Virus record (IMG/VR): IMGVR_UViG_3300045988_155041
Origin: a virus
Direction: 5' to 3' (one strand)
Length of the DNA: 39,568 nucleotides
The notes under the pieces: model-generated
What the model was told of the DNA's origin: nothing
Database searches by the model: none
The model's input: only the letters and a program-made list of their open reading frames with translations
Made by a program: the position numbers and the translations under genes
Part shown: positions 1-39,568 of the stretch, piece after piece
Numbering within the stretch: position 1 is the first letter of the stretch
Layout of the letters: every line of letters starts with the position of its first letter

Positions 1-119
1 AAAATGAAAGAAGCAATACTACCAACCTTATTTATAACATTGGCAATTTCAGCAATAGTGTCTGGTGTAATACTTATCGTTATGATAATAAGAGATGAAG
101 TAGAAAGACGAAAAAAAAC
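1..119. repeat. Direct terminal repeat, copy 1 (identical to 39450..39568)
   Basis: Base-by-base comparison of aaaatgaaagaagcaatact...agaaagacgaaaaaaaac at both ends. Confidence 0.95.
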
Positions 120-402
120 TAAACTGGGGCGTAAAATCTTAAAGAATAAAGGAGAAATAAAATGGGCGTTTGATTCTATGGAAAGACGCTTGCGTGCGGT
201 AGATAGAATGCAAAGAGAAATTCTAAAGACTTACAACCCGATATATTGCGAATTAGTTATGGATACTGTTGAAGATTACGAAAAAGCAGTAGATAAATTA
301 GCCTTTCTGCGAAGTAAAGCAGAAGGCCTTGATGGCCAAATGGAAGAACTATATAGCTATTTAATGGAAGGCAACATAAAGAGCGACGAACAAAGAGATT
401 AA
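4..402 (+). CDS. Hypothetical membrane-anchored protein (N-terminal TM helix, helical C-terminal part)
   Basis: ATG start. Hydrophobic N-terminus LPTLFITLAISAIVSGVILIVMII. First gene downstream of the cro-like gene across the circular junction. Confidence 0.5.
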   Translation: MKEAILPTLFITLAISAIVSGVILIVMIIRDEVERRKKTKLGRKILKNKGEIKWAFDSMERRLRAVDRMQREILKTYNPIYCELVMDTVEDYEKAVDKLAFLRSKAEGLDGQMEELYSYLMEGNIKSDEQRD

Positions 403-735
403 GGATATAAAAAACGAAGCCCAAGCCATTTTTCTGGAAAAGGAATTGTACTTCAAAGAATCGTTAAGCTGCTTTTTATAAAGGTCATCAAATTCTTTGC
501 GATATTTAAAGTCTTCCATATATTTTCTGCCTTCTGCCGTGATTTGATATTTGGCGGAATAAGAAGACGAATCGCAGATAATGCAGTTATAAAAAATAAG
601 ATCCTTTATATGCTTTTTAATCGCTTTAGCCTCAGCATCATGCTCTTTCTTAAACCCATTTAGAAAATCGGCTTCGCTTATAGGGTGATCGCTTTCGTCA
701 AGATATTTTAACAATGAATATTTGATTTCGTTCAT
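361..735 (-). CDS. Hypothetical protein with C-terminal TM helix
   Basis: Start refined to the ATG at 735, preceded by ggggaggtaaaagcg (strong RBS). C-terminal WASFFISLISLFVALYVAF. Convergent 42-nt overlap with 4..402. Confidence 0.45.
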   Translation of the reverse strand: MNEIKYSLLKYLDESDHPISEADFLNGFKKEHDAEAKAIKKHIKDLIFYNCIICDSSSYSAKYQITAEGRKYMEDFKYRKEFDDLYKKQLNDSLKYNSFSRKMAWASFFISLISLFVALYVAFH

Positions 736-901
736 CGCTTTTACCTCCCCTACAAGGATAACATGAAAAGAGGAAGTTGAAAAGAAGAAAGAGATTATGA
801 GACCGCCAGAATAGGAATAGGACAAAACCAAAATAAAAACACGCCGGTTATATGACAAGCAATATAAAACATAGGATAGAAGAAAGAAAGGAGATATAAG
901 C

Positions 902-1021
902 ATGGAAATAAAAAATACTGTAAGTGCTGAAAGGGTAGCTGAGCTTTTATCTCTTTTGTTATCCGATCAATATGGCATGGAAATAAAGATAGTGCCGAAG
1001 AAAAGTGAGAATGAGGAATGA
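902..1021 (+). CDS. Small hypothetical protein (39 aa)
   Basis: RBS aaaggagatataagc before the ATG. Its stop overlaps the next start (ATGA coupling at 1018). Below the ORF-track length cutoff. Confidence 0.35.
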   Translation: MEIKNTVSAERVAELLSLLLSDQYGMEIKIVPKKSENEE

Positions 1022-1386
1022 ATACATATTATCAAAACTGCCCGTTTCCTAAACCAATAAATAAAAAAAAGAAAAAGAAGGCTAATGGGTATAAGGACAA
1101 GCATAACCGCTGCTGTTATTACTGCGGAACCTATGGGGCAGAACGTCACGAGGTGTACGGAGGCCCCAACAGACAAATAAGTATAGACAACGGGTTCCAG
1201 GTAGATCTGTGCATGAACTGTCACAGAGAAATTCAGGACAATATAACTGAATGGGCGCAGAAGCAAAATAGAATCTGGAGAAAATTTTTCCAAATTAAAT
1301 ATGAAAGAGAATTGATGAGAGAAGGACTATCACCCGAAAGGGCAAGAGAGGCCTGGATAAGTCTAATAGGAAGGAGTTATCTATGA
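1018..1386 (+). CDS. Cys4 zinc-binding, HNH/beta-beta-alpha-Me-like protein
   Basis: Pattern CCYYCG-x5-ERHEV-x-GGPNR-...-LCMNCH. Lys-rich N-terminal tract. Confidence 0.45.
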   Translation: MNTYYQNCPFPKPINKKKKKKANGYKDKHNRCCYYCGTYGAERHEVYGGPNRQISIDNGFQVDLCMNCHREIQDNITEWAQKQNRIWRKFFQIKYERELMREGLSPERAREAWISLIGRSYL

Positions 1387-1520
1387 GCAGCGAAACGAAA
1401 AAAGAGCATATAAAAAATAATCGAAATAAAATAGGAGACTTCGGAAAAAAGAAAATAAAAGGATATAAGGTGGTTAAGAGAACTGAAAAAGGCTGGGTTA
1501 TTCAACCAATTCCAAAATGA
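1383..1520 (+). CDS. Small basic hypothetical protein (45 aa)
   Basis: ATGA start/stop coupling with the upstream gene. Very Lys-rich. Confidence 0.3.
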   Translation: MSSETKKEHIKNNRNKIGDFGKKKIKGYKVVKRTEKGWVIQPIPK

Positions 1521-1863
1521 ACATCTTTTTAATCTTGGCGTAAATCCTGTTTACCTCAAGCAAAGATTTTTCGGCATTTTTATGGCGTTTAGAAGAAGAG
1601 GGAGAGGTTTTGCGGACATAAGACAAATGCTCGCGATATTCGAGCAATGCGTCTCTAATGAAAAAAGCCTCGTCTTCGCTAAAGGAAAACTCACCGTCAG
1701 AATCCAGCTTGTCATAAATAGAGTTATATACAGCCTCTGCAGAATTCTCGATATTTTCAGAGAAATCAATAAGCTCATCAAGAGCCGGCTGGAGCATATA
1801 AAAATAATCAATAGCATCTAATATAGTTTTCACATTATTAGGAGAAAAAATAAAGTTTGCCAT
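1498..1863 (-). CDS. Hypothetical acidic protein
   Basis: Start refined to the ATG at 1863 behind gaaaggtggtaaatgct. The N-terminal two thirds are strongly Asp/Glu-rich. Oriented opposite to its neighbours. Confidence 0.5.
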   Translation of the reverse strand: MANFIFSPNNVKTILDAIDYFYMLQPALDELIDFSENIENSAEAVYNSIYDKLDSDGEFSFSEDEAFFIRDALLEYREHLSYVRKTSPSSSKRHKNAEKSLLEVNRIYAKIKKMFILELVE

Positions 1864-1931
1864 AGCATTTACCACCTTTCAAATAGCAGTTTAGCAGAAA
1901 GAATTTAAAAAAGCAACAGGAGGAATTACCT

Positions 1932-2171
1932 ATGACATATACAGAGGAACGAAGAAAATATGAGTTTATCAAAAACTTGGAACTAACTTTATTTCTCGAC
2001 AAAGGGAGAAACGACATCGAAGGAATCGACTACATATATGACCGGGAGTTGGAAGATGAAATTATTACAATTACATTTTGCGGCGGTGGCGAAAAAAGAA
2101 TTTTAGCCACCGGTAACAGTAATGGGGCCAACCTAAAAGAGATAGTGAACGCCATATATAAGGGGGCCTGA
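1932..2171 (+). CDS. Hypothetical protein
   Basis: Strong RBS aacaggaggaattacct before the ATG. Confidence 0.5.
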   Translation: MTYTEERRKYEFIKNLELTLFLDKGRNDIEGIDYIYDRELEDEIITITFCGGGEKRILATGNSNGANLKEIVNAIYKGA

Positions 2172-2174
2172 AGA

Positions 2175-2354
2175 ATGTCGCAGAGGGCAGACAGAATAAA
2201 TGAAATTCCTCACATGATAATGGAATTGAAAAAAGAAAGGACTAATGCGGTCAAGAAAGACTGGATAGGCGCCGCCGCCATGATTCAAAAGCAAATTACG
2301 GATTTGGAAAAAGAATTTAAAGAAATATATGATTCATTCGGAGAGAAAAAATGA
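2175..2354 (+). CDS. Small helical hypothetical protein (59 aa)
   Basis: Fills the gap between its neighbours. ATGA coupling with 2351. Confidence 0.4.
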   Translation: MSQRADRINEIPHMIMELKKERTNAVKKDWIGAAAMIQKQITDLEKEFKEIYDSFGEKK

Positions 2355-2971
2355 AGAAAAAGAAGTGGAAAATTAGAGAGAAAAGCCTTTTATGGTATTT
2401 TAAAGAAATCGCGACAAGCCTGTGGATTTTCGTAATCATTGGAATAATGATATTGGTTATAATTGCGTTTTCACACCCGCCGGTAGACGCGGCGGAAGGA
2501 ATGACGGAAATAGCCGCCGAAATCAAAGAGGAGCCGGCGGACAAGCTGTACGACGTACCGCTGGAATCTGATTTGCAGCTACATATAAAAGAGTTATGCG
2601 ATAGCTACGGAGTGGACATGCCCTTAGTTCTGGCCGTTATAGGGCAAGAATCTAACTATAACGCCAATGCGATAGGAGACGACGGAAACAGCTTCGGACT
2701 TATGCAGATACAGCCAAAGCACCACGAGGGGCGAATGGCGCGGCTTAAAGTGACCGACCTGTTAGACCCATATCAGAACGTGACGGTAGGCGTGGACTTA
2801 CTCGCCGAGCTGTTAGAAAAAAGTGGCGATACCGAGTGGACGGTAACGGCATACAACGCCGGAGCCGGGACTGCGGATTTCAACAAGGCGATTGGAAATA
2901 GAACTGAATATGCGGAAAGCGTACTAATACGAATGGAGGAAATAGGAAATGAAAGAAGTGATAACATATGA
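2351..2971 (+). CDS. Membrane-anchored lytic transglycosylase (SLT domain)
   Basis: N-terminal TM helix, then the SLT signature IGQESNYN...GLMQIQ...AYNAGAG with a catalytic Glu-Ser. Confidence 0.85.
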   Translation: MKKKKWKIREKSLLWYFKEIATSLWIFVIIGIMILVIIAFSHPPVDAAEGMTEIAAEIKEEPADKLYDVPLESDLQLHIKELCDSYGVDMPLVLAVIGQESNYNANAIGDDGNSFGLMQIQPKHHEGRMARLKVTDLLDPYQNVTVGVDLLAELLEKSGDTEWTVTAYNAGAGTADFNKAIGNRTEYAESVLIRMEEIGNERSDNI

Positions 2972-3302
2972 GGGTGTATGCAAATATTGCGGACAAACAA
3001 CGCCGGTTTTAGCGGGCACGCAAGAAGAAGCCGACACATTAGTAACTGAAGAATGCGATTGTGCAGGAGCGGACGCCCAAAAACGCAGAGAGTCGGTAGA
3101 AAAAAACGCGGCTCTGATTGTAGAGGGAAAAGACGGGGATATTATAGAAATTTTAAGGACCGCCGGAATAATGATTTTAAATGAAAAAATCAGCCAGCTA
3201 TCGCTAAATACCGGTGAAATAAAATACAAGGTAAGCGTAAACAGCAAAGGACAGATAAAATTTATAAAAACGAAGACTAAACAAGAGGAGCTACAAGGAT
3301 AA
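2949..3302 (+). CDS. Hypothetical Cys-containing protein
   Basis: CKYCG...ECDCAG motif. Compact spacing within the operon. Confidence 0.45.
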   Translation: MKEVITYEGVCKYCGQTTPVLAGTQEEADTLVTEECDCAGADAQKRRESVEKNAALIVEGKDGDIIEILRTAGIMILNEKISQLSLNTGEIKYKVSVNSKGQIKFIKTKTKQEELQG

Positions 3303-3433
3303 TGCTACACGAACACATATGTGTAATCTGTGGCGGCACATTTTACTCAGACCGCCATACAGCCTTCACCTGTTCAGAACAATGTAGGCGGGAACGGCAG
3401 ATAATGACTAACGCTATAAAACGGGAAGGCTGA
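3302..3433 (+). CDS. Small zinc-ribbon protein (43 aa)
   Basis: CVICG...CSEQC. Abuts the upstream stop. Confidence 0.35.
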   Translation: MLHEHICVICGGTFYSDRHTAFTCSEQCRRERQIMTNAIKREG

Positions 3434-3448
3434 AAGGATGAAGTGATT

Positions 3449-3697
3449 ATGAAAAAGTATATGGTTTATTTGGATGATGGCAGGGATTGTTATAAAGTGG
3501 CTGTTCCCGCTGCAAACGAAAAGGCAGCAAGAAAGTATGTTGAAGGTAACGGTGAAGTGATTGCTGTAAAGGATATTACAGATGATTACCCAATCAGCCT
3601 TGATAAAGTGGTACAGGCTTTGAGAAACGCACAGTTCGGACAAACCGAAATTGATCTTATCACAAGATGCTTATCCTTCAACGATATAGCGGAATAA
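3449..3697 (+). CDS. Conserved hypothetical protein
   Basis: ATG at 3449 preferred over the GTG at 3443. Sequence MKKYMVYLDDGRDCYKVAVPAANEKAARKYVEGNGEVIAVKDIT is of the kind I recall next to SprT-like genes in mobile elements. Confidence 0.5.
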   Translation: MKKYMVYLDDGRDCYKVAVPAANEKAARKYVEGNGEVIAVKDITDDYPISLDKVVQALRNAQFGQTEIDLITRCLSFNDIAE

Positions 3698-3714
3698 GAA
3701 AGGCGGTACAGGAA

Positions 3715-4329
3715 ATGAAAGAAAACAGTTTGAAACCCGTAATTGAAAAACTTGAAGATTTATTTTCAAAGTTCAATGAAAAGTTCTATAACAATGAACT
3801 TGATAAACCGATTATCACAGTAAGCCCGGACACAACAAAGGGTGCTTATGGTTGGTGTACCGCTTGGAAGGCTTGGAGTACACAGGAAAAGGTAACTGAC
3901 TTTTCCAAAATGAAGCCGGAAGATATTGAAGCAATGAAGAAGGAAGGCTTCTATGAAATCAATATTTGTGCTGAATACCTTTCCCGCCCGTTTGATAAGG
4001 TTGCTGAAACACTTCTTCACGAAATGGTTCACCTTTACAATTTACAGGTTGGGGTTCAGGACACAAGCCGGGGCGGTACTTATCACAATAAGAAATACAA
4101 GGAAGCTGCTGAAAAGCACGGTTTGACCGTTGAAAAGGATGCAAAATACGGTTGGACGAAAACAAGCCTGAATGATGAAGCACAAGCCTTTGTTGATAGC
4201 TTACAGGATAAGAAATTCCAGCTTTTCAGAAAGAGCCTTCCGAAATTGCCGGGTGCGGCTAAAACCAAACAATCAACCCGCAAATATGTTTGCCCGGTGT
4301 GCGGCTGCATTATCAGGGCAACAAAGTAA
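3715..4329 (+). CDS. SprT-like zincin metalloprotease domain protein, truncated in its C-terminal zinc ribbon by an in-frame TAA
   Basis: HExxH in LLHEMVHLYN. C-terminal CPVCG is followed by TAA at 4327..4329. Start moved to the ATG at 3715 to avoid overlapping the upstream gene. Confidence 0.7.
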   Translation: MKENSLKPVIEKLEDLFSKFNEKFYNNELDKPIITVSPDTTKGAYGWCTAWKAWSTQEKVTDFSKMKPEDIEAMKKEGFYEINICAEYLSRPFDKVAETLLHEMVHLYNLQVGVQDTSRGGTYHNKKYKEAAEKHGLTVEKDAKYGWTKTSLNDEAQAFVDSLQDKKFQLFRKSLPKLPGAAKTKQSTRKYVCPVCGCIIRATK

Positions 4330-4380
4330 GTTCATGTTATATGCGGTGATTGCAATGTAGAGTTTGAGGAAGAAGCCTAA
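4330..4380 (+). pseudogene. Detached in-frame continuation of the SprT-like zinc ribbon (VHVICGDCNVEFEEEA)
   Basis: Same frame as 3715..4329, directly after the TAA. It supplies the second CxxC pair. A 9-bp stem hairpin lies at 4368..4392. Confidence 0.5.
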
Positions 4381-4553
4381 ACAGCTTCTTCCCCCACCAA
4401 AAGAAAGGATGAAAGAAATGAATAAGATCAGAAGAAAGAACATTCAACAGCTTATCACCAAAATTCAGGAATTGCAGGGCGAAATTTATTAAATGGCTAT
4501 ACGCCGAACCGGCGCCTACACTGACAAAACGGGAACGCACATTTTGTGAAATA

Positions 4554-5066
4554 ATGGGAGAAGGATATATCGCAAGAGATGAGGACGGAACCCTTTTTTA
4601 TTCTCAAAACAGAAGAACCATGGGCAGTAGAAGACCTTTTAAAGCTGGAGGTAGAAGAATGCGACTAATAGACGCAGATAAGTTGGTAGAGGGCAGAGAT
4701 GAGAAAGACCCTGTAAGAATAGCGGCAATGAATGAACCAACATTTGTATTTTCAATGATTGAAGAAGTGTATGATAGGTCTTATCTAATGGAATGGTCGA
4801 AGGAAAGATTGGTCGACTATGCAATAACGCTTGCATATAACAACAAGAGCTTTCGTGAACAAATAAATCAGCAATATATAAACTTTCGGAAACTACTGAA
4901 GGAAGCAGAGGCAAAAGAATGGATACCATGCAGCGATAAACTACCACCGGATAATAAAATAAATCCTGTAACGCGTGATTTCTGCAAATATTTAGTAACG
5001 GTAAAAATAGGTGATATTTATGACGTTCGGTGTTACGCCTTCGGCCGCGGCCAGCCGAGGAAATAA
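4554..5066 (+). CDS. Hypothetical protein
   Basis: Long ORF in the operon orientation. No motif recognised. Confidence 0.45.
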   Translation: MGEGYIARDEDGTLFYSQNRRTMGSRRPFKAGGRRMRLIDADKLVEGRDEKDPVRIAAMNEPTFVFSMIEEVYDRSYLMEWSKERLVDYAITLAYNNKSFREQINQQYINFRKLLKEAEAKEWIPCSDKLPPDNKINPVTRDFCKYLVTVKIGDIYDVRCYAFGRGQPRK

Positions 5067-5341
5067 ATAAAAAAGAAATCAGCTCAGATGAAGCGTCACT
5101 TAAGGCTGTTTATAACAATTTAGAAATAGCAATGTGCATTTTAAATGCCATGATTGGGGAAAACGCAAGGGGACAAGCTGAAATAAACGATATGGACGAA
5201 CGACACACGATAAGAGTAGACGAACGGACAGAATACAACGCAATATACTGCTCAGTATGTGGAGGAAGATGCAATGACAACTTTTTAAACTTTTGTCCGG
5301 GTTGTTTCACAGATATGAGAGAGGAAGAAAATGGCGATTAA
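5030..5341 (+). CDS. Hypothetical zinc-ribbon protein
   Basis: CSVCGG...FCPGC. True start uncertain because several in-frame Met codons exist. Confidence 0.4.
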   Translation: MLRLRPRPAEEINKKEISSDEASLKAVYNNLEIAMCILNAMIGENARGQAEINDMDERHTIRVDERTEYNAIYCSVCGGRCNDNFLNFCPGCFTDMREEENGD

Positions 5342-5741
5342 AAATTATACAACGACTAAACACCCACTTGAGAGTATAGGTGAAATACAAGCAGCTCTGG
5401 CTAAAGGTGGAGCCAAGAAAGTGATGATTGATTATGACGAAAAAGGAGAACCAAAAGGCCTTGCTTTCGCAATAGAAACCGATAGAGGTTTTATGGGGTT
5501 CCAACTTCCCGCAAATGTAGACGGGGTCTGCGAGGTTTTTAAAAGACAAAAAATTAAAGCTGACATGGAACAGGCAAAAAAGACCGCATGGAGGAATGTG
5601 CGTGATTGGGTTCTTGCCCAAATGGCATTTATTGAAGCGGGAAACGCGACATTGCAAGAAGCGTTTTTACCATATTTGACTAACAAGGAAGGGCAGACGC
5701 TCTATCAAGTCTATATTAGCGGGCAGTTATTACTTGAATAA
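5331..5741 (+). CDS. Conserved phage hypothetical protein
   Basis: ATG behind gagaggaagaaa. The block SIGEIQAAL...AWRNVRDWVLAQMAFIEAG...FLPYL resembles an uncharacterised prophage family, recalled from memory. Confidence 0.55.
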   Translation: MAIKNYTTTKHPLESIGEIQAALAKGGAKKVMIDYDEKGEPKGLAFAIETDRGFMGFQLPANVDGVCEVFKRQKIKADMEQAKKTAWRNVRDWVLAQMAFIEAGNATLQEAFLPYLTNKEGQTLYQVYISGQLLLE

Positions 5742-5755
5742 TAAGGAGGCAAAAA

Positions 5756-6226
5756 ATGAGTAAAGCGGAATACATAAATAAAGAAAGCCTGTTAAACGGA
5801 ATATATAACCGGCAAGATGATAAAGATTTCGATTTGATGTTATATATCGCTCAATTTCCGGTACGTAAGCACGACAGCTTTCTGGACCTTGTAGGTAGGC
5901 TAAGAGAGTTATTAGAAGACGAATTAGAAAGAGCCAATAAACATTTCTCGACATTCCATTCATACCATGAGGGTTTAAGCGTAATAGAAGAAGAAATATG
6001 GGAAGCTAACACAGAAACAAGTAATTTATCGGACTTACATCTAAAACTAAAAAAGAAGGTATTTATGGACGAAGACAATAAAAAGGGGATTTGCATACCT
6101 ATGAGAGATACGGCTTTAAAGGCCGCCGCGGAACTCCTACAAGTAGCGGCTATGTGTCAGAAGATGATAGACAGCGAATCAAAATGGAAAGAAAAAGATT
6201 ATCAAGTCGGAAAGGATAAAAAATGA
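5756..6226 (+). CDS. Hypothetical protein
   Basis: Strong RBS aaggaggcaaaaa before the ATG. Confidence 0.55.
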   Translation: MSKAEYINKESLLNGIYNRQDDKDFDLMLYIAQFPVRKHDSFLDLVGRLRELLEDELERANKHFSTFHSYHEGLSVIEEEIWEANTETSNLSDLHLKLKKKVFMDEDNKKGICIPMRDTALKAAAELLQVAAMCQKMIDSESKWKEKDYQVGKDKK

Positions 6227-6642
6227 GTGAAGAAGTTATTAAAATATTGGACAACCTTGGAGAAAAATTCGGAGTCGCCATTGATTGGACATCTGAAAAC
6301 ATAGCCCCATATTTAACAAAATTACATGAACGGGCAGAAAAATATTTAATTGTCACCTCCGTTATATGGTTCATAATGACCCTCGCCTTATTCGCGGCGA
6401 GCCTGTTCGCGATAATAAAAATTACTAAATGCGTGAATCGCGACTCAAAGATTGGGACAAGGACTATATGGTTTGACAGCTATGGACGTTGCGGCTCAGG
6501 AGTTTCTTTTGTATGCAGAGCCTCGGCGGGATTTGTTCTAATTATAACGGCCATACTTATTCCGATTACAATAGACGAGCTGCTAAAATCAATGTATACA
6601 CCCGAAATAATGATGATACAAATGATACAAGACGCGGCGTAA
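6223..6642 (+). CDS. Hypothetical membrane protein
   Basis: ATGA coupling with the upstream gene. Two hydrophobic helices. Confidence 0.5.
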   Translation: MSEEVIKILDNLGEKFGVAIDWTSENIAPYLTKLHERAEKYLIVTSVIWFIMTLALFAASLFAIIKITKCVNRDSKIGTRTIWFDSYGRCGSGVSFVCRASAGFVLIITAILIPITIDELLKSMYTPEIMMIQMIQDAA

Positions 6643-6655
6643 AGGAGATAATAAA

Positions 6656-6871
6656 ATGCCATACAATTACGGCGGTCAGGACGTAAAATGCCCCTTTTAT
6701 ATGTATGAAAGGGAAAGAGCGATACATTGCGAAGGTCTCATAAAAAACGCGAGAAACACTATAAATACTTTTAACGGCAAAAAAGACTTAAACATACATA
6801 AAAGCAAATTTTGCAATTCTAAATATCAAAAATGTGCGCTTTATCAAGCGCTTTTAGGGAAATATGAGTAA
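6656..6871 (+). CDS. Small Cys-rich hypothetical protein
   Basis: RBS aggagataataaa before the ATG. Cys at KCPF, HCEG, FCNS and KCAL. Confidence 0.5.
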   Translation: MPYNYGGQDVKCPFYMYERERAIHCEGLIKNARNTINTFNGKKDLNIHKSKFCNSKYQKCALYQALLGKYE

Positions 6872-6895
6872 GCCGGAGGACAAGTTTCCTCCGGC
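6872..6895. other. 8-bp perfect hairpin (gccggagg / cctccggc, loop acaagttt) upstream of the Rep gene
   Basis: Read directly from the sequence. No U-tract follows, so it is not a canonical terminator. It is a candidate nick-site hairpin (double-strand origin). Confidence 0.35.
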
Positions 6896-6992
6896 AAAGC
6901 TATAAAATTTATTCTTACATTATATATAAAATAAATCGGCGCCCGGTATGGGCATTAACACTTGCTAAGATTATTATTGTTAGGACAAGAAA

Positions 6993-7820
6993 ATGTACAT
7001 AAGAGAAAGAATTGTTGCAGGGTTAACAGTCATAACAAGAGAGAGAGTAAAAAGAAAAGTGGAAAAAGGAGTTAAAAGAGCTCCAAAGCAAAATATCACA
7101 TCAGAAAAGGTTTGGCTTAATAATCTCAGATACGCTATATTTAATTTAACCGTAATACTGAACGCGAACTTTAAAGGCGGAGACCAACTTTTGTTATTAA
7201 CCTATACCGCAGAACCGTCCAAAGATGACTATAAAAGACTTTTAGAAAAATTTTTAAGAGATATACGCAGAGAGTGCAGAAAAAACAAAATAGATTTTAA
7301 AAGGGTGGCTGTTACAGAAAGGATTGGCACAAGAATACATCATCACATTGTATGTAACAATATTCCGATTGACATGGTAAAGAAATGCTGGCCGCACGGT
7401 AGAGTATTCCATAAACCTCTTTGGGACTATCCCAATTACGCCGACCTTGCGAATTATTTATTAAAGCAGGCGGCTAAACTGCATATGGAGGAAGGAAATA
7501 TATCTAAAAAAAGATATACAACGAGCAGAAATATAATAGTACCGGAGAGCAAGGAAGAAATAATACAAAGGGGCGATATTGAAGCAGAGCCGAAGCCGAG
7601 TAAGGATTATCAGATAGACCAAGACAGCGTGCAAATTTACGAAAACGAAATAACGGGAAGCATTTGCCGCGAGTACATAATGGTTTCAACGACAGAGACT
7701 CCGAGGATAAAAAAATGGCGGACAGGAGTTACCGCTAAGGGGGAGCGAATAAATTTCAGCAAAGCGTTAAGAGAAGCATATACAGAAATTCAAGAATCTA
7801 TAGAAAATTTAATTCTATAG
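6993..7820 (+). CDS. HUH-superfamily rolling-circle replication initiator (Rep)-like protein
   Basis: All three RCR motifs appear in order: LLLLTYT (motif 1, aa 66-72), RIHHHIV (HUH, nt 7338..7346) and ANYLLKQ (catalytic Tyr155, nt 7455..7457). Confidence 0.65.
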   Translation: MYIRERIVAGLTVITRERVKRKVEKGVKRAPKQNITSEKVWLNNLRYAIFNLTVILNANFKGGDQLLLLTYTAEPSKDDYKRLLEKFLRDIRRECRKNKIDFKRVAVTERIGTRIHHHIVCNNIPIDMVKKCWPHGRVFHKPLWDYPNYADLANYLLKQAAKLHMEEGNISKKRYTTSRNIIVPESKEEIIQRGDIEAEPKPSKDYQIDQDSVQIYENEITGSICREYIMVSTTETPRIKKWRTGVTAKGERINFSKALREAYTEIQESIENLIL

Positions 7821-7833
7821 AGCTTTATAATAC

Positions 7834-7858
7834 AAAAAAGTCGAAGCAGAGGGTTAGA
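7834..7858 (+). promoter_or_regulatory. Conserved 25-nt motif, copy A (aaaaaagtcgaagcagaGGGTTAGA)
   Basis: One of four same-strand copies. It lies 45 nt upstream of the terS ATG and overlaps a weak hairpin plus T7 run. Confidence 0.5.
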
Positions 7859-7877
7859 AAGAGACCCTTCTTTTTTT
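7850..7877 (+). terminator. Weak intrinsic terminator after the Rep gene
   Basis: agggt / accct stem with a 9-nt loop, followed by tcttttttt. Confidence 0.45.
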
Positions 7878-7902
7878 GTACTCTTTAAGCAGGAGGTTTG
7901 AG

Positions 7903-8421
7903 ATGAGCAGGATAAATTGGCGTAAAGTTGAGCTTGATTATATAAAAGGCACGGTCTCATACAGAGATATCGCGAAAAAATATAAAATATCAACTCGTCA
8001 GGTTAGCGACCGAGGAAAAAAGGAAAATTGGGTAGAAAAGCGAAAACAATTTCGCGACGAAACCTACTCGGAGGCTCTCGCGCGTGCGCGCGTGACAGAA
8101 GTAGACAATTTAAAGCGCATAAACGGGCTGACGGAAAAGATGATTAGTCAGCTTGAGGAAGCCTTGGCCGACGCCTCGCAGTTTAAGAAATATATTGTTT
8201 CTAAGACGATATACAAAGACGGCGTGCCCGTAGAAGATGAAATGACAGAGAGGGAATTTACTAAATTTGACGCTAAGTCGGTTAAAAATCTCACTTCCGC
8301 GTTAAAGGATTTGGCCTCTATAACTAAAAGCATTACTGAAGACAAAGACGGAGACAATGAAATTTTAGTGAAATTCATATCCGACGATAAGGAGGACGGC
8401 ATGGAAGAATGGAACTTGTAA
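7903..8421 (+). CDS. terS: Terminase small subunit
   Basis: ATG behind aggaggtttgag. N-terminal HTH-like segment VSYRDIAKKYKISTRQVSDRGKKENW. Overlaps the terL start. Confidence 0.7.
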   Translation: MSRINWRKVELDYIKGTVSYRDIAKKYKISTRQVSDRGKKENWVEKRKQFRDETYSEALARARVTEVDNLKRINGLTEKMISQLEEALADASQFKKYIVSKTIYKDGVPVEDEMTEREFTKFDAKSVKNLTSALKDLASITKSITEDKDGDNEILVKFISDDKEDGMEEWNL

Positions 8422-9806
8422 TTAAATCGCCGCAGCCAAAACAAAAGGAGTTTTTGCGCGCCAATGAAAAATACATAGGATTTGGCGGAGCTCGGGGCGG
8501 AGGAAAGTCTTGGGCTGTCAGAACTAAAGCGAAACTGCTCGCGGTAACATATCCGGGAATAAAAATTTTGATTGTCAGAAACACCTACAAGGAACTTATA
8601 AACAATCATATCGACCCACTTAGAGGGGAACTTCCAAAGGGTATGGCGCGGTATAACAATACGGAGAAAATCTTTAGATTCATAAACGGAAGTACGATAA
8701 ACTTCGGATACTGTAATAACGACAAGGACCTTAACCAATATCAGGGTGCGGAATACGACGTTATTTTTATAGACGAAGCGACTCAGCTTGACGAGGTGTG
8801 GCTTAAGAAAATAACAGCGTGTCTCAGAGGCGTTAATAATTTTCCCAAAAGAATTTATTATACAATGAATCCGGGAGGCAGAAGTCACGCCTACATAAAG
8901 CGATTGTTTATAACAAGACAGTACAAAGAGGGAGAACGGCCGGAGGATTATAAATTTATACAGTCTCTGGTAAGCGATAATCAAAAGCTGTTAAGAGAGC
9001 AGCCGGATTATCTGAAGCAGCTGGAGGCGCTGCCGCCTAAACTTAGAAAGGCGTGGCTTTATGGAGATTGGGATATTTTTGAGGGACAATTTTTTGAGGA
9101 GTTTAGAGATAGACCCGACCATTACGACGACAGAAAATGGACCCATGTAATAAATCCTCTGCCTCTTGATATGATTAGAAAAATGAATATCTACAGGTCT
9201 TATGATTTCGGATACGCCAAGCCGTTTTCGTGCGGCTGGTGGGGAATTGACGCCGACGGCGTGGCATACAGGCTTGCTGAATTATATGGCTGTAAGAGGG
9301 ACGAACCTAACGAAGGTGTGAAGTGGGACGCGGCAAAGCAATTTAAAGAGATACGAAAGATAGAAGAAGAACATCCGTATTTTAAAGGTAAGACCATTTA
9401 TGGTATAGCAGACCCTGCCATATGGGACGCTTCGAGAGGTGAAAGTATAGCGGATACGGCCGCAAAGGAGGGCGTTTATTTTACTCCGGGAGACAATAAG
9501 AGAATAGCAGGCTGGATGCAGGTTCATTACAGAATGGCATTTGACAGCGAGGGTTATCCAATGATGTATGTGTTCAACACTTGTAAGGCGTTCATAAGGA
9601 CTATACCGGCATTATGTTATTCTGAGACTCACGTGGAAGACGTGGACACGGATATGGAAGACCATATCGCGGACGAGACGAGATATTTTATGATGTCAAG
9701 GCCATTGTCTCCGAGGACAACGGAAGTAAACGCTATACCTGAATTTGACCCGTTAAATCTATATGAGGAAAAGAGAAAGGAACTGATAAGCTATGGAAGA
9801 CGTTAA
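8409..9806 (+). CDS. terL: Terminase large subunit
   Basis: Walker A FGGARGGGKSW, Walker B-like VIFIDEA, and C-terminal nuclease-like acidic motifs. Confidence 0.9.
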   Translation: MELVIKSPQPKQKEFLRANEKYIGFGGARGGGKSWAVRTKAKLLAVTYPGIKILIVRNTYKELINNHIDPLRGELPKGMARYNNTEKIFRFINGSTINFGYCNNDKDLNQYQGAEYDVIFIDEATQLDEVWLKKITACLRGVNNFPKRIYYTMNPGGRSHAYIKRLFITRQYKEGERPEDYKFIQSLVSDNQKLLREQPDYLKQLEALPPKLRKAWLYGDWDIFEGQFFEEFRDRPDHYDDRKWTHVINPLPLDMIRKMNIYRSYDFGYAKPFSCGWWGIDADGVAYRLAELYGCKRDEPNEGVKWDAAKQFKEIRKIEEEHPYFKGKTIYGIADPAIWDASRGESIADTAAKEGVYFTPGDNKRIAGWMQVHYRMAFDSEGYPMMYVFNTCKAFIRTIPALCYSETHVEDVDTDMEDHIADETRYFMMSRPLSPRTTEVNAIPEFDPLNLYEEKRKELISYGRR

Positions 9807-11631
9807 GAACACTGAAGAAGAAATTATTGTTCCGCCTATAGGAGAAAAGGAAATAAGGAAAGCGGACGAGACTTTGAAAAAATATAAGACCGGCAAGAAA
9901 AATTTAGAAAACAGGGTTGTTGAAAATGAGAAGTGGTGGAAACTGCAAGGTGAAAAGGCGCAAGGAATAAGCAATGATTTTGAAAGCTCCTCCGCGTGGC
10001 TTTTCAACTGTATTGTATCAAAACACGCGGATTCAATAGACGCTTATCCTGAACCTAACATATTGCCGAGGGAACAAGGAGACGTGGAGGAGGCTAAGAG
10101 ATTATCATCTATTCTTCCGGTGGTATTAAAGTACAATAAGTTTCTTAATACCTACAGCAAGGTGAGCTGGGCAAAGATTAAAAGCGGTACGGGAATATAC
10201 GGGATATTCTGGGACAAAAGCAAGTTGAACGGACTTGGAGATATCGCCATAGAAAAAATTGATATATTAAATCTGTTTTGGGAACCGGGGAAAACTGAGA
10301 TACAAGATAGCAAGAACATATTTTACGTATCTCTCGCTGATATCGAGGATATTGAAGCGGCGTATCCTTTTATGAAGGATAAAATAAAACCGAATGAAGC
10401 AGTTATAAAGGAGTATGCCTACGAAGATAACGTTGATACAAAAAATAAGGCTTTGATTGTGGATTGGTACTATAAGAAATATGATTTGGCTACGAGAAGG
10501 ACTGTCGTGCACTATGTAAAGTATTGTAACGAGACTTTGCTGTTTTCAAGTGAGAATGATAAAAACTACAGCAGAGGGTTTTACGAACATGGGAAATATC
10601 CGTTTGTTGTAGATAATTTATTTCCTCAAGAGGGAAGTCCGGCCGGATTCGGCTATATAGATATTTGCAAAAATCCGCAGAAATATATCGACTCTCTTGA
10701 TAAAGCCATACTTGATAACGCTCTGGCAGGCTCGACGGCTCGGTGGTTTGTAAGGGACGACGCGAATGTAAATGTGGAAGAATATCTTAATTTTGGAAAT
10801 CCGATAGTAAAAGTCGCCGGCGCGGGTTCTCCGTCGGATTCGGTTATGCCGATTCCCACACAAGGCCTTCCGTCGATATATTATCAAGTCCTCCAAGGCA
10901 AAATAGACGAATTAAAAGAAACATCGGGAAATAGAGACGTAAACAATGGGGGAACGCCGTCGGGGGTTACGGCGGCTTCCGCTATAGCGGCAATGCAGGA
11001 GCAGTCGGGCAAACTATCCCGCGACGCTAATAAGATGTCGTATGAGAAATTTGAGGAGCTGATTGAAATCTGCATTGAACTTATAAGACAGTTTTATAAT
11101 CTTGAAAGGCAATTTAGAATAATCGGAGAATCCGGCAGAGAGGAATTTATAAGCTATTCAAATGCTAATATAAAGCCTCAAGTGCAGCCTATAAGCATTG
11201 ACGGCTCAAAGGGATACAGAGTTCCCGTATTTGATGTAGACGTAACGGCTCAAAAGGAGAATCTATATACAAAAACCGCGTACAATGAGTTTGCCTTGCA
11301 AATGTATCAAAATGGCTTTTTCAATCCTGATATGGCCTCGCAGGCTTTGGCCGCGCTTAATATAATGGACTTTAAAGGAAAAGAACGAGTGAAAGAGGAT
11401 ATAGAGAGGAACTATACCTTACAGCAGCAGCTCATACAGTGGCAGCAAATGGCGATTACTCTCGCGGCAAAATATGAGCCGCAAATAGCGAACGGGTTAG
11501 CTTCGTCTCTTACAGGCCAGATTATGCCGACAGGCGCGGATGAGGCAGATATAAAGAATGTGGAGGCAAAAGAGGACGCGCGTGTAGCAAACGCGAGAGG
11601 AGCGGCGCAAGAAAGGACGAAACCGAGATGA
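9793..11631 (+). CDS. Portal protein
   Basis: 612 aa, immediately after terL. Its size, position and sequence character fit a portal. Confidence 0.8.
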   Translation: MEDVKNTEEEIIVPPIGEKEIRKADETLKKYKTGKKNLENRVVENEKWWKLQGEKAQGISNDFESSSAWLFNCIVSKHADSIDAYPEPNILPREQGDVEEAKRLSSILPVVLKYNKFLNTYSKVSWAKIKSGTGIYGIFWDKSKLNGLGDIAIEKIDILNLFWEPGKTEIQDSKNIFYVSLADIEDIEAAYPFMKDKIKPNEAVIKEYAYEDNVDTKNKALIVDWYYKKYDLATRRTVVHYVKYCNETLLFSSENDKNYSRGFYEHGKYPFVVDNLFPQEGSPAGFGYIDICKNPQKYIDSLDKAILDNALAGSTARWFVRDDANVNVEEYLNFGNPIVKVAGAGSPSDSVMPIPTQGLPSIYYQVLQGKIDELKETSGNRDVNNGGTPSGVTAASAIAAMQEQSGKLSRDANKMSYEKFEELIEICIELIRQFYNLERQFRIIGESGREEFISYSNANIKPQVQPISIDGSKGYRVPVFDVDVTAQKENLYTKTAYNEFALQMYQNGFFNPDMASQALAALNIMDFKGKERVKEDIERNYTLQQQLIQWQQMAITLAAKYEPQIANGLASSLTGQIMPTGADEADIKNVEAKEDARVANARGAAQERTKPR

Positions 11632-11975
11632 TAGAAGTAATGTACGAAAGGCCTGAAGGGAAAGAAGGAATGTTTAGCCTTAAACTAAAAGGGCACGCGT
11701 GTTACGGCGGAAAAGGCGGCGATATTGTCTGCGCCGCGGCTTCGTTTATGGCTCAGTCGCTTGCGTTTAGGCTTGAAGATAACGAGATTAGAAAAATAAA
11801 AACAGACCTTAATTCGGGGAATATACTGATTGAGTGCTGTTCTTTAGGTGAAACGGTAGAGAAGAAAATAAGGATAGAGGAAATCTTTGAGTTCGCGGCT
11901 GCGGGTCTTAAAGTCTTGTCTGAAAATTTTGAAAAAAATTTGAAATTTTCAAAAAAAGTTGGCCCACAGGGTTAG
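11628..11975 (+). CDS. prp: Prp-like cysteine protease (ribosomal-processing protease homologue)
   Basis: Catalytic dyad context KGHACYG ... DIVCAAAS. Sits between the portal and scaffold genes. Confidence 0.8.
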   Translation: MIEVMYERPEGKEGMFSLKLKGHACYGGKGGDIVCAAASFMAQSLAFRLEDNEIRKIKTDLNSGNILIECCSLGETVEKKIRIEEIFEFAAAGLKVLSENFEKNLKFSKKVGPQG

Positions 11976-11976
11976 A
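11952..11976 (+). promoter_or_regulatory. Conserved 25-nt motif, copy B (aaaaaagttggcccacaGGGTTAGA)
   Basis: Overlaps the prp stop codon. TTAGAG is followed after 17 nt by GATAAT. It lies 70 nt upstream of the scaffold ATG. Confidence 0.5.
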
Positions 11977-12045
11977 GAAAGCGAGAAGCATTAAGATAAT
12001 ATATAAATATAAAGGGTCGCGCCTTAAACGCAGAAAGGAAAAAAT

Positions 12046-12888
12046 ATGAAAAAAAGAAAGATAAACCTGCATTTGCTCGACGGGGCTGAAGCAGGTTCCG
12101 CAGAAGGAAACGCTCAGGTCGCGGAGAGCGGTAAGGCAGAGACAGATGACCGGGTCGCCGCCGGAGAGGGAGCGAAGTCGAGCTTTAAAGACCTAATCGA
12201 AGGAGAGTATAAGGCCGATTTTGAAAAAGAGATTAAAAGCAGAGTTGAAAAAAGACTAAAAAATTCGGGAGAAGCGGAAGCGAAGTTGAAGGCTCTTAAC
12301 CCGACGCTCGGTTTGCTTGCTAAACGATACGGATTAAATGCTGAAGCGCTTGACTACGAAGCCTTGTCGAAGGCTATTACCGAAGACGACGCGTATTATG
12401 AACAAGCCGCTATCGCGGCGGGCATGGATGTTCAGACATTCAAGAAAATGGAACAAATCAAAATGCAGAACGCTCAGCTTGAGGCGGAAGTAAGACGTAA
12501 TAGAGCTGAGGCGGAGCAAAGGGAGATGTTTAACGCTTTAGCCGCGCAAGAAGCGGACGTGAAAGCGGTTTATCCGGGGTTTAGTCTGAGCAATGAACTT
12601 GGCAATAAAGAATTTGCGAGGCTGGTATTTAATAACGTGCCGGTTAAGACGGCGTATGAGGTTGTCCACAGAGACGAAATTATAGGCGGGGCAATGCAAT
12701 TCACGGCGAAAAAGGTTGAAAAGCAGATTGTCGATAATATTTTGGCCGGACAGCAAAGACCAACCGAGCAGGGCCTTTCAAAACAGCCGGGAGTAGTTAC
12801 GAAAGTTGACCCAAGCAAACTTACTAAAGAACAAAGAGAAGATATAAGAAAAAGGGTAATGCGGGGCGAACGTATAACATTCGATTAA
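12046..12888 (+). CDS. Scaffolding protein
   Basis: Position between prp and the capsid gene. Charged, helical, Ala/Glu/Lys-rich. N-terminus MKKRKINLHLLDGA resembles a Prp cleavage leader. Confidence 0.65.
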   Translation: MKKRKINLHLLDGAEAGSAEGNAQVAESGKAETDDRVAAGEGAKSSFKDLIEGEYKADFEKEIKSRVEKRLKNSGEAEAKLKALNPTLGLLAKRYGLNAEALDYEALSKAITEDDAYYEQAAIAAGMDVQTFKKMEQIKMQNAQLEAEVRRNRAEAEQREMFNALAAQEADVKAVYPGFSLSNELGNKEFARLVFNNVPVKTAYEVVHRDEIIGGAMQFTAKKVEKQIVDNILAGQQRPTEQGLSKQPGVVTKVDPSKLTKEQREDIRKRVMRGERITFD

Positions 12889-12913
12889 GATTTCCCCGCG
12901 CATAGGAGGAAAT

Positions 12914-13978
12914 ATGGAAAAGATAAAAAGAAATTTGAATTTACAGCTGCTTGCGGAGCCTAACACGCAAACGACTACTACAACGGGGAGCGGCAATGAT
13001 TTGTCTGCTGAAATGAAGACATATTATGATACCGAGCTTATAGAAATGGCGGGGCCTCAGCTCGTGCATCATCAGTTCGGAATGCAAAAGCCGATTCCTA
13101 AAGGCAAAGGAAAGAAGATTGAGTTCAGGAAGTTTTCAAACTTTAAGAAGGCTACAACTCCTTTGACCGAGGGCGTAACGCCGGACGGAAGCAAGATGAA
13201 CGTTACCACTATTGAGAAAGAAGTGGCGCAGTACGGCGATTACGTAACCATTTCCGACGTGCTTGAGCTTACCGCCATTGATGATTTTATCTTAGAAGCT
13301 ACGAACAAGCATGGACAGAACGCCGGACTTACGCTTGACACGATATGTAGAAATGAGATTAACTCCGGCACGAATGTGAGGTACGCGCCGAAACTTGCAG
13401 ACGGAACCGAGACAGAGGTTACTAAGAGGGCTGATATGGACGCTACGTGCGTACTTACGCCGGATTTGGTGGCAAAAGCCGTCGCCGACCTCAAAGGCAA
13501 CAACGCTCCTAAAATAGATGGAAGCTACATAGCCATTATTCACCCGTTCGTAGCATACGACCTGATGAAAAGCAAGGAATGGATAGATGTAGCTATATAC
13601 GCGGATAAAGAGAGGATTTTTGAGGGAGAGATAGGAAAGCTGAGAGGCGTAAGATTTGTGGAGACAACCGAGGCGAAGATATGGAACGACGCCACTTGCC
13701 CTATCGCTAAGGCTGCTTCGGACCCTGACCCGGCGGAGTATTATTCGGTGTTTTCCACACTGTTTATAGGAAAGGACGCCTACGCTAACGTAGACGTTAA
13801 CGGTGGCGGACTTGAAGTTATCGTAAAGCAGAAAGGCTCCGCGGGTTCGGCGGACCCGTTAAACCAGAGGTCTACGGTAGGCTGGAAGGGCATATACGCG
13901 GCTAAAATACGGATACCTGAATATATCGTAAGAGTAGAGAGCGTATCCGCGTATAGCAAGACGGCGGAAGCTAACTAA
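12914..13978 (+). CDS. Major capsid protein (HK97-fold type)
   Basis: 354 aa with a strong RBS. Its position and sequence character fit a capsid protein (possibly the N4-gp56-like family, from memory). N-terminal leader MEKIKRNLNLQLLA. Confidence 0.8.
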   Translation: MEKIKRNLNLQLLAEPNTQTTTTTGSGNDLSAEMKTYYDTELIEMAGPQLVHHQFGMQKPIPKGKGKKIEFRKFSNFKKATTPLTEGVTPDGSKMNVTTIEKEVAQYGDYVTISDVLELTAIDDFILEATNKHGQNAGLTLDTICRNEINSGTNVRYAPKLADGTETEVTKRADMDATCVLTPDLVAKAVADLKGNNAPKIDGSYIAIIHPFVAYDLMKSKEWIDVAIYADKERIFEGEIGKLRGVRFVETTEAKIWNDATCPIAKAASDPDPAEYYSVFSTLFIGKDAYANVDVNGGGLEVIVKQKGSAGSADPLNQRSTVGWKGIYAAKIRIPEYIVRVESVSAYSKTAEAN

Positions 13979-13990
13979 CGAGGTGAGAAA

Positions 13991-14311
13991 ATGGATAAAG
14001 AAATATTAGAAAATACGCCGGAGATTCCGAAGGAAGAAAAAAGTTCCGCGAAAGAAGTTAAGGCGTCAAACAAAAGGACGGTAAAAGAATCGGCCGGAAA
14101 AGATGAATCAGAAACGATTTTTATACCGAAAGGCGGACGTAACGAAGAAAATTTCGTTATAGTTACGATAAACGGAAAACGCTGGAAAATACAAAGAGGC
14201 GTATCGGTTGAAGTCCCTAAATGCGTCGCTGAAGTGTATAAACACAGCCTTGCCCAGCAGGCCTCGGCGGACGAGTATTTGGATTCGATTGAAAACAATA
14301 ACGCACGGTAA
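13991..14311 (+). CDS. Small head-associated protein (function unknown)
   Basis: Follows the capsid gene and has a strong RBS. A terminator follows it. Confidence 0.45.
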   Translation: MDKEILENTPEIPKEEKSSAKEVKASNKRTVKESAGKDESETIFIPKGGRNEENFVIVTINGKRWKIQRGVSVEVPKCVAEVYKHSLAQQASADEYLDSIENNNAR

Positions 14312-14318
14312 AATCAGT

Positions 14319-14346
14319 AAAGCGGGCAAATTGCCCGCTTTATTAA
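14319..14346 (+). terminator. Intrinsic terminator after the head operon
   Basis: aaagcgggc aaatt gcccgcttt, followed by att. Confidence 0.7.
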
Positions 14347-14358
14347 ATAGGAGGAAAG

Positions 14359-14736
14359 ATGAAAACTATTAAGGCAATAATCGACTATGTAGATAGCGTA
14401 AAGCCGAATCAATATACGAAGGAACAAAAGATAGAGTGGCTTTCAGAAATAGATTATCAGATATTCAATGAGATAATATTGACTCACGCGCACGAGGAGG
14501 GCGCGTCGTTTGACGGATATAAGACCGGTGATGAAAATAAAGAACTTCTGGCGCCAGAACCGTACGCGAATCTTATATACACGTCTTATCTTGAGGCGAA
14601 GATAGATTATAATAACGCGGAGTATTCAAAGTTTAATAACTCAATGGTATTGTTTAACAACGCCTATGAAACATTCCACAAATTTTATAAAAGAAATCAT
14701 AGACCTTATCCTGAAAAATTAAAGGTTAAGTTTTAA
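14359..14736 (+). CDS. Hypothetical virion protein (possible head-tail adaptor)
   Basis: RBS aggaggaaag. Assignment rests on position only. Confidence 0.4.
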   Translation: MKTIKAIIDYVDSVKPNQYTKEQKIEWLSEIDYQIFNEIILTHAHEEGASFDGYKTGDENKELLAPEPYANLIYTSYLEAKIDYNNAEYSKFNNSMVLFNNAYETFHKFYKRNHRPYPEKLKVKF

Positions 14737-14748
14737 AGGGGTGAGAGA

Positions 14749-16485
14749 ATGTTATTTCCCATGCTGGACGAACAAAAGCAAAGCAGAAGCTATATACAAG
14801 CATTTAAAGGCTATAACAATAATTTAAGAATAAATGAAGATGAATTTAGCGACACAAGGAATATGACTTGTGAATTTTATCCTATTTTATCGACAAGGCG
14901 CAAGCGTTCGGTTAAAGCGTCGCTGATTGAGGGAAAAGGCCTTATAGCAAAGGACACTCTCGCGTGGATAGACGGCAATAAACTTTACTATAATGGCAAT
15001 GAAATAGAAGGTATTACGTTAAATAACCAAGAGCCTAAGCAGCTTTTATCTATGGGAGCTTATTTATGTATATTTCCGGATAAGATATATCTGAACACGA
15101 AAGACTTTACAGATTGCGGGTCCATGGAGGCGGCATACGAGACTGAGGAGAATGTGGTACTTACGTTATGTAAACAAGACGGTTCGGCGTATGAAAATGT
15201 AAGTATGAATGAACCGGAAGAACCTGAAAACGGAGATTTATGGCTCGATACGAGCGGAGAAAACCATATTCTGAAACAGTATTCCTCGACGACGGCAATG
15301 TGGGTACAAATTCCGACAGTTTACGTTAAAATCGAGGCTACAGGTATAGGAAAGAGGTTTGAGGAGGGAGACGGCATAAAAATATCCGGTCTTGAGCTCG
15401 CGGGAGTGCTGGAAAAACAAATAGAAGCGCTTAACGGAAGCAAGGTGATTCAAAGCAAGGATGATAACTATGTCGTTGTTATAGGAATTATAGACGAACG
15501 GGCGACGGTAAAGGGAATAACGGCGGAGAGAAGGCTGCCGGATATGGATTATATTACGGAGGCGGGAAACAGACTGTGGGGCTGTTTTTACGGAGTAGCG
15601 GACGGAAAGACCGTGAATGAGATATATTGCTGTAAGCTGGGAGATTTTAAAAATTGGTATTGCTATCAGGGCTTATCGACAGATTCTTGGGCCGGGTCTG
15701 TAGGAACAGACGGAGAATTTACCGGCGCGGCTACTCACCTTGGTTATCCTATATTCTTTAAAGAAGACTGTTTCCATAAAATATATGTATCGTCTCAAGG
15801 AGCACATCAAGTTGTTACCGTTAACGCGAGGGGAATACAAAAAGGTTCTTGGAGAAGCGCTGTTATAGTGAATGAAACTTTATTTTATAAATCAAGGACT
15901 GATATATGCGCGTACGACGGTTCTCTGCCTACAGGGTTATCAAATTCTCTTGGTGGCGGCAAGTATTTTAACGCGTCGGCGGGCGCTATAGGCTCAAGAT
16001 ATTATATTTCAATGGAAGATACAAACGGAAATTGGCATTTATTTGTATATGACATAGATAAAGGCATATGGATACATGAAGATAATTTAAAAGCGAGTTA
16101 TTTTGCTAAAAAAGATGATGAACTTTATGTCATTGCAGATAACAAGATTATAGCCATGCTTGGAAGCGAGGGCGAAGTTGAAGAAGATTTCGATTGGAAA
16201 GTGGACACGGGCAATATAGGCTACGATTCGCCGGATAAGAAGTATTTATCGAGGTTTAACTTGAGAATGAATATATCTCAAGGCACGGTAGTAAGAGCGT
16301 ATATTCAGTATGATTCTGACGGGATATGGGAGTCTAAAGGGACGGTAAAAGGCAATACTCTCGGAACGTTTACTCTGCCGATAGCTCCGAAACGCTGCGA
16401 CCACTGCAAGATACGGCTTGAGGGAAGCGGAGATTTTAAACTTTATTCGATTGCTAAAATATTAGAGGACGGAAGTGATGTCTGA
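14749..16485 (+). CDS. Large virion structural protein (tail/nozzle candidate)
   Basis: 578 aa, beta-rich, in the structural operon. No motif recognised. Confidence 0.5.
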   Translation: MLFPMLDEQKQSRSYIQAFKGYNNNLRINEDEFSDTRNMTCEFYPILSTRRKRSVKASLIEGKGLIAKDTLAWIDGNKLYYNGNEIEGITLNNQEPKQLLSMGAYLCIFPDKIYLNTKDFTDCGSMEAAYETEENVVLTLCKQDGSAYENVSMNEPEEPENGDLWLDTSGENHILKQYSSTTAMWVQIPTVYVKIEATGIGKRFEEGDGIKISGLELAGVLEKQIEALNGSKVIQSKDDNYVVVIGIIDERATVKGITAERRLPDMDYITEAGNRLWGCFYGVADGKTVNEIYCCKLGDFKNWYCYQGLSTDSWAGSVGTDGEFTGAATHLGYPIFFKEDCFHKIYVSSQGAHQVVTVNARGIQKGSWRSAVIVNETLFYKSRTDICAYDGSLPTGLSNSLGGGKYFNASAGAIGSRYYISMEDTNGNWHLFVYDIDKGIWIHEDNLKASYFAKKDDELYVIADNKIIAMLGSEGEVEEDFDWKVDTGNIGYDSPDKKYLSRFNLRMNISQGTVVRAYIQYDSDGIWESKGTVKGNTLGTFTLPIAPKRCDHCKIRLEGSGDFKLYSIAKILEDGSDV

Positions 16486-17735
16486 TGTTTATTGAAAGCC
16501 CCAAAATGGCGTCTACAGGAAGTGAAAAAAAGGACATAGAACAATTAAGGTCTTATTTATTCAGAATGTCAGAGCAGCTTAATCTGGCTTTGGAAAACGT
16601 AAACGGGACGGCTTTATATACTCAAAACGCGTCTCAGACAGGCGGGAGCGGGAGTTCTGACGGTAAGGACGTTTCTTCCGGCGCAATAAGTTATGACGAG
16701 TTGCGAAGTTTGATAATAAAGACCGCGAATGAAATTCATGTTGAAATGGATACGATTGTCACGGAACTTGAAGGAAAGTATGTGGCCGTATCGGACTTTG
16801 GAGTTTATAAAGAGGAAACTGACAGAAGAATAGAAGAAAACGCCAAGGGTACTCTCGATTATTTTACTTTTAAGCAGGAAATAAGCCCTAAAGTAGAAAC
16901 GCTTGAAAATGATGTCGCAACTGCCACAAATACAGCTAATGAAGCAGTGGAAAGAGCAGACGCCCTTGAAACTGATATTGAAAATGTATCTAACACGGCT
17001 AACGCGGCAGTGGAAAAGGCCGACGCTCTTGAGACCGACGTTGAGAATGTTTCCAACGCGACTAACGCGGTGACAGAAAGGACAGACGCCCTTGAAACCG
17101 ATATTGAAAATGTCTCCAACGCGACTAACGCGGTGACGGATAGGGCGAACGCAATCGAAAATACTATAAATGAACAACAGTCAGGGCTTAACGAGATATC
17201 GCAAAGGGTATCTGGCGCTGAGGCCGATATAACAGCAAGCCAGCAAGCTATCAGGGACAACGAAGCGTTGATAAAAAGCGAAGAACAAAAAAGAGAAGAA
17301 GAAATCGCGAGAACTGATAATGAAATAGAGGCCTTAAAGGAAAACGTCGATAGCATAAGCGATAAACTTGGAAAGTATCAGGTGAATACAGAGCAATTTA
17401 TAAGAACGGGGCTGTTGTATTACGAAAAGGCCGTCATTGACGGAGTAGAGGTTTCTATACCGAGAATCGGCGTCGCTATAGGTGAAAATTTAACAACAAT
17501 AACGATAGAAGACCCTGAAACCGGAGAGAAAAAAGAGGTATTAAGCAGACAAGGATTATATACGACGTATACCTCGGATAAATTGAGCTTTTATCTTAAT
17601 GACGTTGAAGTAGCTTATATATCTAATGGCAAACTATACATATCTGAAGCGGAAATATTTGGCTTTAAATTAAAAACAGGTAAATGGCTCGTAAATACAG
17701 AAAGCGATTATTGGAATTTAGAATGGGAGGGATGA
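16485..17735 (+). CDS. Coiled-coil fibre/needle-like protein with 21-aa tandem repeats
   Basis: Start/stop overlap with the upstream gene. Contains a repeated ADALETDIENVSNATNAVTER unit. Confidence 0.6.
   Translation: MFIESPKMASTGSEKKDIEQLRSYLFRMSEQLNLALENVNGTALYTQNASQTGGSGSSDGKDVSSGAISYDELRSLIIKTANEIHVEMDTIVTELEGKYVAVSDFGVYKEETDRRIEENAKGTLDYFTFKQEISPKVETLENDVATATNTANEAVERADALETDIENVSNTANAAVEKADALETDVENVSNATNAVTERTDALETDIENVSNATNAVTDRANAIENTINEQQSGLNEISQRVSGAEADITASQQAIRDNEALIKSEEQKREEEIARTDNEIEALKENVDSISDKLGKYQVNTEQFIRTGLLYYEKAVIDGVEVSIPRIGVAIGENLTTITIEDPETGEKKEVLSRQGLYTTYTSDKLSFYLNDVEVAYISNGKLYISEAEIFGFKLKTGKWLVNTESDYWNLEWEG
16914..17175 (+). repeat. In-frame 63-nt tandem repeat, about 4 copies
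   Basis: Full units at 16956..17018, 17019..17081 and 17082..17144, with partial units on both sides. Confidence 0.85.
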
Positions 17736-17736
17736 T

Positions 17737-19164
17737 ATGGCTTTATCACTATCAATAGGAACAAGTCAGCTTAGCCAATCGGTATCAGGAAACTATACTA
17801 CACTTAGAGTAAATGTAAATATAAGCTGGACATTTGGTTCATGGGACCATTACGGCTCAACAAAATATGTAACCATAAACGGCTCTACATACTATTTCAG
17901 CAGCGCAAAAATAAATCCAAACAGGACAAATTCCGGTTCGCAAACATTATATAGCGTAGATGTGAACATTCCTCACAACTCGGACGGAACTAAAACCGTA
18001 AGTATATACGCGTATGTAGTGACAAGTACAGGAAGCGGGACTGTCACAGCGTCGGCTTCTCCTACATTATCGAGGATACCGCGAACATCACCGGCCACAT
18101 TATCTGCCTCAAGCGTGACTACAGGCGGCAGTTTTACTGTATATACAAATAGGTATTCTTCAAGTTTTACGCATACGATAAAAATTACGCTCGGGTCAAA
18201 GTCCATAACGAAGACGGGTATCGGAACATCAGTGACGATTACAATACCAAGGGATTGGGCGGAGGCCTTGCCTAACGCCGCGAGCGGTACGGCTACGGTA
18301 GTATGTACTACTGACGGGATAGGTTCTGTTAGCAAGAATATTACCGTAAATGTAAACTCTAATGATATACCAACGCTTACAGAAGTAACAGTTGCTCCTT
18401 ACAGCGCTAATACTGTGGTAAGCGGCTGGAATATATATCTGCAAGGATATTCGGCCGTACAGGTAACCTTTAATACGGCGGCGGGGGTTTACGGGAGCAG
18501 CATAGCAGGATACAAGGTGGTTTACGGAAGCAGTGAAGTAACGAAGTCACCGTATAGGACGCCTGTAATAAATAACAGCGGCGCTCAAAAAGTATATTGC
18601 TACGCGAAAGATTCGAGAGGACGCTGGAGCAAGGCTAAAGAAGTGAGTGTAGAGTTCTTGAGTTACGCTAAGCCGTCGTTATCGAACGCGCAGGCGTACA
18701 GGTCTAAAGATACAGGCGTAAAGGATGAGAAGAACGGAACGTCTCTTTCAGCTATTGCTACAGCGGTATTTTCGTCTTGCGGAGGGAAAAATAGCGCTAC
18801 GTTGAAATGCCGCAGGAGACGGCGCGACGGGGATTGGATGAGTTATGTTTCAATGCAGTCGGGCAAATTAACTACTTTTGCACAAGGAGCGGTTTCCGTT
18901 ACTTATTCGTATGAAGTAGAAATAAAAATTACAGACGCTCTTGGCGAAACAAATGAAGTGATAATCGAAATCCCTACAAAGGCGGCCGCGCTAAGTTTTT
19001 TGCCAGAAGGAAAAGGAGCGGCTGTGGGTAAAGTAGCTGAAAAGGAGGGAGTGCTCGAAGTCGCCTTTGACATTGAAACAGAAGGGAGCGTCACGACAGG
19101 GGATATACTCATTAACGACCCGGACCTTGAGGAGTTATGGGAATCGGTCTTCGGGGGGGGGTAA
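17737..19164 (+). CDS. Tail fibre/receptor-binding-region protein (DUF859, ReqiPepy6 Gp37-like by recollection)
   Basis: Ser/Thr-rich and beta-rich, 475 aa. It ends GGG-stop inside a G9 tract. Confidence 0.55.
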   Translation: MALSLSIGTSQLSQSVSGNYTTLRVNVNISWTFGSWDHYGSTKYVTINGSTYYFSSAKINPNRTNSGSQTLYSVDVNIPHNSDGTKTVSIYAYVVTSTGSGTVTASASPTLSRIPRTSPATLSASSVTTGGSFTVYTNRYSSSFTHTIKITLGSKSITKTGIGTSVTITIPRDWAEALPNAASGTATVVCTTDGIGSVSKNITVNVNSNDIPTLTEVTVAPYSANTVVSGWNIYLQGYSAVQVTFNTAAGVYGSSIAGYKVVYGSSEVTKSPYRTPVINNSGAQKVYCYAKDSRGRWSKAKEVSVEFLSYAKPSLSNAQAYRSKDTGVKDEKNGTSLSAIATAVFSSCGGKNSATLKCRRRRRDGDWMSYVSMQSGKLTTFAQGAVSVTYSYEVEIKITDALGETNEVIIEIPTKAAALSFLPEGKGAAVGKVAEKEGVLEVAFDIETEGSVTTGDILINDPDLEELWESVFGGG

Positions 19165-19604
19165 TACCTAAGTTAATAGACTATATTTACCCGCTCGGCA
19201 GCGTCATAGCCTCTGTAAATTCGGCCTTTGACCCTAACGAGGCATATAAATCTCAGACATGGGTCAGATTCGCGGAGGGAAGGACATTGGTCGGCGTCGA
19301 TACGTCAGATACAGATTTTAAAACGGTTGAAAAGACGGGCGGCGAAAAGACGCATAAATTAACGCTATATGAGATACCGAGCCATGAAGGGCATTTATAT
19401 AGCAATTATGATATGAACTCTATTGGTAATTGTAATCGCTATTTGGCAGAGTCTACTTTGGGACAATATGGCTCAGCGGGAAGAGGCTGGAACAGTGTGA
19501 ACGGCGGCGAAATACAGCCGGCGGGAATGTCAAGAGGCGGCGGAGCCGCGCATAACAATATGCAGCCGTATATATCGGTATATTATTGGAAACGAACAAA
19601 ATAA
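19137..19604 (+). CDS. Tail-collar-type fibre/baseplate domain protein
   Basis: GGEKTHKLTLYEIPSHEGH ... GGGAAHNNMQPYISVYYWKRT matches the phage tail collar pattern. The gaggag RBS sits only 2 nt from the ATG. Confidence 0.6.
   Translation: MGIGLRGGVIPKLIDYIYPLGSVIASVNSAFDPNEAYKSQTWVRFAEGRTLVGVDTSDTDFKTVEKTGGEKTHKLTLYEIPSHEGHLYSNYDMNSIGNCNRYLAESTLGQYGSAGRGWNSVNGGEIQPAGMSRGGGAAHNNMQPYISVYYWKRTK
19153..19161 (+). repeat. G9 homopolymer tract 1 (context tcGGGGGGGGGtaatac)
   Basis: Counted directly. It encodes the terminal GGG of 17737..19164 and overlaps the 5' end of 19137..19604. Confidence 0.95.
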
Positions 19605-19642
19605 TCGCCTTCCCCGCAGCGGGATAGGCGGGGGAGGGAAAA

Positions 19643-19750
19643 ATGTTTAATCAAAAACAAGGATTTAAAGATGTGACTAATGTAATAAAGAAATTTACAG
19701 GGATAGAACCTATGATACCGGAATCTTTGAAAAAAATCGTCGGGGGGGGG
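19643..19750 (+). other. 36-codon ORF fragment ending in the second G9 tract (…ESLKKIVGGG)
   Basis: RBS gggggaggg. Its N-terminus QKQGFKDVTNVIKKFT resembles the N-terminus of the 19782 gene (LKQCLKDIVKIFT). The frame after the tract is ambiguous. Confidence 0.4.
19742..19750 (+). repeat. G9 homopolymer tract 2 (context tcGGGGGGGGGtactac)
   Basis: Counted directly. It has the same tcG9ta context as tract 1. Confidence 0.95.
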
Positions 19751-19781
19751 TACTACATGAGCGCAAAAAGGAGGTGGCGGT

Positions 19782-20156
19782 ATGCTGCCTTTAAAACAGT
19801 GCTTGAAAGATATTGTAAAAATATTTACGGAGCAAACATTAACAACGAAAAATCTGAGCGCGGCAGAAAACAGAGTATCCATAGATTCCGGCGGATATAT
19901 GGTTTTGGGAAATTGGGTGTTTGTACAGATAACTTTGAAAATAAAGGTAACTCTAAACGGAAACACTTATTGGACACTCATGGATGGCTTTCCGGAACCA
20001 AAAACACCATTTGCGGCCTTGGGGGCAAACTATCACTTCATGGACGCGCCCGTGAATGTTTCACTTTATGGCTCGGCCCTAACTATAACTTGTGGGAATC
20101 AGGAATTACAGCCGGGAAGAATGTTGGTGATAAGTGGATTTTACATAAAAGCGTAA
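19782..20156 (+). CDS. Small beta-rich tail-associated protein
   Basis: Strong RBS aaggaggtggcggt before the ATG. Its composition is protein-like, unlike the overlapping frame. Confidence 0.55.
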   Translation: MLPLKQCLKDIVKIFTEQTLTTKNLSAAENRVSIDSGGYMVLGNWVFVQITLKIKVTLNGNTYWTLMDGFPEPKTPFAALGANYHFMDAPVNVSLYGSALTITCGNQELQPGRMLVISGFYIKA

Positions 20157-20174
20157 GGTTTAAGAGGTGTCGTC

Positions 20175-20597
20175 ATGCTTAATATAAAGACGGCGCTTAC
20201 GCAACTCGCTAACAGAGTTAAGGCGGAAAAGGACTATGTAGTAGAGTATAAGATAAACGACGCGGATAAATGGTCGTATAGAAAATGGGCGAGTGGTATA
20301 GCGGAATGCTGGTTGTTTTATTACAACACTATAGCGCCATATTCTTCAGGCGGAGTTGATAATTTTAAATATTCTTATACTGCCGCTTTTGATTTGCCAT
20401 TTGCGTTTGTAACTAATAGCGATAAAAATCATCATTGCGGATATTCAAAAACAGCATCTGTGTCTGTGAGCAATGGCACGGGTGTTGTAATTTCTGGACA
20501 TTTAAACGATACTCCGTCGAAGGTTCACCTCCATTGGACAAGTAATACGACGGGCGTTAGCTATATAAATATTCACTTAATGGGAAGGTGGAAATAG
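20175..20597 (+). CDS. Small tail-associated hypothetical protein
   Basis: RBS aagaggtg. Last ORF of the tail block. Confidence 0.5.
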   Translation: MLNIKTALTQLANRVKAEKDYVVEYKINDADKWSYRKWASGIAECWLFYYNTIAPYSSGGVDNFKYSYTAAFDLPFAFVTNSDKNHHCGYSKTASVSVSNGTGVVISGHLNDTPSKVHLHWTSNTTGVSYINIHLMGRWK

Positions 20598-20620
20598 CTA
20601 TAGCAAAGCTGCCAAAGATT

Positions 20621-20629
20621 TGATATAAT
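20621..20629 (+). promoter_or_regulatory. Extended -10 promoter element TGATATAAT
   Basis: Exact TGnTATAAT. The -35 region (tagcaa) is weak. Confidence 0.5.
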
Positions 20630-20635
20630 GAGAAA

Positions 20636-20908
20636 GTCAAGAGGACGAGCGAAAGCGGTTGGCCTTCCGAGATTCAAAAGGGATTTTGAATTTTAAGGAA
20701 GGTGGTAATATGGTGAGAATCACTATTTTTTTAGGAAATTCAGAATAACCATTTACATAAAAAATAACCGCCACGGCTGCGAACCCTTAGACGGCTATTT
20801 TAGTCACTGACGGTTAACCGTTTTTAGCGGTTTCCTCTTGACCTAAATATATCATAATGAAAATATAAACGCAAGAGATAATTAGACCAACCGCGAAGGT
20901 TGGTTTTT
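20636..20908 (+). ncRNA. Candidate structured non-coding RNA (~270 nt), class unknown
   Basis: Lies between an extended -10 promoter and an intrinsic terminator. A 10-bp perfect long-range helix pairs 20636..20645 with 20833..20842. Nested hairpins are present and no ORF exceeds 12 codons. Confidence 0.4.
20886..20908 (+). terminator. Intrinsic terminator
   Basis: accaacc gcgaa ggttggt, followed by tttt. Confidence 0.7.
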
Positions 20909-20924
20909 ATTATGCAATATTTGA

Positions 20925-20949
20925 TATTTTGTCGGGGCAGCGGGTTAGA
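20925..20949 (+). promoter_or_regulatory. Conserved 25-nt motif, copy C (tattttgtcggggcagcGGGTTAGA)
   Basis: Shares a 17-nt exact block, ggcagcgggttagaaaa, with copy D. It lies 70 nt upstream of the ATG at 21019. Confidence 0.5.
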
Positions 20950-21018
20950 AAATAATAAATAAATTTGAGAAAATATAGATAAAGTAAAAGTTAGACTATG
21001 AAAAGAAAGGGAGATAAA

Positions 21019-22239
21019 ATGGCATATTCACAAATAGGATACGGCTCATCAGGAAGTGATGTAAGGAAGCTGCAAGAAATACTGAATGGCAAGGGATATA
21101 ATCTTTCTGTTGACGGACAATTCGGAGCAAAAACCAAGTCAGCTGTAAGAGACTATCAGTCTAAGAATGGTTTAAGCGTTGACGGAATTGTAGGCGTTAA
21201 TACGTGGGGAAAACTTACGAGCGATTCCTCGTCGTCTCAGACGCCCGCAACAAGTTCAAATACAAAATCGAACTTGCTCGGAGTATCAGATTATACCGCG
21301 AGTAATTTAAGCAAGTATGAGGAAGGATATAAGCCTTCTGACGCGGTTATAAAAGCGCAGGAATATTTGAATAAAGTTTCAGAAGAAAAGCCTTCGCCAT
21401 TTGTATCATCATATAAAGAACAACTTGAAGATATATATAACAAGATAATGAACCGGAAGGAATTTTCTTACGACCTTAACGGAGACATGCTCTACCAGCA
21501 GATGAAAGACCAATATCAAGTATTGGGGAAAACAGCTATGCAGGACACTATGGGAGAGGCCGCGGCATTAACGGGCGGATATGGAAACACATATGCGCAA
21601 AGTGTCGGACAGCAAACGTATGACGAATATTTGAGGCAACTTAATGATAATATACCGGACCTTTATCAATTAGCCTTACAGCAGTATAACTCCGAAGGCG
21701 AGCGTATGTTACAACAGTACGAGCTTACGGGAGATATGTATAACGACGAGTATAACAAGTACATGGACGCATATAATCAGTGGCTTGCGGAAAGAGATTT
21801 TGTAAGCAATAGATATGATTCAGAACGTAATTTTGATTATAACGATTTCGCTAATATGCTTTCTTATTGGCAGTCTATGGCGGGAGCCGAAAATCAAAAC
21901 TATTGGAATCAGAAAGATTATGATTTTCAGTTGCAACAGTTTGAATATCAAAAGCAGCAGGACGCTATAGCAAATGCTTTAGCGAGGCAGAAATTGGCTC
22001 TCGCGTCGTCGGGCGGCGGAAGCTCGGGAAGCGGCTCAGAGGAACCGGATGTGTCAAAAGGCGCGACACAAAACGCAAAGAATGTTTTAGGAGAATACGG
22101 AAAATATTTAGCTCAAGGAGGGGCAGGAGCTGATAGGCTGGCCTATGTTATAGAAATGATAGAAAACAGAACGCAAGAGGATGACGGGTTAAATAATAAT
22201 GAAAGAGCTTGGGTATTGGCGCAGTTAGCCAAAAGATAG
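21019..22239 (+). CDS. Peptidoglycan-binding (PG_binding_1) domain protein with a Gln/Asn/Tyr-rich C-terminal region
   Basis: GSDVRKLQEILNGKGYNLSVDGQFGAKTKSAVRDYQSKNGLSVDGIVGVNTWGKL. Start refined to the ATG behind aagggagataaa. Confidence 0.7.
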   Translation: MAYSQIGYGSSGSDVRKLQEILNGKGYNLSVDGQFGAKTKSAVRDYQSKNGLSVDGIVGVNTWGKLTSDSSSSQTPATSSNTKSNLLGVSDYTASNLSKYEEGYKPSDAVIKAQEYLNKVSEEKPSPFVSSYKEQLEDIYNKIMNRKEFSYDLNGDMLYQQMKDQYQVLGKTAMQDTMGEAAALTGGYGNTYAQSVGQQTYDEYLRQLNDNIPDLYQLALQQYNSEGERMLQQYELTGDMYNDEYNKYMDAYNQWLAERDFVSNRYDSERNFDYNDFANMLSYWQSMAGAENQNYWNQKDYDFQLQQFEYQKQQDAIANALARQKLALASSGGGSSGSGSEEPDVSKGATQNAKNVLGEYGKYLAQGGAGADRLAYVIEMIENRTQEDDGLNNNERAWVLAQLAKR

Positions 22240-22248
22240 GAGGAAGAA

Positions 22249-25200
22249 ATGGCAAAAACAAAAGCTATAGAGTATTATGCTAAAAAGGCTAAAATGTTGG
22301 CACAAGAGTCAATAGATTATGAAAGGGAAAACGTTGTAAAATATTATTCCCAAAAAGCTAAGGCGCTGGCGCAAGAGTCAATAGATTATGAAAGGCAAGT
22401 AAAAGATTCGGCGCAGAAAAGAGAAATTAAAAAATTAGCCTCTACATATGGCTTTACCGAATCCAATATAGCAAATGCTTCACCTTTTGTACAGCAGAAG
22501 ATAACTACAAGCGAGAATAAAAAGAATACGAATATTACGCCGAGATATAAGACGGCGAAAGAAACAAAAGAGGCGATAGAAAATCTTAACAAGGATATTG
22601 CGACTAATGGAATGGCTTTTCCCGCTATTGAACACGGAGAGGCGTATCAATCGTTTTTAAAGGCTCGTTCTGAATATACGAAAGAGTACAAAAAGGAGAA
22701 GAAAACTCTGACAGATGAATATAACTTTCTTAAAGATAAAGAAGATGAAGCTAAAACAAAAGATTTGCCGGAGGACCTTCTGGAATTACTTGACGAATAT
22801 AATAGGGGCCATATAGATACTACATATAATCCGTTTAGTTACGCGAGGTCTCAAGACGGCTATAAATATTTCGGGAAAGAACTTAAATATGACGGTTATA
22901 CAGAAAAAGAACTTAAAGAGCTCGCGGCGGCAAGGAAACGCAAAACTGACGAAATAGATACGATTAAGGCGTTACAAGAAGCATATGAATTATCAAAAGA
23001 AAGCCCCGTGCAGGGCAGTATAGGGTCTTTAGTAGATAACTTCGCGGGAGGGGCTACAGGCTTATTTGATTTGGCCGGACAATATATAAAGGACCCTGAC
23101 AGAGATTTTAATGTAAACACTATGTCTCTGAGAAAGAGCCAAACCGCAAACGCGGCGAGGTCCGCGGTGTCTGAAGACATAGAAACCCCACTTCTTAGGA
23201 AGTTATATGATGTAGGAATGAGTATAGGAGACATGGTTACCGCCAGCGCTGGAACTTTGGGTTATGGAACACTCCCTATGTTTTTCGCTGAAGCAGGCGT
23301 TCAAAACGCTATAGACCTTACAGAAAGGGGCACTGATTCTTCAACGGCGCTTGCGGGAGGCTTAGCCGCCGGAACATTCGAGGTTTTATTTGAGAAACTT
23401 TCTTTGGGCAATTTAAAGGCTCTTTCACGAATGAACACTTCTACGCTGAAAGGCTTTGGAAAGGAGTTTGCGAAAACTGTAGGCGTTAACGCCTCTGAGG
23501 AAGCCGCGACAGAAGCAACTAATATTTTATACGATACTCTGGCTAACGGCGACATTTCTAATTACAGTCTTAGAAAAGAGCAAATTATGGCTGAGGGTAA
23601 AACTGAAGAAGAAGCAAAGACGGAGATTTTTAATGAATTTTTATCGCAAATTGGAGACGCCGCGTTATCAGGCGGTTTAATGGGAGGAATGCTTGCTCCG
23701 GCGGGAATAGCGGTAGGCAACTACAGATATTCAAAGCAAGGAAAAAATCTGTCAGAAGGGCAAACCGAGGCCCTAAAGGACTATTCTTCAACGTCAGGGG
23801 GAGAAGCAGGGAGGTTGTATAAAGAATATCAATCTAAATACAGTGATAAAAACGCGGCTCTCGGTATGATGAAAGAAGCAGCGGATAATGAAGTAATATC
23901 CAATCTGATTGAGTCGGAATCTTTGAACGATATTACGGAGGCATATGACAACGCTGTAAAGTTAAATACAGATGAAGGTACGAGACGAATTTTAGATAAC
24001 GTATATAACGCTCGCGTAAGTCAGATATTTAATAAAGAGACGGCGGGAGAAACAAACGCCGTTGTAAACAGTAACGGCCATACTATTGGTGTAAACAGAA
24101 GCGAGGAAATCAGAGGCGGCAGGAATTACACTTTAAGTAAAGATGATGTTGAAGTTATAAAAAGGACTGCCGGAGCAAAATTACAGGACGGAAGCGAGGT
24201 TATAATAAACGGTATTACTGATGATAACGGAGAATTAAAGTATAAGACAATAGAGGGAAAGGCAGTAGCACCTTCCGAGGTGACGTTTAACAATGATACC
24301 ACAAGGGAACTGTATCAGAAAGCCGCGGAAATAGAGGAACCGGCAAGGAATCTTTTCATAAATACCTACCCGGGAGACGTGTCTGTAGGCAAGTTCAAAA
24401 ATGGGTTTGAGAATTTTTATGATTCGGGCAAATTGAGCGGCGCGGTTTCTTTTGATATGGCAAAAGAGATGAACTCGGCGTTTCTTGAGAATGTAATAAA
24501 TGAAAGCGCGGCAAGAAAGGCGTACGAAGCCGGACAGGCGAGCATAACGGGAAACGTTAATATAAACGACAGTATTATAAGAAAATCTACCGCCGGAACC
24601 GTGGTAGACAATACTGTTGTGAATCACTTAGACGAAGGAGTAAAAGAGCTTATTGGCAGTATAGCCAAGAAAACGGGCATAGACTTTGAACTTACTGACG
24701 AGATTATAGCGGGAGAGACGGCAAGAGGGGAGAGAGTATACGCCAATGGGTATTTTGACAAAGCCGTAGTTAAGGCTGTTATATCAGGAGACGCTGATAA
24801 CGCTGCGGAGGCGGCGGCACATGAGACTACGCACTTTGCCTTTGCTTTAAATAATAAAGATATGAAAAAGGTTTCAGACCTTTGTATTGCTTATCTTGCC
24901 GAGACAAGCGACGCCAAAACGGCGGAGGCCCTTATAGAAAACAAGATGAAGAATGTTGAGACAAGGGAGGATGCTATAGAGGAACTGACGAGCGACGCTA
25001 TAGCGGGCATAATTTCGAGCGAAGAAGGGGCGAAGGCGTTTATAGAATATCTTGAAACAGATAAAAATTTAACTACTGCCGAAAAGAGGACTATTCTTGA
25101 GAAAATAAAAGACTTAATAGAGAGAGTTTTGGAATCAATAAAAGCTCTTGCCGGACAGGGACATATTTCCGATACGGCAAAAGTCTTCGCTGAGGCTGAA

Positions 25201-28200
25201 TATGACCGCGTGAGCGAAATCTTAAACTTATACACCAAGGCTTTGGACAAGGCGAGTGAAAAGTTAAGAAAGGGAGAGAGAGCCGAAGAAGGGGCAGGAA
25301 AAGTAAATACAAAGTTCTCTTTAAAGAATAAGAATATAACTGAAGACACAAAAATTCCTTTTGTAATTGCGGAGGAATATATTGACGTACCTAAAAATAA
25401 TAAAGCTGCTTTAAGCGAGTTACAAAACAAGGTGAAGCAGCTCCCGAGAAGTACTTATGAGAACAAGGCTACGGGATATAGGGCGGATATAACGGAAGAA
25501 ACTATTAAAAAGGCTATAAACCCTACACATAAAAATTTTAATAAACATAGTTCAAAATATATAAATAATTTAAACGCTACGCTGAACTTTTCTGAGCTTT
25601 TTGAAAATGCGGTATATATAGATACCATAGAGAACCAAAAGAGTAAAAACGCAAACAAAAATATCAAAGGTTTTCACCACTTCGTTGCACCTCTTAGAAT
25701 GAAAGGAGCAGACTACAGGACACTTATTACAGCGAGAGAAAAGAAAAATTCTAACACGTTATATGTACTTGGAGTAGAGGTTTTACCTATGAAAAAGAAG
25801 ATGTCTCAATCGGCAACTTCTTTGAGTGGTTCCCGCTCTAAGGAGACATCTTCTATGATTACTATACCTGACCTCATAAGAGATGTCAAGATATATAATT
25901 ATGATACGCAAGAAAATCAGACATATACACAGGAAAACATAAAATTCTCCTTTATTGGGGAAAAGGCGTTGAATAAAAACAATAAGTCTTTGGAAAAAGC
26001 TAAAGAAATGGAATCGGCCGGAAAAACGAGCGAGGATATAAGGAAGAACACGGGCTGGTTCAGAGGAGGAGATAATAAATGGCGTTTCGAGATTGATTCC
26101 AGCAAGATGAGAGTAGACCACAGAGGTAAATTCCATAGAAATTCGGCGATACGCCGCCGCTGGGAATTATTCGATAAACTACATGTTACCAATACGGCCA
26201 CAAAAGCAGATTTTCAAGAGCTTATGCAGCTTGACAGAACTCTCGGAACTTTAACGGAACCAAAGAAATTAGGGGATTTAATTGACTATCCGCAACTTTT
26301 TGAGGCATATCCACAGTTAGCTGATATGGACTTTTCATTTGTAAATTTGGGAGATATGGACGGAGGATATAGCCCGCTTGTTAATAAGATTTTTATAGAT
26401 GAAAGTTTGAAAGAAGACTCTCAGCAGATGAGACAGACGCTCATACATGAAATTCAACACGCCATACAGGAAGCTGAAGGATTTGCCAAGGGTTCCAATC
26501 TTATAGGGTTGAATAAAGCTATTGAGGAAGCAAAGCGTATTGAAGAAAAAACAGATAAACAGCTTGACGTGGCTATAGATGAGCTTTTTAGACTTCTTGA
26601 TGAAAGTGGGTATATTGAACAGTATGGCGAGGATATTGATGTACTCGCCGAAAAGGAACAGGATAGAATCAGGGCATTTTTCAAAGAAAACAACAAAGAC
26701 GGTGCGGAAGCATTAGAAAAAGTTATAAAGCTATGGGAAGAAAATACGCGGGCAATCACCGAAACGGCCAGACTCCAAAAAATATCAAGCCACGATTACT
26801 ACATGAATAGCGCAGGAGAAATAGAGGCAAGAGATGTTTCAAACAGATTGTATTTCACTGAAGAACAGATAAGAAATATAAGGCCCGATATAGATAATGA
26901 CGCCGCGATTGTAAGATTCTCTCTAAAAAATAAAAATATAACTGAGGACACAAAAATTCCTTTTGTTATTGCGGAGGAATATATTGACGTGCCTAAAAAC
27001 AACAAGGCGGCTTTAAGCGAGCTACAAAACAAGGTGAAGCAGCTTCCAAGAGGTACGTATGAAAATAAGGCTACAGGATACAAAGCAAATATAAATTCAA
27101 ATACGATAAAAAAAGCGTTGACTCCTACGCATAAGAAATTTAATTGGTTTTCTGAGGAATATATCAACAATTTAAATGGCATTTTAAGGTTATCAGAACT
27201 TTTTAAAACAGCTATATATGTGGACACTATATCTCCGATGAAAAATAAAAAAGATAATCCAAACATGAAAGGCTTTCACCATTTTGTCGCACCGCTTGGA
27301 ATGAAAGGAGGGGCGTACAGAGCGTTAATTACAGCAAGGGAAAAAGAAAATTCTAATACACTATACGTTCTTAGAGTAGAAGTTCTGCCAATAGAAAAAA
27401 CGCCCCTATTGACAGCTTCTTCGATTGGCTCCCAATCTGTGAGGGCGTTTTCTGAAATCAGTATACCTGACCTCATAAGAGATGTCAAGATATATAATTA
27501 TGATACGCAAGAGAGCCAGATTTATACACAGGAAGATATAAAATATTCATTGCTCGATTCTTCCGGAAGGAAACTAACAAAGAAGCAGGCTGAATACTTT
27601 AAGGGTAGTAAAGCGAGAGACGATAACGGTAACTTACAGATTGTATATCATGGCACAAATGAAGCCGGTTTTACTGTGTTTAATAGGAATATCAACTTTT
27701 ATTCAGACAGTAAAGAATTAGCTAAAACTTACAGTAACACTAATGGGCTGTATGAAGGCTACGCAAATATTAAAAATCCTTTAGTCATCGACGTTAAAGG
27801 TGAGAAGTGGTCAGGCATTCCTGTAGAATATATCGAACTCGAAAATATAGAAGATATTTTCAATGAATACGGAGTAGATACCTTTGAAGATGGTGGAATG
27901 GAAAGAACATCAACTGCTGATATTGCAAGTGCTATTGATGAGGCGGTCGAAGAGGGTCAATTAAACTATGACGGAATCATTTTCAAAAATATTTATGATG
28001 AGGGTTCCTATAGTTCGGGGATTGGCATTATATTAGCAAACGATTATGTAACATTTAACAAAAATCAATTTAAAAATATTACTAACGAAAATCCAACAGA
28101 CGATCCGGATATAAGATTTTCTCTAAAAAACAAAAACATAACTGAAGATACAAAAATTCCTTTCGTGATTGCCGAAAGGTACGTTGACGTACCTAAAAAT

Positions 28201-31200
28201 AATAAAGCTGCTTTAAGAGAGTTACAAAACAGAGTGAAGGAGATCCCAAGAGGCACGTATGAGAATAAGGCTACGGGATACAGGGCTGGCATAAATGGCA
28301 AAACGATAGGAAAAATTCTTAATCCAAAACCTAATTTTAATCCGTGGGGGAAAAATTACATTGATAATTTGAATGCGGCGCTATATTTACCAAATCTTTT
28401 TAAAAATGCTGTATATATAGACACCATAGAAAACCAGAAAAGTAAGAATGCCAATAAGCAAATAAGAGGTTTTCATCATTTTATAGCACCTATAACGATG
28501 AAAGATAATAATTATAGAGTAAAAATAACCGCAAGAGAAAAAGAAAACTCAAATCTTCTATATATTGTAGATACTGAAATACTACAAAATAAAGAAGATG
28601 TCGCATTACCAAACAATATGAATGGTAATTTCTTGACGACATCTTTTAAAATTAGTATACCCGACCTCATAAAAGATGTCAAGATATATAATTATGATAT
28701 GCAGGAAAATCAGACATATACATACGAGGATATAAAATTTTCCATAAAAGAAAACGCTACAAAGGCGGGAGAACTCCTTGAAGAAAACAGAAAGTTAAAA
28801 AGGATAAACGAAAATCTCATAGCGCAGTTTAAGATTACAGATGGCATGAAAATAAGAAACAATATAATAGAGGGTATAGCCCAAAGCCTTTTAGAAGACT
28901 ACGATAGCGAATATACTATTGACGCTTTGAAAAATGACCTTATGGCTCTATATAACTATATAGAAACAGCCGAAAATCTTACGATTCAAGACATAGCTGC
29001 CGGAGCGCGTATAGTAGGAGAAAGAATAGTAGAAAACAGAAACAAAAAAGGGATAACAGACGAAACAAAAGAAATCCTTGAAGACATTAGAACTGTCAAG
29101 ATAACTCTGGACGATGTTCAGAAAAAGGAGACCGCATATCATTTCGGAAGTTATGACAATTTCAGAAGAAAGAATTTCGGAAAGTTGAGAGTTACTGATA
29201 ACGGAACTGCCCTTGATACGAAGTGGCAGGAATGGGCGGTAGCCTATCCTCAACATTTCGATCCCAATATTTCTCCGGCGGACCAACCTATTAAGTTAAA
29301 CGATATAGTAGAAAGCCTTAGCGAAAGCTATATCGATACTCTCGGCATGAACGAAGACGAAGCTGCCATAATGGTAGGCCTTGACGTATACGAAAGGTAT
29401 TTCGATGTTCCGAGCGTAAAGACCTTCGCGGATAAAAAGAAAGCTGAAATGGACAAACTGAAGGCCGAGACCAAGGTTCTTATAAGGAGCGTAAAGGAAG
29501 AATACAGAGATAAAACGAAGAAATGGGCGGCAGACAGAAGGGAAACTGAATTAAAGCAAAGCTATAAAAGACGTATAACGACGGTAGTGAGAAGACTGAA
29601 TAGCACAATGGAGGCAAACAGTTACAGTAAAAATATACCGGACGCGATGAAAGGAGCCGTGTCGGAATTTATTAAGCCTTTTTTAAATGATAAAGAGGTC
29701 TTTGAAGAAGGAAGAAGTGCGAGGCTTGCTGATATGTATAACAGAATCGGCGAGAGAATGAAAGATGCGGAAGGAAATGAAGCGAGCAAGGATGACACAT
29801 ATGTTGACTTCATTTCCGCATACGACAAGGACATAGAGGATAGCATAAAGACCTTTAAAGAAGTTCTCAAAGACAAAACCCTCAATGACCTTAACAGCAG
29901 CGAGCTTTCTATAATCAAGGACACTCTTGACAATCTCTCAAAGATGTTAGAAACAGCAAATACTGTTTTTATCGCCGGAAAGAAAGCGAAGCTGGCGGAA
30001 GTAGGCGACGCTACCATAGCAGAGCATACTAAGGAAAAAGTGAAAGAAAGGCTGGCTATAACCGAAAATCAGTATTACAAGACCGTCAAATCCTTTGCAG
30101 ATAGTAATATTACGCCGGGATATTTTTTTAAAAGGCTCGGAGGGGCTTTTAGCGACCTATATAACGATTTTTTGGACGGTCAGGATAAATATGCCAACAT
30201 CATGCAAAACTCAAGAGAGAAGTTTAAGGAGATAGCTGAAAAGAACGGATATTATAATTGGGACAAGAAACAGAGGATAAAAATAGAAATAGGAGGAGAC
30301 GAACACGAGGTAACTCTTGAGCAGTTAATGCTCCTATATGCTACAGGCAGGCGTGAGCAGGAAAACGGCATGGAGTCTATGCACATATTTTCTGGCGGAG
30401 TCACGTTCAGAAATGCGAAAAAGACGAAAGAAAAGAAAATAGGGCCTATAAATGGGAAAATAAAATACACGGACAAACAAACCGGAATACCTATTACCTT
30501 TGACGAATATATAGAGGCGTGCGGAAAGCTGACGGAAAAACAAATCAATTTTACGGACGAGCTTGTAAAATATTTGTCTGAGGATATGGCCTCTTACGGC
30601 AATCAGGTAACGAGAGAAATGTACGGTATCAGTAAGTTCAATGAGAAATATTACATACCTTTTAACTCGGATTCTAATTTTATATACAGCAATTCCGGAG
30701 GTACGCAAGGGCTTGAAAACAGGCTCAAACACGCCTCATATACAAAAAATCTGACTTACGGGGCTAATAACCCGCTGATTTTAGACGATATTACGGACGT
30801 CTGGTCGGCGCATGTGGCGCAAATGGCTATGTACAGTTCGTTGATGAGGCCTATTGAAGAATTAAACAAGGTTCTTAATTATAAGAATGAGAATGGAATT
30901 ACTGTAAAGGCGCAACTTAATGCGACATATACAGGTGACACGGTTAATTACATACAAACCTTTATGCGAGACGTAAACGGAGGTTTGAGTTTGCCTAAAG
31001 AAGAACAGGTGATGAAGAAGCTGACTACACAGTTTAAAAAGGCCGCCACTTATGCTTCAATGTCGGTAGCCGTTCAGCAGCCTACGTCAATACTCAGGGC
31101 AATGTGTATGATAAATCCAAAATATTTTGCGGGCAGAAAAATAGAGGCGCCAAAAAAAGAGAAAAGACTTCAAACCTCGTCGTCGGCCGATTACGAACAA

Positions 31201-32430
31201 CTGAAACGATACGCTCCTATAGCTATAATAAAGCAAATGGGAAGATTTGACACAATGGTAGGAATGACGAGTAAAGACTATCTTACTCGCCGCGAATACG
31301 AAACGGTTAAGGGGAATGTAAAAAATATAGCTACAGATAAGCAAATGCTTCAGGATATATTAGGTTACGGGGCGAGCAAGGGAGACGAGATAGGCTGGGC
31401 CTCTTTGTGGAACGCCTGCAAGCGCGAGACTGCTGATAGGACTAAATTAAAAGGAGAGGCGCTTCTGCAAGAAGCGGGAAAACGCTTTAGAGAGGTGGCG
31501 AACTTAACGCAGGTTTATGATTCTGTTTTGTCAAAATCACAGCTTATGAGGCAGAAGACGTGGGGCGTGTCAATGATAACCGCGTTTATGGCCGAACCGA
31601 CGATAAGTCTTAATATGCTTATTGACGGAGTAATGGACGCGAAAAAGACGAAAAAAGCGAAATACGCGACTAAAACTCTCGCCGCTTTTCTAACTTCACA
31701 GCTGGCGGCGGCTATTCTTAAGTCATTTGTAACAGCCGCGAGAGACGACGACGAGGACAAAACCTATTGGGAAAGATTTTTCGGAAAGGCGGTCGGCGAG
31801 TCTTGGGGTAATATAAATCCTTTGTCATTAGTGCCTATGGCGAGGGATATAAACTCGCTTTTTGAAGGTTATTCCGTAGAAAGAGCAGACGTAGAGGTTA
31901 TTTCAAAGCTGGTAGACGCGGCTAAAAAAATATACGATACGGATACTCCTATAGGAGAGAAAATATCAAATATGATATTTGCCGTAGGCGATTTTGTAGG
32001 AGTACCGGCAAGAAACATTTGGAGAGATTTCAGGGCCATAGGTAATGTAGTAAGCGAGGCGGCGGACCCAAACAGGAAAGAGACGACGGCTTACGGAATA
32101 GAAGAATCTGTATTAGAAGAACTCGGAATGAAAAAAAGCTATACGGATTACGCCGAAGACTTATATAAGGTAGTAGATAAAGATTATGACGGTCAAAAGA
32201 AGATTCTTGAAGAATTGTCGGAAAGCTATAAACGGGAGATAGAAAACGGAGGGGACGCCGATAAGGTCAGGAGTAAAGTAAGAGGAGCTATAACAAGATA
32301 TCTAAAGCCTAAATATCAAGAGGCGGATAATTCCGAAAAAATAAAAATAAAGAAACTTCTTTTCAGAATACGAATAGGAGGAAAGGCGATTTATGATAAC
32401 GAAGATATAAAAAAATGGAACGAAGAATAA
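22249..32430 (+). CDS. Giant polyvalent virion protein (3,393 aa) with a zincin peptidase, an ART-type domain and a triplicated module
   Basis: One uninterrupted ORF with a strong RBS. Domain motifs are listed in the sub-features. Confidence 0.9.
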   Translation: MAKTKAIEYYAKKAKMLAQESIDYERENVVKYYSQKAKALAQESIDYERQVKDSAQKREIKKLASTYGFTESNIANASPFVQQKITTSENKKNTNITPRYKTAKETKEAIENLNKDIATNGMAFPAIEHGEAYQSFLKARSEYTKEYKKEKKTLTDEYNFLKDKEDEAKTKDLPEDLLELLDEYNRGHIDTTYNPFSYARSQDGYKYFGKELKYDGYTEKELKELAAARKRKTDEIDTIKALQEAYELSKESPVQGSIGSLVDNFAGGATGLFDLAGQYIKDPDRDFNVNTMSLRKSQTANAARSAVSEDIETPLLRKLYDVGMSIGDMVTASAGTLGYGTLPMFFAEAGVQNAIDLTERGTDSSTALAGGLAAGTFEVLFEKLSLGNLKALSRMNTSTLKGFGKEFAKTVGVNASEEAATEATNILYDTLANGDISNYSLRKEQIMAEGKTEEEAKTEIFNEFLSQIGDAALSGGLMGGMLAPAGIAVGNYRYSKQGKNLSEGQTEALKDYSSTSGGEAGRLYKEYQSKYSDKNAALGMMKEAADNEVISNLIESESLNDITEAYDNAVKLNTDEGTRRILDNVYNARVSQIFNKETAGETNAVVNSNGHTIGVNRSEEIRGGRNYTLSKDDVEVIKRTAGAKLQDGSEVIINGITDDNGELKYKTIEGKAVAPSEVTFNNDTTRELYQKAAEIEEPARNLFINTYPGDVSVGKFKNGFENFYDSGKLSGAVSFDMAKEMNSAFLENVINESAARKAYEAGQASITGNVNINDSIIRKSTAGTVVDNTVVNHLDEGVKELIGSIAKKTGIDFELTDEIIAGETARGERVYANGYFDKAVVKAVISGDADNAAEAAAHETTHFAFALNNKDMKKVSDLCIAYLAETSDAKTAEALIENKMKNVETREDAIEELTSDAIAGIISSEEGAKAFIEYLETDKNLTTAEKRTILEKIKDLIERVLESIKALAGQGHISDTAKVFAEAEYDRVSEILNLYTKALDKASEKLRKGERAEEGAGKVNTKFSLKNKNITEDTKIPFVIAEEYIDVPKNNKAALSELQNKVKQLPRSTYENKATGYRADITEETIKKAINPTHKNFNKHSSKYINNLNATLNFSELFENAVYIDTIENQKSKNANKNIKGFHHFVAPLRMKGADYRTLITAREKKNSNTLYVLGVEVLPMKKKMSQSATSLSGSRSKETSSMITIPDLIRDVKIYNYDTQENQTYTQENIKFSFIGEKALNKNNKSLEKAKEMESAGKTSEDIRKNTGWFRGGDNKWRFEIDSSKMRVDHRGKFHRNSAIRRRWELFDKLHVTNTATKADFQELMQLDRTLGTLTEPKKLGDLIDYPQLFEAYPQLADMDFSFVNLGDMDGGYSPLVNKIFIDESLKEDSQQMRQTLIHEIQHAIQEAEGFAKGSNLIGLNKAIEEAKRIEEKTDKQLDVAIDELFRLLDESGYIEQYGEDIDVLAEKEQDRIRAFFKENNKDGAEALEKVIKLWEENTRAITETARLQKISSHDYYMNSAGEIEARDVSNRLYFTEEQIRNIRPDIDNDAAIVRFSLKNKNITEDTKIPFVIAEEYIDVPKNNKAALSELQNKVKQLPRGTYENKATGYKANINSNTIKKALTPTHKKFNWFSEEYINNLNGILRLSELFKTAIYVDTISPMKNKKDNPNMKGFHHFVAPLGMKGGAYRALITAREKENSNTLYVLRVEVLPIEKTPLLTASSIGSQSVRAFSEISIPDLIRDVKIYNYDTQESQIYTQEDIKYSLLDSSGRKLTKKQAEYFKGSKARDDNGNLQIVYHGTNEAGFTVFNRNINFYSDSKELAKTYSNTNGLYEGYANIKNPLVIDVKGEKWSGIPVEYIELENIEDIFNEYGVDTFEDGGMERTSTADIASAIDEAVEEGQLNYDGIIFKNIYDEGSYSSGIGIILANDYVTFNKNQFKNITNENPTDDPDIRFSLKNKNITEDTKIPFVIAERYVDVPKNNKAALRELQNRVKEIPRGTYENKATGYRAGINGKTIGKILNPKPNFNPWGKNYIDNLNAALYLPNLFKNAVYIDTIENQKSKNANKQIRGFHHFIAPITMKDNNYRVKITAREKENSNLLYIVDTEILQNKEDVALPNNMNGNFLTTSFKISIPDLIKDVKIYNYDMQENQTYTYEDIKFSIKENATKAGELLEENRKLKRINENLIAQFKITDGMKIRNNIIEGIAQSLLEDYDSEYTIDALKNDLMALYNYIETAENLTIQDIAAGARIVGERIVENRNKKGITDETKEILEDIRTVKITLDDVQKKETAYHFGSYDNFRRKNFGKLRVTDNGTALDTKWQEWAVAYPQHFDPNISPADQPIKLNDIVESLSESYIDTLGMNEDEAAIMVGLDVYERYFDVPSVKTFADKKKAEMDKLKAETKVLIRSVKEEYRDKTKKWAADRRETELKQSYKRRITTVVRRLNSTMEANSYSKNIPDAMKGAVSEFIKPFLNDKEVFEEGRSARLADMYNRIGERMKDAEGNEASKDDTYVDFISAYDKDIEDSIKTFKEVLKDKTLNDLNSSELSIIKDTLDNLSKMLETANTVFIAGKKAKLAEVGDATIAEHTKEKVKERLAITENQYYKTVKSFADSNITPGYFFKRLGGAFSDLYNDFLDGQDKYANIMQNSREKFKEIAEKNGYYNWDKKQRIKIEIGGDEHEVTLEQLMLLYATGRREQENGMESMHIFSGGVTFRNAKKTKEKKIGPINGKIKYTDKQTGIPITFDEYIEACGKLTEKQINFTDELVKYLSEDMASYGNQVTREMYGISKFNEKYYIPFNSDSNFIYSNSGGTQGLENRLKHASYTKNLTYGANNPLILDDITDVWSAHVAQMAMYSSLMRPIEELNKVLNYKNENGITVKAQLNATYTGDTVNYIQTFMRDVNGGLSLPKEEQVMKKLTTQFKKAATYASMSVAVQQPTSILRAMCMINPKYFAGRKIEAPKKEKRLQTSSSADYEQLKRYAPIAIIKQMGRFDTMVGMTSKDYLTRREYETVKGNVKNIATDKQMLQDILGYGASKGDEIGWASLWNACKRETADRTKLKGEALLQEAGKRFREVANLTQVYDSVLSKSQLMRQKTWGVSMITAFMAEPTISLNMLIDGVMDAKKTKKAKYATKTLAAFLTSQLAAAILKSFVTAARDDDEDKTYWERFFGKAVGESWGNINPLSLVPMARDINSLFEGYSVERADVEVISKLVDAAKKIYDTDTPIGEKISNMIFAVGDFVGVPARNIWRDFRAIGNVVSEAADPNRKETTAYGIEESVLEELGMKKSYTDYAEDLYKVVDKDYDGQKKILEELSESYKREIENGGDADKVRSKVRGAITRYLKPKYQEADNSEKIKIKKLLFRIRIGGKAIYDNEDIKKWNEE
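24820..24834 (+). other. First HExxH motif (HETTH, aa 858-862) in the giant protein
   Basis: AAEAAAHETTHFAF. Possibly a second zincin-like module. Confidence 0.35.
25312..25949 (+). repeat. Intragenic module R1 (aa 1022-1234)
   Basis: KFSLKNKNITEDTKIPFVIAEEYIDVPKNNKAALSELQNKVKQLPR...KGFHHFVAPL...ITAREK.NSNTLYVL...IPDLIRDVKIYNYDTQE...IKFS. Confidence 0.9.
26053..26838 (+). other. Zincin-like metallopeptidase domain of the polyvalent-protein type
   Basis: GWFRGGDNKWRFEID ... LIHEIQHAIQEAEGFAKG (HExxH at nt 26446..26460) ... GEIEARDV. Confidence 0.65.
26914..27549 (+). repeat. Intragenic module R2 (aa 1556-1767)
   Basis: Paralogous to R1. Only the first residue and one further residue among the first 47 differ from R1, despite many synonymous nucleotide changes. 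Confidence 0.9.
27571..28080 (+). other. ADP-ribosyltransferase-like domain (ART-PolyVal type)
   Basis: EYFKGSKARDDNGNLQIVYHGT...FYSDSKELAKTY...IKNPLVID...IYDEGSY. The pattern is recalled from ART domains of polyvalent proteins. Confidence 0.6.
28114..28743 (+). repeat. Intragenic module R3 (aa 1956-2165)
   Basis: RFSLKNKNITEDTKIPFVIAERYVDVPKNNKAALRELQNRVKEIPR...RGFHHFIAPI...ITAREKENSNLLYIV...IPDLIKDVKIYNYDMQE...IKFS. Confidence 0.9.
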
Positions 32431-32452
32431 AAAGACGAGGCAGCGGGTTAGA
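32428..32452 (+). promoter_or_regulatory. Conserved 25-nt motif, copy D (taaaaagacgaggcagcGGGTTAGA)
   Basis: Starts at the stop codon of the giant gene. It forms the 5' arm and loop of the terminator hairpin. TATAAT lies at 32473..32478, and the motif's GGGTTAGA core ends 61 nt before the holin ATG. Confidence 0.5.
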
Positions 32453-32473
32453 AAAACGCTGCCTTACTTTTTT
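32439..32473 (+). terminator. Intrinsic terminator after the giant gene
   Basis: ggcagcg / cgctgcc stem with an 11-nt loop, then ttactttttt. Confidence 0.7.
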
Positions 32474-32513
32474 ATAATTAAGATATATTAAATTCGGAAA
32501 GAGAGGAATTGGA

Positions 32514-32729
32514 ATGGACAATAAAATTTACGACGTTTTAAAATGGATTGCCATGGTAGTATTGCCGGCATTAGGTACGCTGTATTTTGCTCTGGCCGGT
32601 ATATGGAACTTCCCTTACGGCGAGGAAGTAGTGGGAACCATAACAGCCGTTGACGCGTTCTTAGGCGCGCTGCTGGGGATTAGTACGGCAAACTATAAAA
32701 AGGCAAGCAAAACAGAAAGTGAGAAATAA
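32514..32729 (+). CDS. Holin (Dp-1 holin-like family)
   Basis: YDVLKWIAMVVLPALGTLYFALAGIWNFPYGEEVVGTITAVDAFLGALLGIS. Lies directly upstream of the endolysin. Confidence 0.7.
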   Translation: MDNKIYDVLKWIAMVVLPALGTLYFALAGIWNFPYGEEVVGTITAVDAFLGALLGISTANYKKASKTESEK

Positions 32730-32730
32730 T

Positions 32731-32988
32731 ATGAGCGACGAGAGCATTGTATTGATTTTAGGCTTCATGGCTACCTTAATCGGCGTTATGACCCCTATCA
32801 TTAAACTAAATACAACGATAACAAAACTAAATACCACTATGGAAAATTTCCAAAAACAAACTGAGGACAACCACAGGAATTTGGCTGACCGAGTAACCGT
32901 ACACGGGCGCAGCATAGACGAATTAGAAAAGACCGTGGCGGGAAACAGCCAGAGAATAAAATATATAGAAAAGGAGATAGGGAAATGA
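32731..32988 (+). CDS. Small membrane/coiled-coil lysis-cassette protein (XhlA-like candidate)
   Basis: ATG at 32731 preferred over the GTG at 32719. N-terminal TM helix plus a coiled coil. ATGA coupling to the endolysin gene. Confidence 0.5.
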   Translation: MSDESIVLILGFMATLIGVMTPIIKLNTTITKLNTTMENFQKQTEDNHRNLADRVTVHGRSIDELEKTVAGNSQRIKYIEKEIGK

Positions 32989-33953
32989 GCTACGAATACA
33001 TAACAAAATACGACAGTCCTAATTACGGATACCCGTCCAGCATGCCATTAAACCAGAGAACAACGGGGAATAATAAACCGGAGGAAATAGTAATACATCA
33101 TTGGGGTGAAGACGGCCAGAAGTTTGAGAATGTGGTTAATTGGCTGTGCAATCCGAAAGCGGGGACCTCAGCCCACTACGTGGTTGAGGCGGGAAGGGTC
33201 GCATGTATAGTAGACTGCAAGGACCCTGCGTGGCACAGCGGAAACAAGCCGCATAATTTAAAGTCTATAGGAATAGAGTGCAGGCCGGAAGCCACGGAGG
33301 AAGACTACAAGACAGTTGCGGAGCTTGTGGCCTACCTGTGGAGTGTGTACGGTAAATTACCGCTCATGCGTCACAAAGATATCGTCGCGACGGCGTGTCC
33401 GGGCAGGTGGGATATAGATAAACTAAGAGCCATGGCCGAGGAAATCTACAAGGGAGAAGAAGTATCGGAGCCGGCCAAAGAACCGGAAAAGCCTTCCGCC
33501 CCTGTCAGGACTATATCGGACGTATACGACGCCCCTAAGCCCCTGACAGTAAAAGAGGCTATAAAGGCCGGACAGGCTATATCGAATATCATATTAGGGA
33601 CAAATATACCCGAAGACGGAGAGTGGGGACCAAAAACTAAAGCTAACTGCGTGAAGATATTGCAGTGGGCCATAAATATGGATTATGGTGCCGGCCTTGA
33701 GATAGACGGAATCGCCGGAACTGCCACCAAGGACGCCTTGGGACAGCATACCGTGAGATACGGCGAAACACAGTACATGGTAACAGCTCTTGAGGTGTTA
33801 TTACTCATGAATGGGTATAACCCGCACGGAGTGGAGCTGCCGGGAGAGTTTGGCGCCGGCTGCCAGAAAGCTACAGGACAATTCCAATCGGGGAACGGCC
33901 TTACGGCGGATAAGATCGCTGGGCGAAATACATTTCTAAAGTTGATATTGTAA
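32985..33953 (+). CDS. Endolysin: N-acetylmuramoyl-L-alanine amidase (Amidase_2/PGRP) with a C-terminal PG-binding domain
   Basis: IVIHHWG...SAHYVV...AWHSGN...IGIEC...RHKDIVATACPG. The C-terminus has DGIAGTATKDAL and GLTADKIAGRNT repeats. Confidence 0.9.
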   Translation: MSYEYITKYDSPNYGYPSSMPLNQRTTGNNKPEEIVIHHWGEDGQKFENVVNWLCNPKAGTSAHYVVEAGRVACIVDCKDPAWHSGNKPHNLKSIGIECRPEATEEDYKTVAELVAYLWSVYGKLPLMRHKDIVATACPGRWDIDKLRAMAEEIYKGEEVSEPAKEPEKPSAPVRTISDVYDAPKPLTVKEAIKAGQAISNIILGTNIPEDGEWGPKTKANCVKILQWAINMDYGAGLEIDGIAGTATKDALGQHTVRYGETQYMVTALEVLLLMNGYNPHGVELPGEFGAGCQKATGQFQSGNGLTADKIAGRNTFLKLIL

Positions 33954-33957
33954 TGGA

Positions 33958-33986
33958 AGCGGGGCCTTTTAGCCCCGCTTTTTTCT
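33958..33986 (+). terminator. Intrinsic terminator after the lysis cassette
   Basis: aagcggggc cttta gccccgctt, followed by tttttc. Confidence 0.85.
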
Positions 33987-33995
33987 TTCTGATTA

Positions 33996-34037
33996 TTGAC
34001 ATATTAACTTCCCGCTTCCGGGGAACCAATATGTTAA
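33996..34037. promoter_or_regulatory. attP candidate 1: imperfect 19-bp inverted repeat (14/19 paired) around the centre 34015..34018
   Basis: ttgacatattaacttcccg cttc cggggaaccaatatgttaa. It lies in the gap between the lysis cassette and the integrase gene. Confidence 0.35.
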
Positions 34038-34081
34038 AGCACTGGACTACACACAAAGGTATAACATCCTGATATTTTTTG

Positions 34082-34123
34082 GTTGTAACTACTTCATTCC
34101 CTGTGGATTGAAGCAGTTACAAC
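34082..34123. promoter_or_regulatory. attP candidate 2 / hairpin: 15-bp inverted repeat (1 mismatch) with a 12-nt spacer, abutting the integrase stop
   Basis: gttgtaactacttca ttccctgtggat tgaagcagttacaac. There is no U-tract in the integrase transcript direction. Confidence 0.35.
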
Positions 34124-34126
34124 TAA

Positions 34127-35536
34127 TTATAAAAATAGAATAGATGAGATCATGTTAGAATGGTCATTACAGAGGGTCACTGATTTAATTATTCCTCGCC
34201 AGAAAAACTGCTTGTGTTCATCATCGAGGAGTTTGTAATAATCAATAAATTCACCGGTTTTTAAAAGATCAGCCGTTTTTTTGTCAATTCTACTTGGGGA
34301 CAGGCGAAGACTTTCCATGCGTTTCTTCAAAGAAAAAGAAGTAGCTTCGTATTCATCTTCTTGGATGTTGCCCATTAAAAAAATCTTGTTTAAGCGATCA
34401 AGTTGTCCTTGGATTTTTTTCAGCTCCTCAGCGCTATCCCTGTTCTTTTTCATATTTTTTTGGCAAGCAGTTTCAAAATCGGCAAAAGCTGAACCTACAC
34501 CTTTTAGCAACGCAGCTTCTATTTTTCGTTCGCTAAAAGATGTACTAAATGAACATAGATGTGATACTTTCGCATTTTGGCAACGATAACGCTTGTAATA
34601 TTTCTTTTTTCTATTTGAATCTGTATATACAGACATACAGGACGTCAGGCGATTACCGCAAACAGGGCATGTTAAAAGTCCTGAGAAAATATATATTCGC
34701 TGGCTCCTTGGCCGGCGAGCATTATTTCCGAGAAGATTCTTGAGCTTTTCCGCCTCGTCTAAGGAAAGAAGGGGAGGGCGGTATCCGCCGATACCTTCAC
34801 TATACCCAAGATAAGTATCAATATTGTTAAGAACCTTACTATACCAGCTGTAGTTGCTGTTCATGTGATATTTTTGATTACAATAGTCAGCAGTTTTTCC
34901 AACGGAACCGGAGAGGAAAAAATAAGAAATCATATCGCGGTAGATTTTGCCTTTAATTTCATGAATTACAGGCCGCTTGGATCCGTCAACAATACCGACA
35001 GTATACCCAAAGGGCTGATTGCCGGACATTACTTTGCCTATTCTTCTTTTATATCTATTTACGTCCAATATACGGTTCCTTGTGTTTTCAGCCTCGTTCT
35101 CGGCTGTGGAAATTTTTATATTAACCATAAACCGCCCGTTGCTGGTGGCAGTTTCATATTCTTCTAAAATTGCTTTCCAGTGGACATTATGATCTTCTAA
35201 TATTTTTTGCATCTCATGGTATTCGCCCACGCGTCTAAACCAACGGTCGAGGCGTATAAAAATGATAAGATCGACCTTTTCAGGGATCACGAAGTCATTT
35301 ATCAGGCGCATAAATTCAGGACGTTTTTTGCATGGCTTGAAAGCAGATTTACCTTCATCTTTAAAAATGTCTACGATTTCAATGCCTTCATAATCTTTAT
35401 ATGCTCTGTCATTTTTAAAATTTTTACACCAATCATAAAGAGCGGCTTCTTGAGCCTCAAGCGAATAGCCATGCATAACTTGTTCCTGAGTGGAAACACG
35501 TATATATAACGCTACTCTTAAGATTTTCTCAAGCAT
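34127..35536 (-). CDS. int: Large serine recombinase (integrase)
   Basis: N-terminal resolvase motif VALYIRVSTQEQ, a recombinase domain, and the zinc ribbon CPVCGNRL...YRCQN. 469 aa. Confidence 0.9.
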   Translation of the reverse strand: MLEKILRVALYIRVSTQEQVMHGYSLEAQEAALYDWCKNFKNDRAYKDYEGIEIVDIFKDEGKSAFKPCKKRPEFMRLINDFVIPEKVDLIIFIRLDRWFRRVGEYHEMQKILEDHNVHWKAILEEYETATSNGRFMVNIKISTAENEAENTRNRILDVNRYKRRIGKVMSGNQPFGYTVGIVDGSKRPVIHEIKGKIYRDMISYFFLSGSVGKTADYCNQKYHMNSNYSWYSKVLNNIDTYLGYSEGIGGYRPPLLSLDEAEKLKNLLGNNARRPRSQRIYIFSGLLTCPVCGNRLTSCMSVYTDSNRKKKYYKRYRCQNAKVSHLCSFSTSFSERKIEAALLKGVGSAFADFETACQKNMKKNRDSAEELKKIQGQLDRLNKIFLMGNIQEDEYEATSFSLKKRMESLRLSPSRIDKKTADLLKTGEFIDYYKLLDDEHKQFFWRGIIKSVTLCNDHSNMISSILFL

Positions 35537-35576
35537 ATAAATATCTCCTTTTTATAAAACAAACGTCGTTATAAGG

Positions 35577-35605
35577 ATTATATTATTATACGTTCGCGAT
35601 GTCAA
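35577..35605 (-). promoter_or_regulatory. Integrase promoter, perfect consensus TTGACA-17-TATAAT
   Basis: The minus strand reads ttgaca tcgcgaacgtataataa tataat. It lies about 40 nt upstream of the int ATG. Confidence 0.7.
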
Positions 35606-35670
35606 AATGTATTTAGCAATAATAAGATCATAGATATTAAATTTTGGAAGAAAAAAATTATGCAAGCAAG

Positions 35671-35699
35671 TTTACTTTTTCTGTTTATTAGGGTATAAT
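35671..35699 (+). promoter_or_regulatory. Promoter of the toxin-antitoxin operon (TTTACT-17-TATAAT)
   Basis: Read directly. Divergent from the integrase promoter. Confidence 0.6.
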
Positions 35700-35750
35700 A
35701 TAAGAAATATCAAGTTTTCTTTATTTTTAAAGAATAGAAAGGGTGATTTT

Positions 35751-36008
35751 ATGAATTTGGCGAAAATTTCCGCAAATGGGCAGATTACAGTTCCTATAGA
35801 AATACGAAAATTGCTTGGTTTAAAGTCAGGGGATAAAGTTCTATTTTTCCAAAAACAAGACGGAGAAATTGTAGTGAGAAATGCTTCAGCTAAAGCAATC
35901 CGCAAGGCTCAGGCCGCTTTCAACGGAGCTGCTGAAGAAATGGGTGTATATACCGAAGATGACATTCAGGCTCTCGTAGATGAAATCCGATACGGAAAGG
36001 AAAAATAA
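35751..36008 (+). CDS. AbrB/SpoVT (MazE-like) antitoxin
   Basis: MNLAKISANGQITVPIEIRKLLGLKSGDKVLFF is a swapped-hairpin AbrB domain. Confidence 0.85.
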   Translation: MNLAKISANGQITVPIEIRKLLGLKSGDKVLFFQKQDGEIVVRNASAKAIRKAQAAFNGAAEEMGVYTEDDIQALVDEIRYGKEK

Positions 36009-36009
36009 T

Positions 36010-36408
36010 ATGAGAATATTGATTGATACAAATGTTCTTTTTTCTGCGTTACTGCTACCACGGTCTAAACCAGCAAAAGCGCTTTTGTACGTTGCGGACA
36101 ATCACGAGATCGTCTTATGTGATCGAAACATTATGGAGCTTAGGGAGATATTGAATAAGAAGTCGCCTAAGCTCCTTCCTGACGCAGAAGTACTATTGAC
36201 AGAAATGTCGTATGAATTGATACCGGCGGTGGATCATGCTGAAAAACTTATTCGCGACGCAAAAGACCAACCGATATTAAACGCGGCTATCGTATCTGAT
36301 GTGGATATTATTCTTACAGGTGATAAAGATTTTTTAAGTCTCGGGCTTGAACGCCCTAAATGTATGACAGTTGCACAGTTTTTTGAGAGTGAAGGTGTGG
36401 AAGAATAA
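36010..36408 (+). CDS. PIN-domain toxin (VapC-like)
   Basis: Start refined to MRILIDTNVLFSALL. Acidic PIN residues are present, including ILTGDKDF. Confidence 0.85.
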   Translation: MRILIDTNVLFSALLLPRSKPAKALLYVADNHEIVLCDRNIMELREILNKKSPKLLPDAEVLLTEMSYELIPAVDHAEKLIRDAKDQPILNAAIVSDVDIILTGDKDFLSLGLERPKCMTVAQFFESEGVEE

Positions 36409-36459
36409 GCTTCTGATTTATTTTGGAAGTTAATCATATTAAATGAAAAGGGTGATTTT

Positions 36460-36606
36460 ATGAATTTATTGAAAACTTGTGCAGAAGTAAAACCCAGTGA
36501 GCCTAATGAAGCTACCTACGGGGCTATGGAGGAGGCGGAAAAGGAAGGAGATATATACGGCCCATTTGACAGGGTGGTGGAAATGATGGAGGCTCTCGAT
36601 GCTTAA
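36460..36606 (+). pseudogene. Remnant of a RelB/DinJ-family antitoxin (C-terminal half only)
   Basis: PNEATYGAMEEAEKEGDIYGPFDRVVEMMEALDA lacks the N-terminal DNA-binding domain. Its first 3 codons and RBS duplicate those of the AbrB gene. Confidence 0.45.
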
Positions 36607-36655
36607 GCCAGAATTTGCAAGATAGTTCAAACGGGATTATGAAGCAGAAAATTAA
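36599..36655 (+). pseudogene. Remnant of a YafQ/RelE-family toxin (MLKPEFAR-stop-FKRDYEAEN-stop)
   Basis: ATG overlaps the antitoxin-remnant stop, as in intact TA pairs. In-frame TAG at 36623..36625 and truncation after 18 codons. Confidence 0.45.
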
Positions 36656-36672
36656 AACCGAAACAAGAACAA

Positions 36673-36703
36673 AAGACGGAGGTATAAATAAATCCTCCGT
36701 CTT
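36673..36703 (-). terminator. Intrinsic terminator of the minus-strand membrane-protein genes
   Basis: 10-bp stem aagacggagg / cctccgtctt. On the minus strand it is followed by ttttgttcttgtttcggtttt. Confidence 0.65.
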
Positions 36704-36720
36704 AGTTACTTATAGATGAT

Positions 36721-37314
36721 TTAAAAACAAACGCTACAAGCTGAATAACCGTCCCATTCAGCTTCCGTTGCGGAATCATAATAATATAAATTAGCTTTAT
36801 TCCTTACGTATTGGCACCAAGACTTATGGTATTTAGAACCACTCGCTGTTACATAAACGGCGGAGGAAGGAACGTCATAGTCATATGAATAGGAATCATC
36901 ATAAGCACTGCTTGAACTGTAACGAGATTCCATCGAACCAATATCAACTCCCTGTCTATATCCAGTATCATATCCCCGCTTATATCCCGTGTCTACACCT
37001 TCATTATATCCGTCATCATAAGCGGCCTCAATATCGTCTATCGTATAACTTTTGTAGTGTGTATAAGTTAATTGCATAAGCAGAATAATTATAATAATTA
37101 TCGCAAATATAAGAGGCAGGTTTGTTGGTTTTTTTGATGTTTTGTTACTCACAGAATGATTCCCTTCAGGAGTTGCATTTGGATTATTAGAAGTTGGATC
37201 TGAAGCAGTCTCGGCGGATTTCATAATATCATCAGGGTTAAGTCCCGCTTTTATAAATTTTTTGCGTTCAAATTCTTCCCAAGTCTCTCCGGTATAAATA
37301 TACTTTTCCTTCAT
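36721..37314 (-). CDS. Single-pass membrane protein with a conserved N-terminal cytoplasmic motif and a C-terminal Cys/His domain
   Basis: MKEKYIYTGETWEEFERKKFIKAGLNPDD, TM helix LPLIFAIIIIIILLMQL, GY-rich repeats, and C-terminal SKYHKSWCQY...YSACSVCF. Confidence 0.6.
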   Translation of the reverse strand: MKEKYIYTGETWEEFERKKFIKAGLNPDDIMKSAETASDPTSNNPNATPEGNHSVSNKTSKKPTNLPLIFAIIIIIILLMQLTYTHYKSYTIDDIEAAYDDGYNEGVDTGYKRGYDTGYRQGVDIGSMESRYSSSSAYDDSYSYDYDVPSSAVYVTASGSKYHKSWCQYVRNKANLYYYDSATEAEWDGYSACSVCF

Positions 37315-37362
37315 AATAAACCTCAATAAATACTGCATATGAAATAATTATAGTATATATTT

Positions 37363-38307
37363 TTATTCTTCAGCTTTCTTGTTTTCTTTTCGGATCTGGA
37401 TAATTGAATAAATAATGTAGCATACGCATAAGATACAAATAAATATCGCTCCGGATAAATAATATTCATCGAGGGAAGTGGAGTCTAAAGGGTTATCATT
37501 ATATCCATTAGTTACACTTTTAAGCAAACTTTCGTAACGGTCTTCGGAGTGCGACAAAGACCAATTAAGAATTTCACCGCGTGATTCTACGTAGCCGTGA
37601 ACATATCCCTTTATATATGTACTTCTAACAAAAAGAACTGATAAAAGAGAAAATATAATTAAAAAAACAGCACAGCTAATGCGTAATGCAAATTTATTTA
37701 TCGCTATTGCTGGCAAAGTAATTACGATTTGTTTTCCCTTTTTATCAGGCTTCTTTTCGGAATTTACATGTGGGTTATGAGAGTTTGGCTCTGAAGCAGT
37801 CTCGGCGGCATTACATTTATATGTAGGGCTTTCTTCATTCGAAGACTCGGAAGAACAGCTAATTGTGTTCTCGGCTTCTGTATTATTAACTCGGTCCACG
37901 GATCCATCTTCGTTGTTGGGCGCAGATGAGCTTTCGTTACCTTCATTTATTTTATGAATATTAGAATATTTGGGATATTTTTTATTTATTTTTGAAAGCA
38001 TAAATCTTAGCAAAAGATATATCCAGAGTACGCCAAGTGTAAGCACCCATTCTAACCTTAAAAGGAGGCCTATAGATATTATGCATAAATTTATAACGCA
38101 AACAATTAAACCAGAAGAAATAAAAGCTCCGATATAGAGAAGGGTGCGTTTTAACACATAGATGTTTTTTCTTTTTTTCTCTTCAGGAGTAAGAGGTACA
38201 ACGTTTATTTTCTTATATACTTCGTCAGGATCAAGCCCAGCTTCTATAAACTTTTGCCGTTCAAAGTCTTCCCAAGTTTCTCCTGTATAAAATTCTTTTT
38301 CTTTCAT
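37363..38307 (-). CDS. Multi-pass membrane protein, N-terminal paralogue of 36721..37314
   Basis: MKEKEFYTGETWEDFERQKFIEAGLDPDE, at least four hydrophobic helices, and a Ser/Asn/Glu-rich linker. Confidence 0.6.
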   Translation of the reverse strand: MKEKEFYTGETWEDFERQKFIEAGLDPDEVYKKINVVPLTPEEKKRKNIYVLKRTLLYIGAFISSGLIVCVINLCIISIGLLLRLEWVLTLGVLWIYLLLRFMLSKINKKYPKYSNIHKINEGNESSSAPNNEDGSVDRVNNTEAENTISCSSESSNEESPTYKCNAAETASEPNSHNPHVNSEKKPDKKGKQIVITLPAIAINKFALRISCAVFLIIFSLLSVLFVRSTYIKGYVHGYVESRGEILNWSLSHSEDRYESLLKSVTNGYNDNPLDSTSLDEYYLSGAIFICILCVCYIIYSIIQIRKENKKAEE

Positions 38308-38342
38308 AACAAATCTCTATCTAAACGCTAAACTGTTACATA

Positions 38343-38377
38343 CCGTAACTTATGGATAAACCTACCATAAGTTACCG
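38343..38377. promoter_or_regulatory. 13-bp inverted repeat (1 mismatch, 9-nt spacer) just upstream of the membrane-protein gene start
   Basis: ccgtaacttatgg ataaaccta ccataagttaccg. It overlaps a candidate minus-strand promoter, TTGATT-17-TATGGT. Confidence 0.4.
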
Positions 38378-38570
38378 CTATTTACCAATCAATAATTTTG
38401 TTAAAATTCACACAAGGACGCCCCTTAAACTCAGAAGGGAAGTCATAAAAGTGTGTTACAGACATTACAGGTATATTGAAGATAATAACATTTACGCAGT
38501 CTACATAGTAAAGTTAAAAATTTTAGTTATTACCACGAACCCAGAAGGCCAAGGCGGCCTCATACATTTG

Positions 38571-38999
38571 CTATTTTAATTTTGCGACAGGGGCGTCCAA
38601 AAACTCAGCCGCAATTTTCTCAGCAGCTTTACGCCCAGGCACCAACTCTTCTTCGTAATCAATTCCCAAACAGCGCCTAACCATACCCTTAGTTATTTCA
38701 TCAGCGTTGCGATAAGAAATAATTATCCGCTCCTCGTCTGGCGAAAAAACAAATGGTTCTGAAGCAGATTCTACACCTGTCCTGACCGACTCATCACCAT
38801 TTAGTGGCCCTCCAGTTATTAAGTAGTCTATGGTTACATGAAAGTAATTAGCAACCTTTTGGAGCTTTTCTAAGTTAGGAGAAGTACCGTTTCTCCATTT
38901 CCCAATAAGACCACGTCCCAACCCCAGCTCGCCTTCGAGGGCAGTTATTGAAATATCTTTATCCTCACACAATCGAAAAATGGTTTCGTAAAGCTTCAT
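38571..38999 (-). CDS. cI-like repressor (XRE-family HTH)
   Basis: ISITALEGELGLGRGLIGKWRNGTSPNLEKLQKVANYFHVTIDYL. Divergent from the cro-like gene. Confidence 0.8.
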   Translation of the reverse strand: MKLYETIFRLCEDKDISITALEGELGLGRGLIGKWRNGTSPNLEKLQKVANYFHVTIDYLITGGPLNGDESVRTGVESASEPFVFSPDEERIIISYRNADEITKGMVRRCLGIDYEEELVPGRKAAEKIAAEFLDAPVAKLK

Positions 39000-39043
39000 A
39001 ATTTCTCACCTAAAATTAAGTAGAAAAAAATCTACAAAAACTA

Positions 39044-39072
39044 TTGACAAAGTAGAAAGTTTTAGGTATATT
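39044..39072 (+). promoter_or_regulatory. Rightward early promoter (TTGACA-17-TATATT)
   Basis: Read directly. The second operator fills the spacer. Confidence 0.7.
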
Positions 39073-39104
39073 GTAGCTAAGATAGAAAACTTTCTACAAA
39101 ACTA

Positions 39105-39133
39105 ATTAACATAATTGATTAAAAAAATGTCAA
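39105..39133 (-). promoter_or_regulatory. Candidate leftward repressor promoter (TTGACA-17-GTTAAT)
   Basis: Read from the minus strand. The -10 is weak. Confidence 0.4.
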
Positions 39134-39207
39134 ACACATTATAGATTATTTTCTATAAATAGTCAACGTGGTTGAAGGAAAAAACGAAAAGAGAGGGGGG
39201 AACGAAC

Positions 39208-39405
39208 ATGATTTATAGCAATGTTAAAAAAATTTGTGATGAAAGAAAAATTAGTATCGCAAGTCTTGAACGAGCGATAGGCCTTGGGAATGGAACGATT
39301 AGTGGTTGGAGAAATTCAAGCCCAAGGGTAGATATTTTAAAAAAGGTCACAGACTATTTCGAGGTATCGCTGGAATACTTTTTAGATGATGAGGGAGAGG
39401 AATAA
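39208..39405 (+). CDS. Cro-like XRE-family HTH regulator
   Basis: ATG behind agagaggggggaacgaac, preferred over the TTG at 39172. ISIASLERAIGLGNGTISGWRNSSPRVDILKKVTDYFEVSLEYF. Confidence 0.8.
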   Translation: MIYSNVKKICDERKISIASLERAIGLGNGTISGWRNSSPRVDILKKVTDYFEVSLEYFLDDEGEE

Positions 39406-39449
39406 AATGACATCATACCCTTTGAGAACAAACAGAAAGGAGAGCTTGA

Positions 39450-39568
39450 AAAATGAAAGAAGCAATACTACCAACCTTATTTATAACATTGGCAATTTCA
39501 GCAATAGTGTCTGGTGTAATACTTATCGTTATGATAATAAGAGATGAAGTAGAAAGACGAAAAAAAAC
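39450..39568. repeat. Direct terminal repeat, copy 2 (identical to 1..119)
   Basis: Exact match. It contains the start of the ORF annotated at 4..402. Confidence 0.95.

What the first reader, a model, noticed from the sequence alone, without database searches (positions are those of the whole stretch)
7834..32452. A 25-nt motif occurs four times on one strand, each at the 5' edge of a late gene block
The four copies are:

| Copy | Coordinates | Sequence |
|---|---|---|
| A | 7834..7858 | aaaaaagtcgaagcagaGGGTTAGA |
| B | 11952..11976 | aaaaaagttggcccacaGGGTTAGA |
| C | 20925..20949 | tattttgtcggggcagcGGGTTAGA |
| D | 32428..32452 | taaaaagacgaggcagcGGGTTAGA |

The invariant positions give wAAAAAG-N2-G-N3-CA-N2-GGGTTAGA. 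Copies C and D share a 17-nt exact block.

All four copies are on the + strand, and I found no reverse-strand copy by eye. Each lies 45-70 nt upstream of the first start codon of a functional block:
- packaging (terS, 7903);
- head (scaffold, 12046);
- PG-binding and giant protein (21019);
- lysis (holin, 32514).

The embedded TTAGAR is followed after 17-19 nt by -10-like hexamers: TGTACT, GATAAT, GAAAAT and TATAAT.

In copy D the motif also forms the 5' arm and loop of a terminator hairpin. In copy A its GGGTTAGA 3' end overlaps a weaker hairpin in the same way.

The pattern fits an activator-dependent or phage-specific late-promoter element. It could instead be an antitermination or RNA-processing signal. 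I could not identify a cognate regulator among the ORFs.
Basis: partly seen in the sequence, partly recalled or inferred. Interest (0 to 1): 0.75.

Follow-up and report, generated by a model that had tools for sequence, protein, structure and literature searches.

The report
Phage late promoters sharing a GGGTTAGA box
Four gene blocks of a gut-bacterial virus (packaging, head, injection, lysis) are each preceded by the same unusual promoter box; related viruses keep their own versions in the same places, so it looks like an ordinary late-gene switch whose activator protein is still unknown.

Summary
GGGTTAGA occurs four times, always on the + strand. There is one copy in each intergenic gap of at least 50 nt between genes of the late cluster. 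No weaker copies exist. A matrix built only from other phages ranks these four sites 1-4 of 79,064 positions.

The functional core is shorter than 25 nt. It is a G-run followed by TAGA(A/G)A in the -35 position. A spacer of 17-18 nt follows, then a TAnnnT -10 hexamer. Relatives in gut and rumen Clostridia, with portals 43-66% identical, carry the same or genome-specific versions in the same gaps: GGGGTAGAGAA, GGGATAGAAAA, GGGGAGAAAAA, GGGGGGATATAT.

Intrinsic terminators often lie just upstream of the box or overlap it. The four window copies share no common RNA fold.

Best reading: these are factor-dependent late promoters of host-sigma type with a non-canonical -35 box, each heading an insulated transcription unit.

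No known late-activator or sigma family is encoded. The only early protein I found conserved across the sampled relatives (apart from an SLT-like protein shared with one) is an uncharacterised 71-aa four-cysteine protein (6656-6871). It usually lies just before terS. It is a weak candidate regulator.

This is a new member of a known kind and is of moderate interest.

The parts
7834..7858 (+). The core box GGGTTAGAAA is at 7851-7860.
7851..7884 (+). Predicted late promoter PA. GGG at 7851-7853, -35 slot TAGAAA at 7855-7860, spacer of 18 nt, -10 TACTCT at 7879-7884. The inferred start is near 7891. The terS ATG is at 7903.
   Evidence: Sequence. Ranked 3rd of 79,064 by the relatives-only PWM.
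7843..7877 (+). Weak terminator-like hairpin (GAGGGTT...GACCCTT) plus a T7 tract. It overlaps the box and spacer of PA and lies after the Rep gene.
   Evidence: terminator scan; -9.1 kcal/mol, z -0.4
11952..11976 (+). Motif copy B. TAG at 11973-11975 is also the stop codon of the Prp protease gene.
11969..12002 (+). Predicted late promoter PB. GGGTTAGAGA box, spacer of 18 nt, -10 TAATAT at 11997-12002. Alternatively a spacer of 16 nt and GATAAT at 11995-12000. It heads the scaffold and capsid block, whose ATG is at 12046.
   Evidence: (TAGAGA-16-GATAAT listed); ranked 1st
20884..20906 (+). Intrinsic terminator-like hairpin plus T-tract immediately upstream of copy C.
   Evidence: sequence
20925..20949 (+). 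Motif copy C.
20942..20974 (+). Predicted late promoter PC. GGGTTAGAAA box, spacer of 17 nt, extended -10 TGaGAAAAT at 20966-20974. It heads the PG-binding gene (ATG 21019) and the 3393-aa polyvalent protein.
   Evidence: ranked 4th; for the gene identities
32428..32452 (+). Motif copy D. It starts at the stop codon of the giant gene.
32437..32473 (+). Strong intrinsic terminator of the giant gene. The 9-bp stem pairs 32437-32445 with 32457-32465. The loop GGUUAGAAAAA holds the box. The U-tract runs to 32473.
   Evidence: -18.7 kcal/mol, z -4.4, 0 of 200 shuffles fold as well
32445..32478 (+). Predicted late promoter PD. GGGTTAGAAA box, spacer of 18 nt, -10 TATAAT at 32473-32478. It heads the holin and endolysin block, whose ATG is at 32514.
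   Evidence: TAGAAA-18-TATAAT, 10 of 12; ranked 2nd; for holin and endolysin
6656..6871 (+). Gene for a 71-aa four-cysteine protein (C12, C25, C53, C60) with no known family. It is the one early protein found conserved across the sampled relatives. It is a weak candidate for the cognate regulator.

Best explanation
**What the four copies are.** They are the -35 regions of four late promoters of a ~39.6-kb temperate podovirus-like phage of Clostridia. Each promoter has three parts:
- a G-run at about -40 to -38;
- a non-canonical -35 hexamer TAGA(A/G)A;
- after a spacer of 17-18 nt, a host-sigma-A-type -10 hexamer (TAnnnT, sometimes TGn-extended).

The promoters head four transcription units:
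- packaging (terS, terL, portal, Prp);
- head and tail;
- the PG-binding gene plus the giant polyvalent protein;
- lysis.

**Role of the terminators.** Terminators sit just upstream of the boxes or overlap them. They insulate each unit from read-through. Expression then depends on initiation at the box.

**Proposed mechanism (inferred, not shown).**
- Host RNA polymerase with sigma A uses the -10 element.
- The conserved asymmetric GGGnTAGA box is read by a phage-specified factor made early after induction. This could be an activator touching sigma region 4 or the alpha subunit. It could also be a factor that retargets -35 recognition.
- All four blocks would therefore switch on together, and would stay silent in the lysogen.

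**Candidate factor.** The best candidate, though a weak one, is the conserved 71-aa four-cysteine protein encoded at 6656-6871.
For: **Shown by sequence statistics in the window**
- There are exactly four copies, all on the + strand.
- There is one copy in each late intergenic gap of at least 50 nt.

**Shown by comparison with relatives**
- The box recurs in the syntenic gaps of relatives.
  - The same box GGGTTAGA is in L009, L010 and L016.
  - L093 has the one-base variant GGGGTTTAGAGAAA.
  - Genome-specific variants are GGGGTAGAGAA (L003-5, L045), GGGATAGA (L025, L051, L104), GGAATAGAGAAA (L029), GGGGGCATAG (L011), GGGGGGATATAT (L008) and GGGGAGAAAAA (L026, L038, L033, L063).
  - Sources.
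- Gap pairs within one genome share at least 10 of 12 box positions in 10 of 76 cases. Between genomes the figure is 27 of 3,459.
- TAnnnT lies 17-18 nt after TAGARA in 13 of 17 syntenic hits. The background is 2.7% (p = 1e-17).
- A two-block PWM built from 16 sites in 10 other phages ranks the window's copies 1-4 of 79,064 positions.
- In 1.26 Mb of loci not used for training, hits of at least 16 bits are 7 on the gene strand and 1 on the other.
- Footprint of the window against L009: the box, the -10 and the 5'UTR hairpin are conserved, but the spacer is not.

**Contrast with other promoters of this phage**
- The cI/cro and integrase promoters are canonical: TTGACA-17-TATATT, TTGACT-17-TATAAT and TTGACA-17-TATAAT.

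**Independence from coding constraint**
- The TAG of the box is the Prp stop codon in only three of the relatives examined. In the others the box follows the stop codon.

**No common RNA fold**.

**Established knowledge**
- Phage late promoters with a dedicated box near -35 and a host-type -10 are well known (review passages in PMC3152322).
- The SPO1 late consensus is CGTTAGA-N17-19-GATATT (PMC3601020).
Against: - There are no transcript 5' ends or expression data. Initiation at these sites is inferred.
- No member of a known late-activator or sigma family is encoded in the window. Pfam, PHROGs and NCBIfam were searched.
- The candidate four-cysteine protein has no detectable DNA-binding fold.
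  - AF2 pLDDT is 53-63.
  - Foldseek against PDB finds nothing below E = 3.
- Its sequence similarity to relatives does not track their box type (against the boxes).
- In some GC-rich relatives its gene overlaps the terS start. That would also fit a packaging accessory role.
- TAGAAA matches TTGACA at 4 of 6 positions. Some sigma-A activity without any factor cannot be excluded.
- Copy A has a poor -10 (TACTCT) and a leader of only about 12 nt.
- A degenerate box-like GCAGCGGGATAG sits in a hairpin loop at 19616-19627 with no room for a -10.
- Only about a quarter of the sampled family shows a recognisable box.
Confidence: 0.72

Rival explanations
1. The sites are plain sigma-A promoters with no dedicated factor. 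They are moderately good host promoters (TAGAAA-N18-TATAAT). Their timing would be set by something else, such as genome copy number, relief of read-through or occlusion, or supercoiling. The G-run would be a lineage habit or part of the adjacent terminator stems.
For: - The generic sigma-70 scan scores copy D at 10 of 12 and copy B at 9 of 12.
- TAGARA keeps T-35, G-33 and A-32 of the consensus.
- No regulator was found.
- In several sites the G-run forms the 5' arm of a hairpin.
Against: - A holin and endolysin promoter active without control would be lethal in a lysogen.
- The box is identical within a genome, differs between genomes and never drifts towards TTGACA. The same phage's early promoters are canonical TTGACA.
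- The G-run is kept in copies with no hairpin: B, C, L010 and L016.
Confidence: 0.1
2. The box is an operator for a repressor. It would be the asymmetric binding site of a prophage-encoded repressor that shuts four otherwise active late promoters, in the manner of the dispersed C1 operators of P1.
For: - The position overlapping -35 suits a repressor as well as an activator.
- The motif is asymmetric and dispersed.
Against: - There is no copy, and no weak PWM hit, in the immunity region 39000-39171 where the cI-like and cro-like proteins must act.
- The -35 hexamer deviates from consensus in the same way at every site. This is typical of activator-dependent promoters.
- No extra repressor-like gene was detected.
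Confidence: 0.06
3. The box acts as RNA. It would work in the transcript as an antiterminator loading site, a processing site or a terminator component. This is suggested by its position in hairpin loops next to U-tracts.
For: - Copy D lies in the loop of a strong terminator. Copy A overlaps a weak one.
- All three L003 copies, L051, L008 (Prp-scaffold gap copy) and the degenerate site at 19616 also place the box in or next to a hairpin.
Against: - Copies B and C have no such hairpin, and the four copies fold differently.
- At copy C, L008 (pre-terS copy), L010, L011 (pre-terS copy), L038, L093 and L104 the box lies downstream of the terminator.
- The fixed 17-18 nt distance to TAnnnT has no meaning for an RNA signal.
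- There is no Rfam match.
- No NusG, N or Q-like gene was found.
Confidence: 0.06
4. The copies are module-boundary homology or duplication relics. They would be short shared sequences at module junctions that promote recombinational shuffling, or copies of one ancestral intergenic segment, with no regulatory role.
For: - The copies sit exactly at module borders.
- Copies C and D share 17 identical nt.
Against: - Relatives with portals only 43-66% identical keep a box at the same borders while the flanks have diverged.
- The strand is constant and the box is coupled to a -10 hexamer.
Confidence: 0.03

Closest known systems
Bacillus phage SPO1 late promoters (gp33/gp34-dependent), consensus CGTTAGA-N17-19-GATATT (PMC3601020)
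   Same: - The -35 element shares GTTAGA with the window's GGGTTAGA.
- The spacer length is the same.
- The -10 is A/T-rich; copy B has GATAAT.
- The sites lie upstream of late structural genes of a phage of Gram-positive bacteria.
   Different: - No gp34-like or any other sigma-like protein was detected in the window.
- The -10 here follows TATAAT rather than GATATT.
- Relatives vary the box (GGGGTAGAG, GGGGAGAAA), so CGTTAGA is not the family consensus.
- SPO1 is a large lytic myovirus. This is a 40-kb temperate podovirus-like phage.
P2/186 late promoters activated by Ogr/B (PMC3931495; PMC3152322)
   Same: - Four late promoters each head one late operon.
- They share a short conserved element upstream of a host-type -10.
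- In P2 the activator is a ~72-aa four-cysteine zinc protein. The only conserved early protein here is a 71-aa four-cysteine protein.
   Different: - The P2 element is a dyad, TGT-N12-ACA, centred near -55. Here the box is asymmetric and lies at -40 to -30.
- The cysteine spacing differs: CX2CX22CX4C in Ogr against C-X12-C-X27-C-X6-C here.
- Pfam gives no Ogr_Delta hit.
- The host is Gram-negative.
- The regulatory role of the four-cysteine protein here is conjecture.
T4 middle promoters (MotA box with AsiA; from my own knowledge)
   Same: A host-sigma -10 is combined with a phage-specific box that replaces the canonical -35 hexamer.
   Different: - The MotA box is centred at -30 and has a different sequence.
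- No MotA or AsiA homologues are detectable.
- The mechanism here is untested.
RinA / ArpU / Alt-type late activation in temperate phages of Gram-positive bacteria (PMC3152322)
   Same: - It occurs in temperate phages of Firmicutes.
- The regulator gene classically lies immediately upstream of terS, and the activated promoter lies just before terS. The four-cysteine gene has this position in 25 of the 32 relatives that carry it.
   Different: - Those systems drive one long late operon from a single promoter. Here four promoters share the box.
- There is no RinA, ArpU or Alt homologue.

Membership tests
Bacterial sigma-70/sigma-A type promoter | A -10 hexamer resembling TATAAT, with A at position 2 and T at position 6. 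| tested here: met
   The hexamers are TACTCT, TAATAT, GAAAAT and TATAAT in the window. In relatives 13 of 17 syntenic sites have TAnnnT.
Bacterial sigma-70/sigma-A type promoter | A -35 hexamer resembling TTGACA, 16-18 nt upstream of the -10. | tested here: inconclusive
   The spacing of 17-18 nt is met. The hexamer is invariably TAGA(A/G)A, 4 of 6 matches. The phage's early promoters have TTGACA or TTGACT.
Bacterial sigma-70/sigma-A type promoter | Transcription starts about 7 nt downstream of the -10. | not testable with these tools
   No transcript data are available.
SPO1-type late promoter (gp33/gp34 sigma) | -35 CGTTAGA and -10 GATATT separated by 17-19 nt. | tested here: inconclusive
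   GTTAGA is present in all four copies and the spacing fits. The -10 matches GATATT poorly. Relatives replace TTAGA by GTAGA, ATAGA or GGAGA.
SPO1-type late promoter (gp33/gp34 sigma) | The phage encodes a gp34-like sigma factor and gp33. | tested here: not met
   No early ORF gives a sigma-like hit in Pfam, PHROGs or NCBIfam. These profile searches could miss a very divergent sigma.
Ogr/Delta-dependent late promoters | TGT-N12-ACA dyad centred near -55. | tested here: not met
   The upstream halves of the four copies share no dyad.
Ogr/Delta-dependent late promoters | An Ogr_Delta zinc-finger activator with CX2CX22CX4C. | tested here: not met
   The four-cysteine protein has a different cysteine spacing and no Pfam hit.
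Intrinsic (Rho-independent) terminator | A GC-rich hairpin followed directly by a U-tract. | tested here: inconclusive
   The feature is met at copy D (-18.7 kcal/mol, z -4.4). It is weakly met at copy A and absent at B and C. The motif as such is therefore not a terminator.
Antitermination sites (nut, put or qut-like) | A conserved RNA hairpin or box located between a promoter and the terminators it overrides. | tested here: not met
   There is no shared fold. In many cases the box lies downstream of the adjacent terminator. No N, Q or NusG-like gene was found.
Rolling-circle replication origin or nick site of the adjacent Rep (PF23343) | The motif occurs together with the Rep gene. | tested here: not met
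   The loci fetched from L003-5, L010 and L016 have the box but no Rep gene next to terS.

The most novel reading that the evidence does not exclude
The G-run/TAGA box would be read by the 71-aa four-cysteine protein. This would define a new family of small zinc-binding late-gene activators, or -35 retargeting factors, in temperate phages of gut Clostridia. The family has 2,521 clusters at 50% identity, no Pfam model and no structural relative. It would be a Gram-positive functional analogue of Ogr/Delta that evolved independently.
Probability: 0.2. Interest if true: 0.6.

Novelty: new member of a known kind. Interest (0 to 1): 0.4.

Why it matters
- **A usable signature.** The phage family is common in human and ruminant gut Clostridia, including Faecalibacterium, Butyrivibrio and Oscillospiraceae, and has no cultured member. 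The box gives a sequence signature for its late transcription units.
- **A testable model.** It yields a concrete model of how four structural and lysis blocks are switched on together and kept insulated by terminators.
- **Better annotation.** The signature can improve annotation of late genes in gut viromes.
- **A starting point for the regulator.** It gives a handle for finding the missing regulator by reporter or pull-down assays.
- **If the candidate is right.** A large uncharacterised protein family would gain a function.
- **If not.** The result is a routine addition to the catalogue of phage late promoters.

Tried and rejected
**Alternative identities for the motif**
- Known RNA family or tRNA-linked element: no Rfam hit at gathering threshold, and no tRNA.
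- Origin or nick site of the adjacent rolling-circle Rep: rejected, because relatives without that Rep gene next to terS keep the box.
- SPO1-type sigma: the consensus resemblance was confirmed from the literature, but no sigma-like ORF was found.

**Work on the four-cysteine protein**
- Two AF2 runs gave pLDDT 52.6 and 63.2.
- Foldseek against PDB was uninformative. Foldseek against BFVD returned only uncharacterised homologues.
- A PDB sequence search found nothing.
- Longer family members carry no informative fused domain.
- I looked for covariation between the four-cysteine sequence and the box type. There is none. L010 and L016 share the window's box at 31-34% identity, while L003 at 46% has a different box.

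**Searches for closer relatives**
- INPHARED by DNA and by protein found no cultured relative.
- An exact 17-mer search in IMG/VR gave 0 hits.
- A metagenome scan with the portal gave only 2 distant loci.
- Relatives found through the endolysin are mostly other phage types that lack the box upstream of the lysis genes.

**Other**
- The generic sigma-70 and terminator scans are not enriched over shuffles, so they were used only for individual sites.
- A literature search for the motif strings found only unrelated primers and similar matches.

Full report
**What the window is**

The window is 39.6 kb at 40% G+C and looks like a complete temperate phage genome.

- **Lysogeny module:** a serine integrase (34127-35536, - strand), a MazE/PIN toxin-antitoxin pair, and divergent cI-like and cro-like genes (38571-38999, - strand; 39172-39405, + strand).
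- **Early region:** it runs across the window ends to about 7.8 kb.
- **Late cluster:** all on the + strand, from 7.9 to 34 kb.
  - terS, terL, a P22/SU10-type portal and Prp protease;
  - scaffold, major capsid and tail proteins;
  - a PG-binding protein and a 3393-aa polyvalent protein (LPD3, LPD23, ART-PolyVal);
  - holin and amidase.
- Sources.
- Related contigs are about 39.8 kb.
- No cultured phage is close. The best named hit is Bacillus phage PK1, with a portal 28% identical.
- Eighty related prophages were fetched from genomes of Oscillospiraceae, Lachnospiraceae (Butyrivibrio), Faecalibacterium, Acutalibacteraceae and other Clostridia.

- GGGTTAGA occurs four times, all on the + strand, against 1.05 expected.
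- The degenerate 25-mer finds three of the four copies against 0.15 expected.
- In a leave-one-out PWM test each omitted copy ranks directly after the three training copies among 79,080 positions. The next best site scores 11 bits against 36-41 bits. There are therefore exactly four copies and no weaker ones.
- Intergenic DNA is 7.2% of the window. The four copies occupy all four gaps of at least 50 nt between late genes.

**The anatomy is that of a promoter**

With TAGA(A/G)A taken as the -35 hexamer, the window sites are as follows.

| Site | -35 hexamer | Spacer | -10 hexamer |
|---|---|---|---|
| A | TAGAAA | 18 | TACTCT |
| B | TAGAGA | 18 | TAATAT |
| C | TAGAAA | 17 | GAAAAT, preceded by TGa |
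| D | TAGAAA | 18 | TATAAT |

The GGG lies at about -40 to -38.

The immunity and integrase promoters of the same phage are canonical:
- TTGACA-17-TATATT at 39044;
- TTGACT-17-TATAAT at 39166, - strand;
- TTGACA-17-TATAAT at 35605, - strand.

The late set is therefore a separate promoter class within one genome.

**Relatives carry the box in the same gaps**

Relatives with the same gene order carry a box in the same gaps.

| Relatives | Box | Where |
|---|---|---|
| L003/L004/L005 (portal 59% identical) | GGGGTAGAGAA | before terS, after Prp and before the PG-binding gene |
| L008 | GGGGGGATATAT | two gaps |
| L011 | GGGGGCATAG | two gaps |
| L009, L010, L016 (Butyrivibrio) | GGGTTAGA | L010 and L016: before terS and after Prp; L009 (4.3-kb contig): after Prp only |
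| L025 | GG(G)ATAGAAAA | two gaps |
| L029 | GGAATAGAGAAA | after Prp (a second copy, AAGAATAGAGAA, before terS) |
| L051 | GGGATAGAGAAA | after Prp |
| L045 | GGGGTAGAAA | two gaps |
| L026, L038 (Faecalibacterium), L033, L063 | GGGGAGAAA(AA) | L026 and L038: before terS and after Prp; L033: after Prp; L063: before terS |
| L093 | GGGGTTTAGAGAAA | directly after its giant gene, the position of copy D |
| L104 (found through the four-cysteine protein, not the portal) | terminator, then GGGATAGATA-N17-TACGAT | before terS |

Three tests avoid picking sites by eye.

1. Box-regex hits chosen only because they lie in syntenic gaps have TAnnnT at 17-18 nt in 13 of 17 cases. The intergenic background is 2.7% (p = 1e-17).
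2. The -35 regions of candidate promoters in two gaps of one genome match at 10 or more of 12 positions in 10 of 76 pairs. Between genomes the figure is 27 of 3,459 pairs.
3. A two-block PWM was built from 16 sites in 10 other phages, with no window sequence. It ranks the window's B, D, A and C as numbers 1-4 of 79,064 positions on both strands.

In 1.26 Mb of loci not used for training, hits of at least 16 bits are 7 on the gene strand and 1 on the other.

Only the G-run and TAGA(A/G)A are conserved across relatives. The wAAAAAG..G...CA half of the 25-mer is specific to this genome. In relatives that region is simply A/T-rich, or is the tail of a terminator.

The TAG of copy B is the Prp stop codon. 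That overlap is seen only in three of the relatives examined, so coding constraint does not explain the box.

**Relation to terminators**

- Copy D sits in the loop of a strong terminator of the giant gene (-18.7 kcal/mol, z -4.4). The U-tract of that terminator runs into the -10.
- Copy A overlaps a weak hairpin plus a T7 tract.
- Copy C lies 19 nt downstream of a separate terminator (20884-20906).
- Copy B has no terminator.
- In relatives about two thirds of sites have a terminator immediately upstream of the box or overlapping it (my reading of the sequences).
- The four window copies fold in four different ways.

The constant features are the DNA box and its distance to the -10, not an RNA structure. 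My interpretation is terminator-promoter modules. Each late block is insulated from upstream read-through and is re-initiated from its own late promoter.

**The regulator**

- No early ORF matches a known late activator, sigma factor or antiterminator family.
- Apart from an SLT-like protein shared only with L003, the only early protein shared with relatives is the 71-aa protein at 6656-6871. Its invariant residues are C12, P13, C25, C53 and C60.
- An HMM of this protein finds it in 32 of 44 loci that have at least 7 kb upstream of the portal. In 25 of those 32 the gene ends 1.6-2.6 kb before the portal, which is directly upstream of terS. That is the classical position of late activators such as RinA and ArpU (PMC3152322).
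- In the L025, L029 and L104 group the gene lies in the middle of the early region.
- The family is large: 2,521 clusters at 50% identity. Almost all members are stand-alone proteins of 70-80 aa, with no Pfam model and no name.
- Structure prediction was poor (pLDDT 53-63; three strands then two helices). Fold searches were uninformative.
- Two facts argue for caution.
  - In some GC-rich relatives the gene overlaps the terS start.
  - Its similarity does not track box type.
- I therefore give it about 0.2 as the cognate factor.
- The parallel with P2 is suggestive but is only an analogy. P2 has four late promoters and the 72-aa four-cysteine activator Ogr (PMC3931495). Its box type and position, its cysteine spacing and its host all differ.

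**Comparison with known systems**

The nearest sequence resemblance is the SPO1 late promoter, CGTTAGA-N17-19-GATATT (PMC3601020). Membership fails because no gp34-like sigma was found and the -10 differs.

In how it works, the arrangement resembles T4 middle promoters: a host-type -10 plus a phage-specific box in the -35 region. It also resembles class II activator-dependent promoters. The arrangement of four co-regulated late promoters resembles P2.

This is a new member of a known kind. It is the first description I could find for this uncultured phage family.

**Confidence**

| Reading | Confidence |
|---|---|
| The four sites are factor-dependent late promoters | 0.72 |
| Sigma-A promoters with no dedicated factor | 0.10 |
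| Repressor operator | 0.06 |
| RNA-level signal | 0.06 |
| Recombination relic | 0.03 |

**Still unexplained**

A degenerate GCAGCGGGATAG sits in a hairpin loop at 19616-19627 with no room for a -10 hexamer.

Noticed in passing
window 20622-20910: A strongly structured element of about 210 nt lies at 20636-20848 (MFE -87 kcal/mol for the 291-nt stretch 20625-20915 that was folded, z -5.9). It is closed by GTCAAGAGGA...TCCTCTTGAC. It has its own extended -10 (TGATATAAT, 20622-20630) and is followed by the terminator at 20884-20906. It encloses a mini-ORF of 12-22 codons whose RBS is paired. It is conserved in L003-5 and in otherwise unrelated phage contigs L097 and L098, with 5 compensatory pairs. 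There is no Rfam family. It may be a new phage ncRNA or a type I toxin-antitoxin-like module.
   Followed up: partly
window 12015-12045 (5'UTR of the scaffold gene): A conserved hairpin of the form TCG-stem-loop-stem-CAGA lies immediately before the scaffold-gene RBS. The stem sequence covaries across 16 relatives: 3 of 5 pairs show double changes in 6-8 sequences. Some relatives carry two tandem copies. It may be a translational operator, reminiscent of scaffold autoregulation in P22.
   Followed up: partly
window 19609-19630: CCCCGCAGCGGGATAGGCGGGG forms a hairpin whose loop holds a degenerate copy of the motif. It shares GCAGCGGG with copies C and D. It lies in the 38-nt gap before ORF 19643-20182. 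It is too close to the start codon for a -10 hexamer. It is unexplained.
   Followed up: partly
window 6656-6871: A 71-aa four-cysteine protein (CPFY...CEG...C...C) belongs to a family of 2,521 clusters at 50% identity, with no Pfam, PHROG or NCBIfam model and no structural match. It is the hallmark early gene of this phage family and usually lies directly upstream of terS.
   Followed up: yes
window 6993-7820: A rolling-circle replication initiator (PF23343, phrog_3584) is inserted between the four-cysteine gene and terS. Among the loci fetched it occupies this position only in this phage and its near-identical copy L007; elsewhere a Rep of this family was seen only far upstream in L011, and the BLAST cluster of the Rep spans five loci in all. 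It is unusual for a 40-kb tailed temperate phage.
   Followed up: no
window 37001-36967 (- strand): AAGGTGTAGACA-N17-TATGAT lies inside ORF 36721-37338 (- strand). It is the fifth-best hit of the relatives-only late-promoter PWM (15.9 bits) and scores 10 of 12 as a sigma-70-like site. It may be an internal promoter of the lysogeny module.
   Followed up: no
L073, L070, L042, L075 and L086 (relatives): Some relatives carry a different repeated element in the same gaps. It consists of short tandem repeats (for example AGTGAAT or GCAGAGT units) followed by a palindrome such as GGGGAAGCTTCGCTTCC. This suggests a different late-control system in that subclade.
   Followed up: no

What the first reader, a model, noticed from the sequence alone, without database searches (positions are those of the whole stretch)
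20598..21018. A ~400-bp ORF-free island inside the late region carries a promoter, a long-range helix, alternative pairings and a terminator: a candidate structured RNA
This is the largest non-coding gap in the structural region. It contains, in order:
- an exact extended -10, TGATATAAT (20621..20629);
- a 10-bp perfect complement pairing gtcaagagga (20636..20645) with tcctcttgac (20833..20842), which encloses about 187 nt;
- a nested hairpin, ccttcc...attcaaaa ggga ttttgaat...ggaagg (20663..20702);
- an AACCGC segment (20766..20771) that can pair with either of two GCGGTT segments (20655..20660 or 20827..20832), giving mutually exclusive structures;
- three direct ACGG(C/T)T repeats spaced 18-19 nt apart (20773, 20791, 20810);
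- a 12-bp palindrome, acggttaaccgt, followed by ttttt (20810..20826);
- a strong terminator (20886..20908).

The only coding potential is a 12-codon mini-ORF, MVRITIFLGNSE (20710..20748). Its RBS, aaggaaggtgg, lies inside the hairpin.

I cannot assign this region to a known RNA class. Alternative explanations are a leader-peptide attenuator, an iteron-type replication origin, or a decayed gene.
Basis: partly seen in the sequence, partly recalled or inferred. Interest (0 to 1): 0.65.

Follow-up and report, generated by a model that had tools for sequence, protein, structure and literature searches.

The report
Prophage toxin-antitoxin-like sense/antisense RNA cassette
The "ORF-free island" is a small self-contained cassette with two facing promoters that make a tightly folded mini-mRNA and an 84-nt antisense RNA; it looks like a new family of the well-known type I toxin-antitoxin modules of prophages, and in this copy the tiny toxin gene is frameshifted.

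Summary
The + strand 20636-20912 folds far better than shuffles (z = -5.9).

The region is not an orphan structured RNA. It is a ~280-bp cassette that I found in 10 sequence variants, in gut Clostridia prophages and once in a chromosome.

All variants share these parts:
- Two convergent extended -10 promoters. Each lies 3-7 nt before the same GTCAAGAGGA.
- A sense RNA whose 5' 29 nt pair with a 3' arm in a ~27-bp helix. All mismatches but two are G:U on the + strand.
- An anti-SD that pairs with the whole SD (9/10).
- A mini-ORF 5-8 nt after the SD.
- A 76-87-nt antisense RNA with its own terminator, complementary to the sense 3' UTR including the 3' arm.
- A final terminator (9/10).

In five variants the ORF encodes a 22-25-aa hydrophobic, BsrG/TxpA-like peptide. 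In the others it encodes a 19-27-aa amphipathic peptide. The window copy is a 1-nt-deletion frameshift of the latter type (12 aa).

Best reading: a type I toxin-antitoxin-like module inserted between the tail-fibre gene and its terminator. No transcript or toxicity was tested. Rfam, Pfam and NCBIfam gave no match, so I call it a new member of a known kind. The iteron and palindrome features are by-products of the helices.

The parts
20601..20606 (+). Weak -35-like hexamer (TAGCAA) of the sense promoter P(A)
   Evidence: It lies 17 nt upstream of TATAAT. The equivalent position reads T(A/T/G)G in 9 of the 10 variants and CAG in one; L129 has TTGACA.
20621..20629 (+). Extended -10 (TGATATAAT) of the sense promoter P(A)
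   Evidence: A TGnTAnnnT box is present in all 10 variants, 6-7 nt before GTCAAGAGGA.
20636..20912 (+). RNA-A: predicted ~275-nt sense transcript (mini-mRNA), from GTCAAGAGGA to the terminal terminator
   Evidence: MFE -85.6 kcal/mol, z = -5.87. The same architecture is seen in 10 variants. The transcript ends are inferred, not measured.
20636..20664 (+). 5' arm of the long-range (5'-3') helix
   Evidence: It pairs with 20812-20842. There are 27 pairs and 98.5% of cells are paired across 10 sequences, against 34-57% when the partner is slid. Among the non-Watson-Crick cells, 34 are G:U on the + strand and 2 are A:C.
20663..20702 (+). Anti-SD / SD hairpin (CCUUCC ... GGAAGG with a nested AUUCAAAA/UUUUGAAU stem)
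   Evidence: Folding the nascent 5' region pairs the whole SD with an upstream anti-SD in 9 of 10 variants: CCUUCC in 7, CCAUUUCC in L130 and CCCCCU in L132. This holds although the intervening sequences are unrelated.
20710..20748 (+). Mini-ORF MVRITIFLGNSE, a frameshifted remnant of a 19-aa ORF
   Evidence: L034 and L038 encode MVRITISFKKFRITIYIKK, and L044 encodes MVRVTVTYSKGVLRITVSMKKAAKAGN. The window has one base fewer in the T-run (T7, against TTTCTTTT) and one A fewer before the stop. The SD-to-start spacing is 7 nt.
20759..20802 (-). Central hairpin plus U-run: intrinsic terminator of the antisense RNA (only a weak terminator on the + strand)
   Evidence: The terminator scan reports a minus-strand site here. 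A stem with a U4-7 run is present at nt ~71-87 of the antisense RNA in all 10 variants. Ten pairs show compensatory changes. The window and L034 stems contain G:U pairs that would be A:C mismatches on the + strand.
20812..20842 (+). 3' arm of the long-range helix; also the template of the antisense RNA's 5' end
20759..20842 (-). RNA-B: predicted 84-nt antisense RNA (single-stranded 5' GUCAAGA, hairpin 1, linker, terminator)
   Evidence: The covariance model built from the 10 variants scores the window copy at 84 bits, although the window is one of the training sequences. RNA-B is fully complementary to nt 124-207 of RNA-A.
20846..20854 (-). Extended -10 (TGATATATT) of the antisense promoter P(B)
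   Evidence: A TGnTAnnnT box is present on this strand in all 10 variants, 3 nt before GTCAAGAGGA.
20869..20874 (-). -35 (TTGCGT) of P(B)
   Evidence: It lies 17 nt from the -10. The TTG (CAA on the + strand) is invariant in all 10 variants inside an otherwise variable spacer.
20884..20912 (+). Terminal intrinsic terminator, ending RNA-A and probably the upstream tail-gene transcript
   Evidence: A terminator lies 35-45 nt after the right repeat in 9 of 10 variants, with different stem sequences. The relative L004, which lacks the cassette, keeps only a terminator at this place.

Best explanation
The region is a type I toxin-antitoxin-like cassette, carried as an accessory insert (a 'moron') between the last tail-fibre gene and its terminator in a temperate podovirus-like prophage of a human-gut Anaerovoracaceae bacterium.

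Proposed mechanism:
1. Two sigma-A-type promoters face each other across 207 bp.
2. P(A) makes a ~275-nt sense RNA.
3. As the sense RNA emerges, an anti-SD (CCUUCC) pairs with the SD (GGAAGG), and a second hairpin covers the AUG. The mini-ORF therefore cannot be translated while it is being transcribed.
4. Once the 3' UTR is made, the first 29 nt pair with it in a ~27-bp helix rich in G:U pairs. This closes the molecule.
5. P(B), which has the better -35, makes an 84-nt antisense RNA. It is perfectly complementary to the 3' UTR of the sense RNA, from just after the ORF to the end of the 3' arm.
6. The 5' 31 nt of the antisense RNA is a near copy of the sense RNA's 5' arm. It can displace that arm (-55 against -37 kcal/mol) and create an 84-bp duplex. 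By analogy with txpA/RatA and bsrG/SR4, that duplex would be cut by RNase III, which keeps the peptide from being made.

In relatives the ORF encodes either a 22-25-aa hydrophobic, BsrG/TxpA-like peptide or a 19-27-aa cationic amphipathic peptide. In this window a 1-nt deletion truncates the second type to 12 aa, so this copy is probably toxin-defective while both RNA genes stay intact.

Shown here: the sequence features, their conservation and compensatory changes, and the insertion/absence polymorphism. Inferred: transcription, the transcript ends, RNase III cleavage, toxicity, and the biological role. Candidate roles are prophage maintenance, abortive infection, or help with lysis.
For: Anatomy and folding.
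- All motifs are verified in the sequence, and the + strand folds with z = -5.87.

Ten distinct variants.
- They were found with three DNA patterns, in viral, genome and metagenome collections (55/56).
- Both inward extended -10 boxes are conserved in 10 of 10. The TTG of the P(B) -35 is invariant.

Long-range helix.
- RNAalifold predicts it.
- It has 27 pairs and 98.5% of cells are paired, against 34-57% in slid controls.
- Purines at two positions of the 5' arm face UU, and C appears opposite them only where the purine is G (L044, L129). There are 34 G:U cells against 2 A:C cells, which points to the + strand RNA.

Translation control.
- The anti-SD:SD pairing is kept in 9 of 10 variants with three different sequence pairs. 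The SD-to-start spacing is 5-8 nt.

Antisense RNA.
- It is 76-87 nt in 10 of 10 variants and carries a terminator with compensatory changes.
- It covers the 3' UTR and the last 0-9 codons of the ORF.
- The duplex of the antisense RNA with the 3' arm (-54 to -62 kcal/mol) is stronger than the cis helix (-29 to -42 kcal/mol) in all 10.

Peptides in the homologues.
- MTDYELLIIVFTVITIIEVVRKNRP, MTDYEVLMIVFTMITIMEVVRKNRP, MSDYEVLMIVLTILILIVSVKNK, MTEYIFDVVYLLILYRIVKEIK.
- L040 and L130 differ by 6 synonymous and 4 conservative changes (read).
- The first 10 residues share 7 identities with BsrG. I recalled the BsrG sequence from memory and confirmed it at 100% in phage SPbeta.

Context.
- The cassette is always co-oriented with the late genes. 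It sits after a tail gene, or within or next to the holin-endolysin genes. One copy is in a non-phage chromosomal site.
- It is absent from 79 other relatives of the neighbouring gene and from the closest diverged relative, L004.
- The host contigs are 200-690 kb, so the element is a prophage.

Literature on type I systems.
- They use SD/anti-SD pairing, 5'-3' long-distance interactions and, in Gram-positive families, antisense RNAs that overlap the mRNA's 3' end (PMC8594479).
- In txpA, bsrE and bsrG the ribosome-binding site is locked by 4-5 G-C pairs (PMC6562991).
- They are typically located in prophages (PMC6563280).
Against: - There is no experimental evidence. Promoters, transcript ends and toxicity are all predictions.
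- The window's own ORF is only 12 codons and is not hydrophobic.
- The 'type 2' peptide (MVRITISFKKFRITIYIKK) is not a typical transmembrane toxin.
- Pfam and NCBIfam gave no hit for any peptide. BLASTP found no alignment to BsrG. Rfam gave no hit to any known antitoxin RNA.
- Formal covariation in the long-range helix is weak. There is one double change, and the shuffle control is not exceeded, because most columns are invariant or change by wobble.
- Only 10 variants were available. All copies of the window's own phage are identical here.
- Folding predicts no change in SD accessibility when the antisense RNA binds. How the peptide would ever be released from repression is therefore not explained.
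Confidence: 0.7

Rival explanations
1. The region is a stand-alone structured non-coding RNA, or a sense/antisense RNA pair, whose function does not depend on any peptide. On this reading the ORF is incidental, and the conserved scaffold acts as a regulatory or decoy RNA. One version is an antitoxin-only 'anti-addiction' copy that neutralises related cassettes of other prophages.
For: - The RNA scaffold is better conserved than the ORF. Twenty-five nt at the 5' end are invariant in 6 of the 10 variants, and the ORF content is swapped between two unrelated peptide types.
- The window's ORF is frameshifted to 12 aa, yet both promoters, all helices and both terminators are intact.
- The first 31 nt of the antisense RNA are nearly invariant between variants, so cross-reaction is conceivable.
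Against: - A strong SD at 5-8 nt from a start codon is kept in all 10 variants, and it is deliberately sequestered. That only makes sense for a translated ORF.
- Substitutions in the ORFs are mostly synonymous or conservative.
- The intactness of the window copy says little, because all sampled copies of this phage are about 99.9% identical overall.
Confidence: 0.13
2. The region is a cis-acting transcription insulator or switch at the end of the tail operon. On this reading the convergent promoter, the alternative pairings (GCGGUU with AACCGC, against the terminator hairpin) and the two terminators control how much late transcription reads on into the downstream cell-wall, ejection or lysis genes.
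For: - The cassette is always co-oriented with the late genes. It lies directly upstream of a holin, endolysin or peptidoglycan-binding gene in most variants.
- The window's MFE uses the 5' GCGGUUGG: AACCGC pairing, which competes with the central hairpin.
- The U-run on the + side of the central hairpin is variable, while the terminal terminator is constant.
Against: - One copy (L038) sits in a non-phage chromosomal site, and one (L129) in an unrelated context.
- 79 related phages, and L004, manage with a plain terminator.
- This reading does not explain the conserved SD, the ORF, or the hydrophobic peptides.
Confidence: 0.08
3. The region is a DNA-level element. Candidates are a miniature inverted-repeat mobile element, an invertible promoter segment flanked by the GTCAAGAGGA repeats, or an iteron-type origin.
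For: - It has inverted repeats of 10-30 bp enclosing about 190 bp.
- Its distribution is sporadic and it occurs in several genomic contexts.
- Several assemblies break exactly at the cassette.
Against: - There is no target-site duplication.
- The orientation relative to the flanking late genes is the same wherever the cassette lies in a phage late region, and in all 10 identical prophage copies.
- Mismatches between the repeats are almost all G:T on one strand, which is the signature of an RNA helix, not of a protein-binding or DNA-hairpin site.
- Each repeat is preceded by a promoter box.
- The ACGGYT 'iterons' are not conserved.
- The contig breaks are explained by conserved ends shared between cassette copies in the same community. 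L038 and L040, for example, are in one genome.
Confidence: 0.04

Closest known systems
bsrG/SR4 and txpA/RatA (TxpA/BsrG family) type I toxin-antitoxin systems of Bacillus subtilis prophage SPbeta and the skin element
   Same: - They are prophage-borne.
- The toxin mRNA and the antisense RNA are transcribed convergently, and the antisense RNA overlaps the 3' end of the mRNA and the end of the ORF (PMC8594479).
- The ribosome-binding site is locked in a short G-C helix (PMC6562991).
- The duplex is degraded by RNase III (PMC3531473, PMC3834814).
- The hydrophobic peptides of the homologues begin M-T/S-x-Y-E-x-L-M/I-I. BsrG begins MTVYESLMIM.
   Different: - The peptides here are shorter: 22-25 aa, against 38-59 aa.
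- The antisense RNA is about 85 nt, against roughly 180-220 nt (the latter figures are from memory).
- The sense RNA is closed by a 27-bp 5'-3' helix whose 3' arm is the antisense target.
- There was no match to Pfam, NCBIfam, BLASTP or Rfam.
- The window copy carries a different, frameshifted ORF.
hok/sok (fold-back inhibition) and aapA1/IsoA1 of Helicobacter pylori
   Same: The full-length toxin mRNA is held inert by a long-distance 5'-3' interaction together with SD sequestration (PMC8594479, PMC6733600).
   Different: - Those systems are in Gram-negative bacteria.
- Their antisense RNA acts on the 5' part or the ORF after 3' processing of the mRNA. Here the antisense RNA targets the 3' arm itself and resembles the 5' arm.
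par (Fst, RNA I / RNA II) of Enterococcus plasmid pAD1
   Same: Two convergent promoters read towards a shared central terminator hairpin. The toxin is small and translation is blocked by 5' structure. These points are from my own knowledge and the family listing in PMC8594479.
   Different: - In par, the two RNAs interact through direct repeats outside the overlap.
- Here the repeats are inverted, so the two RNAs start with the same 10 nt.
- The interaction is through full 3' overlap.
Type I toxin-antitoxin modules of Clostridioides difficile prophages (for example CD0956.2/RCd10, CD0904.1)
   Same: They occur in Clostridia and inside prophages, have convergent antisense antitoxins, and are proposed to stabilise the prophage (PMC6563280).
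   Different: - Their toxins are 34-59 aa.
- I did not compare their sequences with the peptides here; the review reports no sequence homology between type I toxins of different species.
- They are not reported with a 5'-3' closing helix.

Membership tests
Type I toxin-antitoxin system (generic features as listed for T1TAdb, PMC8594479) | A short mRNA (150-400 nt) with its own promoter and terminator | tested here: met
   The predicted transcript is about 275 nt (20636-20912). It has an extended -10 promoter and a terminator, both conserved across the variants. Transcription itself was not measured.
Type I toxin-antitoxin system (generic features as listed for T1TAdb, PMC8594479) | A cis-encoded antisense RNA that base-pairs with the toxin mRNA | tested here: met
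   The minus strand carries a promoter, an 84-nt RNA and a terminator. All are conserved in 10 of 10 variants, with compensatory changes in the terminator stem. The RNA overlaps nt 124-207 of the sense RNA.
Type I toxin-antitoxin system (generic features as listed for T1TAdb, PMC8594479) | SD sequestered by an anti-SD, and/or a 5'-3' long-distance interaction | tested here: met
   The anti-SD pairs with the SD in 9 of 10 variants. The 27-bp 5'-3' helix has 98.5% of cells paired.
Type I toxin-antitoxin system (generic features as listed for T1TAdb, PMC8594479) | A small hydrophobic (membrane) toxin ORF, in the window copy | tested here: not met
   The window ORF is MVRITIFLGNSE: 12 aa, frameshifted relative to L034 and L038, and without a transmembrane-length hydrophobic stretch.
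Type I toxin-antitoxin system (generic features as listed for T1TAdb, PMC8594479) | A small hydrophobic toxin ORF, in homologous cassettes | tested here: met
   Six variants (L040, L130, L132, L030, L128, L129) encode five distinct 22-25-aa peptides with a hydrophobic core and a basic C-terminus. The other four variants (window, L034, L038, L044) encode an amphipathic, non-transmembrane peptide.
Type I toxin-antitoxin system (generic features as listed for T1TAdb, PMC8594479) | Toxicity on overexpression, neutralised by the antisense RNA | not testable with these tools
   This needs expression experiments.
TxpA/BsrG toxins (Hol-Tox) with RatA / SR4 antitoxin RNAs | The peptide matches the family profile or aligns to BsrG | tested here: not met
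   Pfam and NCBIfam gave no hit at E <= 10. BLASTP against BsrG gave no alignment. tblastn of the peptide against phage genomes found nothing. Only an N-terminal motif resembles BsrG: 7 of the first 10 residues are identical.
TxpA/BsrG toxins (Hol-Tox) with RatA / SR4 antitoxin RNAs | The antisense RNA matches the Rfam antitoxin models | tested here: not met
   No Rfam family reached its gathering score in the window. With relaxed thresholds on 20400-21200, only chance-level matches with E > 1 appeared, and none was to an antitoxin family.
hok/sok-type or AapA/IsoA-type systems | The antisense RNA acts on the 5' leader or ORF of a 3'-processed mRNA | tested here: not met
   Here the antisense RNA is complementary to the 3' UTR only. 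The shared feature is the 5'-3' closing helix.
Miniature inverted-repeat element / invertible promoter | Target-site duplication, or both orientations seen relative to the flanking genes | tested here: not met
   There is no flanking duplication. The orientation is the same in every late-region variant and in all 10 identical prophage copies.
Iteron-type replication origin | Conserved, regularly spaced direct repeats | tested here: not met
   The ACGGYT repeats are not kept in the homologues. They coincide with stem arms.

The most novel reading that the evidence does not exclude
The conserved RNA frame may be a modular 'plug-in' scaffold into which unrelated mini-ORFs are swapped. The frame consists of the two promoters, the 5'/3' arms, the anti-SD and the antisense gene.

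On this reading:
- The antitoxin works by mimicking the mRNA's own 5' arm and displacing it from the 3' arm.
- The cationic amphipathic peptide (MVRITISFKKFRITIYIKK) would be a new, non-transmembrane kind of type I toxin.
- Toxin-dead copies such as the window's would persist as antitoxin-only 'anti-addiction' or cross-immunity modules against related cassettes of competing gut prophages. The 31-nt interaction region is nearly invariant between variants.
Probability: 0.2. Interest if true: 0.6.

Novelty: new member of a known kind. Interest (0 to 1): 0.38.

Why it matters
- Type I toxin-antitoxin modules are hard to find because their genes are tiny and unannotated. None of the peptides found here exists in a collection of about 15 billion predicted proteins, and the RNAs match nothing in Rfam.
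- This cassette would add a family from uncultured human-gut Clostridia prophages, with some of the shortest predicted type I toxins (22-25 aa).
- Its design is easy to read: the antisense RNA is a perfect-match copy of a wobble-weakened cis helix.
- It gives phage annotators a defined explanation for a recurrent 'empty' gap, and for contig breaks, next to tail-fibre and lysis genes.
- It offers a compact, testable model for strand-displacement control of an mRNA.
- It does not change any general concept.

Tried and rejected
Searches that found nothing.
- Rfam at gathering thresholds on the whole window, and at E <= 10 on 20400-21200: only chance-level matches.
- tRNA/tmRNA scan: none.
- blastn of 20100-21500 against 50,697 phage genomes: no match.
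- Protein-anchored search with the upstream 140-aa tail protein in viral contigs: nothing.
- The PG-binding gene gave only distant phages without the cassette.
- Eighty further relatives of that gene, retrieved with a profile, included only one carrier, which was already known.
- Ten copies of the same prophage were 100% identical in the region, so they were useless for covariation.

Chance matches discarded.
- L029, L031, L032 and L033: the same 10-mers, but unrelated interiors or ordinary TTGACA promoters.
- L035-L037, L039, L041, L042, L046 and L047: high-GC coding matches to the 20-mer.
- L131.

Peptide searches.
- Pfam, NCBIfam, tblastn against phages, BLASTP against BsrG, and an exact look-up all came back negative.
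- The large homology search refuses queries under 40 aa.

Hypotheses rejected.
- Iteron origin: the repeats are not conserved.
- Leader-peptide attenuator: ORF length and content, and the downstream gene, all vary.
- The 12-bp palindrome as a terminator: only the inner GGTTAACC is semi-conserved, and it is the 3' arm of the long helix.
- Inverton or MITE: fixed orientation, no duplication, and wobble mismatches specific to one RNA strand.
- A predicted switch in SD accessibility on antisense binding: not seen.
Full report
**1. The observation**

- The extended -10 TGATATAAT is at 20621-29.
- The perfect 10-bp inverted repeat GTCAAGAGGA / TCCTCTTGAC is at 20636-45 / 20833-42.
- The nested hairpin is at 20663-20702.
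- The AACCGC and GCGGTT segments, the three ACGGYT copies, and ACGGTTAACCGT followed by T5 are all present.
- The terminator at 20884-20906 is reported by the scan.
- The 12-codon ORF is at 20710-48.

The + strand 20636-20912 folds at -85.6 kcal/mol. Two hundred dinucleotide shuffles give -56.7 +/- 4.9 kcal/mol (z = -5.87, none as good). No tRNA, tmRNA or Rfam family matches.

It carries a second extended -10, TGATATATT (20854..20846), three nt before the other copy of GTCAAGAGGA. It also carries a terminator-like hairpin with a U-run (20802..20759).

**2. Genomic setting**

The window is a whole 39,568-bp contig. It is a podovirus-like temperate phage.
- It has a P22-like portal, a major capsid protein, a DUF859 tail protein, a Gp10_C domain and a tail-fibre-like 140-aa protein ending at 20597.
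- Next come a peptidoglycan-binding-domain protein (21019-22239), a 3393-aa polyvalent protein and an amidase.
- The same sequence lies inside 200-690-kb contigs of human-gut Anaerovoracaceae MAGs, so it is a prophage.
- Ten such copies are 100% identical across the gap.

**3. Relatives that lack the element**
- The closest diverged relative (L004, 75% identity in the downstream protein) has only about 170 nt here. That stretch holds a terminator plus the sequence that follows the terminator in the window.
- L005 and L006 (70%) have an 82-aa ORF instead.
- Of 80 further relatives of the downstream gene, only one carries the element.
- The element is therefore an accessory insert. It sits between the tail-fibre stop codon and the operon terminator.

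**4. Homologous cassettes**

Three DNA patterns recovered nine other distinct variants: L034, L038, L040, L044, L030, L128, L129, L130 and L132 (55/56).

When each is oriented by the long RNA:
- Wherever the cassette lies in a phage late region, it points the same way as the late genes.
- It lies after the last tail gene and before the holin plus endolysin, or between holin and endolysin, or before a PG-binding gene.
- One copy (L038) is in a non-phage chromosomal site beside a tRNA gene. It shares a genome with the prophage copy L040. L129 is in another context.

Several independent assemblies break exactly at the cassette. This is what conserved ends shared by several copies in one community would produce.

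**5. Conserved anatomy** (alignments)

*a. Promoters.* Both ends carry an inward-facing TGnTAnnnT box, 3-7 nt before GTCAAGAGGA, in 10 of 10 variants. The antisense promoter also has an invariant TTG at -35 inside an otherwise variable spacer. The sense promoter's -35 is weak.

*b. Long-range helix.* RNAalifold pairs the first 29 nt with the 31 nt that end at the right repeat.
- On 10 sequences, 27 pairs are 98.5% paired, against 34-57% when the partner is slid by 1-3 columns.
- Formal covariation is weak. There is one double change, and the shuffle control is not exceeded, because most columns are invariant or change by wobble.
- The strand signal is clear. Thirty-four non-Watson-Crick cells are G:U on the + strand and only two are A:C, both in the most divergent variant. 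C appears opposite the variable purines only where the purine is G.
- This is the signature of a helix in the + strand RNA, not of a DNA-level repeat.

*c. Anti-SD and SD.* Immediately after the 5' arm, an anti-SD pairs with the whole SD in 9 of 10 variants when the nascent 5' region is folded.
- The pairs are CCUUCC:GGAAGG or GGGAGG, CCAUUUCC:GGAGGUGG, and CCCCCU:AGGGGG.
- The intervening sequences are unrelated.
- The SD-to-start spacing is 5-8 nt.

*d. Antisense RNA.* The minus strand gives an RNA of 76-87 nt in every variant. It has a single-stranded 5' GUCAAGA, a short hairpin (with a YUNR loop in 7 of 10), a linker, and a terminator stem with a U4-7 run. Ten pairs in that stem show compensatory changes. 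In the window and L034 the stem contains G:U pairs that would be A:C on the + strand, so it is tuned for the minus-strand RNA. The U-run on the + side is variable.

*e. Final terminator.* A + strand terminator follows 35-45 nt after the right repeat in 9 of 10 variants, with different stem sequences.

**6. The ORF**

Six variants, carrying five distinct sequences, encode 22-25-aa peptides with a hydrophobic core and a basic tail.
- MTDYELLIIVFTVITIIEVVRKNRP
- MTDYEVLMIVFTMITIMEVVRKNRP
- MSDYEVLMIVLTILILIVSVKNK
- MTEYIFDVVYLLILYRIVKEIK (found in two variants)
- SAYEILVIVLMMITLIEMIRGNKK, which apparently starts at ATT

L040 and L130 differ by six synonymous and four conservative changes (read).

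Their N-terminus resembles BsrG (MTVYESLMIM...). I recalled that sequence from memory and confirmed it at 100% in phage SPbeta. BLASTP, Pfam and NCBIfam nevertheless give nothing, so family membership is not established.

The other variants encode a cationic amphipathic peptide: MVRITISFKKFRITIYIKK (L034, L038) or MVRVTVTYSKGVLRITVSMKKAAKAGN (L044). Part of that conservation may also serve a hairpin over the AUG (AUGGUGA/UCACUAU against AUGGUUA/UAACUGU).

The window copy is of this second type. It has one base fewer in a T-run and one fewer in an A-run, which gives MVRITIFLGNSE. None of the peptides is in the 15-billion-protein collection.

**7. Mechanism proposed**

The antisense RNA is fully complementary to nt 124-207 of the sense RNA. 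That stretch is the 3' UTR, from the last 0-9 codons of the ORF to the end of the 3' arm.

The 3' arm is also the partner of the 5' arm, so the antisense RNA's first 31 nt are a perfect-match version of the sense RNA's wobble-rich 5' arm. The computed duplex energies are -54 to -62 kcal/mol for antisense RNA with 3' arm. The cis arms give -29 to -42 kcal/mol. This holds in all ten variants.

I infer the following.
- The sense RNA is made translationally inert by the anti-SD and is closed by the 5'-3' helix.
- The antisense RNA invades, displaces the 5' arm and forms a duplex of about 84 bp.
- That duplex is degraded. RNase III does this in the B. subtilis prophage systems (PMC3531473, PMC3834814).

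These are the hallmarks listed for type I toxin-antitoxin loci:
- SD/anti-SD pairing, 5'-3' long-distance interaction and 3'-overlapping antisense RNAs in Gram-positive families (PMC8594479);
- ribosome-binding sites locked by 4-5 G-C pairs (PMC6562991);
- residence in prophages (PMC6563280).

Folding predicts no change in SD accessibility on antisense binding. How translation is ever released remains open.

Because late transcripts from the tail operon would read into the cassette, a role in lysis timing ('holin-like toxin') is as compatible with the data as prophage maintenance or abortive infection.

**8. Verdict**

The interpretation as a structured RNA is partly right, but the unit is a sense/antisense, type I toxin-antitoxin-like cassette of a family that is not in Rfam or Pfam.
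- The window copy probably has a dead ORF.
- The iteron, palindrome-terminator, attenuator, MITE and inverton readings are not supported.
- It is a new member of a known kind, of moderate interest.
- Everything about transcription and toxicity is inferred and needs the experiments listed.

Noticed in passing
window 19153-19161 (junction of ORFs 17737-19164 and 19137-19604): A poly-G tract varies among prophage copies that are otherwise about 99.9% identical. The window, L016, L017 and L018 have G9, which gives two ORFs of 475 and 155 aa. L014, L020 and L021 have G10, which gives one fused 622-aa DUF859 + Gp10_C protein. L015 has G11, L022 has G8, and L023 reads GGGGGGAGG. This looks like a phase-variable homopolymer switch that joins a tail protein to a receptor-binding-like C-terminal domain.
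   Followed up: partly
window 22249-32430: A 3393-aa polyvalent protein has three internal repeats of about 500 aa (LPD3), plus LPD23 and ART-PolyVal domains. One otherwise identical prophage copy (L021) encodes a 2859-aa version, so the repeat number appears to vary.
   Followed up: no
L013 1-60 (same phage as the window, downstream protein 100% identical): The contig starts inside the cassette. It is identical to the window from CCGTTTTTAGCGG onward, but the 30 nt before that are unrelated (CTACCGCAATATTTTTTCTGCACTTTTTAG). This is either a cassette with a swapped interior in the same phage lineage or an assembly chimera.
   Followed up: partly
L008-L012, positions 1-30 (relatives with 65% identity in the downstream protein): Five independent assemblies end within about 35 nt of each other, at or just inside the right end of an L030-type cassette. 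This suggests the conserved cassette ends act as repeats that break de Bruijn graph assemblies.
   Followed up: partly
window 20929-20956 and 20940-20952: After the cassette terminator there is a promoter-like site (TTGTCG, 16 nt, AATAAT) and a motif GCGGGTTAGAAAA. The motif is also present in the cassette-less relative L004 (GGGTTAGAAAAA). It may be the promoter or a regulatory site of the downstream PG-binding / giant-protein operon.
   Followed up: no
L038 551-834 and L040 5261-5554 (one Peptostreptococcaceae MAG, MGBC162508): One genome holds two cassettes with different ORF types. One is in a prophage before the holin gene. The other is in the chromosome next to a tRNA gene and a GIY-YIG gene. 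Their first ~60 nt are nearly identical, so cross-talk between copies is possible.
   Followed up: partly
L129 5891-6131 (minus strand of the locus): In this variant the hydrophobic ORF has no ATG, GTG or TTG at the expected distance from the SD. The reading frame appears to start at ATT (GGGAGGTGATAATATTTCAGCT...). This may be a deliberately weak start codon for a toxin.
   Followed up: no

What the first reader, a model, noticed from the sequence alone, without database searches (positions are those of the whole stretch)
25312..28743. Triplicated ~210-aa module brackets each effector domain, with a recurring (K/R)(F/Y)S boundary motif that may mark processing sites
Three paralogous modules alternate with the peptidase, the ART domain and the C-terminal region:
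- R1 at 25312..25949;
- R2 at 26914..27549;
- R3 at 28114..28743.

Every module begins (K/R)FSLKNKN and ends IK(F/Y)S(F/L/I). The tetrapeptide x(K/R)(F/Y)S therefore occurs six times, exactly at the domain junctions (aa ~1022, 1232, 1556, 1766, 1956, 2163).

R1 and R2 differ only in the first residue and one further residue among their first 47 residues, yet I count about 18 synonymous third-position differences over the first ~55 codons. That pattern indicates purifying selection on the peptide rather than a recent copy.

In contrast, a 51-nt block is nucleotide-identical between R1 (25863..25913) and R2 (27462..27512). That suggests gene conversion or a nucleic-acid-level constraint.

The conserved core, KGFHHF(V/I)AP...ITAREK.NSN.LY, may be a BECR-fold nuclease-like (PBECR) or LPD domain; this assignment is tentative.

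My inference is that the embedded zincin cleaves at the junction motifs and releases separate effectors.
Basis: partly seen in the sequence, partly recalled or inferred. Interest (0 to 1): 0.7.

Follow-up and report, generated by a model that had tools for sequence, protein, structure and literature searches.

The report
Phage cargo repeats hiding antisense RNA genes
The three repeats are copies of a known but uncharacterised phage domain (LPD3) inside a giant cargo protein, and each copy also carries, on the opposite DNA strand, a near-perfect promoter followed by a hairpin terminator, so it probably also encodes a small, previously undescribed antisense RNA.

Summary
A 3393-aa ORF (22249-32430) of a temperate podovirus-like gut Firmicutes phage holds three ~210-aa modules, six junction motifs, 18 synonymous differences in 55 codons, and a 51-nt identical block.

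The module is Pfam LPD3 (PF18798). It alternates with LPD23-zincin and ART-PolyVal cassettes, so this is a polyvalent cargo protein of the kind described by Iyer et al. 2017. A BECR fold is not supported.

The motif (I/V)(K/R)(F/Y)S is real: 5 observed against 0.3 expected. It closes unrelated cassettes in orthologues and in distant polyvalent proteins. It also occurs in proteins that lack the embedded HEIQH zincin and at natural C-termini. Cleavage there is therefore possible but untested.

The new result concerns the identical block. On the minus strand it reads TTGACA-17-TATA(C/G)T, followed by a ~60-nt hairpin and a T-run. All 31 matches to that promoter pattern on the antisense strand (27 distinct) in the 25 sequences scanned have this layout, as do four TAAACT-type copies in a 60%-GC contig. 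Synonymous sites in the block are frozen, the stems covary, and standalone LPD3 genes lack the element. Rfam has no match.

I read it as an embedded cis-antisense small RNA gene, most likely silencing the cargo gene in lysogens. Expression and function are inferred, not shown.

The parts
22249..32430 (+). Giant ORF (3393 aa): phage polyvalent cargo protein. It has conserved N- and C-terminal regions (phrog_22978) and a variable central cassette region.
   Evidence: It lies after the TerL, P22-like portal, MCP, internal-virion-protein and tail genes.
25312..25950 (+). R1: LPD3 module (aa 1022-1234)
   Evidence: Pfam PF18798, E = 2.9e-16; repeat family
26914..27549 (+). R2: LPD3 module (aa 1556-1767)
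   Evidence: Pfam PF18798, E = 2.4e-16
28114..28743 (+). R3: LPD3 module (aa 1956-2165)
   Evidence: Pfam PF18798, E = 1.4e-20; AlphaFold model with pLDDT 77 and a disordered loop at module residues 162-176
25948..26913 (+). LPD23 + zincin cassette (aa 1234-1555; HEIQH at aa 1400-1404 = nt 26446-26460)
   Evidence: PF18838, E = 2.6e-21; weak DUF6782 hit; HExxH
27550..28113 (+). ART-PolyVal cassette (aa 1768-1955; Pfam match at aa 1791-1950)
   Evidence: PF18760, E = 3.5e-16
25312..25320 (+). Junction motif 1 (T-KFS-L), at the end of the N-terminal region and start of R1
25939..25950 (+). Junction motif 2 (IKFS), between R1 and LPD23-zincin
   Evidence: The Pfam LPD23 model starts here.
26911..26922 (+). 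Junction motif 3 (VRFS), between the zincin cassette and R2
27538..27549 (+). Junction motif 4 (IKYS), between R2 and ART
28111..28122 (+). Junction motif 5 (IRFS), between ART and R3
28732..28743 (+). Junction motif 6 (IKFS), between R3 and the C-terminal region
25861..25889 (-). Antisense sigma70/sigmaA-like promoter in R1: TTGACA-17-TATAGT, with an AT-rich stretch upstream
   Evidence: 11/12 match; frozen synonymous sites
27460..27488 (-). Antisense promoter in R2: TTGACA-17-TATACT
28654..28682 (-). Antisense promoter in R3: TTGACA-17-TATACT
25782..25860 (-). Predicted antisense RNA 1: a leader of about 6 nt, a 12-bp outer stem with an inner stem, then CTTTTTC. It lies opposite the codons of the disordered loop of R1.
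   Evidence: dG -23.3, z = -4.0; covariance-model hit
27382..27459 (-). Predicted antisense RNA 2 (hairpin followed by TTTTTTC)
   Evidence: dG -17.8, z = -2.0; covariance-model hit
28579..28653 (-). Predicted antisense RNA 3 (hairpin followed by CTTTATTTT)
   Evidence: dG -20.0, z = -5.9; covariance-model hit at 91 bits
24820..24984 (+). Conserved gluzincin-like signature in the N-terminal conserved region (HETTH at aa 858-862, Glu at aa 912)
   Evidence: H, E, H and E are invariant in 9 orthologues at 14-40% identity. Profile hits to M48 and FtsH are weak.

Best explanation
**Protein level**
The region is the variable cargo section of a 3393-aa polyvalent protein of a temperate, podovirus-like phage of gut Firmicutes. 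Shown: three LPD3 domains alternate with an LPD23-zincin cassette and an ART-PolyVal ADP-ribosyltransferase cassette. Conserved N- and C-terminal regions shared with other giant phage proteins flank this section.

Shown: every cassette ends in a polar linker followed by (D/E/N)-(I/V)-(K/R)-(F/Y)-S. This is a generic cassette-boundary motif of this protein class and is not a feature of LPD3 as such. Homology between orthologues starts and stops at the motif. Inferred: the protein is packaged in the capsid and delivered with the DNA, and the motif is either a docking or cleavage site for a zincin or a terminal beta-strand that lets cassettes be exchanged.

**Nucleic-acid level**
Shown: each LPD3 copy carries an overprinted transcription-unit-like element on the opposite strand.
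- The codons for (S/T)-I-P-D-L-I-(K/R)-D-V-K-I-Y-N-Y-D read, in antisense, as an AT-rich upstream stretch plus TTGACA-17 nt-TATA(C/G)T.
- The codons of the following hypervariable, disordered protein loop read as a two-tier hairpin of about 55-65 nt ending in a T-run.
- This explains the 51-nt identical block.

Inferred: host RNA polymerase makes a stable stem-loop RNA of about 60-70 nt from each copy. Each RNA is perfectly complementary to the cargo mRNA. Most likely (inferred, about 50%) these cis-antisense RNAs keep the toxic cargo gene silent or tuned in lysogens and early in infection, as lambda OOP/paQ, P22 sar, IS10 RNA-OUT and type I antitoxin RNAs do.
For: **Domains and context**
- Domain assignments. 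Phage context.
- A phi24B preprint detects a 2811-aa polyvalent protein in virions by mass spectrometry.

**Junction motif**
- Enriched 15-fold in the window protein and 5-fold over 68 large LPD3 proteins, 90 observed against 18 expected.
- It flanks MuF_C, PBECR5, ART, LPD23-zincin and LPD3 cassettes in L001-L007.
- The Pfam LPD23 and PBECR5 models begin at it.

**Antisense element**
- The three sites are the three best promoter matches in the 10-kb ORF, each 11/12. That is 3 observed against 0.22 expected, with 0 of 300 shuffles reaching 3.
- The only other matches of 11/12 or better in the window lie at the integrase gene and at a divergent intergenic pair.
- Synonymous-codon identity is 0.85-0.90 in the block against about 0.5 elsewhere, including in divergent L006.
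- The pattern TTGAC[AT]-N17-TA[TC]A[CG]T occurs 31 times on the antisense strand and 3 times on the sense strand in 342 kb.
- All 27 distinct copies are followed by a hairpin (mean z = -4.7) and a T-run, with 19 different stem arms.
- The antisense strand folds better than the sense strand in 23 of 27 copies.
- Covariation: 89% of cells are paired against 66% in shuffles and 39-59% in slid controls. 17 of 19 pairs show double changes. 110 cells are compensatory against 29 expected, reached by 0 of 500 shuffles.
- The same layout occurs in a 60%-GC contig, where the -10 hexamer is built from AT-rich codons, AGT TTA, that are unexpected in so GC-rich a sequence.
- It also occurs in divergent LPD3 cassettes.
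- Standalone LPD3 genes lack the loop, the promoter and the hairpin together.
Against: - No transcript data exist, so promoter activity, the start site and termination are predictions.
- The tool's own terminator scan does not list these hairpins, because their loops are larger than its limit.
- R2's hairpin is only marginally more stable than shuffles (z = -2.0).
- The covariance-model alignment is fitted to the structure, which inflates pair counts.
- The element is degenerate or absent in some LPD3-bearing proteins: L032, and Achromobacter phage CF418P1. It is therefore not obligatory for LPD3.
- The silencing function is by analogy only. No evidence shows the cargo is toxic to the lysogen.
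- For the motif there is no evidence of cleavage, and N4 vRNAP and other polyvalent proteins are reported as delivered unprocessed (PMC5512222).
Confidence: 0.6

Rival explanations
1. The embedded HEIQH zincin (aa 1400) cuts the polyprotein at the six (K/R)(F/Y)S junctions and releases LPD3, the peptidase, ART and the C-terminal region as separate effectors.
For: - The motif sits exactly at cassette boundaries, follows polar linkers and is conserved in orthologues.
- Iyer et al. 2017 propose zincin-mediated processing of polyvalent proteins in general (PMC5512222).
- The hydrophobic residue after Ser would fit a zincin P1' preference (my own knowledge, not tested).
Against: - The motif is equally frequent in orthologues with no LPD23/HEIQH domain (L001, L007, P0009, P0072).
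- It is retained at natural C-termini: '..NIRY*' in L025/L026 and '..DDLKFST*' in P0035.
- The AlphaFold model places FSL and IKF in short beta-strands rather than in a disordered linker.
- No cleavage data exist, and several polyvalent proteins are delivered intact.
Confidence: 0.15
2. The junction motif is a processing or docking site, but for the universally conserved N-terminal gluzincin-like domain (HETTH at aa 858, Glu at aa 912) or for a host protease, not for the cassette-borne HEIQH zincin.
For: - HExxH...E is invariant in 9 orthologues at 14-40% identity.
- Every full-length close orthologue examined that carries the motif has an HExxH in its N-terminal conserved region; P0072, a distant motif-rich protein, has none.
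- Profile hits to the M48 and FtsH metalloproteases are weak.
Against: - The fold is not confirmed: Pfam and NCBIfam give no hit and the PDB profile E-value is 0.05.
- P0072 has six motifs and no HExxH at all.
- No cleavage evidence exists.
Confidence: 0.2
3. The motif is structural. It is a short terminal beta-strand, so that every cassette begins and ends with the same strand. This would bring the termini together and allow cassettes to be inserted, deleted or swapped without disturbing their neighbours. No cleavage is involved.
For: - Strands are predicted at module residues 2-4 and 207-209.
- The motif is kept at natural C-termini.
- Homology between orthologues breaks exactly at the motif, and a tandem 'NIKYS-NSDEE-VKYS' in L004/L005 looks like an emptied cassette.
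- The motif codons are not conserved at the nucleotide level, so selection acts on the peptide.
Against: - pLDDT at the termini is only 60-73.
- I could not inspect strand pairing in the model.
- Unrelated folds sharing one terminal strand would be unusual.
Confidence: 0.3
4. The 51-nt identity is only recent gene conversion between the paralogues, and the promoter and hairpin resemblance is coincidental.
For: - R1 and R2 are 100% identical over the block and dS is locally low.
- Repeated sequences within one gene are prone to conversion.
Against: - The same codons are frozen in modules from other contigs that differ at the amino-acid level, for example L006.
- The layout recurs with a different sequence in a 60%-GC contig and in divergent LPD3 cassettes.
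- Of the 34 pattern matches, 31 lie on the antisense strand, and every distinct antisense copy is followed by a hairpin and a T-run.
- The stems covary.
Confidence: 0.04
5. The conserved block and inverted repeat act on DNA rather than through RNA, for example as a recombination site or cruciform for cassette shuffling (attC-like). Alternatively, the RNA is a partner or inhibitor of the LPD3 protein itself (type III toxin-antitoxin-like) rather than an antisense regulator.
For: - The hairpin's structure is conserved while its sequence varies, and it lies near the 3' end of each cassette.
- There is one RNA per LPD3 copy, and the association between domain and element is strict over large distances.
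- Cassette content differs between orthologues.
Against: - A near-consensus -35/-10 pair with 17-nt spacing, a T-run on the same strand, and G·U pairs favouring the antisense strand all point to transcription.
- No attC-like core sites were seen in the sequences read (by eye; no pattern search was run).
- Cassette boundaries lie at the peptide motif about 30 codons further on, not at the hairpin.
- LPD3 has no demonstrated RNA-binding or RNase activity.
Confidence: 0.1

Closest known systems
Polyvalent proteins of phages and conjugative elements (Iyer, Burroughs, Anand, de Souza, Aravind 2017, J Bacteriol; PMC5512222), including Pfam LPD3, LPD23 and ART-PolyVal
   Same: - A giant multi-domain protein in a phage structural module that combines LPD3, LPD23, a zincin and an ADP-ribosyltransferase.
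- It is predicted to be packaged and injected.
- Zincin-mediated processing has already been proposed for the class.
   Different: - That paper describes no cleavage or junction motif and nothing on the antisense strand.
- Here LPD3 is triplicated and interleaved with the effectors, and it carries an overprinted promoter and hairpin.
Short cis-antisense RNAs of mobile elements: lambda OOP (77 nt) and paQ, P22 sar, IS10 RNA-OUT, and type I antitoxin RNAs of Firmicutes prophages such as SR4/bsrG (my own knowledge)
   Same: - An RNA of about 60-80 nt made from a constitutive sigma70-type promoter and ended by its own stem-loop terminator.
- It is fully complementary to an mRNA of the element and dominated by a single stable stem-loop.
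- It is co-oriented with the lysogeny genes.
   Different: - It lies entirely inside the coding sequence of a protein domain, with promoter and hairpin both read as codons.
- There are 3-5 copies per gene.
- It is inherited with a protein domain family across very different genomes (40% and 60% GC).
- There is no small toxin ORF, and the target is a late virion-cargo gene.
- It is not in Rfam.
Proteolytically processed phage head-internal proteins and viral polyproteins: T4 gp21 sites (L/I)xE, phiKZ gp175 sites (S/A/G)xE, picornavirus 3C sites (my own knowledge)
   Same: A short conserved peptide motif recurs at domain boundaries of a packaged multi-domain protein that contains protease-like domains.
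   Different: - Cleavage is not shown here.
- The motif differs and persists at natural C-termini.
- No prohead protease was found among the structural ORFs scanned; not every ORF in the window was scanned.
Giant virion-delivered proteins of podoviruses: N4 vRNAP (about 3500 aa) and phi24B gp47 (2811 aa; bioRxiv 10.64898/2026.04.10.717836)
   Same: The size, the podovirus context and the presence of polyvalent-type domains. The phi24B protein is detected in virions by mass spectrometry.
   Different: No sequence similarity was detected to a solved structure. There is no RNA polymerase domain, and the cargo domains differ.
MuF polymorphic toxins of temperate phages (Jamet et al. 2017, PMC5576092)
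   Same: Phage-borne, modular proteins with exchangeable toxin cassettes. MuF_C cassettes occur in the orthologues L001 and L005.
   Different: The window protein has no MuF domain. It has several internal cassettes rather than one C-terminal toxin.

Membership tests
Pfam LPD3 (PF18798) | Match to the family HMM above the gathering score (27 bits) | tested here: met
   R1 scores 60.1, R2 60.4 and R3 74.0 bits. BFVD Foldseek returns other LPD3 polyvalent proteins at E down to 2e-8.
Polyvalent protein (sensu Iyer et al. 2017) | Two or more unrelated effector or LPD domains in one polypeptide | tested here: met
   LPD3 x3, LPD23, a zincin and ART-PolyVal lie in one 3393-aa ORF.
Polyvalent protein (sensu Iyer et al. 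2017) | Encoded by a phage or conjugative element | tested here: met
   The ORF lies in a phage structural module next to a serine integrase.
Polyvalent protein (sensu Iyer et al. 2017) | Packaged in the virion and delivered into the host | not testable with these tools
   Support is indirect only: the gene's position after the tail genes, and mass-spectrometry detection of an analogous protein in phi24B virions.
BECR-fold nuclease (PBECR1-5 / EndoU) | Significant sequence or structure similarity to a BECR family | tested here: not met
   There is no PBECR hit. EndoU_bacteria scores 18.8 bits against a cut-off of 25.3, in R1 only. The best Foldseek PDB hit has E = 0.12, and RelE-like chains appear only at E > 1.
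BECR-fold nuclease (PBECR1-5 / EndoU) | Conserved catalytic His/Lys/Arg residues | tested here: not met
   GFHHF becomes FHYF or FYYF, and AREKxNS becomes ARSGEKYD, in L003_267, L005 and L007 modules that are otherwise well conserved.
Zincin-processed polyprotein | Intact metallopeptidase motif in the same polypeptide | tested here: met
   HEIQH at aa 1400 in the LPD23 cassette, with weak DUF6782 and SprT-like hits in window or L002. HETTH at aa 858 plus Glu 912 is invariant in orthologues.
Zincin-processed polyprotein | Conserved motif at domain boundaries | tested here: met
Zincin-processed polyprotein | Motif co-occurs with the proposed protease | tested here: not met
   This was tested for the embedded HEIQH zincin. 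L001, L007, P0009 and P0072 have the motif without that zincin.
Zincin-processed polyprotein | Cleavage products that end or start at the motif | not testable with these tools
   This needs virion proteomics or in vitro cleavage.
cis-antisense small RNA gene | Promoter on the strand opposite the target gene | tested here: met
   11/12 consensus at three sites against 0.22 expected. The hexamers are fixed at synonymous sites in 9 modules and rebuilt from AT-rich codons unexpected in a 60%-GC contig.
cis-antisense small RNA gene | Conserved secondary structure supported by covariation, ending in an intrinsic terminator | tested here: met
   Mean z = -4.7. 17 of 19 pairs carry compensatory changes, reached by 0 of 500 shuffles. 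A T-run follows all 27 copies. The antisense strand is the more stable in 23 of 27.
cis-antisense small RNA gene | The RNA is made and affects its target | not testable with these tools
   No transcriptome was available.
Known Rfam family | Match to any of the 4227 covariance models | tested here: not met
   Only chance-level hits, E >= 0.2, and none at the elements.
Type I toxin-antitoxin | A small hydrophobic toxin ORF overlapped by the antisense RNA | tested here: not met
   The RNAs overlap an internal loop of a 3393-aa ORF. The antisense frames have no conserved start codon or ORF.

The most novel reading that the evidence does not exclude
LPD3 in phage polyvalent cargo genes is a dual-coding unit. 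One stretch of DNA encodes a protein domain on one strand and, on the other, a complete small-RNA gene (UP-like stretch, -35, -10, stem-loop, terminator). The pair has been co-inherited across distant bacterial lineages.

The RNAs would form a new, widespread family of phage regulatory or immunity RNAs. They would either silence the toxic cargo gene in lysogens or act as cognate partners of the LPD3 domain. In that case the repeated LPD3 modules are kept in these genes at least partly for their RNA.
Probability: 0.4. Interest if true: 0.85.

Novelty: new variant of a known kind. Interest (0 to 1): 0.72.

Why it matters
Polyvalent proteins are among the largest and least understood phage proteins, and no function is known for LPD3.

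- **A handle on LPD3.** A protein domain that carries a full, conserved antisense transcription unit inside its own codons would be one of the clearest cases of long-term dual coding (protein plus small RNA) in phages. The promoter is written in synonymous positions and the hairpin in a disordered loop.
- **A control mechanism.** It would suggest how temperate phages keep toxic injected cargo in check.
- **An annotation gap.** It would add an RNA family, missing from Rfam, that gene callers cannot see because it lies wholly inside ORFs.
- **A testable motif.** The junction motif gives a concrete sequence for testing the long-standing, untested proposal that polyvalent proteins are processed. 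It also marks cassette boundaries for annotation and engineering.

Tried and rejected
- **Close relatives in GenBank phages.** Megablast of the ORF against GenBank phages found nothing. tblastn of R3 found one unannotated 5-kb record. There is no cultured relative and so no published transcriptome.
- **Solved structures.** phmmer of the whole protein against PDB sequences gave no hits. Foldseek of the R3 model against the PDB gave nothing significant, so the BECR idea was dropped. NCBIfam gave no hits.
- **Antisense ORFs.** Antisense translation downstream of the promoters shows open but start-less hydrophobic frames that are not conserved. This is typical of the complement of purine-rich coding DNA. 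The long minus-strand ORFs 24891-25430 and 26799-27266 are therefore treated as artefacts.
- **Sense-strand readings of the block.** An internal promoter, internal start or frameshift on the sense strand was rejected by reading the sequence: the -35/-10 spacing is poor and the alternative frames hit stops quickly.
- **Shine-Dalgarno plus ATG.** One appears on the antisense strand at the R1 junction but is absent in R2, so it was rejected.
- **Trans targets.** Searches for targets of the three RNAs within the window gave only chance-level matches of 10-12 nt.
- **Alignment method.** RNAalifold on a plain MAFFT alignment of 25 copies found no structure because the 3' arms were misaligned. This was solved with an equal-length subset and a covariance model.
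- **Literature.** Searches for the motif (DIRFS and variants) and for LPD3 found nothing relevant.
- **More distant LPD3 carriers.** L032 and Achromobacter phage CF418P1 lack a clear element, so the claim is limited to a subset of LPD3 lineages.

Full report
**1. Context**

The window is a temperate, podovirus-like phage or prophage.
- Structural genes: large terminase (8409-9806), P22-like portal (9793-11631), major head protein (12914-13978), an internal virion protein (14749-16485) and tail proteins.
- Lysis and lysogeny genes: an amidase endolysin (32985-33953) and a serine integrase on the minus strand (34127-35536).
- One ORF of 3393 aa (22249-32430) sits between the tail genes and the lysis genes.
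- Its N-terminal part (aa about 658-1014) and C-terminal part (aa about 2430-3320) match phrog_22978, a family of giant phage proteins of unknown function.
- Relatives come from gut metagenomes and from Clostridia and Bacilli MAGs.

**2.

- Three direct copies lie at 25312-25950, 26914-27549 and 28114-28743.
- The six (K/R)(F/Y)S tripeptides lie at aa 1022, 1232, 1556, 1765, 1956 and 2163.
- R1 and R2 differ at 2 of the first 47 residues. They carry 18 synonymous and 2 non-synonymous differences in 55 codons.
- For whole modules dN/dS is 0.10-0.21, with dS near saturation.
- The 51-nt block 25863-25913 is identical to 27462-27512.

**3. What the module is**

- Each copy is a Pfam LPD3 domain (PF18798, 60-74 bits against a cut-off of 27). 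It is extended by about 30 N-terminal and about 60 C-terminal residues.
- Between the copies lie LPD23 plus an HEIQH zincin, and ART-PolyVal. The protein is thus a polyvalent protein in the sense of Iyer et al. 2017 (PMC5512222).
- An AlphaFold model of R3 (pLDDT 77) is an alpha+beta domain with a disordered loop at module residues 162-176.
- Foldseek finds only other LPD3 polyvalent proteins in BFVD and nothing significant in the PDB.
- The BECR idea rests on one sub-threshold EndoU hit. The proposed catalytic HH and REK residues are replaced in close relatives. I do not file LPD3 as BECR.

**4. The junction motif**

- [IV][KR][FY]S occurs 5 times in the window protein against 0.31 expected.
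- In the giant orthologues of seven IMG/VR contigs the same motif, preceded by a polar or acidic linker, closes cassettes of unrelated type: MuF_C, PBECR5, ART, LPD23-zincin and LPD3.
- The Pfam LPD23 and PBECR5 models start exactly at it.
- Over 68 large LPD3-containing proteins from an exhaustive HMMER search it is five-fold enriched, 90 observed against 18 expected.
- It recurs as '..n(p)D-I-R-F/Y-S' in distant polyvalent proteins.
- Homology between orthologues begins and ends at the motif. L004 and L005 contain a tandem 'NIKYS-NSDEE-VKYS' that looks like an emptied cassette.
- The motif codons are not conserved at the nucleotide level, so selection acts on the peptide.
The motif does not depend on the embedded HEIQH zincin, since L001, L007, P0009 and P0072 have the motif without it.
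- The motif is retained at natural C-termini: '..NIRY*' in L025/L026 and '..DDLKFST*' in P0035. It is also predicted as a short beta-strand.
- A second signature, HExxH followed by Glu about 54 residues later, is invariant in the conserved N-terminal region of nine orthologues (window aa 858-862 and 912). Profile hits to M48 and FtsH are weak. It is the better candidate protease if processing happens.
- I found no description of this motif. The 2017 paper has no cleavage-site text, and keyword searches were empty.

**5. The identical block is an antisense promoter**

- A codon-level comparison of 9 non-redundant modules gives the key contrast. Pairs with the same residue use the same codon in about 0.45-0.5 of cases over most of the module, but in 0.85-0.90 of cases over (S/T)IPDLI(K/R)DVKIYNYD(T/M)QENQ.Y.
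- The codons ATA, GAC, CTC, ATA, GAT, GTC, AAG, ATA, TAT, TAT and GAT show no synonymous variation (where the residue itself is conserved) across contigs whose modules are only 50-64% identical in protein. The highly conserved N-terminal segment, by contrast, shows free synonymous change.
- On the minus strand the block reads ATCATA(A/G)TTATATATC-TTGACA-17 nt-TATA(C/G)T.
- These three sites are the best sigma70-type matches in the whole ORF, each 11/12. That is 3 observed against 0.22 expected, and none of 300 dinucleotide shuffles reached 3.
- The only other matches of 11/12 or better in the 39.6-kb window are a perfect promoter in front of the integrase gene and a divergent intergenic pair at 39044/39166. 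Those are places where real promoters are expected.

**6. A hairpin terminator follows each promoter**

- About 6-10 nt after the -10 hexamer a two-tier hairpin of 55-65 nt begins, and it ends in a T-run.
- In the 25 sequences scanned (the window plus 24 related loci; 342 kb) the pattern TTGAC[AT]-N17-TA[TC]A[CG]T occurs 31 times on the strand antisense to the giant ORFs and 3 times on the sense strand.
- All 27 distinct antisense copies are followed by a hairpin and a T-run. Free energies run from -18 to -35 kcal/mol, and the mean z against dinucleotide shuffles is -4.7. There are 19 different 5' stem arms.
- The antisense strand folds more stably than the sense strand in 23 of 27 copies (-26.1 against -22.6 kcal/mol) and has more G·U pairs (39 against 29).
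- RNAalifold on five equal-length copies gives 19 pairs, 7 of them compensatory.
- A covariance model finds 28 matches, all on the minus strand.
- On that alignment 89.3% of cells pair, against 66.5% in shuffles and 39-59% with slid partners. 17 of 19 pairs show double changes. 110 cells are compensatory against 29 expected, reached by 0 of 500 shuffles. This alignment is fitted to the structure, so these counts lean in its favour.
- The hairpin lies opposite the codons of the hypervariable, low-pLDDT protein loop. Hence the protein tolerates it.

**7. Phylogenetic reach**

- The element sits at the homologous position in cassettes that are only marginal LPD3 matches (Pfam E = 1e-6, 1e-5 and 0.03).
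- In modules at 40-48% identity from Clostridia and Bacilli MAGs it is also present.
- It recurs in a 60%-GC metagenomic contig with four tandem distant LPD3 domains. There each domain is followed by antisense TTGACA-17-TAAACT, a hairpin of about 75 nt and CTTCTTTTCC. The -10 hexamer is written with AT-rich codons, AGT TTA, that are unexpected in so GC-rich a sequence.
- Standalone LPD3 proteins of about 200 aa from Bacilli MAGs lack the loop, the promoter and the hairpin together.
- L032 has only degenerate versions.
- A Proteobacterial phage, Achromobacter CF418P1, has none.
- Rfam has no matching family.

**8. Mechanism**

- Shown: the sequence architecture, its conservation at synonymous sites, the covariation and the strand bias.
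- Inferred: host RNA polymerase transcribes a stem-loop RNA of about 60-70 nt from each LPD3 copy. Its 5' end would lie at the base of the stem, which favours stability.
- Each RNA is perfectly complementary to the cargo mRNA. No other target was found in the window.
- The RNAs are co-oriented with the integrase and lysogeny genes.
- The most economical reading is cis-antisense control of a potentially toxic late gene in lysogens or early in infection, by analogy with lambda OOP/paQ, P22 sar, IS10 RNA-OUT and type I antitoxin RNAs (my own knowledge).
- Alternatives are an RNA partner of the LPD3 domain or a DNA-level recombination element. They are less well supported, because the promoter, the T-run and the G·U asymmetry all point to transcription of the antisense strand.

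**9. Verdict**

- The finding is real.
- Its protein-level interpretation is a new member of a known class. The junction motif appears undescribed, and the cleavage idea is unproven.
- I rate the whole as a new variant of a known kind, with interest 0.72.

Noticed in passing
window 22260-22397: The giant protein starts with a tandem 23-aa repeat (..YYAKKAKMLAQESIDYERE / ..YYSQKAKALAQESIDYERQ). The two 69-nt copies are 78% identical.
   Followed up: no
window 24820-24984 (aa 858-912): HETTH...E is a gluzincin-like signature in the conserved N-terminal region. It is invariant in nine orthologues but is not recognised by Pfam, NCBIfam or PHROG annotation.
   Followed up: partly
window 35577-35605 (minus strand); 39044 (+) and 39166 (-): A perfect TTGACA-17-TATAAT lies directly upstream of the integrase RBS and ATG. 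A divergent pair of 11/12 promoters lies near the right end of the window and may be the lysogeny switch.
   Followed up: no
L004 aa 189-202; L005 aa 1244-1257: Two junction motifs stand back to back (NIKYS-NSDEE-VKYS), as if a cassette had been excised precisely between motifs.
   Followed up: no
window 25312-25476, 26914-27078, 28114-28278: The first ~47-55 residues of the three modules are nearly identical within this phage despite about 1 synonymous change per synonymous site. Other phages carry a second 'type' of the segment (RNKNITEDTEIPYVVNNSYITVQKNNKIAL). This suggests a shared partner that co-evolves within each phage.
   Followed up: partly
L022 6648-6724, L028 6626-6702, L029 6607-6680 (minus strand): The covariance model gives weak hits (E = 0.007-0.5) just downstream of the stop codons of standalone LPD3 genes. 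They may be ordinary terminators or remnants of the same element.
   Followed up: no
L033 1001-10558 and 11328-11558: A 60%-GC contig has a 3185-aa protein with 4-5 tandem distant LPD3 domains, each with the antisense promoter and hairpin. A Toxin_YhaV gene lies next to it.
   Followed up: partly
window 24891-25430 and 26799-27266 (minus strand): Long antisense ORFs (179 and 155 aa) lie inside the giant gene. They are most likely artefacts of the purine-rich coding strand (GC skew and AT skew about +0.2). They have no conserved start and their products look hydrophobic and meaningless.
   Followed up: partly
window 6993-7820: An ORF matches REP_ORF2-G2P (E = 7e-10), a rolling-circle-type replication protein domain, in an otherwise tailed-phage genome.
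   Followed up: no
window 20998-22239: A 413-aa protein with an N-terminal PG_binding_1 domain lies immediately upstream of the giant ORF. It may be a virion-associated cell-wall-binding or lytic protein.
   Followed up: no
hairpins of window R1 and R2, L015, L019-L021, L031: Many otherwise different hairpins share an internal TTGGGA(A/G)CC(A) motif, which reads as G-S-Q/R in the protein loop. It is unclear whether RNA or peptide selection maintains it.
   Followed up: no
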